Origin: an uncultured Verrucomicrobiae bacterium
GTDB lineage: Bacteria; Verrucomicrobiota; Verrucomicrobiia; Chthoniobacterales; Terrimicrobiaceae
Direction of reading: 5' to 3'
NCBI GenBank assembly: GCA_963706955.1
Contig: CAVPOC010000003.1
Location: 192,001 to 256,000 of the forward strand
Length of the DNA: 64,000 bases
The translations under genes were made by a program, and so were the position numbers. Of this stretch, positions 1-64,000 are shown in pieces. Positions within the stretch are counted from its first letter, which is position 1; every line of letters begins with the position of its first letter. The notes under the pieces were generated by a model that ran no database searches, had not been told where the DNA came from, and worked only from the letters and a program-made list of their open reading frames with translations.

Positions 1-82
1 GCGTCAGCTCCTTCTCGGCCTTGAGCAGCTCCACGCGGGCCGCCAGCCATTCTTCACGTGTTCCGGTCTTACGGTTAGTCAT
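1..82 (-). CDS. DUF899 (thioredoxin-like) family protein, 5' end only (runs off window)
   Basis: Minus strand reads MTNRKTGTREEWLAARVELLKAEKELT, the typical DUF899 N-terminus; paralogous to the adjacent gene. Confidence 0.8.
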   Translation of the reverse strand, partial: MTNRKTGTREEWLAARVELLKAEKELT

Positions 83-126
83 CGTTTTCCTTCACTTGTT
101 TTGTCACGACCGTTCAAGCGCAGCAC

Positions 127-867
127 TCATTTGACGCGCGCCCTGTATTTGTCGTGATAGCGCACCCAGTCTTGTGGGTTGTCTGGCTTTTCGTCGCGAC
201 CTTTGGCGGTCAGGTCGAGGAAATTGTAGGTGGTATTCATCAGGTCAATCCCGCGCTCGTAGGACGAGTAGGTGTGGTAAATGTCGCTCTTCTTATCGCG
301 GTAAAACGCGCTCACGCCTTCCTTTTCGTCAATGTGGCCTTTATACTTGCCGTAGTTGTAGGGAAGCTCTCCGCTCTTGACCTGCTCCGGCGTGAACGAC
401 ACGTGAAAATCAAAATTGAAATCGGTGTTGAACGAGGACACCCATCGGAACTTCCAACCCATGCGGCTCTTGAACGGCTCGATCTCCGTTAAGGGCGCGC
501 GGGACACGACCGCGAAGGCTGTGTCGCGCTCTCCAATGTGAATGTTCACGCTGTCGAAATGGTCGGCCCAAAAGGAGCAATGCTCGCAACCTTTCTGCCA
601 TCCCGGTCCGAACATGAAGTGATAGATAATGAGTTGGCTCTTGCCGCAGAACAAATCGGCGAACGTCACCTTGCCCGTCGGCCCATCAAAAACGTATTCC
701 TTTTCGACTTTGACCCATGGCAGCTGGCGACGTTGAAGGTTTAGGTCGTCCCGCAATTTTGAGAACTGCTTCTCTTTCCCCAGAAATTTCTTGCGAGCGA
801 CAAGCCATTCTTTTCGCGAAACCACCTTACGGCTTTCAATTCCCCGGATCGTCTCGATTCCTGGCAT
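127..867 (-). CDS. DUF899 (thioredoxin-like) family protein
   Basis: VVSRKEWLVARK..LPWVKVEKEYVF..QLIIYHFMFGP..CEHCS..WVRYHD motifs. Confidence 0.9.
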   Translation of the reverse strand: MPGIETIRGIESRKVVSRKEWLVARKKFLGKEKQFSKLRDDLNLQRRQLPWVKVEKEYVFDGPTGKVTFADLFCGKSQLIIYHFMFGPGWQKGCEHCSFWADHFDSVNIHIGERDTAFAVVSRAPLTEIEPFKSRMGWKFRWVSSFNTDFNFDFHVSFTPEQVKSGELPYNYGKYKGHIDEKEGVSAFYRDKKSDIYHTYSSYERGIDLMNTTYNFLDLTAKGRDEKPDNPQDWVRYHDKYRARVK

Positions 868-932
868 AATGTTCTTCCTTTGTTGCTAAGCGGTTGACTC
901 GGGCGAGTTCATTCACCTGATCGTCATACCTT

Positions 933-1385
933 CTAAGCTGCGACCGGATCTGCCGAAGGTGCAGGCGGTGGATAGTTTTCAAACTTCGGCAAAGCGGGAT
1001 CCATTTGGTCCCACGGGTGCGCGTCTGATGTCCACACATTCACTTGCGGGTTAAACCAGCTCGGATCATCCAAGCTTGCCGTTCTGATCGCGACCAGGTG
1101 CGGGATCGCGTCGGGCTTGATCAGAATCGGCGAGCCGCAGTCAGGGCAAAAGCCGCGATGGGTCTGGCCACCCATCTGACTGGGAGAAGCATGGAAGCGT
1201 AATGAGCCTTGCAAAAGCTTAAAAGCTTCCTTCGCTACAACCAGGAAAGAGGAAAACGGACCTCCGCTGGATCGCTGGCAATCTCGACAGTGACAGTGAA
1301 GCATCACAATTGGCTCCGCCGTGGATTCGTAGCGAATCGAGCCGCAGGCGCATCCGCCTGAGAAGGGTGTGGTTATGTTGGTCAT
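933..1385 (-). CDS. GFA/CENP-V family Zn protein (glutathione-dependent formaldehyde-activating-like)
   Basis: GGCACGSIRY..HCHCRDCQR..FCPDCGS cysteine pattern; start set at MTNITTP. Confidence 0.88.
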   Translation of the reverse strand: MTNITTPFSGGCACGSIRYESTAEPIVMLHCHCRDCQRSSGGPFSSFLVVAKEAFKLLQGSLRFHASPSQMGGQTHRGFCPDCGSPILIKPDAIPHLVAIRTASLDDPSWFNPQVNVWTSDAHPWDQMDPALPKFENYPPPAPSADPVAA

Positions 1386-1620
1386 ATGATTTGTGTAGTC
1401 GTTAATGCTGTCATTCGAATGATGTCGCGAATGCTCGACTTCAGGGGAGTTATTTTGCCGGGACGATGGACCGGTTTGACTGCTCTTGTCTCTGGGTTCG
1501 CCACCGATTCTTGTCGCTGCATTCATCGTCGCGTAGCCTGAATCCCGCCGGTGATTGGTCATGAAATAGTCTTAGCACCAGGCATCGAACCGTGAGAGTT
1601 ACAAATATGACGGGATTTCG

Positions 1621-2842
1621 ATGGACTCGCTGATCACTGCCGCGGCGCGGGCGCTGGCGGTAGGTGATCCCCTTGGCGCGCTGAAGCGAATCGCCCTGCG
1701 CGACGACGCGCCGGCCCTCGCTCTTCGAGGCATCGCGATGGCGCAGCTCGGCGATCTCGTTCGAGCAAAGGCGCTCCTGCGAAACGCTGGGCGTGCCTTC
1801 GGTCGAAAACAGCCGGTTGCCTGCGCGAGGTGCCTCGTCGCTCAGGCCGAGATCGCACTTGTCTCGCGTGACTTGGGCTGGCCTGCGAAGACGCTGGAGG
1901 CGGCGCGAACGACGCTCGAAGAGCACGGCGACCGGATAAACGCCGCCCATGCCCGCTATCTCGAGATCCGGCGCCTTCTCCTCTTCGGGCGCATCGACGA
2001 GGCGGAGCGTGCGCTCGCCGTGCTCGACCCTGCCCCCTTCCCTGCCGCGTCAAGAACCGCGCACGAGCTGGTGGTTGCAGGGATTGCGATGCGGCGGCTC
2101 CAGACGAAGGCGGCGCACGCTGCGCTCACTCGGGCGAAACGCGCAGCCCGCCAGGCGGGCATCCCTGCACTCACTGCGGAGGTCGAAAGCGCAAATCGCG
2201 TCTTGAGCACACCCGCTGCGCGTTTGATTGCGGGCGGCGCGGAGCGCTCCGTCCTGCTCGAGGAGGTCGAAGAATTGCTGGCGTCGAAAGCATTCATCGT
2301 GGACGCTTGTCGTCACGTCGTGCGTCACGAGAGCAGGGTGATCTCGCTCGCCAAGGCGGCCGGTGTTGTTCGCGCTGGCACGCGCGCTGAGCGAAGCATG
2401 GCCCGGAGACGTCCCGAGGGACACGCTCATTGCGCGCGCATTCGGATCGAAACTCGCGAATGAATCGCATCGCGCCCGCTTGCGGGTCGAAGTCGGGCGG
2501 CTTCGGACGGTGCTTCGGACCCTCGCTGACGTCCGCGCGACGAGGGAAGGTTTTGTGCTGGTGCCGCGCCGCGCACACGAGGTAGTCGTCCTGGCGTGGC
2601 CGGTTGAAGACGAGCATGCGGGGGTGCTCGCCTTACTCGCCGACGGTGAATCCTGGTCGAGCTCGGCCCTTGCGCTTGCGCTTGGAACAAGCCAGCGCAC
2701 CGTGCAGCGGGCGCTCGACTCGCTAGCGGTCGCAGGCAAGGTGCAGTCGTTTGGTCGCGGGCGAGCGCGTCGTTGGATTACCCCGCCCGTCCCGGGATTC
2801 ACGACGATGTTGTTACTCCCCGCTCCTCTGCCATTTGACTAA
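1621..2842 (+). CDS. Helical-repeat/HTH DNA-binding protein, split by one frameshift near 2355
   Basis: ORFs 1621-2463 and 2363-2842 join; C-terminal HTH-like SWSSSALALALGTSQRTVQRAL; usual partner of DUF899 clusters. Confidence 0.75.
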
Positions 2843-2851
2843 GATGAAGCT

Positions 2852-3539
2852 ATGAATCAATCAATCGCCGAGATCCTCCGTGAGTATGGACCCTTTTCAG
2901 GTATCCCCAAGGTGCATGGAGTCACCTATGACGGGCAGAACGTCTGGTTTGCTGCCGGAGACACGCTTAACGTCCTCGATCCTGCGAGTGGGAAGATGCT
3001 GCGCTCGATCGATGTGGCCGCGGACGCAGGAACGGCCTTCGACGGCCAGCACCTCTTCCAACTCGCCGAGGATCGCATCCAGAAGGTCGACCCGAAGACC
3101 GGGCGGTGTGCTCGCGACGATCCCCGCGCCACCCGGGGGCTGTAACTCAGGGCTCACCTGGGCCGAAGGGACGCTCTGGGTCGGGCAGTATGAAGACCGG
3201 AAGATCCATCAAGTGGATCCCGAAACAGGCGCGATTCTTCGCACCATCGAGTGCACCCGCTTCGTCACCGGAGTCACCTGGGTCGAGGGAGAGCTCTGGC
3301 ACGGCACCTGGGAAGAGGACAGCAGCGATTTGAGGCGAGTCGATCCCCGAACGGGAGAGGTTCTGGAGAGGCTCGAAATGCCGGCGGGTGTGGGGGTCTC
3401 CGGGCTCGAATCCGATGGAGGCGATCTGTTCTTCTGCGGCGGGGGAAGTAGCGGCAAGTTGAGGGCGGTCCGGCGGCCGAAACGAGGCTCGGCAAGCCGC
3501 AGCGACTCCGAGGTGCCGATCGGCTCCACGAGCAAGTAA
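2852..3539 (+). CDS. Glutamine cyclotransferase-like / PQQ-like beta-propeller protein, frameshift near 3105
   Basis: ORFs 2852-3145 and 2880-3539 join; repeated GxTWxxGxLW and xxVDPxTG blades. Confidence 0.75.
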
Positions 3540-4024
3540 GCAAAGCGGGCCTCGGGAAGTTGGTGCTGGGTCGGCGCGGTGCTGCGAGCAGGCGCTGCAA
3601 TATCCCGCGAACAGGCACCTGGTCGGTCCCTTTGTAGAGGCGGTTGTGCCAACCGCCTGATGACAGGCCCTTGACACAAGGGCCTCCAACCGTCGAACGC
3701 AGGCTTGCGATCACCCGCCCCGGCACTGTATCAGCCCGCCCGGGAGAAGTCTTACAAAGTGAGCGCTACCATCTAAGGTCGCGATAGATTTTTTCTGCTG
3801 GAAAACTTCCCTGCTCGCAGATTTGCAGCGCCCGCCCCAAAAAAAGTCCAGCATTCGAGAGTGATTGGACTTTACGGTTGACTTCGCGGATTCCAGTAAC
3901 GTAGTCATTTGGGTGGATTCGAGTTTTCCCCGTTGCTCGAGTATGTCGCAATGACAGCTCAACCTCTCTCCACTTACAGCCTGAGGACGAATCGAAACTC
4001 CGGCTTAAACTTAGAGCATTCGAA

Positions 4025-4952
4025 ATGAAACGCTTATTCCCAGCATTCGCAATTGTCCTCGTAACTTGCGGCCATCGTGATGACCTCTGCGATGGCTCAA
4101 AACATTGGAGTTTCGTTAGCCTACTCCGATGACCTTTTCCTAACGACTCTCCGCGAGGCTATGGAGAAAAGGGCAAAGGAGCTGGGAGTAAAGATTCAGT
4201 TCGAGCACGCGCAGGGCGATATTGGCAAGCAGCTAAATCAGATCCAAAACTTTGTCGCCCAGAAGATGAACGCTATCATCGTCAACCCTGTCGATACCAC
4301 GGCCACCCCGAATATGACGAAACTCGCGACCGATGCCGGTATTCCTCTGGTCTACGTGAACCTCAAACCTGCTGAGGAGACCCTCCCCAAAGGAGTGGCT
4401 TACGTTGGCTCAGACGAGAACGTATCGGGCAAGCTGCAGGGCGAGGAGATCGCTCGACTTTTGAATAACAAGGGCAACGTCGTCATCCTGGTGGGCGAAC
4501 TTGCGACTCAGGCTGCCCTGCTACGGACCGAAGGCGTAGAGAAAGTCGTCGCTAAGCATCCGGAAATAAAGATCGTGGGGAAGCAACCTGCCAATTGGAA
4601 GCGGAATGAGGCCATCGACCTCATGAACAACTTGTTGGTTGCTGGAACGAAGATCGACGCTGTCGCCGCCAACAACGACGAAATGGCAATTGGAGCGATT
4701 CTCGCGCTTCAGCAGGCCGGCAAGGATCCAAAGAAATTGGTCATCGGCGGCATTGACGCAACTAAGGACGCGCTCCGTGAGATGGAGCGGGGCAACTTAG
4801 CTGTGACCGTCTTCCAGGATCCAAAGGCCCAGGGAATCGGCGCAGTGGAAACCGCCGTCAAGCTCACCAAGGGCGAAAAGGTCGAATCCTTCGTCTGGAT
4901 CCCGTTCCAGTTGGTCACCAAGGATAATTACAAGGAATTCCTTTCGAAGTAG
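4025..4952 (+). CDS. Sugar ABC transporter substrate-binding protein (RbsB/inositol-rhizopine-binding type); frameshift in signal peptide near 4060
   Basis: MKRLFPAFAIVLV at 4025 continues into AAIVMTSAMAQ; AIIVNPVD, YVGSDE, ANNDEMAIGA, TVFQD motifs. Confidence 0.88.
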
Positions 4953-4988
4953 TCCGCCGCCGAAAGTAACCCCCTGCAGGAGGCTTTT

Positions 4989-5822
4989 ATGAGATTTTCC
5001 ATTTGTGCTTGGACATTCGGCAATGCGCCGATCGACAAAGTATTCGAGCTCGTTTCGTCGGCCGGCTACACATCCATCGACCTGACAGCTGTCGTTGACT
5101 CTTGTGATTGGCCTGAAGCAGTTCGACTGGGCGAGAGGTTCTCGCTTGAAATCAGCGGCCTGACCTGTGACAGCGGTTGGCCGGCAGAAGATCATGACTT
5201 AGCAAACAAGAACGCCCTCAATAGGCAGAAGGCCGTTGACTATTTTAGACGGCAAATTGAATGCGTAAAAGTCGTGGGAGGCGATTACTTGATCGTTGTT
5301 CCTTCTGCCGTCGGGAAGTTCCGCTCCATGGGACGCGATACGAGCGAGGACTGGAAATGGGGAGTCGAGTCGGTCTGCAATCTTACTGAAACAGCCGCCA
5401 ACAATCAGGTCACATTGGTGATCGAGCCGCTCAATCGCTATGAAAGCTGCATCGTCAACACTGCCGAAGATGTGTCGCGATTCGTCAAGGAGGTAAATCA
5501 TCCGAACGTGAAAGCCTTGTTGGACACATATCATATGAATATCGAAGAAGCTGATATCGAGCAGGCCTTTCTCAGCGTGCAGGATTGCTTGGAAGTTGTC
5601 CATTTTGCAGATAGTAATCGACGCGGTCTCGGCCGGGGCCATATCGATTTCCGGCCGATTGTCTCCGGGATGAAGGCCATCGGCTTTGACAAGACGATCG
5701 TCCTCGAATCTACCGCGCCAGGACCCGATCCGTTCAAGGCCGATAAGGGCGATACGACCGCGCAAACTATGGCCACCTATGCCCAGGAATCGCTCGCTAA
5801 GCTGAAAGAGTGGTTTGCGTAA
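4989..5822 (+). CDS. Sugar phosphate isomerase/epimerase (xylose-isomerase-like TIM barrel, ketose 3-epimerase/IolO-like)
   Basis: IEPLNRYE, LDTYHMNIEE, VHFADSNR..G.GHIDF metal-binding motifs. Confidence 0.88.
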   Translation: MRFSICAWTFGNAPIDKVFELVSSAGYTSIDLTAVVDSCDWPEAVRLGERFSLEISGLTCDSGWPAEDHDLANKNALNRQKAVDYFRRQIECVKVVGGDYLIVVPSAVGKFRSMGRDTSEDWKWGVESVCNLTETAANNQVTLVIEPLNRYESCIVNTAEDVSRFVKEVNHPNVKALLDTYHMNIEEADIEQAFLSVQDCLEVVHFADSNRRGLGRGHIDFRPIVSGMKAIGFDKTIVLESTAPGPDPFKADKGDTTAQTMATYAQESLAKLKEWFA

Positions 5823-5893
5823 AGCACCAGACGCATCTCCCGCGACATTGACATCTTAGAGTCGCTAAAAATCAAATAGAAAGAACCAAGGAA

Positions 5894-6887
5894 GTGTCGA
5901 AAGTAAAAGTTGGTATTTTGGGGGCCGGCTTTATTGCCAAGGTACATATCGGGAACTTGAAGAATGATGAAAGGGTGGAAATCGCTGGCGTGGTCGACTT
6001 GTATTTGGATAAAGCTAAGACGCTGGCCAAGGAAGCCGGACCTCAAGCAAATGCTTTCACTTCGTTGGACGAGCTCTTCACAAGTAAGGTAGATGCGGTC
6101 TACGTGACAACGCCTAATACATTACATGTTGGCCCGGTTCTCAAATGCCTGGAAAACAATGTGAACGTGTTCTGCGAAAAGCCAATGGCTACTTCGTTGC
6201 GGGAGGCAGAGCAAATCAGAGATGCGTCCGCAAAGTCCAAAGGGATCTATAACCTCGGAATGAATATGAGGTATGGTTACGTCTTCAAGAGAGTCAAGCA
6301 GCTGATCGACTCCGGAGAGGTGAAGCCTTATATGGTCAACGTAAAGCTCAATCGCGGTGAGCTCCTCAACCCGCCGTGGACGGCGGACCCTAAAGTGACC
6401 GGAGGGTTCCTCTATGAAACGCCGATTCATTTGTTCGATATATGCCGATACCTTTTTGGGGAAGTCGCGACCCTGAAGTGCGAAGCGCGACAGAGCATTT
6501 CACAGTCTGAATTCGATGACTTCGCCGTCCTGCTTACATTTGAATCCGGGACGATTGGGACATTTGTTACCTCCGCTCATGCCGGATGGAGTTATCCTTT
6601 TCAGAGGCTGGAGATTTATGGCGAGTTACTCCACCGTTGCAGTCGAAGATATGGAGAAAGTAATCTATGCCCCGGGCCTGAAGCGGGGAACGGAGGAAAA
6701 CGATTTTAAGCAAGTTCCCTTCGAGGAGAAATGGGGATATATCGAAGAAGACCGTCTGTTTGTTGATGCAATTCTCAACGGGAGCAAACCTCCCGTGACG
6801 GCAGATGACGGATATCTCTTGAGCAGGTTATTGGATGGGATTTATGAGAGCGCCAAGACAGGCAACCAATTGGATTTTCGTAAATGA
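5894..6887 (+). CDS. Gfo/Idh/MocA family oxidoreductase, frameshift near 6620
   Basis: VGILGAGFIA Rossmann motif, CEKP, joined with ORF 6516-6887 (EEDRLFVDAI..PVTADDG). Confidence 0.88.
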
Positions 6888-7359
6888 CGCCGGCCAGCGA
6901 TTGGCCTCGAGCAAACCTGGAACGCACAGCGATAAAAATAAGGGCCGTCCAAAGCCCGAGGAAGCCGCTGCGCAACGATCAGCGGTAGATAGTGGGGCGT
7001 TCAAGCAAACGGCGGACCCTGTCGCCGCCCAGATTGCCATAAGCGCTCGCTCGACGAACCCGGGGTAAGCTCTCCGAGCGAAAATTCTGCGAGACGCCTC
7101 GCTCTCGCATGAGCGCCATCAACGTGCTCCGTGTGCATCGCGGCGAGCGCTTCCCAGATCGAGTGTAAATAATGGGGGAAGTTTGCTCTCTAGCCTTTGG
7201 CTGTCCATGCCCAAGACCACTAGAACATTCGCCGCCGAACATTTTCTAGCGGATTTGAGATTAGAAATCGGGAATGGCCAAGATGAGTAACGCGATCCAA
7301 AAGAGGGCTCAATCAGCTAAGGGTGGTTTTCTCAATATTGTTTCGACCTTGCTCCGCAA

Positions 7360-8604
7360 GTGGGGGAACCTGCCCGGCGTTATCAAACCAAGGTTCTAGA
7401 AATGGTTCGTCCCGGTCTTCTCACGCTCCTTTGCTACGGCGCGATGATGAGTTTAGCCATCGGCGTGAATCTCCTGCCGGTTTTCCTGACCAGTTTGAGC
7501 CTGACGTTCGGAGGTCAGGATGGCTTGAGTCAGGAACAGCTGGGCCGGCTTGGTGCGATCAGCTTTATCGGCCTTGTGCTGGGAATCCTCATCGCCGGCC
7601 CCGCTTCAGACCGATGGGGCGCGAAAGGCTTTGCTATAGGAGGGAACGGTATCATGGTCGTCAGCCTGATCGGCATGTCCCTGGCGCCCGATTACGGCAC
7701 CCTGGGACTGGCGGTATTCTGGCTGGGATTCGGAGCCGGCATCCTCGACATGATTCTCAGCCCGGTGGTCGCGGTGCTCAATCCGAATCGGAGATCGGCT
7801 GCGATGAACTGGTTGCACTCCTTCTACTGCGTTGGTGCCGTCGTCACGATTCTCGCGAGCACCGTCGCGCTGCAGATCGGCTTAAGCTGGCGGCATGCTT
7901 GTTTCCTGCTCTTGCCCCTTCCGCTGTTGCTGGTGACGGCATTCGCTCTGCTTCGCTTTCCGGCACTCGTGGCCGACTCCGAAACAGGAGGAAGAACCCC
8001 ACTGCGACAGTTACTCCGGGGACGATGGTTCTGGGGGGCATTGGCTGCCATCTTTCTTGGTGGCGCAACCGAACTGGGAATGGCTCAGTGGCTACCGGCC
8101 TATGCCGAAACTACCCTGGGGTATCCCCAGTGGGTCGGTGGGATGGCGTTACTTTTGTTCTCGGTTGCCATGGCAGTGGGGCGGATGATCGTCGGAGCAA
8201 TCGGCGGAAGGATTGATCCTTTCGTGATAATGGCATGGTGCTGCGGGTCGTCGGCTGTTCTCTTTCTCCTGGGCTCATTTCTGCCAGTTTCCAGTCTAGC
8301 TTTGGCTGCCTGTATCGCCGTCGGTTTTACGGGGAGCGCGCTCTGGCCCACGTTACTCGGCGTGACGGCAGATCGTTATTCATCCGGTGGTGGAAGCATG
8401 TTTGCGGCGTTGGCTGCCTTGGGCAATGCCGGTGGAATCTTAATGCCATGGGTGGTTGGATGGATCGGCGACCTGTCCAGCCTGCGCTGGGGACTGGCTG
8501 TTTCGGCGTTCGCGCCACTTCTCATGCTGCCGCTGGTGCTCGTGCTCAAGTTTAGAAGCGTCGACCGAACTATCGAAAGCAAGAGCGCTATAGCGATGGA
8601 GTAA
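7360..8604 (+). CDS. MFS transporter (FucP-like sugar permease)
   Basis: About 12 hydrophobic segments, GPASDRWGAK MFS motif A, MNWLHSFYCVG. Confidence 0.88.
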   Translation: MGEPARRYQTKVLEMVRPGLLTLLCYGAMMSLAIGVNLLPVFLTSLSLTFGGQDGLSQEQLGRLGAISFIGLVLGILIAGPASDRWGAKGFAIGGNGIMVVSLIGMSLAPDYGTLGLAVFWLGFGAGILDMILSPVVAVLNPNRRSAAMNWLHSFYCVGAVVTILASTVALQIGLSWRHACFLLLPLPLLLVTAFALLRFPALVADSETGGRTPLRQLLRGRWFWGALAAIFLGGATELGMAQWLPAYAETTLGYPQWVGGMALLLFSVAMAVGRMIVGAIGGRIDPFVIMAWCCGSSAVLFLLGSFLPVSSLALAACIAVGFTGSALWPTLLGVTADRYSSGGGSMFAALAALGNAGGILMPWVVGWIGDLSSLRWGLAVSAFAPLLMLPLVLVLKFRSVDRTIESKSAIAME

Positions 8605-8839
8605 GGCGCACTCGCAGACTGAAAGCGCGCCGCCATTCCCCATGGCGGCCGCTGCGCAGGAGAAATCCTCGAGAGAGACTTCTGAAAAGGTGGGCGGAGC
8701 ATTTGTGGGGGGCGCTATGATTGCTGTTAAGGGCCGATCAGGAGTTCGAGGCTCCATGAGTCGCCCGGCTTTCCCGCCCAATCTTTGCGAGTGCGCCGGC
8801 AAATCTTCTGGTGAGCACACCAAAAAGCGGGAGTTCCGG

Positions 8840-8888
8840 GGGAGCACACCCTTCCCCGGGTGTAATGCCCGGCGTCCGCGCCGGGCAC
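8840..8888. repeat. REP-like GC-rich palindromic element (GGAGCAC..CGGCGTC..GCCG)
   Basis: Resembles the element at 62053-62134; hairpin gcccggcg/cgccgggc; intergenic between convergent genes. Confidence 0.45.
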
Positions 8889-9139
8889 AAGCGTCGGTTG
8901 GCTCAAGGCAGACGGAGGGTGCTCGGCCATTGTGCTCGCCAAAACTAGTGTGACCAAGGTCACGAACCTCGTCACAAAGGGTTGTCCGTTTGTCCGGCGT
9001 GGACGCCAGACAATCACACCCGGGATTCGCCTAGGCGAATGCTCCCCAGAACCTGACGCAGACGGCTGCGTCGATCGCAGCGCGTCGGCGAGGCACGGGC
9101 ATATCCGGCTCTGGGTCGGCTGAGCGTTTAGTCAGGCTG

Positions 9140-10207
9140 TCAGAGGCCTTGCTTGATCAGGCCATCGACCGTGTCCTTGTTGACGATCATGATCTTCTCG
9201 ACCCTGATCTGCTTATCGTCGACGTCGACCACCGCCTTGCCGAGTCCGGGGATCTCGACGCCGCTAACAATCGGCGTCCCGTCCAGCACCAACTTCGCGA
9301 CCGCCACCATGGCGTAGCCGGCATCGGACGGGTTCCACAAATAGCCTTCGCGGATGGTGCCATCCATGATCAGCGGCTTGGCCTGCGACGGCACCACCGT
9401 CCCGATCACGGCGATCTTTTTAGCAAGGCCTTTCTCGCGAACCGCATTGCCAGCGCCGATCGGGCCGTTGGAGCCGAAGGCTAAAAGGCCTTTCAGGTTG
9501 GGGTAGGTCTTGATCACGTCGAGCGCCGTTTTGTGCGCGGTGTCGATCTCGTCGGCGCCGGGGAAACGGTCGGCGACGAGCTTCATCTTGGGATAGTTTG
9601 CCTTTTGGTAGGCGATCGCCGCATCGGCCCAGATGTTGTGGAGAGGCGTGGTCAGCGAGCCGACAAAGACGGCGTATTCCCCCTCCTCGCCCATTTCTTT
9701 GGCGAGCTTCTGCATCTGAACCTGGCCGAACGCCACGGAATCGATGAGCTCGACGTTCCAAGTGCGGCCTTCCTGCTCGGGTCCTTCATGTGTGATCACG
9801 GCGATACCGGCCTGCTGCGCGCGCTTCAGCACCGGCTCGGCCATCTTTACGTCGATCGGGACCAGGCCGATCACGTCAACCTTCTGAGCAACCAGGTCTT
9901 CTAAGAGCTTGACCTGCTGGGCAGCATCAAGATGGGGCGGACCAACTACGGAGGCGTCGATGCCGAAATCCGTGCCGGCTTTCTTCAAGCCGTTCTCCAG
10001 CGCATTGAACCAGGGAATGCCGGCAATCTTGACTACCGTCACCATCTTCTTCTGGTCCTCCGCAAAGGAGAGGCTGGAGAATCCCACGAGAGTGGCGGTG
10101 GCAACGGCAGCGCCTCCGAAGAGCTTCAACATTTCGCGTCTCTGCACGCCTTGAAGATGCACGATAGAGGCAGAAAGCCAATCAATCTCGGCCAGAGCCT
10201 CTGCCAT
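9140..10207 (-). CDS. LsrB/rhamnose-type sugar or autoinducer-2 ABC substrate-binding protein with Tat-like leader
   Basis: QRREMLK..AxA leader; VVKIAGIPWF, QQVKLLEDL, LWNPSDAG motifs. Confidence 0.85.
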   Translation of the reverse strand: MAEALAEIDWLSASIVHLQGVQRREMLKLFGGAAVATATLVGFSSLSFAEDQKKMVTVVKIAGIPWFNALENGLKKAGTDFGIDASVVGPPHLDAAQQVKLLEDLVAQKVDVIGLVPIDVKMAEPVLKRAQQAGIAVITHEGPEQEGRTWNVELIDSVAFGQVQMQKLAKEMGEEGEYAVFVGSLTTPLHNIWADAAIAYQKANYPKMKLVADRFPGADEIDTAHKTALDVIKTYPNLKGLLAFGSNGPIGAGNAVREKGLAKKIAVIGTVVPSQAKPLIMDGTIREGYLWNPSDAGYAMVAVAKLVLDGTPIVSGVEIPGLGKAVVDVDDKQIRVEKIMIVNKDTVDGLIKQGL

Positions 10208-10257
10208 AGTTCAAGAGTTGGGTTTAAGCTTAAGAAATAGAGGGACGCGTGTTTACC

Positions 10258-10318
10258 GCAAGAATACGACAGGCATCGCAAGATCCCGCGAGCAGCGAAT
10301 CGCTCGATGAACGATGGT
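10258..10318 (+). promoter_or_regulatory. Tandem AraC-type box 1 (class B) plus -10 GATGGT
   Basis: GCAAGAAT-N12-GCAAGATC-N27-GATGGT; one of nine copies. Confidence 0.7.
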
Positions 10319-10331
10319 CTCCTGGAAACCT

Positions 10332-10536
10332 ATGTCAGAAAAGTTTACAAATCTCGTTCATTCCTCACGAGAGGGTCAGAAATGCGAACCAGGTGCCAAC
10401 ACCAATACGGGTTCGCCGCGAAGGCAGTGGCCCGGGCAGGCTAGTCAAGGAGCGTGCCCCAGGGAATCGGATTTCGGTCGTCTTTACAGTTGGTGGGCCG
10501 CTGGTTTACCAGCCTCAGCGCGTCCGCGTCGCCTAA
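10332..10536 (+). CDS. Small protein of the VFTVGGPLVY family (frameshifted copy)
   Basis: MSEKFTNLVH start and RISVVFTVGGPLVYQPQRVRVA end match ORF 30692-30898; 2 nt shorter. Confidence 0.55.
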
Positions 10537-11220
10537 CCAGTAGCAACCATTTCGCCAAAATCCGCGTGCTGCATTGCGTCGCTGGAGCAAGCGCTAGTGC
10601 GGTTATTTTAATATTTTGATGCTCGTGGGTAAGCGCTTGCAGAGGAAAGTCAGATTCACTTCAGATGACTTGTTTGCTGTTGTCTTTGCATCGCGCCGCT
10701 CGTGAATATGTTAAGACTGGCGCTTCAATGCGGCTGCTCCGGCCGACTCGACCTCTCGCAAGCGCGGCTACGCCTGCGGCGACTGCAACGCCGGTCATGA
10801 AGAAAGTCCCGCGGTGACCTATTGGACAGCCAGCGCAGGAGTAGCCGATTAGATGAATGCCGGTCGCATCATTCGGATCAGCCATCACGCCGCACCCTCA
10901 TTGAGGTTGAGGGTGGCTTCTTTATTCACGCGATCACAATCTGCCGGTTGACCGCCGCCGAGAAATATCTCGGACGCTTATCGCCGCTATATGCCGGTCG
11001 CTCTCGGCTCAGATTACCGTTAACGAATCGAGTCCCTTGATGCTCGCCGGGGCAAGAGTGTAATCTCTGGGTAATTGACACCCGATTTTGCACCTTGAGG
11101 AGGCCCGATTTTCGCACAAGAATCTGGACCTGGTGATTCCGAACACGTTCTCGGCGCGTATCAGATCGCCTGGAGCGATGAAAAGGTGCAGATCTGCGAG
11201 CAGCTCCTCATAGAATCGGT

Positions 11221-12237
11221 GTGAAGGTGCCCAAGCCGAGTGGGAGACTCGAACTCGTAGAAGATTGCTTTGGTCACAGCGAGATCGCTGCTGGCGCGTT
11301 GTTTGCCGTTTCGCTTCGCTCTCTCAAACAGTCTCATGAACACGCCCAACCGAACGAGCGCCGCAGCGATCTCCCGTTAGGCCGGCGAGTTGTGGCGGAT
11401 AGCGCTTCGCTTCAATGGAAAGAGCTTTTCGTGCGGCGTTACCGATTTCCGAATGTGGTGGATCGTTTCCTCGTACCCGCAACCCCCGAGCCGTTAATCT
11501 CCTGCAGCCTCGCAGGCTCGGCCGAGTTCCGGGAGCGGGAGATTGGCGAGGCTTGGCTGAAACGGCAGATTGGCCCCGGCTACATTTTCGTCACCCGCTC
11601 AAAGACGCCCTATGAAGTGTGCCACACTTCGCCTGTGGGAGAGGAACTCGAAATTGTTCAGGTCCACATTGCGGTGGATCGCTTCCTTACGGCTTTGGAA
11701 GCTGCGTTTCCCGGCAAGACGGAAGAAGTGGAAGTGATGGACTACGCTGGGCGCGATGAAGCGCTTGCGCATCTTTGCTTTGCGTGCGCCGAGATGCTCT
11801 CAGCACGGACGCCCGGCAAGAGCAGACGCGTCACAGACCTGGCGCAGCTGTTCGCTTCATATCTCGTCGAAAAATACATCACCGCAGCCGCAGAGAAGCC
11901 CGATTTCCACAGTGGCCTGCCAATTTGGCGACTACGCAAAGTGGAGGACTACGTGCGTGAGCGACTCGCTGAAGAGATTTCAACCGAGACGCTCGCGGAG
12001 CTGGTGGAGCTGAGTCCGTTTCACTTTTCTCGTGTGTTCAAGCAGGCGACGGGAATGTCACCACTGCAATTTGTCACGCGCCAGCGGATCACCCGCGCGC
12101 AGCAACTCATCCGCGAAACCTCGCGCACTCTGATCGAAGTCGCCTTGGAGGTCGGCTATACCAGTCCGAGCCATTTCGCGAAAGTCTTTCGGCGCGTGAC
12201 CGGTGTGACACCGACCGAGTTCCGTAGCACCCTCTAA
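11221..12237 (+). CDS. AraC family transcriptional regulator
   Basis: GLPIWRLRKVEDY..LAELVELSPFHFSRVFKQATGMSP..IEVALEVGYTSPSHFAKVFRRVTGVTP double HTH; start uncertain. Confidence 0.93.
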   Translation: MKVPKPSGRLELVEDCFGHSEIAAGALFAVSLRSLKQSHEHAQPNERRSDLPLGRRVVADSASLQWKELFVRRYRFPNVVDRFLVPATPEPLISCSLAGSAEFREREIGEAWLKRQIGPGYIFVTRSKTPYEVCHTSPVGEELEIVQVHIAVDRFLTALEAAFPGKTEEVEVMDYAGRDEALAHLCFACAEMLSARTPGKSRRVTDLAQLFASYLVEKYITAAAEKPDFHSGLPIWRLRKVEDYVRERLAEEISTETLAELVELSPFHFSRVFKQATGMSPLQFVTRQRITRAQQLIRETSRTLIEVALEVGYTSPSHFAKVFRRVTGVTPTEFRSTL

Positions 12238-12260
12238 GGGGTTGGCGCGGTCATTTTATC

Positions 12261-12321
12261 GCAAGAACGCGCTAGGGCGAGCAGGATCGGGCGAGAAGGA
12301 AACGGCGCGATGTCGGATACT
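12261..12321 (+). promoter_or_regulatory. Tandem AraC-type box 2 (class A) plus -10 GATACT
   Basis: GCAAGAAC-N12-GCAGGATC-N27-GATACT, directly after the AraC stop. Confidence 0.75.
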
Positions 12322-12411
12322 GCTGCCGTGCCTGAAACAGCTTCGGCATCGCACTACGAACATCGAACATAGCAAGGGCCGAATCGCTACCAACGTAAAA
12401 GGAGATAAACT

Positions 12412-13047
12412 ATGAAAGGAACTGTTCTCGACGGTCCGCGCGACTTGCGTTTCGAAGAACGCGACGCGCCGACCATCATCGAGACAACCGATGCTAACAT
12501 CAGGCTCTTGGCCACCTGCATGTGCGGTAACGATCTCTGGCCGGACGCGCCAATGGAATCGAGCAAAACTGGGCAGATCAGAAAGGCCAGCGTCGGTTGG
12601 CTTTGCGCCGGCCGGATCGTAACCACTCTGCTCGTCATCGCCTGGTCCGTCCTTTCGGCGGCCCCGACGTGGGCGGCCGACGACACCGAGCAGGTCGTCC
12701 TCACCGCCCACGAGAGACGTCGGGCAGCTACGCTCGCCGGCGATGTCGCCGCGCTCGACTCGATGATGACCGACGATCTCACCTTCATGCACGCGAATGC
12801 GGCGGTGGAGACGAAGGCCGAGTTCCTCGACGCCCTGAAGACCGGCAGGTACAAATACCAGTCGCTCACCGACGAGGAACATCGGGTGCGCGTCCACGGC
12901 GACACCGGGATCGTCTCGGGGACGTGTCGCATCCTTGTGACCGCGTCCGGGAAGGACATCGACATTCGTGTCGGCTTCACCGAACTCTGGGTGAAGGAGC
13001 GCGGAGCCTGGCGGATGGTCCTCTGGCAGGCGACCCAAGTGCCCTAG
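12412..13047 (+). CDS. NTF2-like/DUF4440 secreted protein fused in frame to a Zn-alcohol dehydrogenase N-terminal remnant
   Basis: First ~44 aa match the ADHs at 17478 and 27207; from M at 12553 a signal peptide plus DVAALDSMMTDDLTFMHA..VRVHGDTGIVSG..WRMVLWQAT. Confidence 0.75.
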   Translation: MKGTVLDGPRDLRFEERDAPTIIETTDANIRLLATCMCGNDLWPDAPMESSKTGQIRKASVGWLCAGRIVTTLLVIAWSVLSAAPTWAADDTEQVVLTAHERRRAATLAGDVAALDSMMTDDLTFMHANAAVETKAEFLDALKTGRYKYQSLTDEEHRVRVHGDTGIVSGTCRILVTASGKDIDIRVGFTELWVKERGAWRMVLWQATQVP

Positions 13048-13102
13048 CCAAACATCAACTTTGCAAACAACCCAAAATTCACTCGAAAAGCACGGCTCGT
13101 CC

Positions 13103-13986
13103 ATGGACCGTCGAAGATCTCTTGTCGCGGGACTAGGGGTAGGCTTTGTGGTAGCCGCAGGTCCCCTTTTGGCAACCGCAAGGTCCATCGCGCAAGCCCT
13201 TTGAATCCTCGGAAGGAACAAACTTCGGCGCCATCTCCTTTGAATACGAACCGGAAAGCTCGTATTTTCATCACCGGCTCCACTGACGGACTTGGACATG
13301 CTGCGGCTAAAACGCTGCTCGCCGATGGATACCAAGTCGTCGTCCATGTTCGCTCCCAAGCTCGCCTCACCGCCGTCCGAGACCTCGTGGATCAGGGAGC
13401 CATTGCGACGATTGGGGATCTTTCAGACTTCGCGCAGACGCTAGATCTCGCCAGCCAAGTGAACAAGATTGGGCAGATGGACGCCGTGATTCATAACGCG
13501 GGTGTTTACTCAGGCTCACAAGTGCTTTCAGTGAACATCATTGCTCCGTATTTACTCACGGCGTTAGTCCGTCGCCCCAAACGGCTGATCTATTTGAGCA
13601 GCAGTATGCACACCGGTGGACGAATAACCCTGAGTGGCATGGACTGGACTGGTCGCACTTCCACTGGTTCTTACTCGGACAGCAAGCTCTTCGTAACGAC
13701 CCTTTCCGCAGCCGTCGCTCGAATTTGGCGTGACGTTCTCAGCAACTCTGTTGATCCGGGTTGGGTGCCTACCAAAATGGGGGGACCTCATGCGCCAGAT
13801 GACCTACAGCAGGGACATCTTACTCAAGAGTGGCTTGCTACTAGCAATGATCCTGAAGCGCTTACTAGTGGAGGATATTGGCATCATCAACGACGCGTTA
13901 AGCCGCATCCCGCCGTCCACGACACAAAGTTCCAAGCTCAGTTGCTCGACGAACTCGCTCGTGCAGCAGGTACTGCGCTGACGTGA
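13103..13986 (+). CDS. Short-chain dehydrogenase/reductase with Tat-like leader (copy 1), frameshift near 13198
   Basis: MDRRRSLVAG leader, TGSTDGLG, HNAG, YSDSK; paralog of 29537-30484. Confidence 0.85.
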
Positions 13987-14224
13987 TTGATCAGCCTGAA
14001 GTCATATTTGACCAGTGGCAGCAAATCTCGGGAATGCGCAGCCTGAGCGCTTGGGTTCGGGTGGAGTTTTATAAAAGTGGCCGCCTCCCGATTATCTCGG
14101 CTCAGGCGGACACTTTCGTCGGGCGAATTTTGCAACGGGTAGTCATATACGGCCAGGCGAAGCCCGCGCGCTCTTTTGTCATGGCTATACGTCTTTGCTC
14201 TCTTTCTTCCTAATGGGAGCGCTG

Positions 14225-14400
14225 TTAAAGGCGAAAACTTTCATCGATACTGTCGTGTATCGCAGCGCGATCAGCGGTGAGAGTTGGGCTTATGTCGGCT
14301 TGGTCGCGCTGGGCTTTAGCCTGACTGGAGTTGTTATCGTAACAATGCCTGTTTCAACGCTTGGTTGGCTCGGTCTTGGCTGGGACGACGACAACCCGGG
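14225..14400 (+). pseudogene. C-terminal remnant of an Npt1/Npt2-like (ATP/ADP translocase-like) MFS transporter, copy 1
   Basis: KAKTFIDTVVYR..WAYVGLVALGFSLTGV; DNA homology with 25660-25880. Confidence 0.55.
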
Positions 14401-14742
14401 TGTGACGAAAACACATTCCTCGGTAACCTTCCAAGAGATTCAACCGTCTTTCTCCCGCATACAAGGAACAGAACATAACCATTGCTGGAACCCCGCACAT
14501 AGTTGCCGGACTCCCTTCAGCGCATCCCCGCGCGAGCAGCGGACTGGGAGAAGCCACCGTGCAGCATCTCTGCGCAGGTGGCGCAAACTTGTGTTCAGCG
14601 TCAATCGCCTTCACTCATTAGCTGCGAAATAGAGCGCTAGCGGCGGCAACGCGCTCGGCCCGGATGTTAGGTCTAGCTCAACTCTCTTGTTTTTTTTGCC
14701 ATGCAAAGCTGACCTAGGCGTCCATTGAAGTAAGATATCAAC

Positions 14743-15309
14743 GTGAAGCGCAGGCCAACATTCCGAAAGAAAGATTATCCGGTATCAAAGATTCGCCGCT
14801 ATTTGGAAGCGGGTCCCGTGGTGCTGGTGAGCTCGGCATGGAAGGGAAACATGAATATCATGACGATGGGCTGGCACATGGTCTTGGACTTCTCTCCATC
14901 GCTCGTAGCCTGCTGCATCTCGAGTGCCAACTGCAGCTTCGAGATGATCCGCCGCAGCCGGGAATGTGTGATCAATGTACCAACTAGCGCTCTGGTGGAT
15001 GAGGTGATCGGGATAGGCGATTGCTCGGGCGCGCGGGTGAATAAGTTCAAAGCATTCAGCCTAACGCCCGCTCCTGCCGCAAAGGTCCGTGCGCCGTTAA
15101 TCAATGAGTGCTATGCCAATTTTGAATGCCGTCTGGCCGACAGCAGCCTCATTTCAAAATACGGCCTGTTCATCTGGGAGATAGTCAAAGCCCATGTCGC
15201 CATCTCTCCGAAATATCCAAGAACCGTGCACTACCGCGGCGAGGGCGTCTTCATGATCTCCGGCCCGTCGATTAACCTCCGTAAGAAATTCAAAGCGGAG
15301 GATCTTTGA
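14743..15309 (+). CDS. Flavin reductase family protein
   Basis: LEAGPVVLVSS..NIMTMGWH..ECVINVP..IGDCSG..APLINECYANFEC. Confidence 0.88.
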   Translation: MKRRPTFRKKDYPVSKIRRYLEAGPVVLVSSAWKGNMNIMTMGWHMVLDFSPSLVACCISSANCSFEMIRRSRECVINVPTSALVDEVIGIGDCSGARVNKFKAFSLTPAPAAKVRAPLINECYANFECRLADSSLISKYGLFIWEIVKAHVAISPKYPRTVHYRGEGVFMISGPSINLRKKFKAEDL

Positions 15310-15382
15310 AAACGATTTGCTCAAGCACTAGAAAGAACGGCCCGCACGAGGCTCGACGCCTGTTAGGAGAGCACACCTTTGC

Positions 15383-15440
15383 GCAAGAATATGACAGGCA
15401 CCGCAAAATTTAGAGCAGCGCTTGGTTGATGGTCGATGGT
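15383..15440 (+). promoter_or_regulatory. Tandem AraC-type box 3 (class B) plus -10 GATGGT
   Basis: GCAAGAAT-N12-GCAAAATT-N24-GATGGT. Confidence 0.6.
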
Positions 15441-15673
15441 CTAACCGAGCTCAATGGTTCAAGTGGCAAAAGAACGACTAGCTAATCAGTTGCTATTGCC
15501 ACATACCTTTAGCTTAAAGACCAGAGTTCAAAGTGAAGAAACGAAAACTTGGAGACGATGACCTGGACGTTCCGACATCCGGTGTGTGCCGCCGAAGATG
15601 GTCGTGCCGTCGCTTCGCAACGTCGTGAGCGAGCGACGTCCATGGGCGAAAGGATCACGCATATGCTCCCGGC

Positions 15674-16666
15674 ATGAGCGCTGAGATGACGTACGGGCAC
15701 TTGGGTCGCTCGGGTCTGCTGGTCAGCCGGATTGGCCTCGGGACCATGAACTTCGGTTTCACGATAGACGAATCGACCAGTTTTGCGGTCATGGACACCG
15801 CCACTGACGCGGGCATCAACTTCTTCGACACCGCCGACGTCTATGGCGGCTTGCAGTCGCCGGATATGGAAAAGGGATACGGCATCTCGGAAGAGACCAT
15901 CGGCCGGTGGCTGCGGCGCAGCGCGCACCGCGACGACATCGTCCTGGCCACGAAGGTATACCAGCCGATGGGACTTGGCCCGAACGACCGTCGCCTGTCG
16001 GCCTATCACATCAGGCGCGCGTGTGAAGCGAGCCTGCGGCGGCTGCAGACGGATCACATTGATCTGTATCAGATGCACCACGTGGACCGGGCCACACCGT
16101 GGGAGGAGATCTGGCAGGCGATGGAGCAGCTGGTTCGCGAGGGCAAGATCAGTTACGTCGGCAGCAGCAACTTCGCCGGCTGGGACGTGGCCCTCGCCCA
16201 GTCCGCCGCCTCGGCGCGCCACTTCACGGGCCTGACCTCCGAGCAGAGTCTCTATAACCTTGCCGTGCGAGCCGTGGAGCTGGAGCTAATCCCCGCGTTG
16301 CGCACCCTCGGCATCGGGCTGATCCCGTACAGCCCGCTCCACGCGGGCCTGCTTGCCGGCGTGCTCGCAGTCAGCGAAGGGCGCAACTCGAACGATTTGA
16401 TGCAGCATCGCATCGAAGCACACCGTGACCAGCTTGAAGCGTATGAAGGTCTGTGCCGGGAGTTGGGTGTGAAGCCGGCGGACGTGGCGCTGGCCTGGCT
16501 GCTGCGAAACCCTGTCGTCTCCACCACGATTGTCGGAGCGATGACGAGCGAGGAGCTGCGCTCGGACCTCGGCGCGCTGTCGGTGCAGTTGGACCACGAG
16601 GTCATGGAACAACTCGACCGGATCTGGCCGGGGCCGGGGGAAGCCCCGCAGGCGTACGCGTGGTGA
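15674..16666 (+). CDS. Aldo/keto reductase
   Basis: LGRSGLLVSRIGLGTM, FFDTADVYG, LATK, DHIDLYQMH, PYSPLHAG. Confidence 0.93.
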   Translation: MSAEMTYGHLGRSGLLVSRIGLGTMNFGFTIDESTSFAVMDTATDAGINFFDTADVYGGLQSPDMEKGYGISEETIGRWLRRSAHRDDIVLATKVYQPMGLGPNDRRLSAYHIRRACEASLRRLQTDHIDLYQMHHVDRATPWEEIWQAMEQLVREGKISYVGSSNFAGWDVALAQSAASARHFTGLTSEQSLYNLAVRAVELELIPALRTLGIGLIPYSPLHAGLLAGVLAVSEGRNSNDLMQHRIEAHRDQLEAYEGLCRELGVKPADVALAWLLRNPVVSTTIVGAMTSEELRSDLGALSVQLDHEVMEQLDRIWPGPGEAPQAYAW

Positions 16667-17005
16667 GGTCGTCTTGGCGGCCGTCGTCTACCGCGCAAGT
16701 CTCCGCTCCACCCCCGCCGTCACGCTGCTGTGGAAGAGGTGGAAGCTGCCGCTCGCGACCGGGACCAGTTCGAGGTGTCACCAAAGCTGCGCCCAAACAA
16801 GCCATAGCCCTCGAGCCGCACCGACTTCTTGCTGGCGAGATAATGACGGACGACCGGTTCCGAGTCGCCGCTATGCATCTCCCAGGCCAAATCGATTAGC
16901 TTAGCTTCATCGACTATTCGCAAGCGGACGTCCCGCCTTGCGACGACAAAACGTCTGCTCATCCACAGCCTCTGAAGAGGCCTGCCGTGGCGCGATTTTT
17001 TTCCC

Positions 17006-17066
17006 GCAAGAATGCGCTAGGCTGAGCAGGATTGGGCGAGAAGGAAAGCCGACAATGTCGAATATT
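17006..17066 (+). promoter_or_regulatory. Tandem AraC-type box 4 (class A) plus -10 AATATT
   Basis: GCAAGAAT-N12-GCAGGATT-N27-AATATT. Confidence 0.75.
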
Positions 17067-17115
17067 GCTGCCGTGCCTGGAACTGCCTCAGGCGCAGCAA
17101 AAGGACATCGAAAAC

Positions 17116-17440
17116 ATGCAAAAGCGTAAACTTTGGAAAGAACAATTTGGAAGTCCGGCCCGTCGGGAATGGCCGCAAGGAGCGAACTCTGGGCAAGCCC
17201 AGTGATGCCGAATCGCGGCAGATTCGCTGCGGGGCTTGCCGTGGCATCTCGCCCCTTGTTGATAGCCTCCTGCCTATCGCATTGGGTATGACACGCAAGG
17301 AGCAGAACCAGGAGACGGCGCTGATTCCGAACGTCGGAGTGGTTTTCACAGTTGGCGGGCCGCTGGTTTACGAAGAGGGTGGACAATCCGTCTCCATGAG
17401 CGAGGGAGCTTTGGCCACGCTCGTTGTCGATAGGGATTAG
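17116..17440 (+). other. Chimeric small ORF: AKR N-terminus (MQKRKLGKNNLEV, one extra T) joined to a VFTVGGPLVY-containing tail
   Basis: atgcaaaagcgtaaact[t]tggaaagaacaatttggaagtc; motif at 17339-17371. Confidence 0.45.
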
Positions 17441-17477
17441 GCGGCAGAATAAGCGCCAAAACTGAAGGAGATTAGCT

Positions 17478-18513
17478 TTGAAAGGAACTGTTCTTTACGG
17501 TCCGCGCGACGTGCGTTTCGAGGAGCGCGACGCGCCGACAATCATCGACCCAACCGATGCTATCGTCAGGATCTCGGCCACCTGCGTCTGCGGGTCCGAC
17601 CTGTGGCCCTATCGTGGCGTCAGTCGGTTCCCGGAGCCGAGCCCGATGGGGCACGAATACTGCGGCATCGTCGAGGAGGTCGGCAGTGCGGTCACCTCGG
17701 TCAAGCCCGGACAGTTCGTCATCGGATCCTTCGCGACTTCCGACAACACCTGTCCGCACTGCCGGGCCGGCTACCAGTCATCCTGCATCCACCGCGAGTT
17801 CATTACCCGGGCGCAGGCGCCAGTGCTGCGCGTGCCACTGGCTGACGGGACGCTCGTGCCGACCCCCGGTATGCCGTCGGAGGACCTGATCCCGAGCCTG
17901 CTGACGATCTCCGATGTGTTTGGCACCGGCTGGTTCGCCGCCGATGCGGCCAACGTGAAGCCCGGCATGACGGTCGCAGTCGTCGGTGACGGCGCGGTCG
18001 GTCTGCTTGCTGTGCTATCCGCCAAGCAGATGGGTGCCAAGCGGATCATCGCGATGAGCCGCCACGAGGCGCGCCAGAAGCTGGCCCGCGAGTTCGGCGC
18101 GACTGACATCGTGACCGAGCGCGGCGAGGACGGCGCTGCGCGCATCAAGGAGCTGACCGACGGAATCGGCGCTGACGCGGTGCTCGAGTGCGTCGGCACG
18201 CAAGAGTCGATGATGCAGGCGATCCATGCTACCCGCCCGGGCGGGACCGTGGGCTACGTCGGCGTCCCGTACGAAGTAAAGCTCGACTTCATTTCCTCTG
18301 GCGGAGGCGGGGGATTGTTCTTCAGCCATGTCCGTCTCCATGGCGGGCCCGGCGCCAGTGCGCCGTTTCCTGCCCGAGCTGATCGACCTGGTGTGGAAAA
18401 GGAAGATCAACCCCGGCAAAGTCTTCGACCTGACCTTGCCTCTCGAGGAGGTGGCCGAGGGCTACCGGGCAATGGACGAGCGCCGCGCCATCAAGGCGCT
18501 GCTGCGTCCGTAA
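17478..18513 (+). CDS. Zn-dependent alcohol dehydrogenase (copy 1), frameshift near 18350
   Basis: CVCGSDLW, GHEYCG, VGDGAVG; C-terminus in ORF 18328-18513; near-identical to 27207-28223. Confidence 0.9.
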
Positions 18514-18527
18514 TTCAAGGAGGTGCT

Positions 18528-19834
18528 ATGTGCGAGCAATCCGAGTTGATGCAAATGAGCTATCGAGATCCAAACTCCAAAGATGAGAGCAGCCCGTCCG
18601 GGCTGAATAGGGAGCCGGGAAGCAACGACAAAGATGCGACTGAACGATTAGACCGGTAGGTCACTCACGACGTGACTTCATTGTTTCCGCAGCGACTGTT
18701 GTAGCGAGTGTCGGTGCTGCAAACCTCCTGGGCTTACAACCTGCAGAGGGAGCGAACGCCAAGAATTCAGATGCGATTGGAAATGGCCCGTATCCCACTG
18801 AAGGTATGGCGGCCTATTCTCCGACTGGTCCCCACAAGCTCATGAATTTCCAGCGTCGCGCTCTTGGTCCTAAAGACGTAGCTATCAGGATCCATTATTG
18901 CGGAGTCTGTCACTCTGACATCCACACGATTCGTGGAGATTGGGGAAAGATTCAATACCCGCAAATTGTGGGTCACGAGTTAGCTGGCGAAGTTGTCGCT
19001 GTCGGATCAAGTGTTAGCAAGTTCACCGTCGGTGCCCGCGTTGGTGTCGGGACGATGGTGAATTCCTGCCGAATCTGCACCGAGTGCCAGACAGGCCATG
19101 AGAATTATTGTCTGAACGGAAACACCCAAACTTACGGTTCGAAAGATAAAGACGGCACGATTACCCAGGGCGGATATTCAACCTTCGTCGTTGTAGACGA
19201 AGATTTTGTAATCAATATTCCTGACGCCATTGATCTCGCCGAAGCAGGCCCGCTGTTGTGCGCAGCCATTACCGTTTACTCACCGCTCCGCAGATGGGGC
19301 GTGTCTCCTGGTAAAAAGGTTGCACTTGTTGGCATGGGTGGTCTCGGGCACTTAGCGGTCAAACTAGCTACCGCACTAGGTGCAGATGTTACTGTCTTCA
19401 CAACTTCCCCGGACAAAATTGAAGATGCCAAACGCTTTGGCGCAAGAGAAGTTGTCATCAACGAAGACGGAGCTGACTTCTCTAAGCTTAGGCATGCCTT
19501 CGATTTTGCTCTGGATACGATTCCTTATAAGCATGATCTCAATCCGTTCATCCCACTTTTAAAGCGTGATGCCACATACTGCAGAGTCGGTGTCGGTAAG
19601 ACTGTCGACTCAAATGAAATCGGACAGATGAATCTCGTCCTGTATAGAAACGCCCTCGCCGGATCGAACACCGGAGGCATTCAGGAAACGCAGGATATGG
19701 TTGATTTCTGCGCCCTCAGTAAGATTAAGCCTGAGATTACGAAAGTCTCGATGAACGGAATCGATGACGCCTGGAAAAAGGTTTTCGACAAGCAAGCCCG
19801 GTATCGATTCGTCATCGATCTGGGAGGTCGATAA
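18528..19834 (+). CDS. NADP-dependent cinnamyl-alcohol-dehydrogenase-like Zn ADH (YahK/AdhC type) with Tat leader; frameshift near 18650
   Basis: AGGAGGT RBS then MCEQ at 18528; in-frame HSRRDFIVSAATVVASVGAANLLG upstream of 18806; CGVCHSD, GHE, PLLCAAITVYSPL, GMGGLG. Confidence 0.88.
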
Positions 19835-19849
19835 TCGAATACACTTTCT

Positions 19850-20095
19850 CAGGACGAAGCCGGCTCGCAAATCATCTCGAATACCCGTGAGTTCTTTGAT
19901 ACCACCGCAGGCGAACGCGGCCCGGCACCCGAGATCTAATACTTCCTACTCCTTCACAAGCCTCGCGCCGATAATGAACTACTTCTCGTTCCCGCAGATC
20001 GAAACAATCTCGCCGCGCCGATCTTGATGATCGTGAATGAGCGTGCCGTGTCGGCATACTTCAGCGAGGAGGCCTACAGCAAGGCGGCCGAGATG
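19850..20095 (+). pseudogene. Alpha/beta hydrolase (YcjY-like) C-terminal remnant
   Basis: Fragments REFFDT..SFTSLAPIMNYFSFPQIETISPR/PILMIVNE..AYFSEEAYSKAAE resemble the C-terminus of 24047-25162. Confidence 0.6.
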
Positions 20096-20333
20096 TTGGG
20101 AGGCGCAATGTTTGCTGGTGAAGCGGGCAATCATTCGCGCGCTGATGCGTGCCAGCAAACTGGTATGACTGCCGGGCGATCGTCCACAGGAGGTATCTAA
20201 TGCCGCTAAACATCGGTAAAGAGATGAGCCGCGTCGATGGCGTGGCCGAAGGTGACCGGCAGATCCGGAGACAGGCCAACTCGCCCATGTTGACCTGGCA
20301 CTGCGGCACAAGAATTGGGTCGCCATTTTTTTC

Positions 20334-20392
20334 GCAAGAACGCGCTAGGCTGAGCAGGATCGGGCGAGGAGATGTACGCAATGTCGTATATT
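20334..20392 (+). promoter_or_regulatory. Tandem AraC-type box 5 (class A) plus -10 TATATT
   Basis: GCAAGAAC-N12-GCAGGATC-N25-TATATT, just upstream of the SDR. Confidence 0.75.
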
Positions 20393-20442
20393 AACTGCAT
20401 GTCTGAAACTAATTCTGCATTGCACAACGACATAAGAAAATC

Positions 20443-21210
20443 GTGAACCCGACCTACGACTTCACTGGCCAGGTAGCACTCGTGACCGGTGGGAGCTCCG
20501 GCATGGGCTTTGCGACCGCGCGCGCGTTTGCCGAGGCAGGGGCCACGGTGGTAATCGCAGACATCGACGAGTCCACGCTTGGTACGGCCACAGAGGAGTT
20601 GACAGCCGCCGGCCACCAGGTGCTTGGTGTTCGTTGTGACGTGTCCGACGAGGACAGCGTGGCGGCCATGATCGCCGTGACCGTCAATACGTTCGGCCGG
20701 CTCGATATGGCGTTCAACAATGCCGGGATTATGGTTCCACCCAGCGGTGCCACCGGCGAGCCGGCGGAGGTCTTCGACCGAGTCACGGCGATCAACCTGC
20801 GCGGGGTGTGGGCGTGCATGAAACATGAGTTGGGCCAGATGCGCGCCCAGGGCAGCGGCGCCATCGTCAACTGCTCGTCCATCGCTGGGCTGCGCGGCGG
20901 CCCCGGCCGGCCTTCTTACACCGCGTCGAAACACGGCGTAATTGGGCTGACCACCAGCGCCGCCACCGAGTACGCGCCACTCGGAATCCGCATCAACGCT
21001 GTCTGTCCCGGCACCATCGAGACCCCGATGGTCGCCGGCATGGTGGCCAAGGGTGAGCTCGACCGGGCCCAAGCGGCTGCCGGGGCTCCGATCGGCCGCC
21101 TCGGCCATGGCGAGGAGATCGCCGCATCGGTCCTGTGGCTGTGCAGCCCCGGCGCCAGCTTCGTCGTCGGTGTCGCCCTCCCCGTCGACGGCGGCTTAGC
21201 CGCCCAATGA
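20443..21210 (+). CDS. Short-chain dehydrogenase/reductase (FabG/glucose 1-dehydrogenase-like)
   Basis: TGGSSGMG, FNNAG, YTASKHG, VCPG, VDGG. Confidence 0.93.
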   Translation: MNPTYDFTGQVALVTGGSSGMGFATARAFAEAGATVVIADIDESTLGTATEELTAAGHQVLGVRCDVSDEDSVAAMIAVTVNTFGRLDMAFNNAGIMVPPSGATGEPAEVFDRVTAINLRGVWACMKHELGQMRAQGSGAIVNCSSIAGLRGGPGRPSYTASKHGVIGLTTSAATEYAPLGIRINAVCPGTIETPMVAGMVAKGELDRAQAAAGAPIGRLGHGEEIAASVLWLCSPGASFVVGVALPVDGGLAAQ

Positions 21211-21463
21211 CCGAAATTTCAAGGTGTGAACATCGAGAGGACAACGCGTGGACGCTCATCATCGTCGCCTCCGGTGGTGCGATCGGGCCCCTTGAAAAGA
21301 CTGGTGAATACCTCGAGGTCGAAGTTCCGTAGTTTGCGGTGGAATTCGACCGCTTAGGGCAAAATCCCGAGGGGTAGGGCGAACGCCGGCGCCGATCTGG
21401 CATTCTGGATGAAGATTATCCCCGTTCGAAACTCTTACAAGCAAGCAGAAGGGAACATGCCTG

Positions 21464-22216
21464 ATGTGTGATCAACTCTACAAACCAAATCAAAATTCGC
21501 TCGAAAAGCCCGGCTCGTCCATGGACGGTCGAAGATTTCTTGTAGCAGGAATAGGAGTAGGCTTTGGGGTAGTCGCGGGGTCCCTTGTGGCAACCGCAAC
21601 GTCCATCGCGCAGGCCCCGTTTAATCCTCGAAAGGAACAAACTTCGGCGCCTGCGCATCATTCAGCAAAACGTCGGTCTCGCCTTTGCGGAGTCGTCGCA
21701 GTGAGTGCACCAGCAGGCGGCCTGTCTCAGGTTGTCATTCGCCCGGCCGAGCCTGAGGACCTGCCAGTCCTCGGACGGCTCGGCGCGCTCCTTGTCCAGT
21801 TGCACCACGAGTTCGACCCGGCGCGCTTCGTGGCCGCCCCGCCGCGAACGGAGCACCTATACGCCGCCTTTCTCGCGGACCAGCTCGGGAAGCCCAACGG
21901 CGTCGTCCTCGTCGCCGAAATGGGCGGCGAAGTGCTCGGCTACACTTACGCCACCGTCGAGGATAGCGACTACATGGCGCTGCGCGGCCCGGCGGGATTA
22001 TTCCACGACCTCGTTGTTGATCCGGCACATCGAGGGAACGGTATCGGACAGGTGCTGCTCGACGCCACGCTGGCTGCGCTCAAAGCTCGCGGTGCGCCAC
22101 GGGTCGTGCTCTCGACCGCGGAGCGGAACGCCGGCGCCCAGCGCCTCTTCGCACGCGCGGGGTTTCGGCGCACGATGATCGAAATGACGCATGAGTGGAA
22201 CGATGTCGCCTCCTGA
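21464..22216 (+). CDS. GNAT N-acetyltransferase carrying an SDR-derived Tat-like leader
   Basis: IRPAEPEDL..LVVDPAHRGNGIG..NAGAQRLFARAGF; N-terminal ~62 aa homologous to the leader of 29537; alternative GTG start near 21701. Confidence 0.85.
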   Translation: MCDQLYKPNQNSLEKPGSSMDGRRFLVAGIGVGFGVVAGSLVATATSIAQAPFNPRKEQTSAPAHHSAKRRSRLCGVVAVSAPAGGLSQVVIRPAEPEDLPVLGRLGALLVQLHHEFDPARFVAAPPRTEHLYAAFLADQLGKPNGVVLVAEMGGEVLGYTYATVEDSDYMALRGPAGLFHDLVVDPAHRGNGIGQVLLDATLAALKARGAPRVVLSTAERNAGAQRLFARAGFRRTMIEMTHEWNDVAS

Positions 22217-22789
22217 GCGGCAGCTCTGGCCGGAACATCCCTGCAACAAAAAAGTCGCCTTTGACCTGGAGGCGTGCGGCGATAATGATACCGCCGGGTT
22301 CACGGACGAGCCGGTCTATCGTGAGCCGTGCCCACTCGTGAAAAAATCGATAACCATTGAAAGAAGAGAGCAGGGCGAGATGATATGTCAGATGTCCAAA
22401 GTAGCTCCGGCGATCGTGACGCAACTCGCGCAAGAGCTGCCCAAATGCCGCGGTGGTGTGATTGCGTACCTGGATGTTCTCAGGCGCGAACTCACGAGCC
22501 GCGCATTCAGCTGACGGACTGGTCGACACAGGACGTTATAGAGCGGCGCGAGCGCTGCTTTAACCTCGAGGTGTTGAGAGGCGCTGTGTCGCGACTCGCC
22601 TCCTCGTAGAACTCCCTTGTCGGGCTTCAGACAAGGTCTCGGTGGCAGGCCTTCAGCGCCTGCCCACGCGATGAGTTTAAGCCAAGTGTGCCGTAAGCGA
22701 TAAGGGGATCGTGTGAAAGGTGACGCTCTGCGGCGGCTGTTAGGACCCCGTCAAAAAGCGAAATCCTCACGCCCGCCGCTTTCGCCCTT

Positions 22790-23035
22790 CCTTCGAAAGA
22801 AAGATTATCCCTTTGTCGGAGATACGCGGTATTTGGAACCCGGTCCCCCGTGGTGCTGGTGAGCTCAGCGTCGACGGAAAGACAAACATCATGACCATGG
22901 GCTGGCATATGGTGTTGGATTTGCTCCATCACTCGTGGCCCGTTGCATATCGAGTGTAACCACAGCTTCGACATGGTCCGTTGCGGCAAGGAAGTGTGAT
23001 CAATGTGCCAACCGATCTGGTGAACGAGGTGATCG
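22790..23035 (+). pseudogene. Decayed flavin reductase copy
   Basis: DNA aligns to 14760-15010 (gaaagaaagattatcc..gtggtgctggtgagctc..atcatgaccatgggctggca..gtgtgatcaatgt) with many indels. Confidence 0.75.
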
Positions 23036-23271
23036 GCAGGAAGTAAAAGCCTTACAACATCCGCATCACCGTGATCTCACCGGGCGCGATGGTGACGGAA
23101 CTGCCGAGCAGCGTCACCGAGCCGGACGTCGCCGAGCGCGTCCGCAAGCATCACGAGGAGTTCGGAATCCCTGCCGACTCATTCGCGCGGGCAGTCGCAT
23201 TCGCCATCAGCCAGCCGGAGGAGATGGATGTGAGCGAGATCGTGTTCCGGGGCACGCGCGAGGCATTTTAG
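23036..23271 (+). pseudogene. SDR (YdfG-like) C-terminal remnant
   Basis: [45 protein letters not shown]; no N-terminal half. Confidence 0.7.
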
Positions 23272-23417
23272 GCTGGCTGCCAAGGCGCTAAGCCAGCGGC
23301 TCTGGCTGGCCAAAGAGGTTGGTTCCCGGCGGGGGAATAGTGGCGGGAACGAGCGCTGCGGTCGCGGATTCGGCGGAGCAGGCTTTGACGGTGATGGATG
23401 CGGGATGGCTCATGGTT

Positions 23418-23984
23418 TCATGATAGGGTTTTGATGATCTTCGCAGGGATTCCGCCCACGGCTGTATGATCGGGAACGTCTTTGGTAACGACCGCGCCAG
23501 CCGCCACGATGGCATTTTCCCCGATGGTCACGCCTTGCATGATGGTGGCATTGGCACCGATCCACGCGTTCTTTTTGATATGAATCGGCGCCACGGTCAG
23601 CGAGTGTCTGTTTTCTGGCGAAATGGGGTGCCCTTCGGTGAGCAGGCTGACTTTGGGAGCGATGAAGACGCGGTCCTCGATGGTAATCCCTCCGAAATCC
23701 AGAAAAACACAGTCGAAGTTGATGAAGACGTTTTTCCCGATTTTCGTATGCTTCCCGTAATTGACGTGGAATGGGGGGAAGATCGCGCTGCTTTCGTCGA
23801 TTTCCGTGCCCGTGATCCGGCTTAGCAAGGCGCGCATTTCCTCCGGGTCGGTGGACTGATTCAATTGCAGGAGCAATTTCCTCGTGGCGAACGAGACGTC
23901 CCGAAGTTTGTGGTATTCGGGGTCGTCGAAGGGGACATTTTCGCCGTTCCGAAGACGCGCGAAAATATCGGGCGCTTGTTTCAT
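23418..23984 (-). CDS. Sugar O-acetyltransferase (Maa/LacA hexapeptide-repeat family)
   Basis: [51 protein letters not shown]. Confidence 0.92.
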
Positions 23985-24046
23985 GCGGTTGAAATGGGAA
24001 GCGGTCGCGCGTCAGATTGCGACGCGCCCTGACGCGCGACGAAGCA

Positions 24047-25162
24047 TCACTTCAGGTTCTTGGTGTAAAATCCCGTGAGTTTGTCGAAGGGGATTTTGCC
24101 CATATTATCATACAAATCCACGTGGTCTGCTTCGGGCACAATCACCAATTCCTTGGGGTCGGAAGCCATCTCATAAACATCTTCGGAATAATAACGTGAG
24201 TGGGCATTTTCTCCCGCCACCAACAGAATCGGGCGTGGGGAAATCATTTCAATGTTTGCATACATCGGGAAGCTGAAGAACGACATTGGTGTTGTGGCTG
24301 TCCACGCCGTTGTAGAGTTGATGCCTCTTGGATGGAAACCACGCGGGGTTCTGTAATAATCGAAGAAAGCAACCAAAACGGGGTCTGGATTCTCGGGCAA
24401 GGCCTCGGGAAGGATGCAATCTCCCTTTACGATATTGCCATTTTTGTCAAACGGGACTTCGTGATAGCCTAACGAATAATTGCCATTTTCCGCATCCACC
24501 CAACGCTGCTGACTGATGTAATCAATAACCTTTTGGCGCTGTTCCTTTGTATAACTATCCTTATAACCGCGGCTCATGCTGCGGGACATATCATACATGG
24601 AAACCGTGGCTACCGCTTTAATGCGCGTATCGCTGGTGGCGGCAGTCAGTGCCATACCGCTGTAACCACAAATTCCTAAAGCACCGATGCGGTTACGGTC
24701 AACGGAAGCCTGCAATCCGAGAAAATCCACCGCCGCGCTGAAATCCTCGGTATTGATATCCGGCGAGGCGATATGACGCGGCTCGCCACCACTCTCTCCG
24801 GTGTAGGACGGATCGAAAGCCAGCGTGACGAATCCGCGTTCCGCCATGGCTTGCGCATACAAGCCCGAGGACTGTTCCTTCACCGCGCCAAAGGGGCCGC
24901 TAACAGCAATCGCCGCCAAGCGTTTGTCGCCACGATCCTTCGGCTGATACAGGTCGGCGGACAGAGTGATGCCGTAGCGGTTCTTGAAGGTGACCTTCTG
25001 ATGCTCAACCTTTTCGCTCTTAGGGAAGGTCTTGTCCCACTCGTCATTGGATTTGGCGAAGGTAGAGAATGAGGTGGCCATAAGTGTCAGTGTTGTGATC
25101 AGATGTTTCATGGTTATTGGTTTTTTCATCGGGTTCATGGTAAGTCTCTTCACCGGGGCCAT
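24047..25162 (-). CDS. Alpha/beta hydrolase (YcjY/dienelactone-hydrolase-like) with signal peptide
   Basis: GPFGAVKEQ, FDPSYTGESGG, GICGYSG nucleophile elbow, HVDLYD; true start may be an internal Met (MKHLITT). Confidence 0.9.
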   Translation of the reverse strand: MAPVKRLTMNPMKKPITMKHLITTLTLMATSFSTFAKSNDEWDKTFPKSEKVEHQKVTFKNRYGITLSADLYQPKDRGDKRLAAIAVSGPFGAVKEQSSGLYAQAMAERGFVTLAFDPSYTGESGGEPRHIASPDINTEDFSAAVDFLGLQASVDRNRIGALGICGYSGMALTAATSDTRIKAVATVSMYDMSRSMSRGYKDSYTKEQRQKVIDYISQQRWVDAENGNYSLGYHEVPFDKNGNIVKGDCILPEALPENPDPVLVAFFDYYRTPRGFHPRGINSTTAWTATTPMSFFSFPMYANIEMISPRPILLVAGENAHSRYYSEDVYEMASDPKELVIVPEADHVDLYDNMGKIPFDKLTGFYTKNLK

Positions 25163-25221
25163 TATAACTCCGTCAACGCCACACCGCTCGCGTGATTCTG
25201 CTCAGCCTGTCGCGATCCTGC
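25161..25221 (-). promoter_or_regulatory. Tandem AraC-type box 6 plus consensus -10 TATAAT (minus strand)
   Basis: Minus strand GCAGGATC-N12-GCAGAATC-N27-TATAAT upstream of the hydrolase. Confidence 0.8.
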
Positions 25222-25254
25222 TAAAATTTTCCGCGGGCACGTCGCGCAGCGTTC

Positions 25255-25580
25255 TCTCCCGATACTCGTGGGGACTGATCCCGTTTCCTTGCGGAAGACG
25301 TTGGCGAATGGCTAGGGCTGGTATAGCCGACATCCATGCCGATCTCGATGACGGGCTTCGTTGTCTCACGCAAAAGCTCCTGGGCTTTCGACATCCCCAG
25401 GCGGATGAAATACTGGGAAGGTGAGCAGCCGGTGTTGCCTTTAAGACATGGGAAAAGTGTGACTCGCTCATTTTAACCGCTGCCGCCAATTTTCCGACGT
25501 TGATGCCTTCATCAAGAAAAGCGTCCATCATCTTCAAGACCCGGTGCAGTTGAAACGCGGGAAGCGAGGTGGAACGATGA
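25255..25580 (-). pseudogene. AraC regulator remnant (HTH domain only, frameshifted)
   Basis: SLPAFQLHRV..LAAAVKMSESHFSH../SPSQYFIRL..AQELLRET..IEIGMDVGYTSPSH across frames. Confidence 0.75.
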
Positions 25581-25659
25581 GGGCGCCGATCGTGGAATCC
25601 CGGACAGCATTGAACTCTTTTAATTGAGGGATTCTGGCACCCCGCCCGCAAAGCTCGCG

Positions 25660-25880
25660 GCGGCGATCAAGTTGGGAGCTGGGCTTATGTCGGCTTTGCT
25701 CGCGCTGGGCTTGAACCTGACCGGAGTTGCCATGGTAGCAGTGCCTCTTTCACTCGCTTGGTTGGCACTCGGTCTTTGGCTGGGCCGACGACCCCGACGC
25801 GACGAAACCACATTCCTCAGTAACCTTTCAAAAACCTCAACCGTGCTTCTCACGCATACAAGGAACAGAACATGACCGTT
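25660..25880 (+). pseudogene. C-terminal remnant of an Npt-like MFS transporter, copy 2, plus shared 3' flank
   Basis: GGDQVGSWAY../ALGLNLTGVAMVAVPLSLAWLALGLWLGRR; shares cgcatacaaggaacagaacat with copy 1. Confidence 0.55.
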
Positions 25881-26023
25881 GCTGGATTAACCGCCCGCCG
25901 ACTGCCGTCAGCACCAGTGTCAGGGCCAGCCGCCGCAGTGTCGCAGCCGTCGCGAAAACCATTTACAGATTGGCGGGCCTTGGTTCTGCTAGGATCCTGA
26001 ATACCAGCTGTGCGTTCGTCCCG

Positions 26024-26479
26024 TTACTTATCGTTCTCGAGTAGCTCGATAATCAGTTTCAAATCCCTTAGCGTGTCGATGTAGGCATAACGGCCGCCGG
26101 CAAACTCGCCTTTTTGGAGCAGCGGCATCTGCTTGCGTTCGAGCACCGCGATTTTGTCTTTCAGTCCCTCAATCTCGAACGCAATGTAATGTGGGCCTTC
26201 GCCGTTCTTGTCGAGCGATTCCCGCCAGGTGCTCGGATTGTGGTCCGGCTCGATCAATTCTATCTCAAGAGACCCCATGTCGAAGAACGCCAGCTTCGCT
26301 CTTGCTTCAGAACGCGTCCCTCTGTATTCGGTCTGCGCTTTATCGACCGCATCGGTAAGAAACCACTGAGGTTTCTCAAGGCCAAAAAAATCAGCATATG
26401 CTTGAGACGTCTTTTCAATATCGTGGACGAGGATGCCGATTAGGGTAATTACTCTCGTGCCCAGAACGTTGTTTTCCAT
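26024..26479 (-). CDS. VOC/glyoxalase family protein (methylmalonyl-CoA epimerase-like)
   Basis: IGILVHDIEK..AKLAFFDMGSLEIELIEP..GEGPHYIAF..IIELLE. Confidence 0.88.
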   Translation of the reverse strand: MENNVLGTRVITLIGILVHDIEKTSQAYADFFGLEKPQWFLTDAVDKAQTEYRGTRSEARAKLAFFDMGSLEIELIEPDHNPSTWRESLDKNGEGPHYIAFEIEGLKDKIAVLERKQMPLLQKGEFAGGRYAYIDTLRDLKLIIELLENDK

Positions 26480-26716
26480 TTGGAACCTCCGAAGCGAAGA
26501 ATGACCTTTTCTTTTTACCAGTCAATCCGCTCCAAGATTTCCCCAGCAAAAAAGGTACTGGTTGGTCGCTAAGCCAAACGCTTTGATGACGCACCTTCAA
26601 TAACGATGGAGGGCTTGGGGGACCTGATCGTCACAAATGGACGGGATCAGCATGGCCCTTCCGCAGAGAAGTGCCCTCCTAGCTCCGTTGACAGGCTGCC
26701 GCGTCGGAGGATTTGC

Positions 26717-26777
26717 GCAAGAACGCGCTAGGGCGAGCAGGATCGCGCGAGAAGAGAAGCCCGCGATGTTGGATACT
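26717..26777 (+). promoter_or_regulatory. Tandem AraC-type box 7 (class A) plus -10 GATACT
   Basis: GCAAGAAC-N12-GCAGGATC-N27-GATACT. Confidence 0.75.
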
Positions 26778-26984
26778 TCTGCGTTCCTCAAACTGCTTCA
26801 GGCGCAGCACAGAGACGTCGAAAAACATGCTTAGCGCAACTTGGAAAATGGCAACGTGAAGACGGCAACCATTGATTGCTGAATGGAAGAAGCCCTGACG
26901 CGCGGCCGACGGCCACAGGGATCCTCATGAACGATCAACACGAACAGCTCGGTAGATAGTCTTCAGAGAAATCCCGTATCCGAG

Positions 26985-27183
26985 AGTATCGAGACGCCGA
27001 CGGTCGCGGACATGTTGGCAACGGACCGGAAGCGATGAAAGAGATCGTGAGAAGACCTTCCCGATTGAACGACTTGCGCCACCGGAGGAGGCGCTGCCGG
27101 CGTTCTCTGGCGGTATAGCCCAGACGCGAGTTTTGTGATCAGCCACGCCGCCTGGTTGTCGATGCCGGGGACACGTCCGATAA
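26985..27183 (+). pseudogene. SDR C-terminal remnant
   Basis: SIETPTVADML..EAMKEIV..LPIERLAPPEE..VLW.YSPDASFVISHA..VVDAG across frames; resembles the end of 20443-21210. Confidence 0.55.
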
Positions 27184-27206
27184 CCAAATCTGAAAGAAAA
27201 TAAGCT

Positions 27207-28223
27207 ATGAAAGGAACTGTTCTTTACGGTCCGCGCGACGTGCGCTTCGAGGAGCGCGACGAGCCAACAATCATTGAGCCAACTGATGCCATTATCAGGA
27301 TCTCGGCCACCTGCGTCTGCGGGTCCGACCTGTGGCCCTACCGCGGTATTAGCACAATCCTCGAGCCGACACCGATGGGGCACGAATACTGCGGCATCGT
27401 CGAGGAGGTCGGCAGTGCGGTCGCATCGGTCAAGCCCGGGCAGTTTGTCATCGGATCCTTCGCCACTTCCGACAACACCTGTCCTCACTGCCGGGCCGGC
27501 TACCAGTCGTCCTGCATGCACCGCGAGTTCATGACTAGGGCGCAAGCACCGGTGCTGCGCGTGCCGCTCGCAGACGGGACGCTGGTTGCTACGCCAAACG
27601 TTCCTTCGGACGACATGATCCCGAGCCTGCTGACAACGTCGGATGTTCTGGGCACCGGCTGGTTCGCTGCCGATGCGGCCAACGTGAAACCGGGTTCAAC
27701 CGTCGTGGTCGTCGGTGACGGCGCCGTCGGCCTCCTCGCGGTGCTCTCCGCCAAGCAGAAGGGTGCCGGGCGAATTATCGCGATGAGCCGTCACGACTCT
27801 CGCCAGAAGCTCGCCGGCGAGTTTGGCGCGACCGACATCGTGGCCGAACGCGGCGACGAGGGCGTTGCCCGCATCAAGGAACTGACCGACGGAATCGGTG
27901 CTGACGCGGTGCTCGAGTGCGTCGGCACGCACGACTCAATGATGCAGGCGATCAATTCGACCCGCCCGGGCGGGTCCGTGGGCTACGTCGGCGTCCCGCA
28001 CGGAGTAGAGATCAACGGCGAGGGGCTTTTCTTCACCCACGTCCGTCTCCACGGTGGCCCCGCGCCGGTGCGCCGCTTCCTGCCCGAGCTAATCGACCTG
28101 GTATGGAACCGGAAGATCAACCCTGGCAAAGTCTTCGACCTGACGCTGCCTCTTGAGGAGGTGGCCGAGGGCTACCGCGCGATGGACGAGCGCCGCGCGA
28201 TCAAGACGCTTCTGCGTCCGTGA
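27207..28223 (+). CDS. Zn-dependent alcohol dehydrogenase (copy 2, intact)
   Basis: CVCGSDLW, GHEYCG, CPHC, VGDGAVG, AMDERRAIK. Confidence 0.93.
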   Translation: MKGTVLYGPRDVRFEERDEPTIIEPTDAIIRISATCVCGSDLWPYRGISTILEPTPMGHEYCGIVEEVGSAVASVKPGQFVIGSFATSDNTCPHCRAGYQSSCMHREFMTRAQAPVLRVPLADGTLVATPNVPSDDMIPSLLTTSDVLGTGWFAADAANVKPGSTVVVVGDGAVGLLAVLSAKQKGAGRIIAMSRHDSRQKLAGEFGATDIVAERGDEGVARIKELTDGIGADAVLECVGTHDSMMQAINSTRPGGSVGYVGVPHGVEINGEGLFFTHVRLHGGPAPVRRFLPELIDLVWNRKINPGKVFDLTLPLEEVAEGYRAMDERRAIKTLLRP

Positions 28224-28621
28224 ATCAACAGGCCACAATGGGGACATGGTCGAACGACCAACTGCGCAGGATCGCTCAGGCCGATAACCTGCACATCTCC
28301 CCGTTTCGCGAGGACGGTGTGACCTACGGCACGCCAACGTGGATTTGGTCGGTCGCGGTTGGCGACGATCTCTACGTGCGCGCCTACTACGGGCAGATCT
28401 CCCGCTGGTACCAGGCTGCGGTGCGGGAGAAGGCCGGGCGGATCACTGCCGCCGGTATGACCAAGGAAGTCACCTTCGAGCCAGTCGAGGGGCGGATCAA
28501 CGAACGAATCGATGACGCCTACCGGGCCAAGTACCATGGCAGCCCGTATCTCAACTCGATGATCAATGAACGCGCTCGTTCCGCGACAGTCAAAATCGTG
28601 CCACGCAAGAGCAAGGGCTGA
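28220..28621 (+). CDS. DUF2255 family protein
   Basis: DNLHISPFREDGVTYGTPTWIWSV..LYVRAY.G..IDDAYRAKY. Confidence 0.85.
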   Translation: MNQQATMGTWSNDQLRRIAQADNLHISPFREDGVTYGTPTWIWSVAVGDDLYVRAYYGQISRWYQAAVREKAGRITAAGMTKEVTFEPVEGRINERIDDAYRAKYHGSPYLNSMINERARSATVKIVPRKSKG

Positions 28622-28815
28622 CCATGGCCGCGACGAGCAAAATACAAGGATCAGACGTCTTCATTTCGTCCTCGGCTGGGCGATGCCCCACGGTCACGCC
28701 GTCTCTGGCGCTAACAACACGATGACTAAGGGGATTGACGGCATGAAGATTAGCCAGTGAAACGATTGCTTATGGTTCAATATTCTAATGCACAGGCCAA
28801 TGAAGACCAAATTCC

Positions 28816-29274
28816 ATGAAACATTCACTCTTAGTTGTTCTCTGTGTGTTTTCCCTTTTCCCGGATTTCGCCTCTGCTAACCCCGGCGCCGGAAACATTG
28901 ACGATAGTAACCCACATCCAGCTGGCAATAAAATGAGAATTAAAATCGGAACTAAGACGTTCCCCGCGACACTTTATGACAATGCCACAGCGGCCGCATT
29001 CAAATCGCTGTTGCCGATGACCGTCAAGATGGTTGACCTAAATGAAAACGAGAAATATTTCGATTTGCCGGGCAATCTGCCAACCAACGCATCTAATCCC
29101 GGAACAATCCAAAGCGGCGATTTGATGATTTATGGTCCTAATACCCTGGTGCTCTTCTACAAAACATTTTCTACATCCTACGGCTATACAAGGCTCGGAC
29201 GTATCGATGATACTAAGGGGCTTGCTTCCGCAGTTGGTTCCGGAACTTTAACGGTTACTTACGAACTGGAGTAA
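28816..29274 (+). CDS. Cyclophilin-like fold protein with signal peptide
   Basis: [46 protein letters not shown]. Confidence 0.85.
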
Positions 29275-29472
<198 letters not shown>

Positions 29473-29536
29473 TTCGCGACCTCATCTGGTGATGAAAACT
29501 CTGGCCCGGAAAAACCGAGTGCACGAGACTCCTCGC

Positions 29537-30484
29537 ATGCAGAAACAGAAGGCGAACTACAAACCAAACCAAAATCCGCTCGAAAAGCACGGCTCGTCCA
29601 TGGACCGTCGAAGATTTGTCGTCGCGGGAGTGGAGGTAGGCTTTGGGGTAGTCGCGGGGTCCCTTATGCCAACCGCAACGTCCATCGCGCAAGCCACGTT
29701 GAATCCTCGGAAGGAACAAACTTCGACGTCGTCTCCTTCGAACACCAACCAGACCGCTCGTATCTTCATCACCGGCTCCGCTGACGGGCTTGGACACGCT
29801 GCGGCTAAAACGCTGCTCGCTGACGGATACCAAGTCGTGGTCCATGTTCGCTCTGAGGCTCGGCTCACCGCCGTGCAAGACCTTGTGGATCAGGGAGCCA
29901 TTCCGACAATCGGGGATCTTTCAGACTTCGCGCAGACGAGAGACCTCGCCAGCCAAGTCAATAAGATCGGACAGATGGATGCAGTCATTCATAACGCGGG
30001 TGTTTACTCAGGTCCACAAGTGCTTCCCGTAAACGTCGTTGCTCCCTATCTACTGACGGCGTTAATCCATCGCCCCAAACGGCTGATCTATTTGAGCAGT
30101 GGTATGCACACCGGTGGACGAACAACCCTCATTGGCATGGACTGGACTGGTCGCACTTCCACTGGTTCCTACTCGGACAGCAAGCTTTTCGTGACGACCC
30201 TTGCCGCAGCCGTCGCTCGAATCTGGCCTGACGTTCTCAGCAACTCTGTCGATCCGGGCTGGGTGCCGACCAAAATGGGGGGAGCTAATGCGCCAGATGA
30301 CCTGCGGCTGGGACATCTTACTCAAGAGTGGCTTGCTACTAGCAATGATCCTGAAGCGCTTACGAGCGGAGGGTATTGGCATCATCAACGACGCGCTAAG
30401 CCGCATCCCGCTGTCCACGATACAGAGTTCCAAGCTCAGCTGCTCGACGAACTCGCTCGTGCAACAGGCACTCCGCTGGCATGA
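29537..30484 (+). CDS. Short-chain dehydrogenase/reductase with Tat leader (copy 2, intact)
   Basis: MDRRRFVVAG..SIAQA leader; TGSADGLG, HNAG, YSDSK, DPGWVPTKMGG; start at 29537 or 29600. Confidence 0.9.
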   Translation: MQKQKANYKPNQNPLEKHGSSMDRRRFVVAGVEVGFGVVAGSLMPTATSIAQATLNPRKEQTSTSSPSNTNQTARIFITGSADGLGHAAAKTLLADGYQVVVHVRSEARLTAVQDLVDQGAIPTIGDLSDFAQTRDLASQVNKIGQMDAVIHNAGVYSGPQVLPVNVVAPYLLTALIHRPKRLIYLSSGMHTGGRTTLIGMDWTGRTSTGSYSDSKLFVTTLAAAVARIWPDVLSNSVDPGWVPTKMGGANAPDDLRLGHLTQEWLATSNDPEALTSGGYWHHQRRAKPHPAVHDTEFQAQLLDELARATGTPLA

Positions 30485-30615
30485 TTGATAAGCCTCAAGT
30501 CATATTTGACCATTGGCAGCAAATGTTGGGAATGCGTGACTACGCGCTGCGCATTCGGGCGGAGTTTCATAAAAGTGTCCCCCTAATCAACAGTAAAAGA
30601 GCGCGCCGCTTTTCC

Positions 30616-30676
30616 GCAAGAATGCGACAGGCGTCGCAAGATCCCGAGAGCAGCCACTTGTTCGATGGTCGATCGT
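30616..30676 (+). promoter_or_regulatory. Tandem AraC-type box 8 (class B) plus -10 GATCGT
   Basis: GCAAGAAT-N12-GCAAGATC-N27-GATCGT. Confidence 0.7.
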
Positions 30677-30691
30677 CCCTTCGAAAAACTT

Positions 30692-30898
30692 ATGTCACAG
30701 AAGATTACAGAATTCGTTCATTGCTTTCGACCACTTTGCATATCTCCCGCCCAGGTGAGAGCGTCCGAGGTCCCGCCATCAAGACGGATTAACCGCGCCA
30801 AGCTGCTGGACCAGCGCGCGACGGTGAGTCGGATCTCAATCGTGTTCACTGTTGGTGAGCCGGTGATTTACCAACAGCAGCCCGACCGACTCGCCTAA
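30692..30898 (+). CDS. 68-aa small protein of the VFTVGxPxxY family
   Basis: MSQKITEFVH..RISIVFTVGEPVIYQQQPDRLA; paralogs at 10332 and 17339 differ mainly by synonymous or conservative changes. Confidence 0.6.
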   Translation: MSQKITEFVHCFRPLCISPAQVRASEVPPSRRINRAKLLDQRATVSRISIVFTVGEPVIYQQQPDRLA

Positions 30899-31130
30899 CC
30901 AGCAATCGAAGTTTGAGTTGAGCTTGTCTACTTGAGCGGCGCAAATTTAGTCGAAATGCATTAGCAAACCAATGAGCGGCCGCGGCGACAAAGATCTTGC
31001 GCTATCGGCGAACGTCAGCAAGTACGAAGAGGTGAAGATTTTGCTCGGTCCCGGAATTTTAAGTCCAAATTCCTCACCGCAAGTCGTTGCTTCGCCGAGC
31101 CAATAGCCGAGATTCCGCTATCCATAGACT

Positions 31131-31637
31131 GTGAGCATTTCCCGACGCAGCTTTCTTAGGATTGCCAGCGCGGCGCTTGCCACGCCGGCGGTTCTCCGCG
31201 CCCAAGTCGAAACCCATGTAACCCAAACAGAAAAGATCAGTATGGAAATCAAAAGAATTGGCTCGCAACCATCCAGCAAGGGACCGGCCGACTGGTTTAC
31301 CGGCACAGTGCGCATTGATCCATTGTTCCAACCAAACGCCCCGGCTCGCACTTCTGGCGCCAGTGTCACGTTCGAACCCGGCGCCCGAACAGCCTGGCAT
31401 ACGCATCCGCTTGGGCAGACTTTGATCGTCACCGCCGGTTGCGGATGGGTGCAGCAGGAGGGCGGTCCGATTGAGGAGATCCATCCCGGCGATGTGATCT
31501 CGATCCCGCCAGGCGAAAAGCATTGGCACGGCGCCACGCCGACGACGGCCATGACGCATATCGCCATTCAAGAAGCGCTCGACGGCAAGGTGGTGGACTG
31601 GTTGGAAAAAGTCAGCGACGAACAATACCGCCAGTGA
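31131..31637 (+). CDS. Cupin (hydroxynitrile-lyase/QdoI-like) with Tat leader, copy 1
   Basis: [14 protein letters not shown] leader; [27 protein letters not shown]. Confidence 0.9.
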
Positions 31638-31658
31638 ACTCAGCCCCCGAGGGAAACT

Positions 31659-31802
31659 TTGCCGCACATTATCGTAGAACTCCGGCCTGGAAATCCGAAC
31701 AGCCGAAAAGTCGACTTACCCAGTAAATTGCTAAGGATGCAATCGAAGTGTCAGACTTGGGAAAAGCGTTCCTTTTCGATAGTCATCAAAGAGGTCAGGC
31801 CA
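31659..31802 (+). pseudogene. 4-oxalocrotonate tautomerase (PptA-like) remnant
   Basis: (M)PHIIVELRPG/KSEQPKSRLTQ*IAKD..SIVIKEV with frameshifts and an in-frame stop. Confidence 0.65.
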
Positions 31803-31830
31803 CATGATTAAGCTGAGAGGTATTGAAGGA

Positions 31831-32688
31831 ATGACTATCAAACGACTATATATTGCGATCGCTTTGCTTTTCCTGGCCGAATGGCAAGCTTTGGCACAGA
31901 TGCGGTCTAATCAGGAAACAGGAAATTCCGCTCGCATGAATAGAATAGATAGAGCTAAGCAAAAATATCAGGAGTTGTTTGGTCCGCAGACAGTGGCAAC
32001 CTCTTCCGACCCGGAGTTGATGGACATTCTGCAAAGATTCATTTTCGGCGAGGTATTTTATATCGGAAATTTGGACGATAAAACCAGAGAACTCATCACC
32101 ATCACCGTTTTGGCCACAAATCAAACGTTGCCACAATTAAAAGCGCACACGAATGCAGCCCTCAACATTGGGGTTACGCCTATTGAGATTAGGGAGGTCG
32201 TTTATCAAACCGCCCCTTTCATTGGTTTTCCCAAAGTCTTAAATGCGCTGAATACAATCAACGAGGTTTTTGAAAGCCGGAACATTGAACTGCCTTTGGA
32301 GAAGAAAGGAACCATTACGGAGAGCGAACGACTCGAAAAAGGAAACGAACAGCAATATCCCCTTTACGGAAATGCAATGAAACAAAATATGCAAGATTTG
32401 CCGGGGGAGTTTGCTGAGGTAATACCGAGAATCTTAACGGAGTTGTGTTTCGGCGATTTCTACACAAGAGATGGTTTGGACATCAAGACGAGGGAGCTAA
32501 TGATCTTTTGTGCTTTGGCAGCACTGGGAGGGACTGAAAGACAAATGGCGTCACACGCCGTTGGCAACCTGAAAGTTGGCAATAGTAAGGAAACGCTGCT
32601 TTCCGCTATGGTCCATTGTTTTCCCTACATCGGTTTTCCGCGGGTTTCCAACGCGATCAATGTTATCAAAGCGGCAGAGATAAAATAA
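31831..32688 (+). CDS. Tandem carboxymuconolactone decarboxylase (CMD/AhpD-like) domain protein with signal peptide
   Basis: Two LDxKTREL..H..A..G..PxIGFPxxxNA repeats; N-terminus KRLYIAIALLFLAEWQALAQ. Confidence 0.88.
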   Translation: MTIKRLYIAIALLFLAEWQALAQMRSNQETGNSARMNRIDRAKQKYQELFGPQTVATSSDPELMDILQRFIFGEVFYIGNLDDKTRELITITVLATNQTLPQLKAHTNAALNIGVTPIEIREVVYQTAPFIGFPKVLNALNTINEVFESRNIELPLEKKGTITESERLEKGNEQQYPLYGNAMKQNMQDLPGEFAEVIPRILTELCFGDFYTRDGLDIKTRELMIFCALAALGGTERQMASHAVGNLKVGNSKETLLSAMVHCFPYIGFPRVSNAINVIKAAEIK

Positions 32689-32709
32689 CGTTGCGGGTAA
32701 GATTAAGCT

Positions 32710-32995
32710 CACGCAGGACTTCATCTCCCTGTCGCCGCTAAACCTGACGAGTGAACGATCTTTTCCGCAGAGAGAAGTTCGGTCATCTGCCTCGGGCGAC
32801 TCGAGACAGGGGAACGGACGTTCACTACGAAGTCGGTGATATCGCTTACTGGTCTCCCAGCCTGACGTAGCCTCTTCTATCGCCACGATGGTCAGCAAAT
32901 CCTCGAACTCGGCCTCATCCATCATCGCCAAAATCGAGTGCGGCATGGACGATTTGACGCGCCCAGCTCAGTAAAAATGCTAATTGAGACTACAA
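32710..32995 (+). pseudogene. Decayed cyclophilin-like fold gene
   Basis: QDFISL.PL.L..NDLFRREKFGHLPR..YEVGDIAYWSP..FYRHDGQ..IIAKI with many 1-nt deletions. Confidence 0.65.
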
Positions 32996-33066
32996 GATCA
33001 ATACTCCGGCGCACCACAACCATCATGGACGGTGTGAACGCAGGTGATGGAAGGAAAGGAAACTAA

Positions 33067-34050
33067 ATGGAATACACGAAATTAGGAAACACCGGAATGG
33101 ATGTGTCTCGAATCTGCCTCGGTTGCATGGGGTTCGGGGACCCGGAGCGCTGGATTCACAAATGGGTGCTGACTGAGGAAAATAGCCGGCCGATCATCAA
33201 GAAAGCGCTCGAGCTGGGGATCAATTTCTTCGACACCGCCAACGTCTATTCCATCGGGAAGAGTGAGGAGATCCTCGGACGCGCCTTGAAGGATTTCGCG
33301 AACCGGGACGAAGTCGTCATTGCCACGAAGTTGCACGGCAGAATGCACGAGGGTCCCAATGGCGCTGGTCTATCGCGCAAGGCGATCCTGAGCGAGATCG
33401 ACCAGAGTCTCAAGCGGCTTGAGACGGACTACGTAGACCTCTACCAGATCCATCGCTGGGATTACCAAACCCCAATCGAGGAGACGATGGAGGCGCTCCA
33501 TGACGTAGTCAAGGCTGGCAAAGCCCGATACCTCGGTGCCTCAGCCATGTGGGCGTGGCAGTTCCAGAAGGCGCTGCACGTCGCCGAGAAACATGGGTGG
33601 ACCCGCTTTGTCTCGATGCAGGACCACCTGAACCTGATCTACCGCGAGGAGGAGCGGGAGATGCTGCCGCTCTGCCGCGAGGAGAAGATCGGAGTGATCC
33701 CATACAGTCCACTCGCAGCCGGACGATTGACGCGTGACTGGTCGTCGGAGAGCACGCTTCGGTCCGAGACCGATCAGATCGCGAAAAGCAAGTACGATGC
33801 GAGCGCCGAAACCGACCGGCAGGTCGTGGAACGGGTGGCGGAACTCGCGGAAAAGCACGGGGTTCCGCGCGTTCATGTCGCGCTTGCCTGGCTCTTACAA
33901 AAGAAACCGGTGACCGCGCCTATCATCGGGGCAACGAAGATCAGCCATCTGGAAAATGCCGCTGGCGCTCTGTCGGTAAGACTGACCCAGGAAGAGGTGA
34001 CCTACTTGGAGGAGCCGTATGTCCCGCATCACGTCGTCGGTCATCAGTAA
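33067..34050 (+). CDS. Aldo/keto reductase (YajO-like)
   Basis: LGNTGMDVSRICLGCM, FFDTANVYS, DYVDLYQIHRWD, PYSPLAAG. Confidence 0.93.
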   Translation: MEYTKLGNTGMDVSRICLGCMGFGDPERWIHKWVLTEENSRPIIKKALELGINFFDTANVYSIGKSEEILGRALKDFANRDEVVIATKLHGRMHEGPNGAGLSRKAILSEIDQSLKRLETDYVDLYQIHRWDYQTPIEETMEALHDVVKAGKARYLGASAMWAWQFQKALHVAEKHGWTRFVSMQDHLNLIYREEEREMLPLCREEKIGVIPYSPLAAGRLTRDWSSESTLRSETDQIAKSKYDASAETDRQVVERVAELAEKHGVPRVHVALAWLLQKKPVTAPIIGATKISHLENAAGALSVRLTQEEVTYLEEPYVPHHVVGHQ

Positions 34051-34249
34051 ATAGCGACCGGATCATCGGCATCACTCTTCGCTGTTCTCTTCCCAAGAGA
34101 TAAAAGCTTAAGAACTACACCCTATGAGAATTAATATTCCCACGGAAAACGCTTCCCATTCGTAGCATCGCTTTCGCGCTCCTCGTCGGGCGGTGCGCCC
34201 ACACACTTCCGCAACGGTTCTCGAAGTAAAAAGGGCGCACCGCTTTCCC

Positions 34250-34310
34250 GCAAGAATAAGACAGGCGCCGCAATCTCCCGCGGGCAGGCACCTGGGCTAT
34301 GGCCGATGGT
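34250..34310 (+). promoter_or_regulatory. Tandem AraC-type box 9 (class B) plus -10 GATGGT
   Basis: GCAAGAAT-N12-GCAATCTC-N27-GATGGT. Confidence 0.6.
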
Positions 34311-34594
34311 CGGCCAGCTGCAATTGCTCACGCTCGCAGAAAAGCCATCAAGAGGTCGAGGCAGCAACCAGGCTCTCTCCACGCAGGGGCTCAAGAGCAG
34401 TCTTGGATGCACGTCACATCGACGCTCCAATCACTCGCAGACGAGTTGCCTTCATCGTCATCAACAAAAGTGGGAGCGACGACTCGTGCCGTGAGGGAAG
34501 CAGGCGTGCATCGCTGAAGCGATTCGCAACGTCTTTCCTCTCTCAGCGATCTTTTCCGGAAATCTCTTCCGAGAATTGGATTATGTTAGATGCG

Positions 34595-35578
34595 ATGAAC
34601 CAGGCAACGCAGAAAACAATGAAGGCGATCGCCCTCGATCGTTTCGGCGGTCTTGAGACGATGAAACTACAAATGCTTCCCGTCCCCGAGGTCGGCCCCA
34701 ATGAGGTGCTGATTCACGTCGAGTGGGCCGGTGTGGGCCCGTGGGATCCGTTTGAGCGCGAGGGCGGATTCGCCAAGATATTCGGCATCGAGCCAAAGTT
34801 TCCCTACGTGCTTGGCTCCGATGGAGCGGGCACCGTTGAGGAGGTGGGCGATCGTGTGAAGGGCTTTACGCCAGGCGATCGCGTCTACGCTTTCGGCTTG
34901 GTGAATCCCAAAGGTGGTTTCTACGCTGAGTATGCCGCGGTTAAGGCGGAGGAAGTCTCACTCATTCCCGGCAAGCTCACGACCAGGCAGGCAGGCGCGA
35001 TGCCCGTGGATGCCATGACCGCGCTTCGTGGCTTGGATGACACGCTCGGCCTCCAGCCCGGTGAGTCGGTCATGATCTTCGGCGCCAGCGGTGGCATCGG
35101 CCACCTGGCGGTGCAGTTGGCCAAACGCATGGGCGCCCGTGTCTTCGCCGTCGCTTCGGGCAGCGACGGCGTCGCGCTCGCCAAGAGGCTGAGTGCCGAC
35201 GCGGTCATCGACGGTCATAAGGACGACATCGTCGCCGCCGCGCGTCAGTTCGCACCGGACGGACTCGACACGGCGCTGATCACCGCCGGGGGACCCGCGG
35301 CCGACGAAGCCCTTGCCGCCATGCGCGCGGGTGGACGCGTCGCCTATCCCAACGGTGTCGAACCCGAGCCCAAGTCGCCGTCTGGAATTAATGCCAAGGC
35401 CTACGACGGAATGCCCGACCCGCAGGCGATCGAGAAGCTCAATCGCCTTATCGAATCTGAGGGGCTACCGCCGTTCGAGGTCCATGTCGCGCGGAGCTTT
35501 CCGCTTGACCAAGCTACCGAAGCACATCGGGCACTCGACGAGCACTACCTCGGCAAGCTTGCTCTGCAAACCGCTTAG
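34595..35578 (+). CDS. NADPH:quinone reductase-like MDR oxidoreductase
   Basis: MKAIALDRFGG..VLGSDGAG..GFYAEYA..FGASGGIG; start moved to MNQATQK. Confidence 0.9.
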   Translation: MNQATQKTMKAIALDRFGGLETMKLQMLPVPEVGPNEVLIHVEWAGVGPWDPFEREGGFAKIFGIEPKFPYVLGSDGAGTVEEVGDRVKGFTPGDRVYAFGLVNPKGGFYAEYAAVKAEEVSLIPGKLTTRQAGAMPVDAMTALRGLDDTLGLQPGESVMIFGASGGIGHLAVQLAKRMGARVFAVASGSDGVALAKRLSADAVIDGHKDDIVAAARQFAPDGLDTALITAGGPAADEALAAMRAGGRVAYPNGVEPEPKSPSGINAKAYDGMPDPQAIEKLNRLIESEGLPPFEVHVARSFPLDQATEAHRALDEHYLGKLALQTA

Positions 35579-35729
35579 TTCGACGGGACGTCGCTGACCA
35601 AGTCCGCTGATACTCCGCAGGACCGTTTCGCGACGCAGCTTTTTAAAAGCCGGCAGCGCCGTCCTCGCCAGTCCGGCGATTCTTCGCGGCCAAGTCGACG
35701 CTCATTTAACCCAAACACCGCAGATCAAC

Positions 35730-36125
35730 ATGGAAATTAAAAGAGTTGGCTCACAACCATCCAGCAAAGGACCGGCCGATTGGTTTACCGGCACGGTACG
35801 CATTGATCCCTTGTTCCAAGCAAACCCGCCCGCCCGCGCCATCGGCGCCAGTGTTACGTTTGAACCGGGCGCACGAACGGCGTGGCACACGCACCCGCTA
35901 GGACAAACGCTGATCGTCACGGCCGGATGCGGTCGAGCGCAGCGCTGGGAAGGCCCGCTCGAGGAAATCCGGCCCGGCGATGTGATCTGGATCCCACCCG
36001 GCGAGAAACATTGGCACGGCGCTGCACCAACGACCGCCATGACGCACATCGCCATTCAGGAACAGCTCGACGGCAAGGCGGTCGACTGGATGGAAAAGGT
36101 CAGCGAGGAACAATACCAAGCTTGA
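35730..36125 (+). CDS. Cupin, copy 2 (in-frame Tat leader upstream lacks ATG)
   Basis: Near-identical to 31131-31637; upstream in-frame [24 protein letters not shown] from 35622. Confidence 0.9.
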
Positions 36126-36186
36126 TGATCAATTAGGACTAGGTCCGGGATTTTGCTTCCTCTGTTCTCTGTGGTTCCTTCGGAGT

Positions 36187-36756
36187 TCATCCACGCGAGC
36201 GATCAGGCTTCGCGCCGAGAATCAGGTCGTTGGCATCCTGCCACTGCGGGGACTTGCCGGTTGCACGAGCCTCGAAACAGAGCCAATTCGACCCGGCGAC
36301 CTTGAGGAAATAACGCACCTTCGTCTGGTCGGCCCAAACGCTTTGGCGAGTTCCGTAGGCAGCTTTCACTCCGGTGATCGCCCCTGATGTCGAGACGCGG
36401 CGGGCATAGAGCACGCCAGCCTCTGCCGCGAGCGTCTCTGCCAAGGCCCGATCGTTGTCGGGCGGGGACGCGATGCGCCGAAGCGTCACCTCGATATCTT
36501 CCCCGACGAAGCGTGCCAGCGGACCGTTCGCCGAGCTCGCGAAGACCGAATAGCCCCATTTGGTTCGATTCAGCTTCAATGTTACCCCCGCAACATCGAC
36601 ATCCTCTTCGACCTTTGGCAGCTCAAAGGGATAGCTTGAACCCCCTCCAAAGCCCCCGAAGCCTCCGCCTCCCCCGCCTCCACACGCCCCGCCGGCACCG
36701 AGCAAAGGAGCGGAGATGCCACAACAGACCACCAGAGTGACAACACTTCTAAGCAT
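36187..36756 (-). CDS. Hypothetical secreted protein with Gly-rich linker
   Basis: Signal-like N-terminus, GGGGGGGFGGFGGG, 189-aa ORF filling the intergenic space. Confidence 0.6.
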   Translation of the reverse strand: MLRSVVTLVVCCGISAPLLGAGGACGGGGGGGFGGFGGGSSYPFELPKVEEDVDVAGVTLKLNRTKWGYSVFASSANGPLARFVGEDIEVTLRRIASPPDNDRALAETLAAEAGVLYARRVSTSGAITGVKAAYGTRQSVWADQTKVRYFLKVAGSNWLCFEARATGKSPQWQDANDLILGAKPDRSRG

Positions 36757-37514
36757 ACCTATACCCTAGCGCCAAGCCAAGACCCGCGCAACTCGCAAAG
36801 CAAAATCGGCCATTAAGACTCGCGTTCGCGGTTCTGTCGCCGTTCGCTTAAATTGGAATCCATTTGCGAATTGGTACGCGTCATGCACGCAAGCGTCTGG
36901 GCATTTCCGAGTGGAAAAGAGAGCCTCACTGCACGGTGATTCCGCTAATAACTTGCTTAGCGATTAGCAATATTCTTGAGCACATTTCCCGTCGGTTGGA
37001 TATTGATGTCAGGGCCCTACCCGCCCGATAGCTTTCGGAACGACTCCTAAGTGAACGGCGGCTCAGTATTCCACGACTAAACGTGATGATTAACGCGCGA
37101 ACACGCAGATCAGCAACGTTGTTGAAGAAGAGCACTTCTTCGCCAAAAACCCATTGACTTCCCCAGATCGGGCCGCATAGGTAGGCGTATCCTGGTACGA
37201 TGCGCTCCTCCTCCAGTAATAGTCACTTTATTCAAGATTCACACTGCGATGGCGCTGCGGTAACGTCCAGTCGCTCAACCGAAGATCGGCGAGGAAAGGT
37301 GCCTCTAGAGTATGGAGACACACACATCAGCATCGCCCGGCGTAGGCAGTGTCTTGGCAAGGCCGTCGACCCAGTCCCAAGTCGTCGTGATGCAGAGTCG
37401 TAGCGACACGTTGAGATCCTCTAAACGCCGACAGAGTGCCGAACAGATAAGTCTTGAGCCAGTTACGCGCAAACCTTACAGAGGCATTGCCCACCCCTTC
37501 AACCGAATCTCGCT

Positions 37515-39023
37515 GTGAACAAAGAAGCCCGAATCATCGTCGACTCCGATTTTAACATTTCCCAGCTCGATCGCCGCCTTTTCGGCTCGTTCGTGGAACA
37601 TATGGGACGCTGCGTTTATACGGGCATCTTTGAGCCGGGCCATCCTACCGCGGATGCCAACGGCTTCCGTGGTGACGTTCTCGATTTGGTCCGAGAGCTC
37701 GGCCCTACTATCATCCGCTATCCCGGCGGCAACTATATGTCTGGGTGCAACTGGGAAGACGGGGTCGGTCCGGTGGAATCCCGCCCACGCCGACTGGATC
37801 TCGCCTGGATGAGCACCGAGACGAACGCGTTTGGCACGAATGAATTTATCACCTGGTGCAAACTGGCCAACATCGAACCGATGCTCGGGGTCAACCTAGG
37901 GACCCGCGGACCGCACGAGGCCAGAGAATACCTCGAGTATTGTAATCATCCGGGCGGGACAAAGCTCAGCGATCTGCGGGCCTCCCATGGCTTCAAGGAA
38001 CCTCACGGGGTGAAGTTCTGGTGCCTGGGGAACGAGATGGATGGTCCCTGGCAGATCTGTAAGAAAACGGCCACGGAATATGGTCGTATTGCTGCCGAAG
38101 CGGGCAAGGTCATGAAATGGGTCGACCCTTCTATCGTGGTATCATCCTGCGGTTCTTCGGCCCGCTCGATGCCGACCTTCGGTGCCTGGGAATACGAAGT
38201 GCTCGACCATACCATGGACATTACCGACTTCGTTTCTCTGCACATGTATTACGAAAACCCACTCGGTGATGTGCAGGAGTTCCTGGCCAACGTCGAGCTG
38301 ATGGACCACTTCATCAAGGAGACCATTGCGGTCTGCGATGCGGTCGCGGCAAAGCGCAAATCCCTCAAGCGCGTCATGCTTTCCATGGACGAGTGGAACG
38401 TCTGGTACAAAGCGCGCGCGGGCGAGCACATGGCAAAGCCAGGGTGGCCAGTGGCGCCTCCATTGATCGAGGAAATCTACGACCTGCAGGACGCTCTCAT
38501 GGTGGGAGGAGCTCTCATCACCCTTCTCAACAATGCTAACCGTGTAAAGGTGGCTTGTCAGGCGCAGCTCGTCAATGTGATCGGATTGATCTTCTCCGAA
38601 CCGGGTGGCCCGGCCTGGCGCCAGACGATCTTTCATCCCTTCAAGATCGTGGCCGAGCACGCACATGGCAGCGTGCTTGAGGTAAAGGTCCAGTCCGACC
38701 AGCACGAGACGAAGACCGCCGGGGTTGTCGATGACATTGTCGCCGCCGCCGTGCACGACGTCGCCAAAAGTAAGGTCGCCTTCTTTATCCTTAACCGCGA
38801 AGCAAACGGCGCTGTTGAGGTGTCGCTCGACTTACATGGGTTCCCGCCGGCAACCGGATGCTCCGCCGTGGCGATCTCGGGTCCGGATCTTCTCGCGACC
38901 AACTCCGCAGCAAAGCCAAACAGCATAGTTCCCAAGGAACACAACGAATTTTCCGTAAAAGACGACAAAGTTGTCGCGAAATTGCCTCCAATGTCGTGGA
39001 ATATGCTCTCAATCTCGTACTAA
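37515..39023 (+). CDS. abfA: Alpha-L-arabinofuranosidase, GH51
   Basis: FGSFVEHMGRCVY, RYPGGN, WCLGNEMDGPWQ, DEWNVW, AQLVNVI. Confidence 0.95.
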   Translation: MNKEARIIVDSDFNISQLDRRLFGSFVEHMGRCVYTGIFEPGHPTADANGFRGDVLDLVRELGPTIIRYPGGNYMSGCNWEDGVGPVESRPRRLDLAWMSTETNAFGTNEFITWCKLANIEPMLGVNLGTRGPHEAREYLEYCNHPGGTKLSDLRASHGFKEPHGVKFWCLGNEMDGPWQICKKTATEYGRIAAEAGKVMKWVDPSIVVSSCGSSARSMPTFGAWEYEVLDHTMDITDFVSLHMYYENPLGDVQEFLANVELMDHFIKETIAVCDAVAAKRKSLKRVMLSMDEWNVWYKARAGEHMAKPGWPVAPPLIEEIYDLQDALMVGGALITLLNNANRVKVACQAQLVNVIGLIFSEPGGPAWRQTIFHPFKIVAEHAHGSVLEVKVQSDQHETKTAGVVDDIVAAAVHDVAKSKVAFFILNREANGAVEVSLDLHGFPPATGCSAVAISGPDLLATNSAAKPNSIVPKEHNEFSVKDDKVVAKLPPMSWNMLSISY

Positions 39024-39060
39024 CCATCTCCGTCAACTTTAACTCAACCCCCAACATTCT

Positions 39061-40368
39061 ATGAAACGACTCCTCTTACACGTGGTCGGATGTCTTGCGT
39101 ATCTGACGTTGGCCCAAGCTGCTCCAGTTGAAATCACTTATTGGGACTTTTTTGGCGGCGGCGATGGCATCCGGATGAAGCAAATAGTGGAGGAATACAA
39201 CAAGAGCCAGCAAGAGGTCCGCGTCACCCAGACGACCCTTACCTGGGGCGAGCCGTTCTACACCAAAGTCCACACCGCGGTGGTGGCCGGGCAGACCCCC
39301 GATGTGATGAGCTATCACCTCTCGCATTTTCCGGCAGGAATCGCTGCGAAAGATCTAAGACCGATTACCGCAGAAGAACTCTCCCAAGCCGGGCTAAAGG
39401 AATCGGACTTCCAGCAATCGGTCGTCGAGAGATCACGCGAGGCGAGCAAGAAGTTTGGACAAAGCGAAGAACTCTTCGGCATTCCACTCGATATCCACAC
39501 GCTGGTTCTCTACTACAATAAGACCGTCTTGCAGAAAGCCGGTGTCTTGGACCCCCAGGGCAAACCGATGGGACTCGAGAACCTCGATGCCTTTAAAAAG
39601 ATGCTCGCCCAAGTGAAGGAAAAGGCTAAGTTAACGCCGATTGCTTTCTCGAGCGCTCCGACCGATCAAGCCTCAACCTGGCGCGCCTGGTACACCTTCT
39701 TCAAACAGCAAAAGGGGGATTTCCTCAAGGACGGACAACTCTCCTTTGCGGATATGCCAAACCAGGGAAAGACATCTCTGCAGACCCTCGTGGACATGGC
39801 CGAAGCCGGACTGATCACGAAGAATACGGCTTACCCTGCGATGGTGGCGCTCTTCAGCTCCGGCCGCACCGCCTTTATGATCAATGGCAACTGGGAGGTT
39901 CCCACCGTTGTTGATTTGCAGAAAAATGGAAAGCTGCCCTTCGACTATGGAATTGTCGCTTTCCCGAAGCTGTTTGACAATCCCGACACCTGGGGTGATG
40001 CGCATACGCTGGCGATTCCAAACAATGCCAAAACTCCGCCAACCCCGGAAAAAGTCGCCGCCGCCCTGAAGTTTATCGCCTATGTCGTCAAGCAACCGGC
40101 CTGGGCGGGCGGAGGCCACATCCCGGCCTATCTGCCGCTTCAGGAAAGCGCGGAGTACAAGCAAATGCAGCCAAACAATCAGTATAGTGCGGACGCTGCG
40201 GCGCACGTGGTCCTCGAGCCGGTCCTGCCGATTTTCGGAGTCGGCAGCCCAACCTTTGGCGCGGTAGCTAATTTCCTCATCCCGACGATCAACGGGCAAT
40301 TGCCGGTCGATAAGGGAATCACCCAGTTTACTGCCGAGCTGGAGAATTTTGCTAAGAAACAGCAGTAA
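39061..40368 (+). CDS. Carbohydrate ABC transporter substrate-binding protein (CUT1)
   Basis: Signal peptide; WDFFGGGDG, GIPLDIHTLVLYYNK, AFMINGNWE. Confidence 0.9.
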   Translation: MKRLLLHVVGCLAYLTLAQAAPVEITYWDFFGGGDGIRMKQIVEEYNKSQQEVRVTQTTLTWGEPFYTKVHTAVVAGQTPDVMSYHLSHFPAGIAAKDLRPITAEELSQAGLKESDFQQSVVERSREASKKFGQSEELFGIPLDIHTLVLYYNKTVLQKAGVLDPQGKPMGLENLDAFKKMLAQVKEKAKLTPIAFSSAPTDQASTWRAWYTFFKQQKGDFLKDGQLSFADMPNQGKTSLQTLVDMAEAGLITKNTAYPAMVALFSSGRTAFMINGNWEVPTVVDLQKNGKLPFDYGIVAFPKLFDNPDTWGDAHTLAIPNNAKTPPTPEKVAAALKFIAYVVKQPAWAGGGHIPAYLPLQESAEYKQMQPNNQYSADAAAHVVLEPVLPIFGVGSPTFGAVANFLIPTINGQLPVDKGITQFTAELENFAKKQQ

Positions 40369-40383
40369 GATTCGAGCCGCGAT

Positions 40384-41280
40384 GTGAGTTCGAAATCCGA
40401 CGTTCGGGCTGAGGTGCTTGCGCCTAAAAGACGTTACAAGCTGCCGAGCGCCTGGCTGTTTGTCGCTCCCTTTCTGCTCTTTTACGTCGCATTCCTCATC
40501 TATCCGGCGATTCAGGTTGCCTATCTAAGCTTTACCAACTCCGACATCACCGGACAGGGCAGCTTTGTTGGACTGCAAAACTATATCGAGTTGATACGCG
40601 ACCCTGATTTCTGGGCATCATTGTGGCACACCCTCTATTTTATTCTCCTTACGGTCGTTCCTAATACCGCCGTGGGTTTTCTGCTGGCGCTTCTCGTTGT
40701 CCGGCTAAAACGGTTGCAATTGCCCATTTTGGCGGCCTTTTTCCTTCCCTACGTCCTGCCGGTCAGTGTAGTGACCACGGGCGCGCTCTGGCTGCTTGAT
40801 ACGAACTTCGGCATCATCAACTATCTGACTGGCAGCATGATTTCCTGGTTTCAGGATCCAAATTGGGCCATGCCGGCGGTGGCGATCGTGACCATTTGGT
40901 GGACGGTGGGATTCAATATGCTCCTCTTTATCTCCGGACTGCACAACATCTCCCCGGACGTTTACGAGGCGGCGGCGATTGATGGAGCCAACCGGTGGCA
41001 TCAGTTCCTCTACATCACCTGCCCGCTTATTTGGCCGGTGGCGAGCCTGGTTCTCCTCCTTCAGCTGATCGCTCAGTTCAAAATTTTCGATCAGGTCTAT
41101 CTGCTGACTCAGGGAGGACCATACAACTCCACGGTTGTCGTCCTCCTCTACATGTATCGCCAGGCATTCCAACAGAACCGTGGTGGCTATGCCGCGGCGG
41201 TCGCCGTGGCTCTGCTCATCATTATGCTCATCGGAACGGCCGTCGCCTTCCAGGCCATGCGAGGGAGACGTTCTAAGTGA
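40384..41280 (+). CDS. Carbohydrate ABC transporter permease
   Basis: FVGLQNY; EAA loop YEAAAIDGAN; FDQVYLLTQGGP. Confidence 0.92.
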   Translation: MSSKSDVRAEVLAPKRRYKLPSAWLFVAPFLLFYVAFLIYPAIQVAYLSFTNSDITGQGSFVGLQNYIELIRDPDFWASLWHTLYFILLTVVPNTAVGFLLALLVVRLKRLQLPILAAFFLPYVLPVSVVTTGALWLLDTNFGIINYLTGSMISWFQDPNWAMPAVAIVTIWWTVGFNMLLFISGLHNISPDVYEAAAIDGANRWHQFLYITCPLIWPVASLVLLLQLIAQFKIFDQVYLLTQGGPYNSTVVVLLYMYRQAFQQNRGGYAAAVAVALLIIMLIGTAVAFQAMRGRRSK

Positions 41281-42107
41281 AATCGCACCGCTTTTCTTTT
41301 CTGCGTCTCACTTGCACCGTCTTGACCATCATCATGGCATTGGCGTGGCTCTTTCCCTTATATTGGATCCTGACGACCTCACTTACTGCGGAAAGCGACA
41401 CGATCGCGCTGCCGCCTTCTTTCGTCCCCATACCGCCGAACTTCGAGGCGTTTGCCTATGTCATTGAGAACAGCCCCATCTTCCGCTGGTACTTTAACAC
41501 CGTTCTGGTGGCATCGGTCATCACCGTCGTTTCTATTGTGGTATCACTCATGTGTGCATACGCCCTTTCGATCATGGAGTTCAAGGGCAAGGGGCTGATC
41601 AACGTATGGCTACTCCTCGGCTTCATGATTCCTTTTGGTGCGATGGTCATCCCGCTTTTCATGCTGATGAACCAGATGCACTTGGTGAACTCCCACTTGG
41701 GAGTTATTTTGCCGCAAATTGCGACGCCACTTTCGGTCATTGTTTTCAAACGATTCTTTGACCAGGTTCCTAAGGATTTTCGGGACGCGGCGACGATCGA
41801 CGGCGCCAACGATTTCCACGTTTTATTCAATATCTACATTCCACTCAACTGGAGCATCATCTGGGCGATGGCCATCATCACCTTTATTGGCGCCTGGAAT
41901 AACTTTCTCTGGCCATTTATTGTCACGAATTCGACGCCAATGCTGACAATTCCTGTGGGAATGACACAGGTGCAATCCGCCTATGGTGTGGCCTTCGCGA
42001 AAACATCGGCCGTCGCCGTCATGGCTTCCATTCCCACGGCGTTAGCATACATAATCTTTCAGAAACGGGTCACACAGGGAGTGGTTGCCGCAGCTGGTAT
42101 CAAGTGA
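41277..42107 (+). CDS. Carbohydrate ABC transporter permease
   Basis: DAATIDGA loop; WNNFLWP. Confidence 0.92.
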   Translation: MKSHRFSFLRLTCTVLTIIMALAWLFPLYWILTTSLTAESDTIALPPSFVPIPPNFEAFAYVIENSPIFRWYFNTVLVASVITVVSIVVSLMCAYALSIMEFKGKGLINVWLLLGFMIPFGAMVIPLFMLMNQMHLVNSHLGVILPQIATPLSVIVFKRFFDQVPKDFRDAATIDGANDFHVLFNIYIPLNWSIIWAMAIITFIGAWNNFLWPFIVTNSTPMLTIPVGMTQVQSAYGVAFAKTSAVAVMASIPTALAYIIFQKRVTQGVVAAAGIK

Positions 42108-42173
42108 GTGTGAGCATCTGGAGGGAAGCCCTCAAGGGCAAAGCCACCAATCACGCCTTGCGCGAATCGCAAT

Positions 42174-42266
42174 ATAGCGGCGGCGTCCCTGCCGCCGAGT
42201 AGTTGTAGCGACCGTGTCCCCACGGTCGGAAGGCTATCCTCGGCGGTGGGCCCACCGCCCGCTACA
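42174..42266. repeat. Cluster of three GTAG-type REP hairpins between convergent operons
   Basis: ATAGCGGCGGC..GCCGCCG; TGTAGCGACCGTG..CACGGTCG; inverted GGCGGTGG..CCACCGCC-CGCTACA. Confidence 0.65.
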
Positions 42267-42314
42267 ATCGTCAACCGCGAAGTCTTCTGCGGTGAAGACT
42301 CGAAGCTAGACTCC

Positions 42315-42819
42315 CTAAGCCTGCGCCGCGCCGATTTCCGTGGCCGCCGGCACTTCGATCAATTTGCCGGAACGGACGTCGTAAACGTAACCATAAATCG
42401 GTATTGAGCGTGGAACCAGCGGGTGATAACGAATACGAGCGACATCCGACGATACGCTGCTTGTCTCATCTTCGAAGGTGAGCCAGTTGACAAAGTCACC
42501 AGCATCCGATCCGGGACCTCGACCAACATCCTTCCATTCCCCATGATCGATTTGCGCGGTTTCGAGGCTGTTTCTCACATCACACCGATTGTGGAATGGC
42601 CCTACGGATGGCGTCATCGCTTGCGCGGCCGCCAGCATTTCGAATCACGTGCGCGTCTCCCTCACTTAGGCCCGCGTACTTGGCGGGATCAAGTCGAGCA
42701 TCCATGCACGTCAAAATTGCAAACCGCCGCGCTGGAGGCAGAGGGAGATTTCCCTTGGTCCCAAAGTTTTCAACGTAGTTCTTATTTGCTGCGAGGATTT
42801 CACTGAGAATTTGGCTCAC
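42315..42819 (-). pseudogene. Beta-carbonic anhydrase (clade D, COS-hydrolase-like), disrupted by internal deletion plus micro-inversion
   Basis: [35 protein letters not shown] then frame change to RNSLETA..GYVYDVRSGKL; the HHTDCGM segment is on the + strand at 42578-42598. Confidence 0.85.
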
Positions 42820-42845
42820 AATCAAATGCGGGTTGTTGCGATTGA

Positions 42846-43700
42846 CTATGCCGCAACGTCTGCCGATTCGACAAGCAACCGATCGCGACGAAAGTTGGCA
42901 CCTCTTCCTCGCATTTCTGTGGCAGCAGGGACACCGAGCATTTCTTCTCTCAAAAGATCCATGCAAGTGCGTTTCAGTTTCATGAAATCCTTCGAGACCA
43001 GTGTGTCGATGGTTCGAGGACGCGGAAGAGGCACATCGAAGAGCGCCTTGAGGCGGCCAGGCCGCCGCGTGAGCACAGCGACCCGCGAACCGAGATAGAT
43101 CGCCTCGTCGATATCGTGAGTGACGAACAAGACGGTCATTCCATATTCAGTCCACACTTGCAGGAGCAGTTCTTGCATCATCAGACGCGTCTGCGCGTCT
43201 AGGGAGCTGAAGGGCTCATCCATAAGCATGACCCGCGGCTTGTTCACCAAGACACGCGCCAGACCGACGCGTTGTTGCATGCCCCCGGAGAGCTGGGCGG
43301 GATAATGCCGCCCAAATTCGGAAAGACCGACCTTGCGGAGAATCTCACCAACCATCTGGTAGCGTTGGGCTCGCGGGACGTTCCGGAACTTCAAACCAAA
43401 ATCGACGTTCTGCCACACCAGTTTCCAAGGAAAGAGTGTGGGTTGTTGAAAAACGACGCCACGATCCGGTCCAGGTTTAACCACCTGCTCACCATCGACG
43501 CTTACCTCGCCAGCTTGGGGAGGCTGAAAGCCGGCGATTGTATTGATGAGGCTCGATTTGCCGCAACCGGAAGGTCCGAGGACAGAAAGAAAGTCGCCCG
43601 GACTTAACGTCAACGAGAGGCTTTGCAGTGCAGTGACGGCATTCCGCCCCTCGCCGAAGGCGAGCGTGACGTTCTCCAAAGCGATCGCGCCCCGACTCAT
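42846..43700 (-). CDS. ABC ATP-binding protein (SsuB/TauB/NrtD type)
   Basis: [23 protein letters not shown]; start MSRGAIAL. Confidence 0.93.
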
Positions 43701-44558
43701 CGTGTGCCCTGATTCTGTTGCCACGGAGTCAGCCGCCTTCCGAGAAAGCGAATTAGGGCACTCGAAGCCATCCCCGACACTCCGATAACCAACATCCCGA
43801 CGATGATGTCGGGATATTTCTGCATGGTGTAAGATTCCCAAGTAAAATAGCCGATTCCGAATTGGCCCGAGATCATCTCGGCGGTGACAACCAAGAACCA
43901 GCAGGTCCCCATGCCGATCGTCAGGCCTGTGACAATCGAAGGCATTGCCCCGGGGAGGACAACTTCACGGAATATCGGCCACGTCCCTGCGCCCAAGGAT
44001 TGGGCCGCGTAGATCAACCTTCGGTCAAGATTCTCCACACCATGGATCGTGCTCAGGAGAATGGGAAAGATCGCGCCGAGGAAACAGATGAAGATCATAC
44101 TCTGCTCGGCCGTCGGAAACATAAGGATCGCTAAGGGAATCCAAGCCACTCCCGGAATCGGGCGTAGAACCTCTATCGGTGTCATGATCACATCCTCAAG
44201 CAGACGCGACCGACCGATCAAAAGACCAAGAGGCACGGCGGTCAACAAAGCCAACCCGAAACCAATCGCCACACGCCGGGCGCTATTCGCGAGGTGACGG
44301 AAAGACTTAGGGGCCTGAGCAAATTCAGTCGTTGAAACTGCGACCACGCTCGGCGCCGGGACATGAGCGAAATTGATCAAGAAGTGGATCCTGTTTGTCG
44401 AGGCAAGTTCCCAAAGGGCGATGAAAGCCGCCAGCGCGAGCAGTCGTGTGATGATCCGCCGGAAGGCATCGAGATTCGCCGGAACCGACAATTTCGATGG
44501 CTCGGCTGGTGCTAAGTCATCGATCGGGAGAGCTCGGTGTAGTCAGCGGGTTTGCCAT
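43697..44558 (-). CDS. ABC permease (SsuC/TauC type); probable frameshift near 44525
   Basis: LRPIPGVAWIPLAIL, AAQSLGA, VVTAEMISG. Confidence 0.9.
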
Positions 44559-44575
44559 AACACTGTTCTGGTAGT

Positions 44576-45025
44576 TTAATCTTCGATTAAATTGCCGCCG
44601 CGCCAGGCGGGAAGTCCCGCCCCAATCCATCCCTGGAGGCCGCCGGCCAGCGACCGCACATTCTTGTATCCCATGCGTTGCAGATTATCGGCCGAGAGGG
44701 CCGCACGATGGCCTGCGCCACAGTAAGTGATTATTTCAATGGCGGGATCGGGAGCGTGCTTTTCAATTTCCAGTTCGAGCGTTCCCCGAGCGAGATGCCG
44801 GGCATTCGGAATGTGTCCGCGCCAAAATTCATCTCGTTCGCGCACGTCGATGACCAGCGCGCCGCGCTTAATTGCGGCGACGGTTTCCTCGACCGATACC
44901 TCTGTGATCCTCGAACGTGCCTCCGCGGCTAGCTTGAGGAAGCGTTGGCTCCGCTTCTCTGCGACCTGAAGTCTAGCGAGCTTGAGCAAGACGCTCGTTG
45001 CCCACGAATTTACGAGCTTCGGCAT
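44576..45025 (-). CDS. Single-domain rhodanese (sulfurtransferase); start uncertain
   Basis: IDVRERDE..GHIPNA..YCGAGHRA..LAGGLQGW. Confidence 0.88.
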   Translation of the reverse strand: MPKLVNSWATSVLLKLARLQVAEKRSQRFLKLAAEARSRITEVSVEETVAAIKRGALVIDVRERDEFWRGHIPNARHLARGTLELEIEKHAPDPAIEIITYCGAGHRAALSADNLQRMGYKNVRSLAGGLQGWIGAGLPAWRGGNLIED

Positions 45026-46416
45026 ATGTCAGCAGTTTTCCGTTGTTGGCTTGCGCCCATTTCTCGGCGCGAGATTTCTCGAGGAAGGCGGCGATATCGT
45101 TGCCGGTTCGAATGTACCAGACCTTGTCGGCAAAGAGTTTCAGTCCGGTCTCACGATCGTGCACGAAGGCCACGCGAACTGTCTTGTTATCCTTCTCAAG
45201 CTGATCGAGGGCGAGGAAGGTGCTGGGAACGTCCTTGTAGAGGCGCACTTTCTTCTCGCCCTCTACCCAGATTTGACCGGCGTTATTTACATCGATGATC
45301 TCTTCTCCGAGTGACAAAATCTTTCGCCTCAAAGGGCACTGGCGCGTAGTCCTTCAGACGAGCGTCGTAATCGGCGCCAAATTCTTTCGCCGCCTGGCGA
45401 ATATATTTGTCATCCACATATTCGCTGACCTTGATGTCGTGCGATGTCTTTTTAAGGATCTTGAGAGTTTCAGCTGCACCGGCGATGGCCTTCAGGACCT
45501 CGGGTTTGAAAGTATAGTCACGCGTTTGAATGCCGTGGGGACCATGAAACGCATAGAAAACTTCCGCTTCGATGCCCGTCCATTTTTCGTATTGTTCGGC
45601 CAACCCTTCCGGATCCTCCCGCAAGAGGCGATCTCCCTCCAACGCTGACTTCAGATAGGCAACCACGATCTCGGGATACTTCTCAGCGAAGTCCGAACGC
45701 ACCTGGATACCATGGGTAGTCGGCACGCCCGTGCTGCTGCCATCCAGAATTTTGCGCGCGAAGCCGCGAAACGGGAACAACTCCCCGAAAGGCACAAAGT
45801 TCGCGTGAGCATCAATCTGACCTGATTTGAGAGCCGAACCGCCTACTTCTGGTGTTTGTGTGACGATCGTAATGTCCGTTTCGGGATCCCAATTCTGATC
45901 CTTGACTGCACGAAGCAGAAACGCGTGCGCGGTTGAAGCAAAGGGGACCGAGACGGTCTTGCCCTTAAGTTGCGCTATGTCTTGCACACTAGAATCGCTG
46001 GGAACCAACAGGGCATTGCCCGCGCCGTGCAGACCGGAGGAAAGCGACGCGATGTAAACAGTCTTCACCCCATTGTTCTGGGTCAGAAACGCGTCGTGAC
46101 CCACGATCGAGGGGAAATCCGCCATCGAGACGATATCCAGGCGATTGGCGAGGATCTCGCTATTGAGCTGAGCTCCGGTTGGCAGATTCAGCCAAACGAT
46201 TTCATAAGTGACGTCCTTATATTTGCCATCATGCGGAAGATACTTTTCGAGAAGCTTCAATTCGCGCACGACCGGTCCTCCCGCTGCGCAATTGATCGTC
46301 GTATCTTGCGTCCCTATGGCCACGCGAATGGTCTCGCCTGCTTGAACAAGTGTTAGGGTAAACAGAATAAGAATAGATGTTAGTTTCATAACCTTCAGAG
46401 CTGAATGGGTTTTCAT
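44973..46416 (-). CDS. Sulfonate/nitrate-type ABC substrate-binding protein (AsfC-like) with extra C-terminal domain; frameshift near 45310
   Basis: RVAIGTQDTTINC, MADFP, LKGKTVSVPFASTAHA; continues in ORF 44973-45332. Confidence 0.85.
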
Positions 46417-47358
46417 TAGGATTCGATGACGTGCAAGTCTTCTTCGATTGGCGAAGATGGATTATCCGCGCGGCACGATGACGAACTCGAAGCGACGCGG
46501 CGAGATGTCGCGTCCGCGGAGTCCTGCGCTACGACGAGGAACTTTGCCGTACAGGCGCTTGAACGCGCCCGGAGGTGATATTTGCCGGCGACCTCAAGAT
46601 TGATGGTAGCGCGATAGATGGCCCACGGCTGACAGTTCCACCGAAAATGGGATACGAAAGTCTTCCGATTTGGATTGAACACCTCCAGCGACGCACTTTC
46701 ATTGACGCCCAGACTGACGTTTCCCCACGCATCTTCCGCGCGCACCATCACGGGCAAGATGGCCCCAGCGGTCATCGCCGGGGGGGCAATGATGCGCAGA
46801 GCTGACATCGGACCAGGCTGGATAACGATGTGGTCGACAAGATCGGCTTCAAAGCAGGCAGATGTCCCGTCTGGGCAAACGAAGGCCCGCCAGTGGAACC
46901 CCTCCTCAGCGAAGGTTTGCACCCTGGTCCCCCGGCCACCTCTGCGCTTATCGCCGAGGCGGAGATGAATTAGATCCCCGTCGCGGAGATTGCCACGAAC
47001 GACCGTGACCACGATTGATCTCCTTTCGCCAATTCGTTCGTAGGAGACGGCCAGCGCTGCCATCTGAGCGTTGGAAAACGGCCGTTCACTCGAGCCGAAT
47101 TCGACACTTAGATAATTGTCGGCGGAAGGATCCCGCGTTTGAAAATCCGCCCAATCCGAATCGGAGGCGAAAAGTTATGCTTAGGTTGCCATGCTTGGCC
47201 AAGCCCGCGCTACCCACGCAGTAGCTGAGCTGGAGCTCTTGCCAGCTGCCCGCTTCAAGCACAGCCTTATCAACATGCAAGCTTCCCCAGCGACCGGCTC
47301 TTCTCACCGTGCTCAGGTCAGCTTTGGCTAAGCTCTCGGGAAATGCTGTGAGGCTCAT
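46416..47358 (-). CDS. DUF3604-like N-terminal domain protein, truncated; frameshift near 47165
   Basis: LEAGSWQELQLSY.VG..GL..DSDWADFQT.DP..DNY..LGDKRRGGRGTRVQTF.E..VRAEDAWGN; no metal-binding C-terminal domain. Confidence 0.55.
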
Positions 47359-47393
47359 CTGAAAGTCTGATTGGAATTGCTTTGACGTGGATG

Positions 47394-48314
47394 CTAATCT
47401 CCGGAAGCAGCCAGGCGTTCGATGGCGAGCCGGGCGGATTTACGAACTCCACCGTCCTGGTCGTTGCGAAGTGACTCGAGCCGATCGATCCATCTTGGGT
47501 TCTGCGACTCTCCCAAGGCTATGGCTCCGGCCATTCGTAAATCGGCCAAGTCGTGCGTGAGCAGCCTCGCCACAGCCTCGCCACCATCGACCTGGAGTCG
47601 AGAAAGGCCGAGAGCCGCCTCGCGCACCACCTGCCAAGCTGGATCTTCCAGCGTGGCTATGAGAGCGGCCTTGGCGTCCTCACTCGGGAATCGTCCGAGC
47701 GCAAGTGTGGCTTCGCGACGCACCTCCCAATTGCCGTCGGCCAGCGCCGCAACGAGGTCATCGAAGACGAAGGCATCATCGAATTGCGCCACCGCGGCGA
47801 TCGCCACTTTACGGACTGCCGCATTTTCGTCCCGAAGCGCGGAGCGCAACGCCAGCAAGTGATCGCGCCGTCGATAGTTCGCCACGGCAGTTACCGCTTG
47901 CCGTCGAATCTCTGGCTCCGGATCGCTAAGTCGCCGAACCAAGGCGCCCAAGGCCTCCGCTTCCCGGTGCTCTCGCAATGCAATCAACGCCGCCAGACGA
48001 GTTTCCGCAGCAGAACTCTCGAGGGCAGCCACGAGATGTTCGATCGCGGCAGGATCCTGGAAGGACCGTAACACTTCGCTCGCGAGCAGACTGACTTCCG
48101 CATCCGCGTCAGCCGCCGCTCGCAGCAGTGCTGGGATAGCTGCGGGATCGTTCTCAAGTTGAATCACCTCGATGGCCAGACGGCGGATCGAGGTTTCCGG
48201 ATGCTGCAGAGAGGCGACTAGGAGTTTTGTCGGCAAAGGCTGGCCAGCCTCCAGGCTCTCAGCCAAGGTCAGGAAGATCTGCTGCGTTTGTTCGTCATCA
48301 AGGGTGATGCTCAT
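47394..48314 (-). CDS. HEAT/PBS-lyase repeat protein
   Basis: Repeated L..D....VR..A..ALG units; ATGA overlap with the ferredoxin stop. Confidence 0.88.
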   Translation of the reverse strand: MSITLDDEQTQQIFLTLAESLEAGQPLPTKLLVASLQHPETSIRRLAIEVIQLENDPAAIPALLRAAADADAEVSLLASEVLRSFQDPAAIEHLVAALESSAAETRLAALIALREHREAEALGALVRRLSDPEPEIRRQAVTAVANYRRRDHLLALRSALRDENAAVRKVAIAAVAQFDDAFVFDDLVAALADGNWEVRREATLALGRFPSEDAKAALIATLEDPAWQVVREAALGLSRLQVDGGEAVARLLTHDLADLRMAGAIALGESQNPRWIDRLESLRNDQDGGVRKSARLAIERLAASGD

Positions 48315-48619
48315 CGAATTAGAAAGGGAATTTTCACGGTTATGGCGTTGGTCGGGCAGTCCACTTCGCAAGCCAGGCAATACCAGCAGTCATCATATTT
48401 CATATGCGACTTGCCCGTGGCTGGATTGATCGCGAGGCAGTCCACAGGACAGGACTCCACGCAGATATGACACCCTTTGATACATCGCTCCTCGTGCACT
48501 ACGACCGGCACATCGAAGAGTCGTGCGACCTGGCGGTTGGGCACGGATTTCGCCACCGAAGCGGCTTCGCTTTCCGAGGCAAATTTCAGCCTTCCGGCAA
48601 CAATAGGTTTCGAGCTCAT
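48311..48619 (-). CDS. 2x[4Fe-4S] ferredoxin (AsfB/AprB-like)
   Basis: CIKGCHICVESCP and CWYCLACEVDCP. Confidence 0.92.
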   Translation of the reverse strand: MSSKPIVAGRLKFASESEAASVAKSVPNRQVARLFDVPVVVHEERCIKGCHICVESCPVDCLAINPATGKSHMKYDDCWYCLACEVDCPTNAITVKIPFLIR

Positions 48620-50352
48620 GCAGCCATCGTTTCGATGCGCAACCGGTGGTAGGAGCGCAGTTCCTCCGCGCCGAGCGGGATCACATAGGGCTCGACGGGC
48701 CGGCGAAAGAGCTTCATTGCGCCGTCCTCGCCTTTCTTCAGGTTGACGTGGACAAACCAGTTCGCGTCGTCCATTTCCGGGTAGTCAAGGCGGTGGTGAT
48801 AGAGTCCCCAGCGGCTTTCCGTGCGGAAGAGCGACGCACGCACAGCCATCTCGGCGCAGTCGCGAATGAAGTCCGCTTCATTGGCACGCATCAGCTCATG
48901 CGGATCGGCCGCTCCCAGTTGTTCCAGCTCTTGGCGTGCGCGTTCGAAATAATCCAACCCCTTTTCGAGCCGAGATGCCGATTTCGGCGGTTGCAGATAG
49001 TCGTTCACGTGCCGCCTAAGCTTGTATTCAAATTGATGAGGCGGAATGCCGTCAGCCTGCAGCAAGGGCCGAAGCGCTCGCTTCCGCTCCGCCTCGACCT
49101 GTCCATCATCCAACCGGCAATCTCGAGCCGAGCGTAGAAACTCGACCGCATTCCGCGCGGAAATCTTTCCGAAGGTGAAGGCGCCGAGCATGTAGCCGTG
49201 GGGGACAGAAGCCATGTCCCCGGCGGCATACAGGCCCGGCACCGTCGTTTCCCCCCGCTCGTTGATCCAGACCCCCGAAGCGCTGTGTCCGCTGCAGAGG
49301 CCGATCTCCGAAATCGACATCTCGATCAAATTGTTGCCGTAATTCACCCCTCTACCGGCGTGAAAGCGCCCGCGGCTTGGGCGCTCAGTGGTGTGTAAAA
49401 TCTGCTCGATCTCGTTCACCGTTTCGGGAGCAAGGTGATCCATTTTCAAGTAAACCGGCCCATTTTCGCTATGCAGCTCGCGGTAGAACTCCCACATCAT
49501 CTGCCCGCTCCAATAGTCCGAAAGCATGAAGCGATTGCCTTTCGCGTTGACCGTGTAGCCGCCGAATGGCCCGCTGACATATGCGCACGCCGGGCCATTG
49601 TAGTCCTTAAGCAGCGGATTGACTTGAAAGCACTCGATGTTCGTCAACTCCGCTCCCGCGTGATATGCCATCGCAAACCCATCGCCGGCGTTCGCTGGAT
49701 TCTCATACGTGCCCATCAGATAACCGGAGGCAGGTAAGCCGAGCCGGCCGCAGGCTCCGCAAGCCAGGATCACCGCTTTCGCTCGAATCACCACGAATTC
49801 CCCGGTCCGGACGTTGAACCCGAGCGCGCCGACGGCTCTCCCCTCATCAAGCAGAATTCGCGTCGCCATCACCCTGTTCTCGACCCGCACGCCTCGCTGC
49901 CGAATCTGCCGGGTCAAAATCTTCTTGATGTCATAGCCCTCAGGCATCGGGAGGACATAACTCCCCTTGTGGTGAACCTTCTTGACGTCATAATCCCCGT
50001 TCGGCGTCTTCTGAAACTTCACTCCCCAGGACTCCAACTCCTGGATCATCGCGAAACTCTCGCGAGCATAGGCCAGCACGGCGCGTTGGTTCACGATGCC
50101 ATCATTCGCCATCGTGATCTCCTTGACATACTGCTCCGGGGTAGCATGTCCGGGCACCACCGCGTTGTTCACCCCGTCCATGCCCAGAGCAATCGCCCCA
50201 CTCCGCTTAACGTTAGCCTTCTCCAGTAAGAGGACCTCGCCCTCAGGCAAAGCTTCCTTGCCCTTGATTGCTGCCACCGACCCCGCTGTCCCACCGCCAA
50301 TCACCAGTAGGTCCACATCGACAGACAAAGCTTTATCAGATTCAACACTCAT
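48616..50352 (-). CDS. Fumarate reductase/APS reductase-family flavoprotein (AsfA/AprA-like)
   Basis: IGGGTAG, RSGAIALGMDG, YENPANAGDG, CSGHSASG, GLYAAGD, RTESRWGLYH. Confidence 0.9.
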   Translation of the reverse strand: MSVESDKALSVDVDLLVIGGGTAGSVAAIKGKEALPEGEVLLLEKANVKRSGAIALGMDGVNNAVVPGHATPEQYVKEITMANDGIVNQRAVLAYARESFAMIQELESWGVKFQKTPNGDYDVKKVHHKGSYVLPMPEGYDIKKILTRQIRQRGVRVENRVMATRILLDEGRAVGALGFNVRTGEFVVIRAKAVILACGACGRLGLPASGYLMGTYENPANAGDGFAMAYHAGAELTNIECFQVNPLLKDYNGPACAYVSGPFGGYTVNAKGNRFMLSDYWSGQMMWEFYRELHSENGPVYLKMDHLAPETVNEIEQILHTTERPSRGRFHAGRGVNYGNNLIEMSISEIGLCSGHSASGVWINERGETTVPGLYAAGDMASVPHGYMLGAFTFGKISARNAVEFLRSARDCRLDDGQVEAERKRALRPLLQADGIPPHQFEYKLRRHVNDYLQPPKSASRLEKGLDYFERARQELEQLGAADPHELMRANEADFIRDCAEMAVRASLFRTESRWGLYHHRLDYPEMDDANWFVHVNLKKGEDGAMKLFRRPVEPYVIPLGAEELRSYHRLRIETMAA

Positions 50353-50368
50353 GGATCACAGCGAAATA

Positions 50369-50385
50369 GCGACTGAACTGATCGT
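50369..50385. promoter_or_regulatory. Putative Rrf2 operator 1 (GCGAC-N7-ATCGT)
   Basis: agcgactgaactgatcgttattc matches aacgactaaacttgtcgttattc at 56712; just upstream of the flavoprotein ATG. Confidence 0.6.
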
Positions 50386-50430
50386 TATTCGAGACACGGT
50401 GAAAAGGTCAGCTGGCATGGCGAGCGTGTT

Positions 50431-51168
50431 TTAGGCCGGGATGGTGCCGTCGAGGTCGAGAAATTCCTCGACGAAGGAATTGGCGGGGAGGTCGCGGACC
50501 TCGTCAGGAGTGCCGATTTGCTGGACTTCGCCCTTGTCGATAAGGACGACGCGATCGGCGACTTCAAAGGCTTCGTCCTGATCGTGGGTTACGAAGAGAC
50601 TGGTCAGATGGGTGGTGTCGTGGAAGCGGCGCAACCAGTGGCGCAATTCCTTTCGGACTTTGGCATCGAGGGCACCGAAGGGTTCGTCGAGCAGGAGGAC
50701 CTCCGGTTCGATAGCCAAAGCGCGGGCGAAGGCAACACGTTGCCGCTGACCTCCGGAGAGTTGGCTGGGAAGGCGCTTAGCGAACTCGGCGAGTTGAATG
50801 GTCTCGAGGAGTTGCTCGACGCGGGCGCGGATTTGCGGTTCGGGCGGGCGCTGGCCTTTTTTTCGCACCCGGAGCCCGAAAGCGATGTTCTCAAAGACAC
50901 TCAAATGCTGGAAGAGCGCGTAATGCTGAAAGACGAATCCCGCCTTGCGTTGGTAGGCGTTTTGGGAAGTGACATCGCGGTCGCCAAAAAGGATGCGTCC
51001 CTTGTCCGGAAACTCGAGTCCGGCGATAACGCGCAGCAAGGTGGTCTTGCCGGAACCGCTCGGCCCAAGCAGGGCAACAAGCTCTCCGCTCTCGATGGTG
51101 AAATTCACGTGATTGAGTGCGGGGAACCGCGCGAACTTTTTCGTGATGTCGTCGATTTGGATGCTCAT
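50431..51168 (-). CDS. cysA: Sulfate/thiosulfate ABC ATP-binding protein (short form)
   Basis: [32 protein letters not shown]; follows cysT-cysW. Confidence 0.92.
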
Positions 51169-51172
51169 GGTA

Positions 51173-52108
51173 TCATCCTTCTGTTCCGGCTGCCTCCCTC
51201 ACCTGCCGTTCGGTCTGCCATTCGGCATACGTTTTGATGATGAGGGTCAAAAGCGCGAGCACCGAAAGGACCGAGGCGACAGCGAAGGCGGCGGCGAACT
51301 GGTATTCGTTGTAAAGAATTTCGATGTGGAGAGGCATAGTGTTCGTCTTATTGCGAATATGACCAGAGACAACGGAAACCGCACCAAACTCTCCCATCGC
51401 CCGGGCGTTGCAGAGTATCAAGCCATAAATAAGTCCCCACTTAATCTTTGGCAGTGTGACGCGCGAAAAAATCTGCCAGCCATTTGCCCCCAGAGTCATG
51501 GCGGCCTCCTCTTCTTTGTGGCCTTGCGCCTGCATCAGCGGGATCAGACCCCGCGCGACAAAGGGAAAGGTCACGAAGATTGTTGCCAGGATGATGCCAG
51601 GCTCGGCGAAAATAACCTTGATGTTGTGATCATAAAGGAAGCGGGCCAGAAAATTGCTATCTAGCGTCTCCTGACTGGGAAAAAAGAGCGGACCCAGCCA
51701 GCCCTGCCGCCCAAAAATGAGAACATAGATGAGACCGCCGATCACTGGCGAGACCCACAACGGAAGATCAATCAGAGAGATGAGCAGGGAGCGCCCGCGG
51801 AAGGTAAACCGCGTGACCGCCCAGGCGGCGAAAAGGCCGAAGATCGCGTTAAGCGGGACGACGATTGCCGCCGTCAAGAGCGTCAACTGCACGGCGTGAG
51901 CAGTCGCCCGATCTTGAAACGTTTTTAAGAAAACCTGCAGACCCTTCGCAAATGCTTCGTGAAAGACGACAAGCAGAGGGAGGACAAGAAACAGCCCAAA
52001 GAAAACGAGAAGAACCCCCACGAGCAGCCTCTTGATCAACGGCGACTCGGCGGTGGCGCGCCGCGGCGCGACCGGTCTCACGGGAAAAGTTGCGACGGCG
52101 CCCGCCAC
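51173..52108 (-). CDS. cysW: Sulfate ABC permease CysW
   Basis: [42 protein letters not shown] start at 52108. Confidence 0.93.
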
Positions 52109-52935
52109 TAGGCCACCCCCTTTCTCCTGCTGTCCCATGCCTGGAGACCATTGCAAATGAGGAGGATCGCGAACGAAGCCACCAGCATGATAAACCCGAG
52201 CGCGGCCGCACCGCTGTAATCGTACTGCTCGAGCTTCGTGATGATCAAGAGCGGGGTAATCTCAGTTTTGAACGGAAGGTTACCGGAGATAAAAACGACA
52301 GAACCGAACTCGCCCACGGCACGACCGTAAGCCAGCGTGATCCCGGTCAAGATCGACGGCAGCAAAGCGGGAAAGATCACTCTTCGAAAGGTCTGCCATC
52401 GGTTCGCGCCGAGGGTTGCAGCTGCTTCCTCGACATCTGCGGAGAGATCTTGAATGACCGGTTGGACCGTGCGAACCACGAAAGGGAGCCCAATGAAGGT
52501 CAGGGCGACCAGAATGCCGAGTTGGGTGTATGCCACCCTTATGCCGTACGGTTCCAGCAACGACCCGATGGTCCCGTTTTTCGCATAGATAGTGGTGAGG
52601 GCAATTCCCGCGACCGCCGTGGGCAAGGCGAAGGGGAGGTCGACGATGGCATCAAGGACCTTGCGACCCGGAAATTCATAACGGGCAAGCACCCAAGCGG
52701 CGATTACTCCAAAGACCCCGTTGATCAACGCCGCCACGAGCGAAATGCCGAAACTTACATAATAGGAAGCCACGACCCTCGGCTCAGTAATCGTTTTAAA
52801 GAAATGCTCCCATCCCCCGGCAAAGGTCTTTAGCAGAAGGCCGCTAAAGGGGATCAACACAAGAATGCTTAGATACACAAGAGTGTATCCCAGGGATAGG
52901 CCGAAGCCCGGGAGAACACGGCGCGATTTGGCCAT
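52108..52935 (-). CDS. cysT: Sulfate ABC permease CysT
   Basis: VLPGFGLSLG, DLPFALPTAVAGIAL, LPFVVRTVQP. Confidence 0.95.
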   Translation of the reverse strand: MAKSRRVLPGFGLSLGYTLVYLSILVLIPFSGLLLKTFAGGWEHFFKTITEPRVVASYYVSFGISLVAALINGVFGVIAAWVLARYEFPGRKVLDAIVDLPFALPTAVAGIALTTIYAKNGTIGSLLEPYGIRVAYTQLGILVALTFIGLPFVVRTVQPVIQDLSADVEEAAATLGANRWQTFRRVIFPALLPSILTGITLAYGRAVGEFGSVVFISGNLPFKTEITPLLIITKLEQYDYSGAAALGFIMLVASFAILLICNGLQAWDSRRKGVA

Positions 52936-53750
52936 CAGATATTTTGTGCTTCGGAGATCATCACTTTGAAACGATCCAGAATTGTTTGCACGCCCATGAT
53001 GTGTGCCTCCACCTGCGTATCGAAGGCCGCGTGGTGTGGGGTCTCAAAAACAATCTCGAAGGGCCTTGGTTTCTGCTCGGGAGGAGCTGAGAGGATACCG
53101 TCGTAGCCCTGCTCGATGATTCCATTGTTCGCCTCGAAATTGTCGATGCTCTTATCAAAGTTGCGTCGGAGGATCTGCCCGGCGGCCTCGAGCGCCGGTT
53201 CGAGGACATGCCGGGTCAATTCATGTCCTTTGACGAATCCGTAGAGTCCTTCGCTCGTATCATCACTGTGCAGGGCGATGATCCCGTTGAAGTCGAGGTT
53301 GCGAAGCTGTCGCTCGAGAATCTCAACTTCCGGCTCGCTCGAGCCAGTCCAAAAGAGACGGTTCAAGTCGAGACCGCTCCGCGTCCAGCGCGATCCTTCG
53401 ACGTAAGCCCAAGGATTGCAAACTGGGTAGACGAAGAGCTCGTAGCCGCGTGCTCTCTCGGGATCGGCATGCAAACGTTCCAGCAGTTGGACCGCGGCGT
53501 GAATTCCGCTCTCTTCGTCGCCGTGCACCCCGGCGAACACTCCCACTCGCAAGTAGCTTCGCTTTTCGCCTGGACCGGCGAAAAGATAACGTGGGAGACC
53601 CTGGGCGATATTGAGAGAATCTCCATAGGCCAGGTGTGCCGCAAAGAGGTAGTTGGATCCTCGCGCCAGTTCATCGAGCGGACGCAAAAGCGCTCGCAGC
53701 GATCGACGCTGCTTGATGGAAGGACGGAATGTCGACACGTGAATCGCCAT
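52935..53750 (-). CDS. M14 family metallopeptidase (succinylglutamate desuccinylase/aspartoacylase-like)
   Basis: AGVHGDE, PVCNPW, DLNR, IALHSD, VFETP Zn-carboxypeptidase motifs. Confidence 0.85.
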   Translation of the reverse strand: MAIHVSTFRPSIKQRRSLRALLRPLDELARGSNYLFAAHLAYGDSLNIAQGLPRYLFAGPGEKRSYLRVGVFAGVHGDEESGIHAAVQLLERLHADPERARGYELFVYPVCNPWAYVEGSRWTRSGLDLNRLFWTGSSEPEVEILERQLRNLDFNGIIALHSDDTSEGLYGFVKGHELTRHVLEPALEAAGQILRRNFDKSIDNFEANNGIIEQGYDGILSAPPEQKPRPFEIVFETPHHAAFDTQVEAHIMGVQTILDRFKVMISEAQNI

Positions 53751-53751
53751 C

Positions 53752-54735
53752 TTATTTGGCCTGATAAATCTGATCGAAAAATCCGCCATCCGCGAAGTGC
53801 ACCTTTTGTGCCGCTTCCCACCCGCCGAAAACCTCATCCACGCTCACCAGCTTGATCTCCGGAAAAAGCTCAGCAGTCTCGGCGAGCAGCTTCTCGGATC
53901 GCGGCCGGAAATACGAGTGCACAGCCAGTTTCTGCCCGGCGTCCGACCAGAGATATTCGAGATAGTCGGTGGCCAATTGACGCGTACCGCGTCGGTCGAC
54001 GACTTTATCGACGACGCTGACAGGGGCTTCGGCCAGAATGCTCACCGGCGGATAGATGACGTCAAATTTGTCGGGACTGAAAACCTTGGTGATCTGGAGC
54101 ACTTCGCTTTCAAAGGTGAGCAAGACATCGCCGATTTCCTTTTGCACGAAGGTGTTCGTGGCGGCGCGCCCTCCTGTCTCGAGGACCGGAACGTTTCGAA
54201 AGAGCGCTCTGACGAATTGTTCGGCCGCGGCGCCTCCGCCACCTGGACGCAATTTCGCATACGCCCAAGCCGCCAAATAACTATATCGGCCGTTCCCTGA
54301 CGTCTTCGGATTTGGAACAATTACGGAAACCCCCGGGGCGACCAGATCACCCCAGTCTCTGATGCCTTTCGGGTTTCCCTTGCGAACCAGGAAAACGATC
54401 GTCGAAGTGTATGGAGCCGAGTTGTTCGGCAAGCGGGACTTCCAATCCCTGTCGATCAATCCGGCTTGGACGATGGCATCAATGTCCGTTTCCTGGTTCA
54501 TCGTGACCACATCGGCTTCCAATCCATCGATGACGGCGCGGGCTTGTTTGCTCGACCCGCCATTGGAGAGGTCGACCGTCGGGGTAATCCCGTGTTTGAC
54601 TTGGTAGGCGAGCGCGAAGATTTCGTTATATTGCTGGTAGAATTCCCGCGTCACGTCGTAGGAGACGTTCAGAATATTGGAAGGCGCGGCGACCGCAGAG
54701 GCCGCCAGAACAAGGCTAAGCAGCCAATACTTCAT
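53752..54735 (-). CDS. sbp: Sulfate/thiosulfate-binding protein (Sbp/CysP)
   Basis: [30 protein letters not shown]. Confidence 0.92.
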
Positions 54736-55586
54736 GTGCCCTTCTCAATCGGCACACGCACGGAGTTTCCCCACTCCGTCCAAGAGCCGTCATAGTTCTT
54801 CACCGCCGGAAATCCCAGAAGGTAGGTCAGCACAAACCAGGTATGGCTCGAGCGCTCGCCAATCCTGCAATACACGATCGTCTCGTCGGCAGGATTTATG
54901 CCCAAATTTTCAATGTAAATTTTACGAAGTTCATCGGCCGACTTGAAAGTGCCGTCGTCGTTGGCGGCGGTCTTCCAGGGAATGCTGCGCGCTCCCGGAA
55001 TATGCCCTCCGCGCAGCACACCCTCCTGCGGGTATTCGGGCATGTGAGTGATCTCCCCTTTGAACTCGCCCGGTGAGCGTACATCGATGAGCGGCCTCCG
55101 CGCTTGGCTCTGCGCCAGCGCGTCTTCTTTGAAAGCGCGAATCTTGCTATCCAGCCGCGCCGCGGGCACCGGGTAGACACTCTCTGCGAATTTCGGAATT
55201 TCTCGCGTGTAAGGGCGACCTTCAGCTTCCCATTTCGACCGGCCGCCGTTGAGCAGCTTGACCTTTTCGTGCCCGAAAAGTCGAAAGACCCAGAGCGCGT
55301 AGGCCGCCCACCAGTTGGCTTTGTCGCCGTAGAAAATTACGGTTGTCTCGGGCGAAATGCCGTGGCGCGAAGCCAGTTTGGCAAAGGCTTCCGGGGTAAT
55401 ATAATCCCGCTGCACGGGGTCATTTAGATCCGCACGCCAATCGATATGAATCGCATTCGAGATGTGGCCGGTCCCATAGAGGAGAATATCTTCGTTGCTT
55501 TCCACGATCCGAATGTCGGGATCATTGAGGTGCTCGGCAAGCCAGGAGGTCTCGACCAGACTGTCGGGAGTTGTGTAGGTGCTCAT
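54732..55586 (-). CDS. Two-domain thiosulfate sulfurtransferase (rhodanese, SseA/CysA1 type)
   Basis: [15 protein letters not shown] active site, NYDGSWTEW. Confidence 0.93.
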
Positions 55587-55591
55587 ATTAT

Positions 55592-55625
55592 TCTAAGTTT
55601 TAAGTCTTAAGTCTTAGGTTTAAAG
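55592..55625. repeat. Imperfect 7-bp tandem repeat (YTTAAGT)x4-5
   Basis: tctaagt tttaagt cttaagt cttaggt ttaaag. Confidence 0.7.
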
Positions 55626-55670
55626 CGAGGTCTAGAATACTAAGCTTTAGCTGTGTTCAGAGCGTAGCTG

Positions 55671-56669
55671 CTACTTGTTGGCGGTGGCTCCGCTGTAGAT
55701 TTGGTCGAAGGAGCCTCCGTCGACAAAGTGCTCCTTGGTGGCCTTGGTCCAACCGCCAAAGACGTCATTGATGGTGAAAAGCTCGAGCTTTGGATATTGG
55801 CTCGCGTTTTTGGCAAGGATGTCGTTGTTGCTTGGACGAAAGAAATGCTTGGCGGCAATTTCCTGTCCGGTGTCGCTATAGAGGAAAGTCAAGTACTCCG
55901 TGGCCACTTCGCGCGTGCCGCGCTTCTCGACGACCTTGTCGACCACCGTGACAGTCGGTTCGGCGAGGATGCTGATCGAGGGCACGACGATTTCAAAGTC
56001 GTCGCCACGGAGTTTCTTGACCAACAACAACTCGTTTTCCCAGTTGATGAGAACGTCGCCCAACCCCCGCTCCACAAAGGTGGTCGTCGCACCGCGTGCG
56101 CCGGAATCCAGCACGGGAACGTGCTTGAACAACTCACTAATGAACTCCTTTGCTTTTTCTTGAGAGCCATATTTTTTCAAAGCAAACCCCCAGCCGGCCA
56201 AATAATTCCAGCGGGCGACTCCTGAGGTCTTCGGATTAGGCGTGATCACTTCCACACCTGGCTTGATCAAATCTTCCCAATCCTTGATCCCCTTGGGATT
56301 GCCCTTGCGCACCAGGAACGCCAGGGTCGACTGATACGGAGCGCTATTGTGCGGCAATCGCTCCTGCCAGTCCTGCGGCACCAGTTTGCCGTTTTCATAA
56401 AGCGCATCAACGTCTGCCGCCAACGCCAGCGTCACCACGTCGGCTTCCAAGCCGTCGATGACCGCCCGAGCCTGCTTGCTCGAGCCGCCATGGGATTGAT
56501 TGATCGTCACCGTATCCCCGCTCTTCTCCTTCCAGTGTTTCGCAAACGCCTCGTTGTAATCCGCGTAAAACTCCCGCGTCGGATCATACGACACGTTCAG
56601 CAAGGTGGTCTCGCCAGCCTGCACTACCCCCACGAAAACCACCGACACCCACACCCAAAACAGTTTCAT
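55671..56669 (-). CDS. sbp: Sulfate-binding protein Sbp (second paralog)
   Basis: [41 protein letters not shown]. Confidence 0.93.
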
Positions 56670-56676
56670 CCGCGCC

Positions 56677-56730
56677 ACCATATAAGCCGACTTGCGGGCG
56701 TCAACCAGAAAAACGACTAAACTTGTCGTT
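56677..56730 (-). promoter_or_regulatory. Sigma70 promoter TTGACG-16-TATGGT plus putative Rrf2 operator 2 (AACGAC-N7-GTCGTT, 56712-56730)
   Basis: Perfect 6-bp inverted repeat next to the -35; -10 ends 7 nt before the sbp ATG. Confidence 0.65.
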
Positions 56731-57020
56731 ATTCCAAGAAGGCACTCTCAGTGGGCCTAATTCCCAACGTGTTTTTTGGCCATGGGTGCCTGACACCGCG
56801 AGGTGCTTGACTAGGGAGAAGGGGTTTTGGATTACTGCCTAGCTGTCGTCCAGTTGGGATGCTTGAGACCTTCCTGCGTGATTGACCGCAAAAATCGCTA
56901 GTTGCCGCGCTTTGAGCACGTTGAGCCAACTCGCCAGTCAGGACAACCAGATGTTCGCTGAGGGCTTTCCGAATGCGAGAGGGGCCTGAGGCGTATGCGG
57001 AAATTCTTTTTATGGCAGGG

Positions 57021-57660
57021 CTACAAGCGGGAATTGATTTCCGAGCGAAGCGAAGACATTGAAAGTGCGAGGACGAGCAGCGATATGGCGATGATCCAGG
57101 AGCCGAGGACGCGCACGCCTATCCTTACCCAACGAGCTCGCATCGCCAGAGAGGTGTAATAGGCGACGTCGAAAAGTAGAAAAATAACCATCCCCCAGGT
57201 TCCAAGCAACGCCTGGACAAGAAGCCCAGGTGAACCCGCTTCCGGGTTTGAATCAAGCCCGATGGCGAGCGCCGCGGCGAGAAAAAGCAGGCGAGAGGCG
57301 AAACGGGGGATCGACTTCTCCATCGCTACAGGTATGGCGGCACAAAGAGCCAGGGCTATGAGGATCGGCTGATAGACCATGGTGATTTGTCCAGTCGAGG
57401 TGAGAAGGAGGGCAAAGGTCAAACCGGGGACGAAAACCGCGAAGGGTGTCTTTCAAGTCCAAGGGTAATTGTTGTCCAACGAGGAGCCCCAACGCGAGGA
57501 GGACGAGCAGATGAGCAGGAGTTGTCAGAGGGTGCAGGATTCCCGCCGCCAGTCCTTCCAGGCCTTTGATGGGCGTATGAGCGTTAACCGTGGCCGGAAA
57601 GCAGAGAACCAACAACAGGGTGCTTGGCAGCACACTGCCGCGCGACCGGCCGCGCGGCAT
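57021..57660 (-). CDS. HupE/UreJ family membrane protein, frameshift near 57440
   Basis: NAHT..AGILHPLTTPAHLL; C-terminal VRVLGSWIIA. Confidence 0.75.
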
Positions 57661-57662
57661 CC

Positions 57663-58303
57663 TTAGAAGACGTTGAGAAGAAACCCGAGGCCACCGCAGC
57701 GGTAACCGCTCCTCCGGTTCTCACGGCGAGCTTGCCCCAAGGCCAGCGTGCGAGCAGGCCGATCGCAATTCCACTGAGGTGCAGCAAGCCGGTCGCGATG
57801 ACGAAGCCCGCCGCATAAGTTATCACACTCGCTGCCTCGGGAAGTTCCGTCCCGTGCGCATGGCCGTGAAAAATAGCGAAGATTCCTACGATAGCGCCGG
57901 CGATTTTCAGAGGGGGCTTTGCGGCAAAAGCCACCATCAAGCCCAGGATCACGCCCGAAAGTGCGATTCCCGTTTCAACCCCCGGCATAGGAACGCCGAG
58001 CACGCCGAGAACTCCTCCTACCGCCATGACGAGCGGAAAGACAACCGGCAAAATCCAGATCGCGGGAGCGCCCAAGAACGCTCCCCACAATCCCACTGCC
58101 ACCATGGCGACCACATGATCCAATCCAGTCAAGGGATGCGCAAAACCACTAAGAAATCCTCCAATGGCACCACCTCCGGTATGTGCGTTCGCTGTTGCCG
58201 CAGATAGGGCGAGCAGTAGACAGAGGAGAATCGAGGTTGCCGGTCGAGAGTCGTTAGCTTTTCCGGAATTTTTTTCCTGCGAGAATTGCGTTTGAGCAGC
58301 CAC
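57663..58303 (-). CDS. HupE/UreJ family Ni/Co permease; probable frameshift near 57690
   Basis: AHTG..GFAHPLTGLDHVVAMVAVGLWG, FHGHAHGTELP, ATGLLH. Confidence 0.9.
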
Positions 58304-58310
58304 GGATACG

Positions 58311-58339
58311 ACGCTATGTGCGCGGTTTTCTCGAGTCAA
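58311..58339 (-). promoter_or_regulatory. Sigma70 promoter TTGACT-17-TAGCGT
   Basis: -10 ends 7 nt before the in-frame GTG at 58303. Confidence 0.5.
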
Positions 58340-58829
58340 TTGTTTAGAGGGTTGCTTACGAGATCTGGCTGCCGGCTCGTGCGCAAAATCGCCTTGCCGC
58401 CATACAAATAGGACAAAGATGATGCTTTGCTTTCTTAAGAAGCGGTCTGTCGTGCAAATTGCTGGAGAGGGAGGAAGCCTTCCGTCAATGAGCGGCCGAA
58501 ATAGAAGTGCATCGCGGTGATGGGTCAGGCCTTAGTCCGACCCAAGCTCGAGCTTGCCGAGACCAGAGGGGTGCACTAAGCATACGGGATCGCGGACAAT
58601 TGCTTATGGTCGATGCGAAAAGACTTTCGTATATGCGCGCCGAGGTTAAGCGAGATGATTGGGAGGATGCCGTGGGCGAGAACGACCCAAGGGTGCCAAT
58701 GTCAGGAAGGAGCGGATTCAGGAGAAAACGGCAGCCAAATCGATGCCGCGCTCTCCCGAAACGTTCCGATGACGAACACTTCTCCGCGCGGACGCTGCTG
58801 CGGAACCTTGGAGTTTTTTCAGAGATAAG

Positions 58830-59600
58830 TCAGTTGAACGTTCCGAGACCCCAGCGGCGGCGGAGGAAATTTTCCCAAGGGGAGAAGAGGATGCGATCGG
58901 CGACCAGGCCGATGACGACGATGACGATCATGATGGCGACGACCTGGTCCATGGCATGAAGTTCGCGCCCATAGTGGAGGAGCTGACCGAGACCAAAGCC
59001 GGTGAGGATGGTGACGAAGATTTCCGCAGCCATGAGCGAGCGCCAGGCGAAGGCCCAGCCTTGTTTCATGCCGCCGACGAGGTAAGGCAGCGACGCCGGC
59101 AGGATGACTTTTATCCAGGTATGCAAGCCTTTGGAGCCCATGGTGCGAGCGGCGCGAAGATACGTGGGCGGCATCGTGCGGACCCCGTTTTCGGTTGCGA
59201 TGATGACGGACCAAAGGGTGCCCATCACGACGATGAAAAGCATGGCTGCTTCCGTTTGACCGAACCAGAGGAGGGCAAGCGGAACCCAGCAGACACTCGG
59301 AAGCGTTTGGACTCCAAGAGCCAGTAGGCCAATCGTGTCCTGGAAAATCTTTAGACGGGCGGTGAGCAGCCCAAGAGGCACACCGAAGAGTATTCCAATG
59401 AGGTATCCGACGATGAGGCGGCGCATCGTGACGAACGTGGCCGTCAAAAGCGTGCCATCTTGGGCGGACTGCCAGAGATACTCACCGACGAAGAGGGGCG
59501 AGGGCAGAAGAACGGGCGAATACCAACCGGTGCGTGAAAGCGCCTCCCAGAGGACGATGAGCAAGACAAAGAATAGCATCGAGGTGGCGGCACGTTTCAC
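58830..59600 (-). CDS. Sulfonate/nitrate-type ABC permease
   Basis: QTLPSVCWVPLALLWFG, AARTMG, WRSLMAAE. Confidence 0.92.
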   Translation of the reverse strand: MKRAATSMLFFVLLIVLWEALSRTGWYSPVLLPSPLFVGEYLWQSAQDGTLLTATFVTMRRLIVGYLIGILFGVPLGLLTARLKIFQDTIGLLALGVQTLPSVCWVPLALLWFGQTEAAMLFIVVMGTLWSVIIATENGVRTMPPTYLRAARTMGSKGLHTWIKVILPASLPYLVGGMKQGWAFAWRSLMAAEIFVTILTGFGLGQLLHYGRELHAMDQVVAIMIVIVVIGLVADRILFSPWENFLRRRWGLGTFN

Positions 59601-60403
59601 TCGGCCACCTCCTCTCCCTCAGTGAAGCCCTTAAGAGCTGCAGTGATTTCGCTGGAGTATTGGGCGAGCCCTACGCTGTTGATATCGCGTGGGCGCTCAA
59701 GGGTGATCTCGAACTCGCGGCGGATGCGCCCGGGATTTGGGGAGAAGAGCAACACACGATCTCCCAGGCAGGCAGCTTCTCGCACGTTGTGGGTAACGAA
59801 GATGATCGTCTTCCGGCGGGCTTCCCAGATGCGCTGAATATCTCCATAGAGCTGTTCGCGAGTAAGGGCATCGAGAGCGCCGAAAGGCTCGTCCATGAGC
59901 AGGACGCGAGGATTCGGCGCCAGGGCCCGCGCGAGGGCCACACGTTGTTTCATGCCACCGGAAAGCTCATGAATATTGGAATGGGTGAAGCGCTCAAGGC
60001 CAACGAGCTTGAGATAGTAGCTGGCCACTTCGAGGCGTTCCTGAGAATTGAGCCCCGGCTTAAGATTCAGCCCGAAGAGCACATTGCCCATCACGTCGAG
60101 CCAGGGAAAGAGAGCGTGCTCTTGAAACATCATCATGCGATCGCGGCCCGGCTCGACGATCGGCACCCCGCTGGCCAGGACCCTGCCGTGATCCGGCTCC
60201 TCCAGACCCGCGATGATGTTGAGGAGCGTCGATTTGCCGCACCCGCTCTTCCCAACCAAACAGACGAACTCACCTTCGGAGACGCGCAGACTGATATTCT
60301 CCAGTGCCGCCAGGGTGCCGCGTTTGGTCGTAAAGCTTTTGCTAACGTCGAGGACTTCGATGCGGTCCGGCTCGACGTTGGCAAGTTCCTGTTCGAGGCT
60401 CAT
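59597..60403 (-). CDS. Sulfonate/nitrate-type ABC ATP-binding protein
   Basis: [26 protein letters not shown]. Confidence 0.93.
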   Translation of the reverse strand: MSLEQELANVEPDRIEVLDVSKSFTTKRGTLAALENISLRVSEGEFVCLVGKSGCGKSTLLNIIAGLEEPDHGRVLASGVPIVEPGRDRMMMFQEHALFPWLDVMGNVLFGLNLKPGLNSQERLEVASYYLKLVGLERFTHSNIHELSGGMKQRVALARALAPNPRVLLMDEPFGALDALTREQLYGDIQRIWEARRKTIIFVTHNVREAACLGDRVLLFSPNPGRIRREFEITLERPRDINSVGLAQYSSEITAALKGFTEGEEVAE

Positions 60404-61348
60404 GGCGGATTCCAGACGATGTTGGAAAGGTCGATCTTCGCGCGCAGGAAACCAACCAAGCGAGCCTGATCCAGAAAGGTTTGAAACGGCTCGGCGGAGA
60501 TCGTGTCGTCGAAGCGGAGACGCGTCCAGGCCTGCTGAACCAGGGCGAGCGAGATTTCCTTACGTGTGAGGGCAGAGAGTTCATCGCGGACACGGCGTTG
60601 CGCCTCCTCGGGGTGGTCGCGAATCCAGCGTGTGAGCTCCTGGTGGGCCGCCACCAACTTCCGAGCCACCTCGGGACTTCTCGTCAGGAAGTCTTCACGC
60701 GCCGCCAGCACTGTTGTCACGGTGCTTTCTGGCTCGAGAAAGATGCGTCCGCCGGCTTCGCTCGAGAAGTCTGCTGACCCACGGCTCAACCGTCCAAGCG
60801 GCATCCAATTTTCCTTGTTGAAAGAGCAAGAGAATGTCTGGATTGGCCGTCGGGAGGACGCGCGCGTCGCCGCCGACCAGGGTGACGCGGATCCCATTGT
60901 TGATCAGCCAGGCTCGGCACTCGACATCCTGGGTATTGCCCAATTGAGGTGTGGCAATCGTCTTGTCACGAAAGTCCTCGACCTTCGTGATGGTGTCTCC
61001 GCGGACGACCAGCGCCTCGCCGCCTCGCATCGCCCCTGCCACGACCCGTATGTCCCGACCGTTGGCCCGGGCATACGCGTTGACCGTAGGGCTTGGCCCC
61101 ACGTAAGTGAAATCGATCGAGCGGGCAAAAATCGCCTCCATTGCCGACGGCCCAGCGTTGAAGACGAACCATTCAATCGGCAGGCCGACCCGTTCCTCAA
61201 ACCAGCCCCGCCCCTCTCTGCTAAAACTTTTTGCCACGAGCGCATGGGCATGCGTGACGTTAGGAAAAAGCCCAATCCGCAAGCTCTCCGCGGCCGGCGC
61301 GAATGACGACACGGCCAACAGAATCGCCAGGCATACGACGGCTTTCAT
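60400..61348 (-). CDS. Aliphatic sulfonate-type ABC substrate-binding protein (SsuA-like), frameshift near 60765
   Basis: GLFPNVTHAHALV, FNAGP, YVGPSP, ATPQLGNTQD, WTVEPW. Confidence 0.88.
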
Positions 61349-61398
61349 TCATCCATCTTGCCCGCTTGAAAAAGGAGAGCAAGGATCGCTTCCGGTCT

Positions 61399-61863
61399 CT
61401 AAATGCCCTCTCCGTAGATGCCTTGAATCGCCGCAACTTCCGAGTCGGTCACCGGATTGCCGCGCATGACATCGGCCAGGCTGGAGCGATCCATCAACAC
61501 GGCCACCATGTTACGTGCTTGCAGCAACACGCGGCGAAATCGGCAGACGGGCTCCTGGGAACAACGCTTATAGTCGCTGACCGAAACACACGCAATTGGC
61601 GCAAGATAGCCATCGAAGTGGCGGACAACCTCGCCCATCGTAATCTTTCCCGGATTTTTGGCGAGGAGATAACCACCGCGCTTCCCAGCAACGCTATCAA
61701 CCCAGCCGCGCTCCTTCAGGTCTAGCATGATGTGTTCGAGAAAGCGCTTCGGGATATCATTGCGCCTCGCCAGCTCCATGATCGGAATGGGGGGTCCGCC
61801 GTGGTTCTCGACCAGGGTAAAAAGCGCCCGAAGCGCATAGTCGGTTCGCATCGACAACTGCAT
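61399..61863 (-). CDS. Rrf2 family transcriptional regulator (IscR/CymR-like, three Cys)
   Basis: RTDYALRAL..IPKRFLEHI..V.S..GKRGGY.LA..PIAC..C..C. Confidence 0.92.
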   Translation of the reverse strand: MQLSMRTDYALRALFTLVENHGGPPIPIMELARRNDIPKRFLEHIMLDLKERGWVDSVAGKRGGYLLAKNPGKITMGEVVRHFDGYLAPIACVSVSDYKRCSQEPVCRFRRVLLQARNMVAVLMDRSSLADVMRGNPVTDSEVAAIQGIYGEGI

Positions 61864-61870
61864 CGAAAGC

Positions 61871-61898
61871 ACGATAAAGGAAATCGTCATTCAGTCAA
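61871..61898 (-). promoter_or_regulatory. Sigma70 promoter TTGACT-16-TATCGT overlapped by putative Rrf2 operator 3 (ACGAT-N7-ATCGT, 61871-61887)
   Basis: Palindrome covers the -10; ATG follows 7 nt after the -10. Confidence 0.65.
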
Positions 61899-62052
61899 AG
61901 CAGAGAAGCGCCTGCGCTTCGAGCCTTCAGCGCTGCGTCTGTTTTGGATGCATGATATCTGGGACGGTTCTCGGGGCTATCTGAGGCGCGCCACTGGCGC
62001 TTACCTCTCAGCTGCGACAAAAGGAGGCTGCGCTGCGAGCGCATTGGTATTT

Positions 62053-62134
62053 GTGGGGCGGACGCGTCATGCGGCCATTCCGGCGTCTCGCCGGATGGGC
62101 GAGACGCCGAACACCACACGCGGGCGCGTGCTCC
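62053..62134. repeat. REP-like palindromic element
   Basis: 12-bp perfect stem cggcgtctcgcc/ggcgagacgccg at 62081-62109, GTGCTCC end. Confidence 0.55.
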
Positions 62135-62184
62135 GGGCTGGCAATCGCTGCCCACCTAGGCGCAGTGGCCACGCCGCCACGAGG

Positions 62185-62818
62185 CTAGTCCCCGACTGTG
62201 ACTGGAGTTCCGATCCTGACGCGGTCGTAAAAAAGTCTGGCGATCTCCTCGGGCAGGCGAATGCAACCATGCGAAGCGGGATAACCCGGCAAGATGCCGG
62301 TATGCATCCCCACTCCACTGGGACTAAGCCGCATAAACCAGCGCATAGGCGCGCCGCGATAAACAGTTCCGCTGGGCGCCGAGTCGATGCGCGTGCTGAT
62401 GCCTGCGCGCACGACTCTGCCGGTGCGCGGGTTGACAAAATCTCCGTAGATGTTGGACCGATGGTCGGCATCCTTTTCCAGGATCCTGTAGTTGCCAGGC
62501 GGAGTCATTCCCGCTCGTTTGCCGGAGGAGATCGGAGAATCAACGGCGATCTCCTCGTAAACCCGGAAGTAAGCGCGTTGCTTACCCAGCGAGATATAGA
62601 TCGAGACGTTGTCCGGAGTCGCCCGCTCAAGGACTCGCGGGATGACCATCGGTGGTTCCTGTTTGCGAATGAGCTCGGCAGCTCGCTTCTGCTTTTTTCG
62701 GGAAACCGAAGGGAATCTGTTGAGCAAGAACACTGCAGACCAGTAACCCCATGGCCGACGCGAACAGCACCACGAGCACGCCAAGCTTGAGTCCGCGCAT
62801 AGGAAGAGCCGTGGTCAT
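62185..62818 (-). CDS. L,D-transpeptidase (YkuD family), frameshift near 62700
   Basis: SPISSG..TPPGNY..HTGILPGYPASHGCIRL; signal peptide in ORF 62627-62818. Confidence 0.88.
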
Positions 62819-62877
62819 TCTATTTCCCGAGTGGACATCCGCTTAATCGCTGAGATGATTTTTCGCAACGAGATTCC

Positions 62878-64000
62878 ATGAGGGGTTGCCGATACTTGGT
62901 TCTGCTCGCGCTGCTCGCAGGCGCTTCCCTGCAGGCTGAGCCCCAGGATCCGCCCCTCGTGCCTCCCCCGATGGCCCAGCCGCAAGCCCTTTCGATTTTT
63001 CGCGGGGACAATATCGAGGTGCCCTTGCGGGCTCAAGGCCGCGCACCGAGTCAACTGAAATTTCTCATCCGCTCGAATCCTTCGAAGGGACGGCTTGGTG
63101 AAATCCGCCTGACCGGAGCCGAAGTCGGCGGAAGTCACTTACTTTCACGATGGAACCAGCGAAGGAAGCGATGCCTTCACGTTCGCCGTCCAGGCGATCG
63201 ACAGTCCAGTATCCGCGGCAGCTCCGATCACCATCAGCATCTCCGAAGAACCCCCCACGCTTTCGGTTGTAAACTCCCTTGACTTCGGCACGATGGAAGT
63301 CGGGACGACGCGTGAAGAGGAGATCATCCTGCGAAATAGCGGAGGAGGAGAACTGAAAGGAGAGATGGAGGTTCCGCCCCCGTGGAGAATCGTCGGTTCG
63401 AAGGAATACCGCCTCGGCCGCAAGCAGGAAGCCAGTATACAAATCATCTGTGCGCCCAGCGAACCCGAGGAGTACGCGGAGAAACTCGTTTTCTCGCACG
63501 ACGCCCGCGTGGCCGTCGATCTAACCGCGAATGCCATCTCTCCCTTCGAACTGAGTCCCGCAGGGGAGATCGAGCTCGCGAGTCAGGAAGGTGGAACTTT
63601 GCGTTCCGCTGAGGTGGCCATACGAAACCTCACGCCGCGTGATCGCACGTTGCGAATCACGGTGCCAGCGGAACTCGCCGCACCAGACCAAATGGTCATC
63701 CCCGCCGGAGGGGTGCAAAGAATTACTCTCCAGACAAAGCCCGCTTTTCTCGGCCCCTTCGAGACCACGATGACGCTGGAAAGCGAAGGGTTCAAGGCAA
63801 GACCTGCCCGTGCGCGTTTTTGCGCTGCCAGCGAGCCTGCACATTGAACCGCGGGAAGGTTTGGACTTTGGAGAGATCGAACCTCGCCAGCGCTATCGCG
63901 GGATTTCTTCGCGTGAAGAACGAGGGGGGAAGCGCCGCCCGATTGCAAACGAAGGTTCCGTCGGAGGTCTTGCTTGTGCCCGATCCCAATTCGGCGGTGC
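62878..64000 (+). CDS. Secreted Ig-like multi-domain protein, partial, frameshifts near 63120 and 63800
   Basis: Signal peptide; DAFTFAVQA, LDFGTMEVG..ILRNSGG and LDFGE..VKNEGG repeats. Confidence 0.6.

Follow-up and report, generated by a model that had tools for sequence, protein, structure and literature searches.

The closest described relatives of the enzyme module analyzed here are the PAPS reductase of Methanothermococcus thermolithotrophicus (8a8o; NF005331) and the dissimilatory AprAB (1jnr, 2fja), which have a common fold and combine an FAD protein with a 2x[4Fe-4S] partner. In APS reductase, a cationic arginine binds the sulfonyl oxygens, and Asn74 and His398 are sulfite-site residues of AprA. 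The flavin N5 mechanism is set out in section 9 of PMC10322725. A further related system is AsfABC (Pseudomonas putida S-313 and, as Rmet_4334/5, Cupriavidus metallidurans), in which a flavoprotein, a ferredoxin, and a binding protein serve sulfur scavenging; according to PMC4267179, asfA is required for arylsulfonate use. Among the beta-carbonic anhydrases, whose zinc ligands are a Cys and a His-x-x-Cys motif (PMC8209446), clade D comprises COS hydrolases (3vqj, 3ten, and the fungal COSase), and the fungal COSase lets its host grow on COS as a sulfur source (PMC10880591).

The flavoprotein family NF006131/PRK08275, which databases call a succinate dehydrogenase/fumarate reductase subunit, is very widespread: the GTDB species genomes contain at least 587 stretches that match it, and its protein clusters number in the thousands. 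Its systems and those of PRK13800 have common core partners in Proteobacteria, Cyanobacteria, Actinobacteria, and Verrucomicrobia. A GntR-oxidoreductase-ferredoxin unit of P. putida has been linked with the CysB sulfur iModulon, and its match to the PRK08275 module is an orthology deduced from gene order only; we take PA2292-PA2299 and PP_0204-6 to be possible module orthologues. In the literature searched, with subscription papers mostly outside its scope, we found neither a characterization or substrate of the PRK08275 module nor a description of a verrucomicrobial Rrf2 sulfur regulon.

Here, we analyze positions 42315..61898 of a 64,000-nt stretch of contig CAVPOC010000003.1 (assembly GCA_963706955.1; the window in the following), which comes from a Terrimicrobium-like soil verrucomicrobium of the Terrimicrobiaceae. 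We see a roughly even chance (about 0.5) that the locus is an Rrf2-regulated sulfur-uptake cluster whose flavoprotein-ferredoxin-HEAT core takes sulfite from an X-SO3 compound, after its import, in an oxygen-independent manner.

Results

Organization of the locus

The locus contains 22 genes between 42315 and 61863, all encoded on the minus strand (Table 1) and in the order given by the original prediction, with overlapping stop and start codons at 9 of the 21 gene junctions. The predicted island of ~20 kb stood as a sulfur gene cluster, and its role in sulfur scavenging is supported, but it is not one operon; it consists of three units with one palindrome at the head of each. It is not a compositional island either: the GC content is 55-59% across the locus, and composition gives no support for its horizontal acquisition.

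Table 1. Genes and operator-like boxes of the locus, in window coordinates.
Feature	Position	Strand	Evidence or remarks
Box 1, ACGAT-N7-ATCGT, operator-like	61867..61891		directly before rrf2; 24.6 bits
rrf2, Rrf2-family regulator, three Cys (C-x8-C-x5-C)	61399..61863	-	family search
NitT/TauT (SsuA-like) binding protein	60400..61348	-	family search; 1-nt break near 60762
ABC ATPase, SsuB-like	59597..60403	-	family search
ABC permease, SsuC-like	58830..59600	-	family search
HupE/UreJ protein 1	57584..58339	-	local insertion, not in relatives' loci
HupE/UreJ protein 2 (hupE2)	57021..57660	-	1-nt frame break near 57420
Box 2	56709..56733		before sbp1; 31.9 bits, genome's top score
Sbp 1, sulfate-binding protein	55671..56681	-	NF008022/TIGR00971 over cut-off
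Tandem-domain rhodanese, thiosulfate sulfurtransferase type	54732..55586	-	CRIGER loop
Sbp 2, sulfate-binding protein	53752..54735	-	family search
M14/AstE-AspA-like zinc hydrolase	52935..53750 (start approximate)	-	Verrucomicrobia-typical
cysT, cysW, short cysA (245 aa), sulfate/thiosulfate ABC transporter	50431..52935	-	TIGR02139, TIGR02140, TIGR00968 over cut-off
Box 3	50365..50389		directly before flavoprotein gene
AprA-like FAD flavoprotein, NF006131/PRK08275	48616..50352	-	578 aa, intact
2x[4Fe-4S] ferredoxin	48311..48619	-	AprB-like C-W-x-C motif, without long C-terminal tail
HEAT-repeat protein	47394..48314	-	
DUF3604-like protein	46416..47358	-	resembles N-terminal part; 1-nt break near 47165
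Second SBP, SsuA/TauA fold with NosL-like C-terminal domain	44973..46416	-	1-nt break near 45312
Single-domain rhodanese	44576..45025	-	CGAGHR loop
ABC permease and ATPase of the flavoprotein module's importer	42846..44491	-	
Beta-carbonic anhydrase pseudogene	42315..42822	-	COS/CS2-hydrolase-related group; H-x-x-C zinc ligands deleted

Five genes of the locus are interrupted, four of them by 1-nt breaks and the beta-carbonic anhydrase gene by a replacement. The 1-nt breaks are probably assembly errors, because the extra base at 60762 is missing from the contigs of three of four runs and that at 47163/6 from those of all four, the reading frame of the nearest relative is unbroken at 47165 and at 45312, and rpoC is also split in the same assembly.

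A putative Rrf2 regulon

The Rrf2 protein of the locus, the only one over the cut-off in the whole genome, passes TIGR00738, and the CymR, IscR, and NsrR models stay below their cut-offs. A palindrome, ACGAY-N7-RTCGT, heads each of the three units and also the distant cysI operon. With a matrix that was built solely from the rrf2/sbp sites of relatives, six genomic sites scored at least 24 bits, compared to a best value of 22.8 bits in 20 shuffled genomes. These sites precede rrf2, sbp1, the flavoprotein gene, the cysIHDN-cysteine synthase operon, an OprB porin gene, and an APC permease gene. Box 1 lies between the promoter-like hexamers TTGAC and TATCGT and is kept in relatives, and a box is found directly before the flavoprotein gene in all eight same-genus relatives. 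As the six sites exceed the best shuffled score, it is likely that the sulfur genes are under putative Rrf2 control via this conserved operator-like palindrome, in line with the control that had been predicted for the locus.

The flavoprotein is related to PAPS and APS reductases

The flavoprotein scored 998.6 bits with NF006131/PRK08275 (cut-off 587). An identity as AprA or as an AprA-like PAPS reductase was ruled out by missed family cut-offs (TIGR02061, 188.3 of 641.75 bits; NF005331, 293.8 of 557 bits) and by a leucine at the position of Arg265. SdhA, FrdA, and NadB were likewise ruled out, as all stayed below cut-off and Q-V-N-P-L replaces the Q-x-H-P-T of the dicarboxylate site. The closest solved structures are the PAPS reductase 8a8o (E 3e-68; TM 0.75) and then APS reductases, and a quick tree placed the flavoprotein as sister to the PAPS reductases, with an SH-aLRT of only 91. 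The predicted APS-reductase-like enzyme with its own importer is supported, but a membership in AsfA or AprA did not hold.

The likeness to PAPS reductase and AprAB includes the C-W-x-C motif, the assimilatory context, and the sulfite-site Asn and His, with Asn62 aligning with N74 of A. fulgidus and His356 with the GGHG histidine of PAPS reductase. In contrast, the structural-alignment identity is ~27%, Leu247 is at the Arg265 position, and Tyr216/Glu217 replace the FAD pair that is Trp206/Tyr207 in PAPS reductase and corresponds to Trp234 of AprA. Asn62, His356, Leu247, Tyr216, and Glu217 are invariant (46 of 46). With the sulfonyl-binding arginine lost, the flavoprotein may no longer carry out the sulfite chemistry. 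The module also differs in its short beta subunit, the extra HEAT partner, its own importer, and a host with normal CysH: the canonical CysI/H/D/N pathway and an APS kinase are encoded elsewhere in the genome, and the flavoprotein is therefore not needed for sulfate.

The superfamily and the flavoprotein-ferredoxin-binding protein layout are common to this module and AsfABC, and the flavoprotein and ferredoxin could in principle feed electrons to a separate putative desulfonating oxygenase, as AsfAB would. We give this little credence. The flavoprotein has only 25% identity over 404 aa (E 2e-13) to an AsfA candidate that is from C. metallidurans, not P. putida S-313, and that was assigned by its gene pair and interpolation between TauD loci, not by locus tag (Rmet_4334). 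As it also lies on a different branch of the tree, the flavoprotein was rejected as an AsfA orthologue, and the analogy to AsfABC drawn in the original prediction is not supported. A first CH34 candidate for AsfA had been dropped as it resembled tricarballylate dehydrogenase (TcuA), and L118 was rejected as a comparator by its genomic position. In addition, AsfA does not have the Apr-type Asn/His, the CH34 pair has no adjacent HEAT gene, and of the two luciferase-like genes of the genome, one is a domain fused to a PKS and the other is linked to a glyoxalase. AsfA needs ssu, and Asf complements ssu according to PMC4267179, yet SsuD was not found in this genome or in 18 other genomes of the genus.

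Conserved partners and the importer

Partners were counted by tblastn, because naive ORF clustering was confounded by antisense ORFs. The survey covered 79 flavoprotein loci, 15 verrucomicrobial and 64 others, the latter mostly from Burkholderiaceae, with a 2.2-kb locus (L018; 98% identical, labelled Acidobacteria) excluded from this split. The ferredoxin was linked in 79/79 and the HEAT gene in 77/79 loci, and both adjoin the flavoprotein gene in the window. The ferredoxin has two cluster motifs and C78-W79-Y-C81, i.e., a tryptophan between the clusters. HEAT protein and flavoprotein are fused as one protein in actinobacterial PRK13800 forms; a complex prediction for the two scored 0.01, which is too low to speak for or against pairing. 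The DUF3604-like gene is present at only two of eight same-genus flavoprotein loci. At 12 annotated plasmid loci, TauE sulfite exporters adjoin the module in three cases and FdxA with a ferredoxin-NADP reductase in one. Unlike other PRK08275 systems, the locus has no GntR or DUF971 gene and is part of a putative Rrf2-type sulfur regulon, between cysTWA and the beta-carbonic anhydrase gene.

A sulfonate-type importer often accompanies the flavoprotein. In the locus, the second SBP best matches alkanesulfonate and taurine binders and has an SsuA/TauA-like fold (Z 30.4 and 29.4), and its 114.7 bits are below the TIGR01728 (SsuA) cut-off of 163.5. A point against the proposed function is that it resembles nitrate/bicarbonate binders nearly as well (Z 29.2 and 28.5).

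The importer is missing in 27 of the 64 non-verrucomicrobial loci, where ferredoxin and HEAT gene remain; this speaks against a substrate that is obtained by import only. The same chemistry could act on a substrate that is present inside the cell or enters through CysTWA (thiosulfate, or S-sulfocysteine from cysteine synthase), the dedicated importer being optional. Within the genus and at two loci of Opitutaceae, the module follows cysA or an sbp-cysTWA block, and two rhodaneses are nearby, but the cysTWA linkage is confined to Verrucomicrobia (6/15 versus 0/64 loci). We regard this alternative as unlikely, since the SBP with NosL-like tail beside the flavoprotein is strongly conserved from Verrucomicrobia to Proteobacteria and cyanobacteria and one actinomycete have comparable importers annotated as neighbours of the flavoprotein.

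Desulfonases in the genome and genus

The predicted lack of an oxygenolytic desulfonase was confirmed: family searches gave no match to SsuD, SsuE, TauD, or sulfatases among the locus proteins, and SsuD and TauD were also not found in the whole genome, which is 92.5% complete. Five sulfatase matches lie outside the locus. Across 19 genomes of the genus (this one and 18 others), there was no match to SsuD (TIGR03565), whereas TauD was found in three, and Xsc gave nothing over the cut-off in this genome. These results, together with the alkanesulfonate and taurine binders as best SBP matches, would suit a flavoprotein that acts as reductive C-S desulfonase or as carbon-sulfonate-activating redox enzyme and stands in for SsuD/TauD in the genus. 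We nevertheless consider such a function distinctly improbable, as N5 attack would have to expel a carbanion, which leaves poorly, the genus members without the flavoprotein are without SsuD as well, and Pseudomonas and Burkholderia, in which SsuD is generally present, have members of the family too.

The beta-carbonic anhydrase is a separate element

At about 42604, ~105 nt of the carbonic anhydrase gene are swapped for ~25 unrelated nt that have no second copy in the genome. The contig of one run is identical to this deleted form (498 nt, 0 differences), and that of another run departs at 42604. The enzyme of the window is predicted to be inactive because two zinc ligands, those of the H-x-x-C motif, are lost by the deletion. 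The relatives G001 and G003 have an intact gene with Cys and H-x-x-C kept, and the intact enzyme resembles COS/CS2 hydrolases (E 2.5e-29 and 4e-27). A similarity search also gave matches to 1ylk, 3vqj, 3ten, and 1g5c. The window copy, in contrast to COS hydrolases, is without H-x-x-C, and some other carbonic anhydrases (5ztp, 6jqc) match more closely.

The original prediction had joined flavoprotein, rhodanese, and COS hydrolase in one pathway. All three genes lie behind box 3 and are predicted to be co-transcribed, the carbonic anhydrase gene also adjoins the flavoprotein gene in a Spartobacteria locus, and the intact enzyme has the similarity to COS/CS2 hydrolases given above. Synteny largely refutes this chain, to which we attach almost no probability: outside Verrucomicrobia, carbonic anhydrase and rhodanese are not conserved with the flavoprotein (0/64 and 1/64 loci, respectively), an outcome that the original prediction had itself named as refuting; in nine genus genomes with the flavoprotein, the carbonic anhydrase gene is intact in two, broken in three, and not found in four; and six genomes have it while the flavoprotein is absent. 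By this distribution, the two genes have been lost independently within the genus. Sulfide formation from COS is thus abandoned for this genome, where the gene is broken, but COS scavenging is plausible for relatives with an intact gene, in which the carbonic anhydrase would be a separate member of the same putative regulon.

Discussion

We propose that, upon sulfur shortage, the putative Rrf2 regulator, which would bind the box and repress, turns the cluster on. The SsuA-fold protein would then bring in a small sulfonate whose SO3 group is bound to a heteroatom (X-SO3), for example sulfamate, thiosulfate, or an S-sulfo compound. The 2x[4Fe-4S] subunit would supply the FAD with electrons, and the reduced flavin N5 would attack the sulfonyl sulfur in the manner of APS/PAPS reductases, whereby X leaves. 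Decay of the flavin-sulfite adduct would deliver sulfite, to be used by CysI and cysteine synthase. In this scheme, the rhodaneses, the sulfate importer, and the carbonic anhydrase would be co-regulated neighbours and not required steps.

More tentatively, the comparisons raise the possibility that PRK08275 modules are an undescribed oxygen-independent sulfur route of many aerobes, in which a ferredoxin-fed cousin of APS reductase splits nucleotide-free X-SO3 compounds (e.g., the N-S bond of sulfamate) or even C-S bonds. In Terrimicrobium-like soil Verrucomicrobia, an unnoticed Rrf2 regulon may put this route, plus a COS-hydrolysing carbonic anhydrase in relatives, in place of SsuD/TauD.

The locus, from a lineage with a different regulator and a genus whose searched genomes gave no SsuD, adds evidence that the module shares its control with sulfate assimilation, and the substrate hunt is narrowed to a short panel of X-SO3 compounds. 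The palindrome is a candidate operator through which soil Verrucomicrobia would control their sulfur genes, and the relatives with an intact carbonic anhydrase are a candidate case of heterotrophic bacteria that scavenge COS for sulfur.

Gene organization and sequence integrity

The 22 genes of the cluster all lie on the minus strand, from 61863 down to 42315, and stop and start codons overlap at 9 of the 21 junctions, as the original prediction had described for this co-oriented array. The first block comprises rrf2, an SsuABC-like importer, and two hupE/ureJ genes; the middle block contains sbp, a tandem rhodanese, sbp, an M14-like hydrolase, and cysTWA; and the last block encodes the flavoprotein, a ferredoxin, a HEAT protein, a DUF3604-N-like protein, a binding protein, a single rhodanese, a permease, an ATPase, and a COS-hydrolase-related beta-carbonic anhydrase (CA). 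The GC content is similar to that of the remainder of the window, which is part of contig C3 of the 4.16-Mb host genome (G000; completeness 92.5%). Sequencing runs matching the window are soil and rhizosphere metagenomes, and the flavoprotein is 98% identical to its copy in a Terrimicrobium MAG, the nearest named record with this protein.

Four genes of the cluster contain 1-nt breaks, probably errors of the consensus. At 60762, contigs of three of four other runs lack the extra base, as do contigs of all four at 47163/6; contig pieces that cover the hupE2 and SBP breaks have one gap each. The nearest relative has an intact reading frame at 47165 and 45312, and rpoC is likewise split in the G000 assembly. 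In the CA, about 105 nt are replaced by about 25 nt, and the lost segment includes H-x-x-C, described in a passage of PMC8209446 as zinc ligands of this enzyme group. As the replacement removed this segment, the CA is predicted to be dead in the G000 strain. A contig of run X1, possibly the source sample, is identical to the deleted form over 498 nt, and a contig of run X7 ceases to fit at the break. The CA of the nearest relative is full length with an internal stop, and that of another relative, G010, is also broken. Two further beta-CAs are encoded in G000, whose COS-hydrolase-like CA is a defective passenger gene.

Coordinates of individual features (window positions unless a genome or locus is named)
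Position	Feature	Observation
62185-62784	L,D-transpeptidase (YkuD)	upstream flank; kept in relatives
58830-61348	SsuABC-like importer	kept across the genus, with or without flavoprotein
58464-58568	105 nt	skipped by contigs of all four compared runs
57021-58339	two HupE/UreJ genes (Ni/Co transporter family)	species-level insertion without box
52935-53750; L015, L022; G000:C3:88306-89100	M14/AstE-like zinc hydrolases	recurring in Verrucomicrobia next to sbp-cysTWA and a boxed porin; two copies in Opitutaceae loci
50431-51168	CysA	just 245 aa, likewise in relatives; PRK10851 CysA model, 362 positions
44973-45350; L029, L073	NosL-like C-terminal domain	on the module's binding protein
37515-42107	arabinofuranosidase and sugar ABC importer	downstream flank, plus strand
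G000:C3:38562-39943	second tandem rhodanese	71% identical; paired with SufE-like gene
G000:C3:86577	box	OprB-family porin, then M14-like gene
G000:C3:99800	box	cysI operon
G000:C13:10476	box	APC-type amino-acid permease
L096:6675-7661 (relative G011)	transposase-like ORF	between cysA and flavoprotein
L100:10772-11808 (relative G013)	flavoprotein	internally deleted
L136:13657-17812 (relative G006)	presumed encapsulin, cysteine desulfurase, and serine acetyltransferase look-alikes	adjoin the cluster; named from motifs
L142:8566-9172 (relative G024)	stand-alone intact beta-CA	own box; no flavoprotein nearby

The flavoprotein is related to APS and PAPS reductases

In the profile search, NF006131/PRK08275 was the sole model whose cut-off the flavoprotein passed (998.6 vs 587); it stayed under those of the AprA, PAPS-reductase-like, Sdh/Frd, and NadB models. 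Among solved structures, the M. thermolithotrophicus PAPS reductase (PAPSR) and APS reductases come closest to it, both by sequence and by predicted fold. In alignments to these, Asn62 corresponds to A. fulgidus Asn74 and His356 to the PAPSR histidine, and the position of Arg265 is occupied by Leu247; the aligned A. fulgidus residues have catalytic roles. PAPSR Trp206/Tyr207, FAD-binding according to a passage of PMC10322725, are replaced by Tyr216/Glu217. New residues invariant in 46 of 46 sequences include Asp59, His127, Asn245, Arg324, Arg327, and His385. Among P0125-P0137 and other clusters, there are many more uncharacterised Apr-like clades (30-44% identity) without an Arg265 equivalent, several of which share an E-R-P motif with the PRK08275 family.

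PRK08275 formed one clade (support 100) in a quick tree of 52 sequences, with a PAPSR-like clade nearby (support 91, unstarred) and AsfA far off on a long branch. AsfA was represented by the flavoprotein-ferredoxin pair that the C. metallidurans chromid carries at 928-930 kb; Rmet_4334 falls near 923 kb when its position is interpolated between the TauD loci mentioned in PMC2864759. With 25% identity (E 2e-13) and this distant branch, the AsfA-like identity originally proposed was not borne out. An Asf-like electron donor, which would share the ferredoxin pairing with the comparator, is very unlikely.

Since CysI, CysH, CysD, CysN, a cysteine-synthase-type enzyme, and an APS kinase are encoded elsewhere in G000, sulfate use does not need the flavoprotein. 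In line with the proposed lack of oxygenolytic desulfonases, neither SsuD (0 of 19 genus genomes, although the SsuABC-like importer is retained) nor TauD (3 of 19) was found in G000; sulfatases are encoded elsewhere in this genome. Its two luciferase-like genes, one a PKS-fused domain and the other glyoxalase-linked, are unrelated, and Xsc stayed under the cut-off. C-S cleavage by the flavoprotein is quite unlikely.

The intact binding protein of the relative G001 has a predicted fold (pLDDT 90.8) resembling SsuA (Z 30.4) and TauA (Z 29.4), with nitrate binders close (29.2, 28.5); such a modelled fold alone does not reveal the ligand. Two matches identify the NosL-like domain: Pfam NosL, whose cut-off one homologue exceeds, and 7og7 (Z 13.7, rmsd 2.1).

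Genes accompanying the flavoprotein

Loci carrying the gene among the best 80 of at least 587 matching stretches, each with 10-kb flanks (one short contig excluded; the 64 other loci are mostly from Burkholderiaceae and hence not independent)
Gene	Verrucomicrobiota	Others
Ferredoxin	15/15	64/64
HEAT	14/15	63/64
Orthologous binding protein	14/15	37/64
GntR	3/15	61/64
DUF971	0/15	61/64
Single rhodanese	7/15	1/64 (33% match, 9 kb off)
Tandem rhodanese	3/15	0/64
CA	5/15	0/64
cysT	6/15	0/64
hupE	0/15	0/64

Nine of the 19 genus genomes carry the module of flavoprotein, ferredoxin, and HEAT protein, as do 4 of 151 genomes sampled across the order; our literature search returned no characterisation of it. 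Among the nine carriers of the genus, the CA is intact in two, broken in three, and not found in four, and six genus genomes have the CA and no flavoprotein. These independent distributions, together with the locus counts, are the outcome that the original prediction had named as refuting its linkage of CA and rhodanese to the flavoprotein, and a complete chain from flavoprotein through rhodanese to COS, for which adjacency in some Verrucomicrobiota would speak, is highly improbable. Neither CA nor rhodanese is listed in the twelve plasmid neighborhoods, the annotation of which is incomplete; these include TauE (three), Mrp (three, cyanobacteria), amidase (two), and FdxA with ferredoxin-NADP reductase (one). 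A Tsukamurella plasmid encodes a flavoprotein of ~890 aa, about as long as the PRK13800 fusion with HEAT.

In some members of the genus, such as G011 and G013, the module is decaying (table of coordinates). It was lost in the relatives G017 and G009, where an ATPase remnant is left after cysA; in G004, the CA directly follows cysA. Look-alikes of the kind seen in G006 also adjoin the module in several Paraburkholderia loci (L049, L061, L077, and L086).

A candidate sulfur regulon

Aligning upstream regions revealed a palindromic box, ACGAY-N7-RTCGT, with A/T flanks. A matrix built from 8 rrf2/sbp sites of relatives gave six G000 sites at 24-32 bits, whereas the best site in 20 shuffled genomes reached 22.8. 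In the window, the box precedes rrf2, sbp1, and the flavoprotein; the sites elsewhere are tabulated. Together, the boxed genes may form a genome-wide sulfur regulon. In 8 of 8 same-genus relatives, the flavoprotein has the box ahead of it, as does a CA-flavoprotein unit in a Spartobacteria locus; in seven verrucomicrobial loci that are more distant, none was found. In G024 it lies directly before the stand-alone CA, the best candidate for a COS-scavenging test. This pattern supports putative sulfur control of flavoprotein and CA as separate regulon members.

Of all G000 proteins, the cluster's Rrf2 alone exceeds the cut-off for this family, and box 1 covers promoter-like sequence of rrf2 itself; both observations point to Rrf2 as a likely repressor acting at the putative operator box. 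In P. putida, a GntR-oxidoreductase-ferredoxin unit is linked to the CysB iModulon in a passage of 10.1101/2022.01.11.475908; the same gene order in the Pseudomonas loci L053 and L060 suggests that this unit is orthologous to the module.

Proposed function

In APS and PAPS reductases, flavin N5 takes over the sulfonyl group, and sulfite is then released, as outlined in a passage of PMC10322725. In the simplest reading, to which we assign a probability of roughly 50%, the flavoprotein would do the same with a nucleotide-free X-SO3 compound, because the flavin-side Asn and His and a Trp-bearing ferredoxin are kept, the Arg is lost, acidic residues are gained, and the module comes with a dedicated importer of oxyanion type and shares its regulation with sulfite reductase. 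An intracellular substrate is rather unlikely.

The addition of the present analysis is the regulon evidence. The cluster is real and conserved in the genus, probably serves under sulfur starvation, and combines ordinary sulfate-uptake genes with a widespread, uncharacterised Apr-like module.
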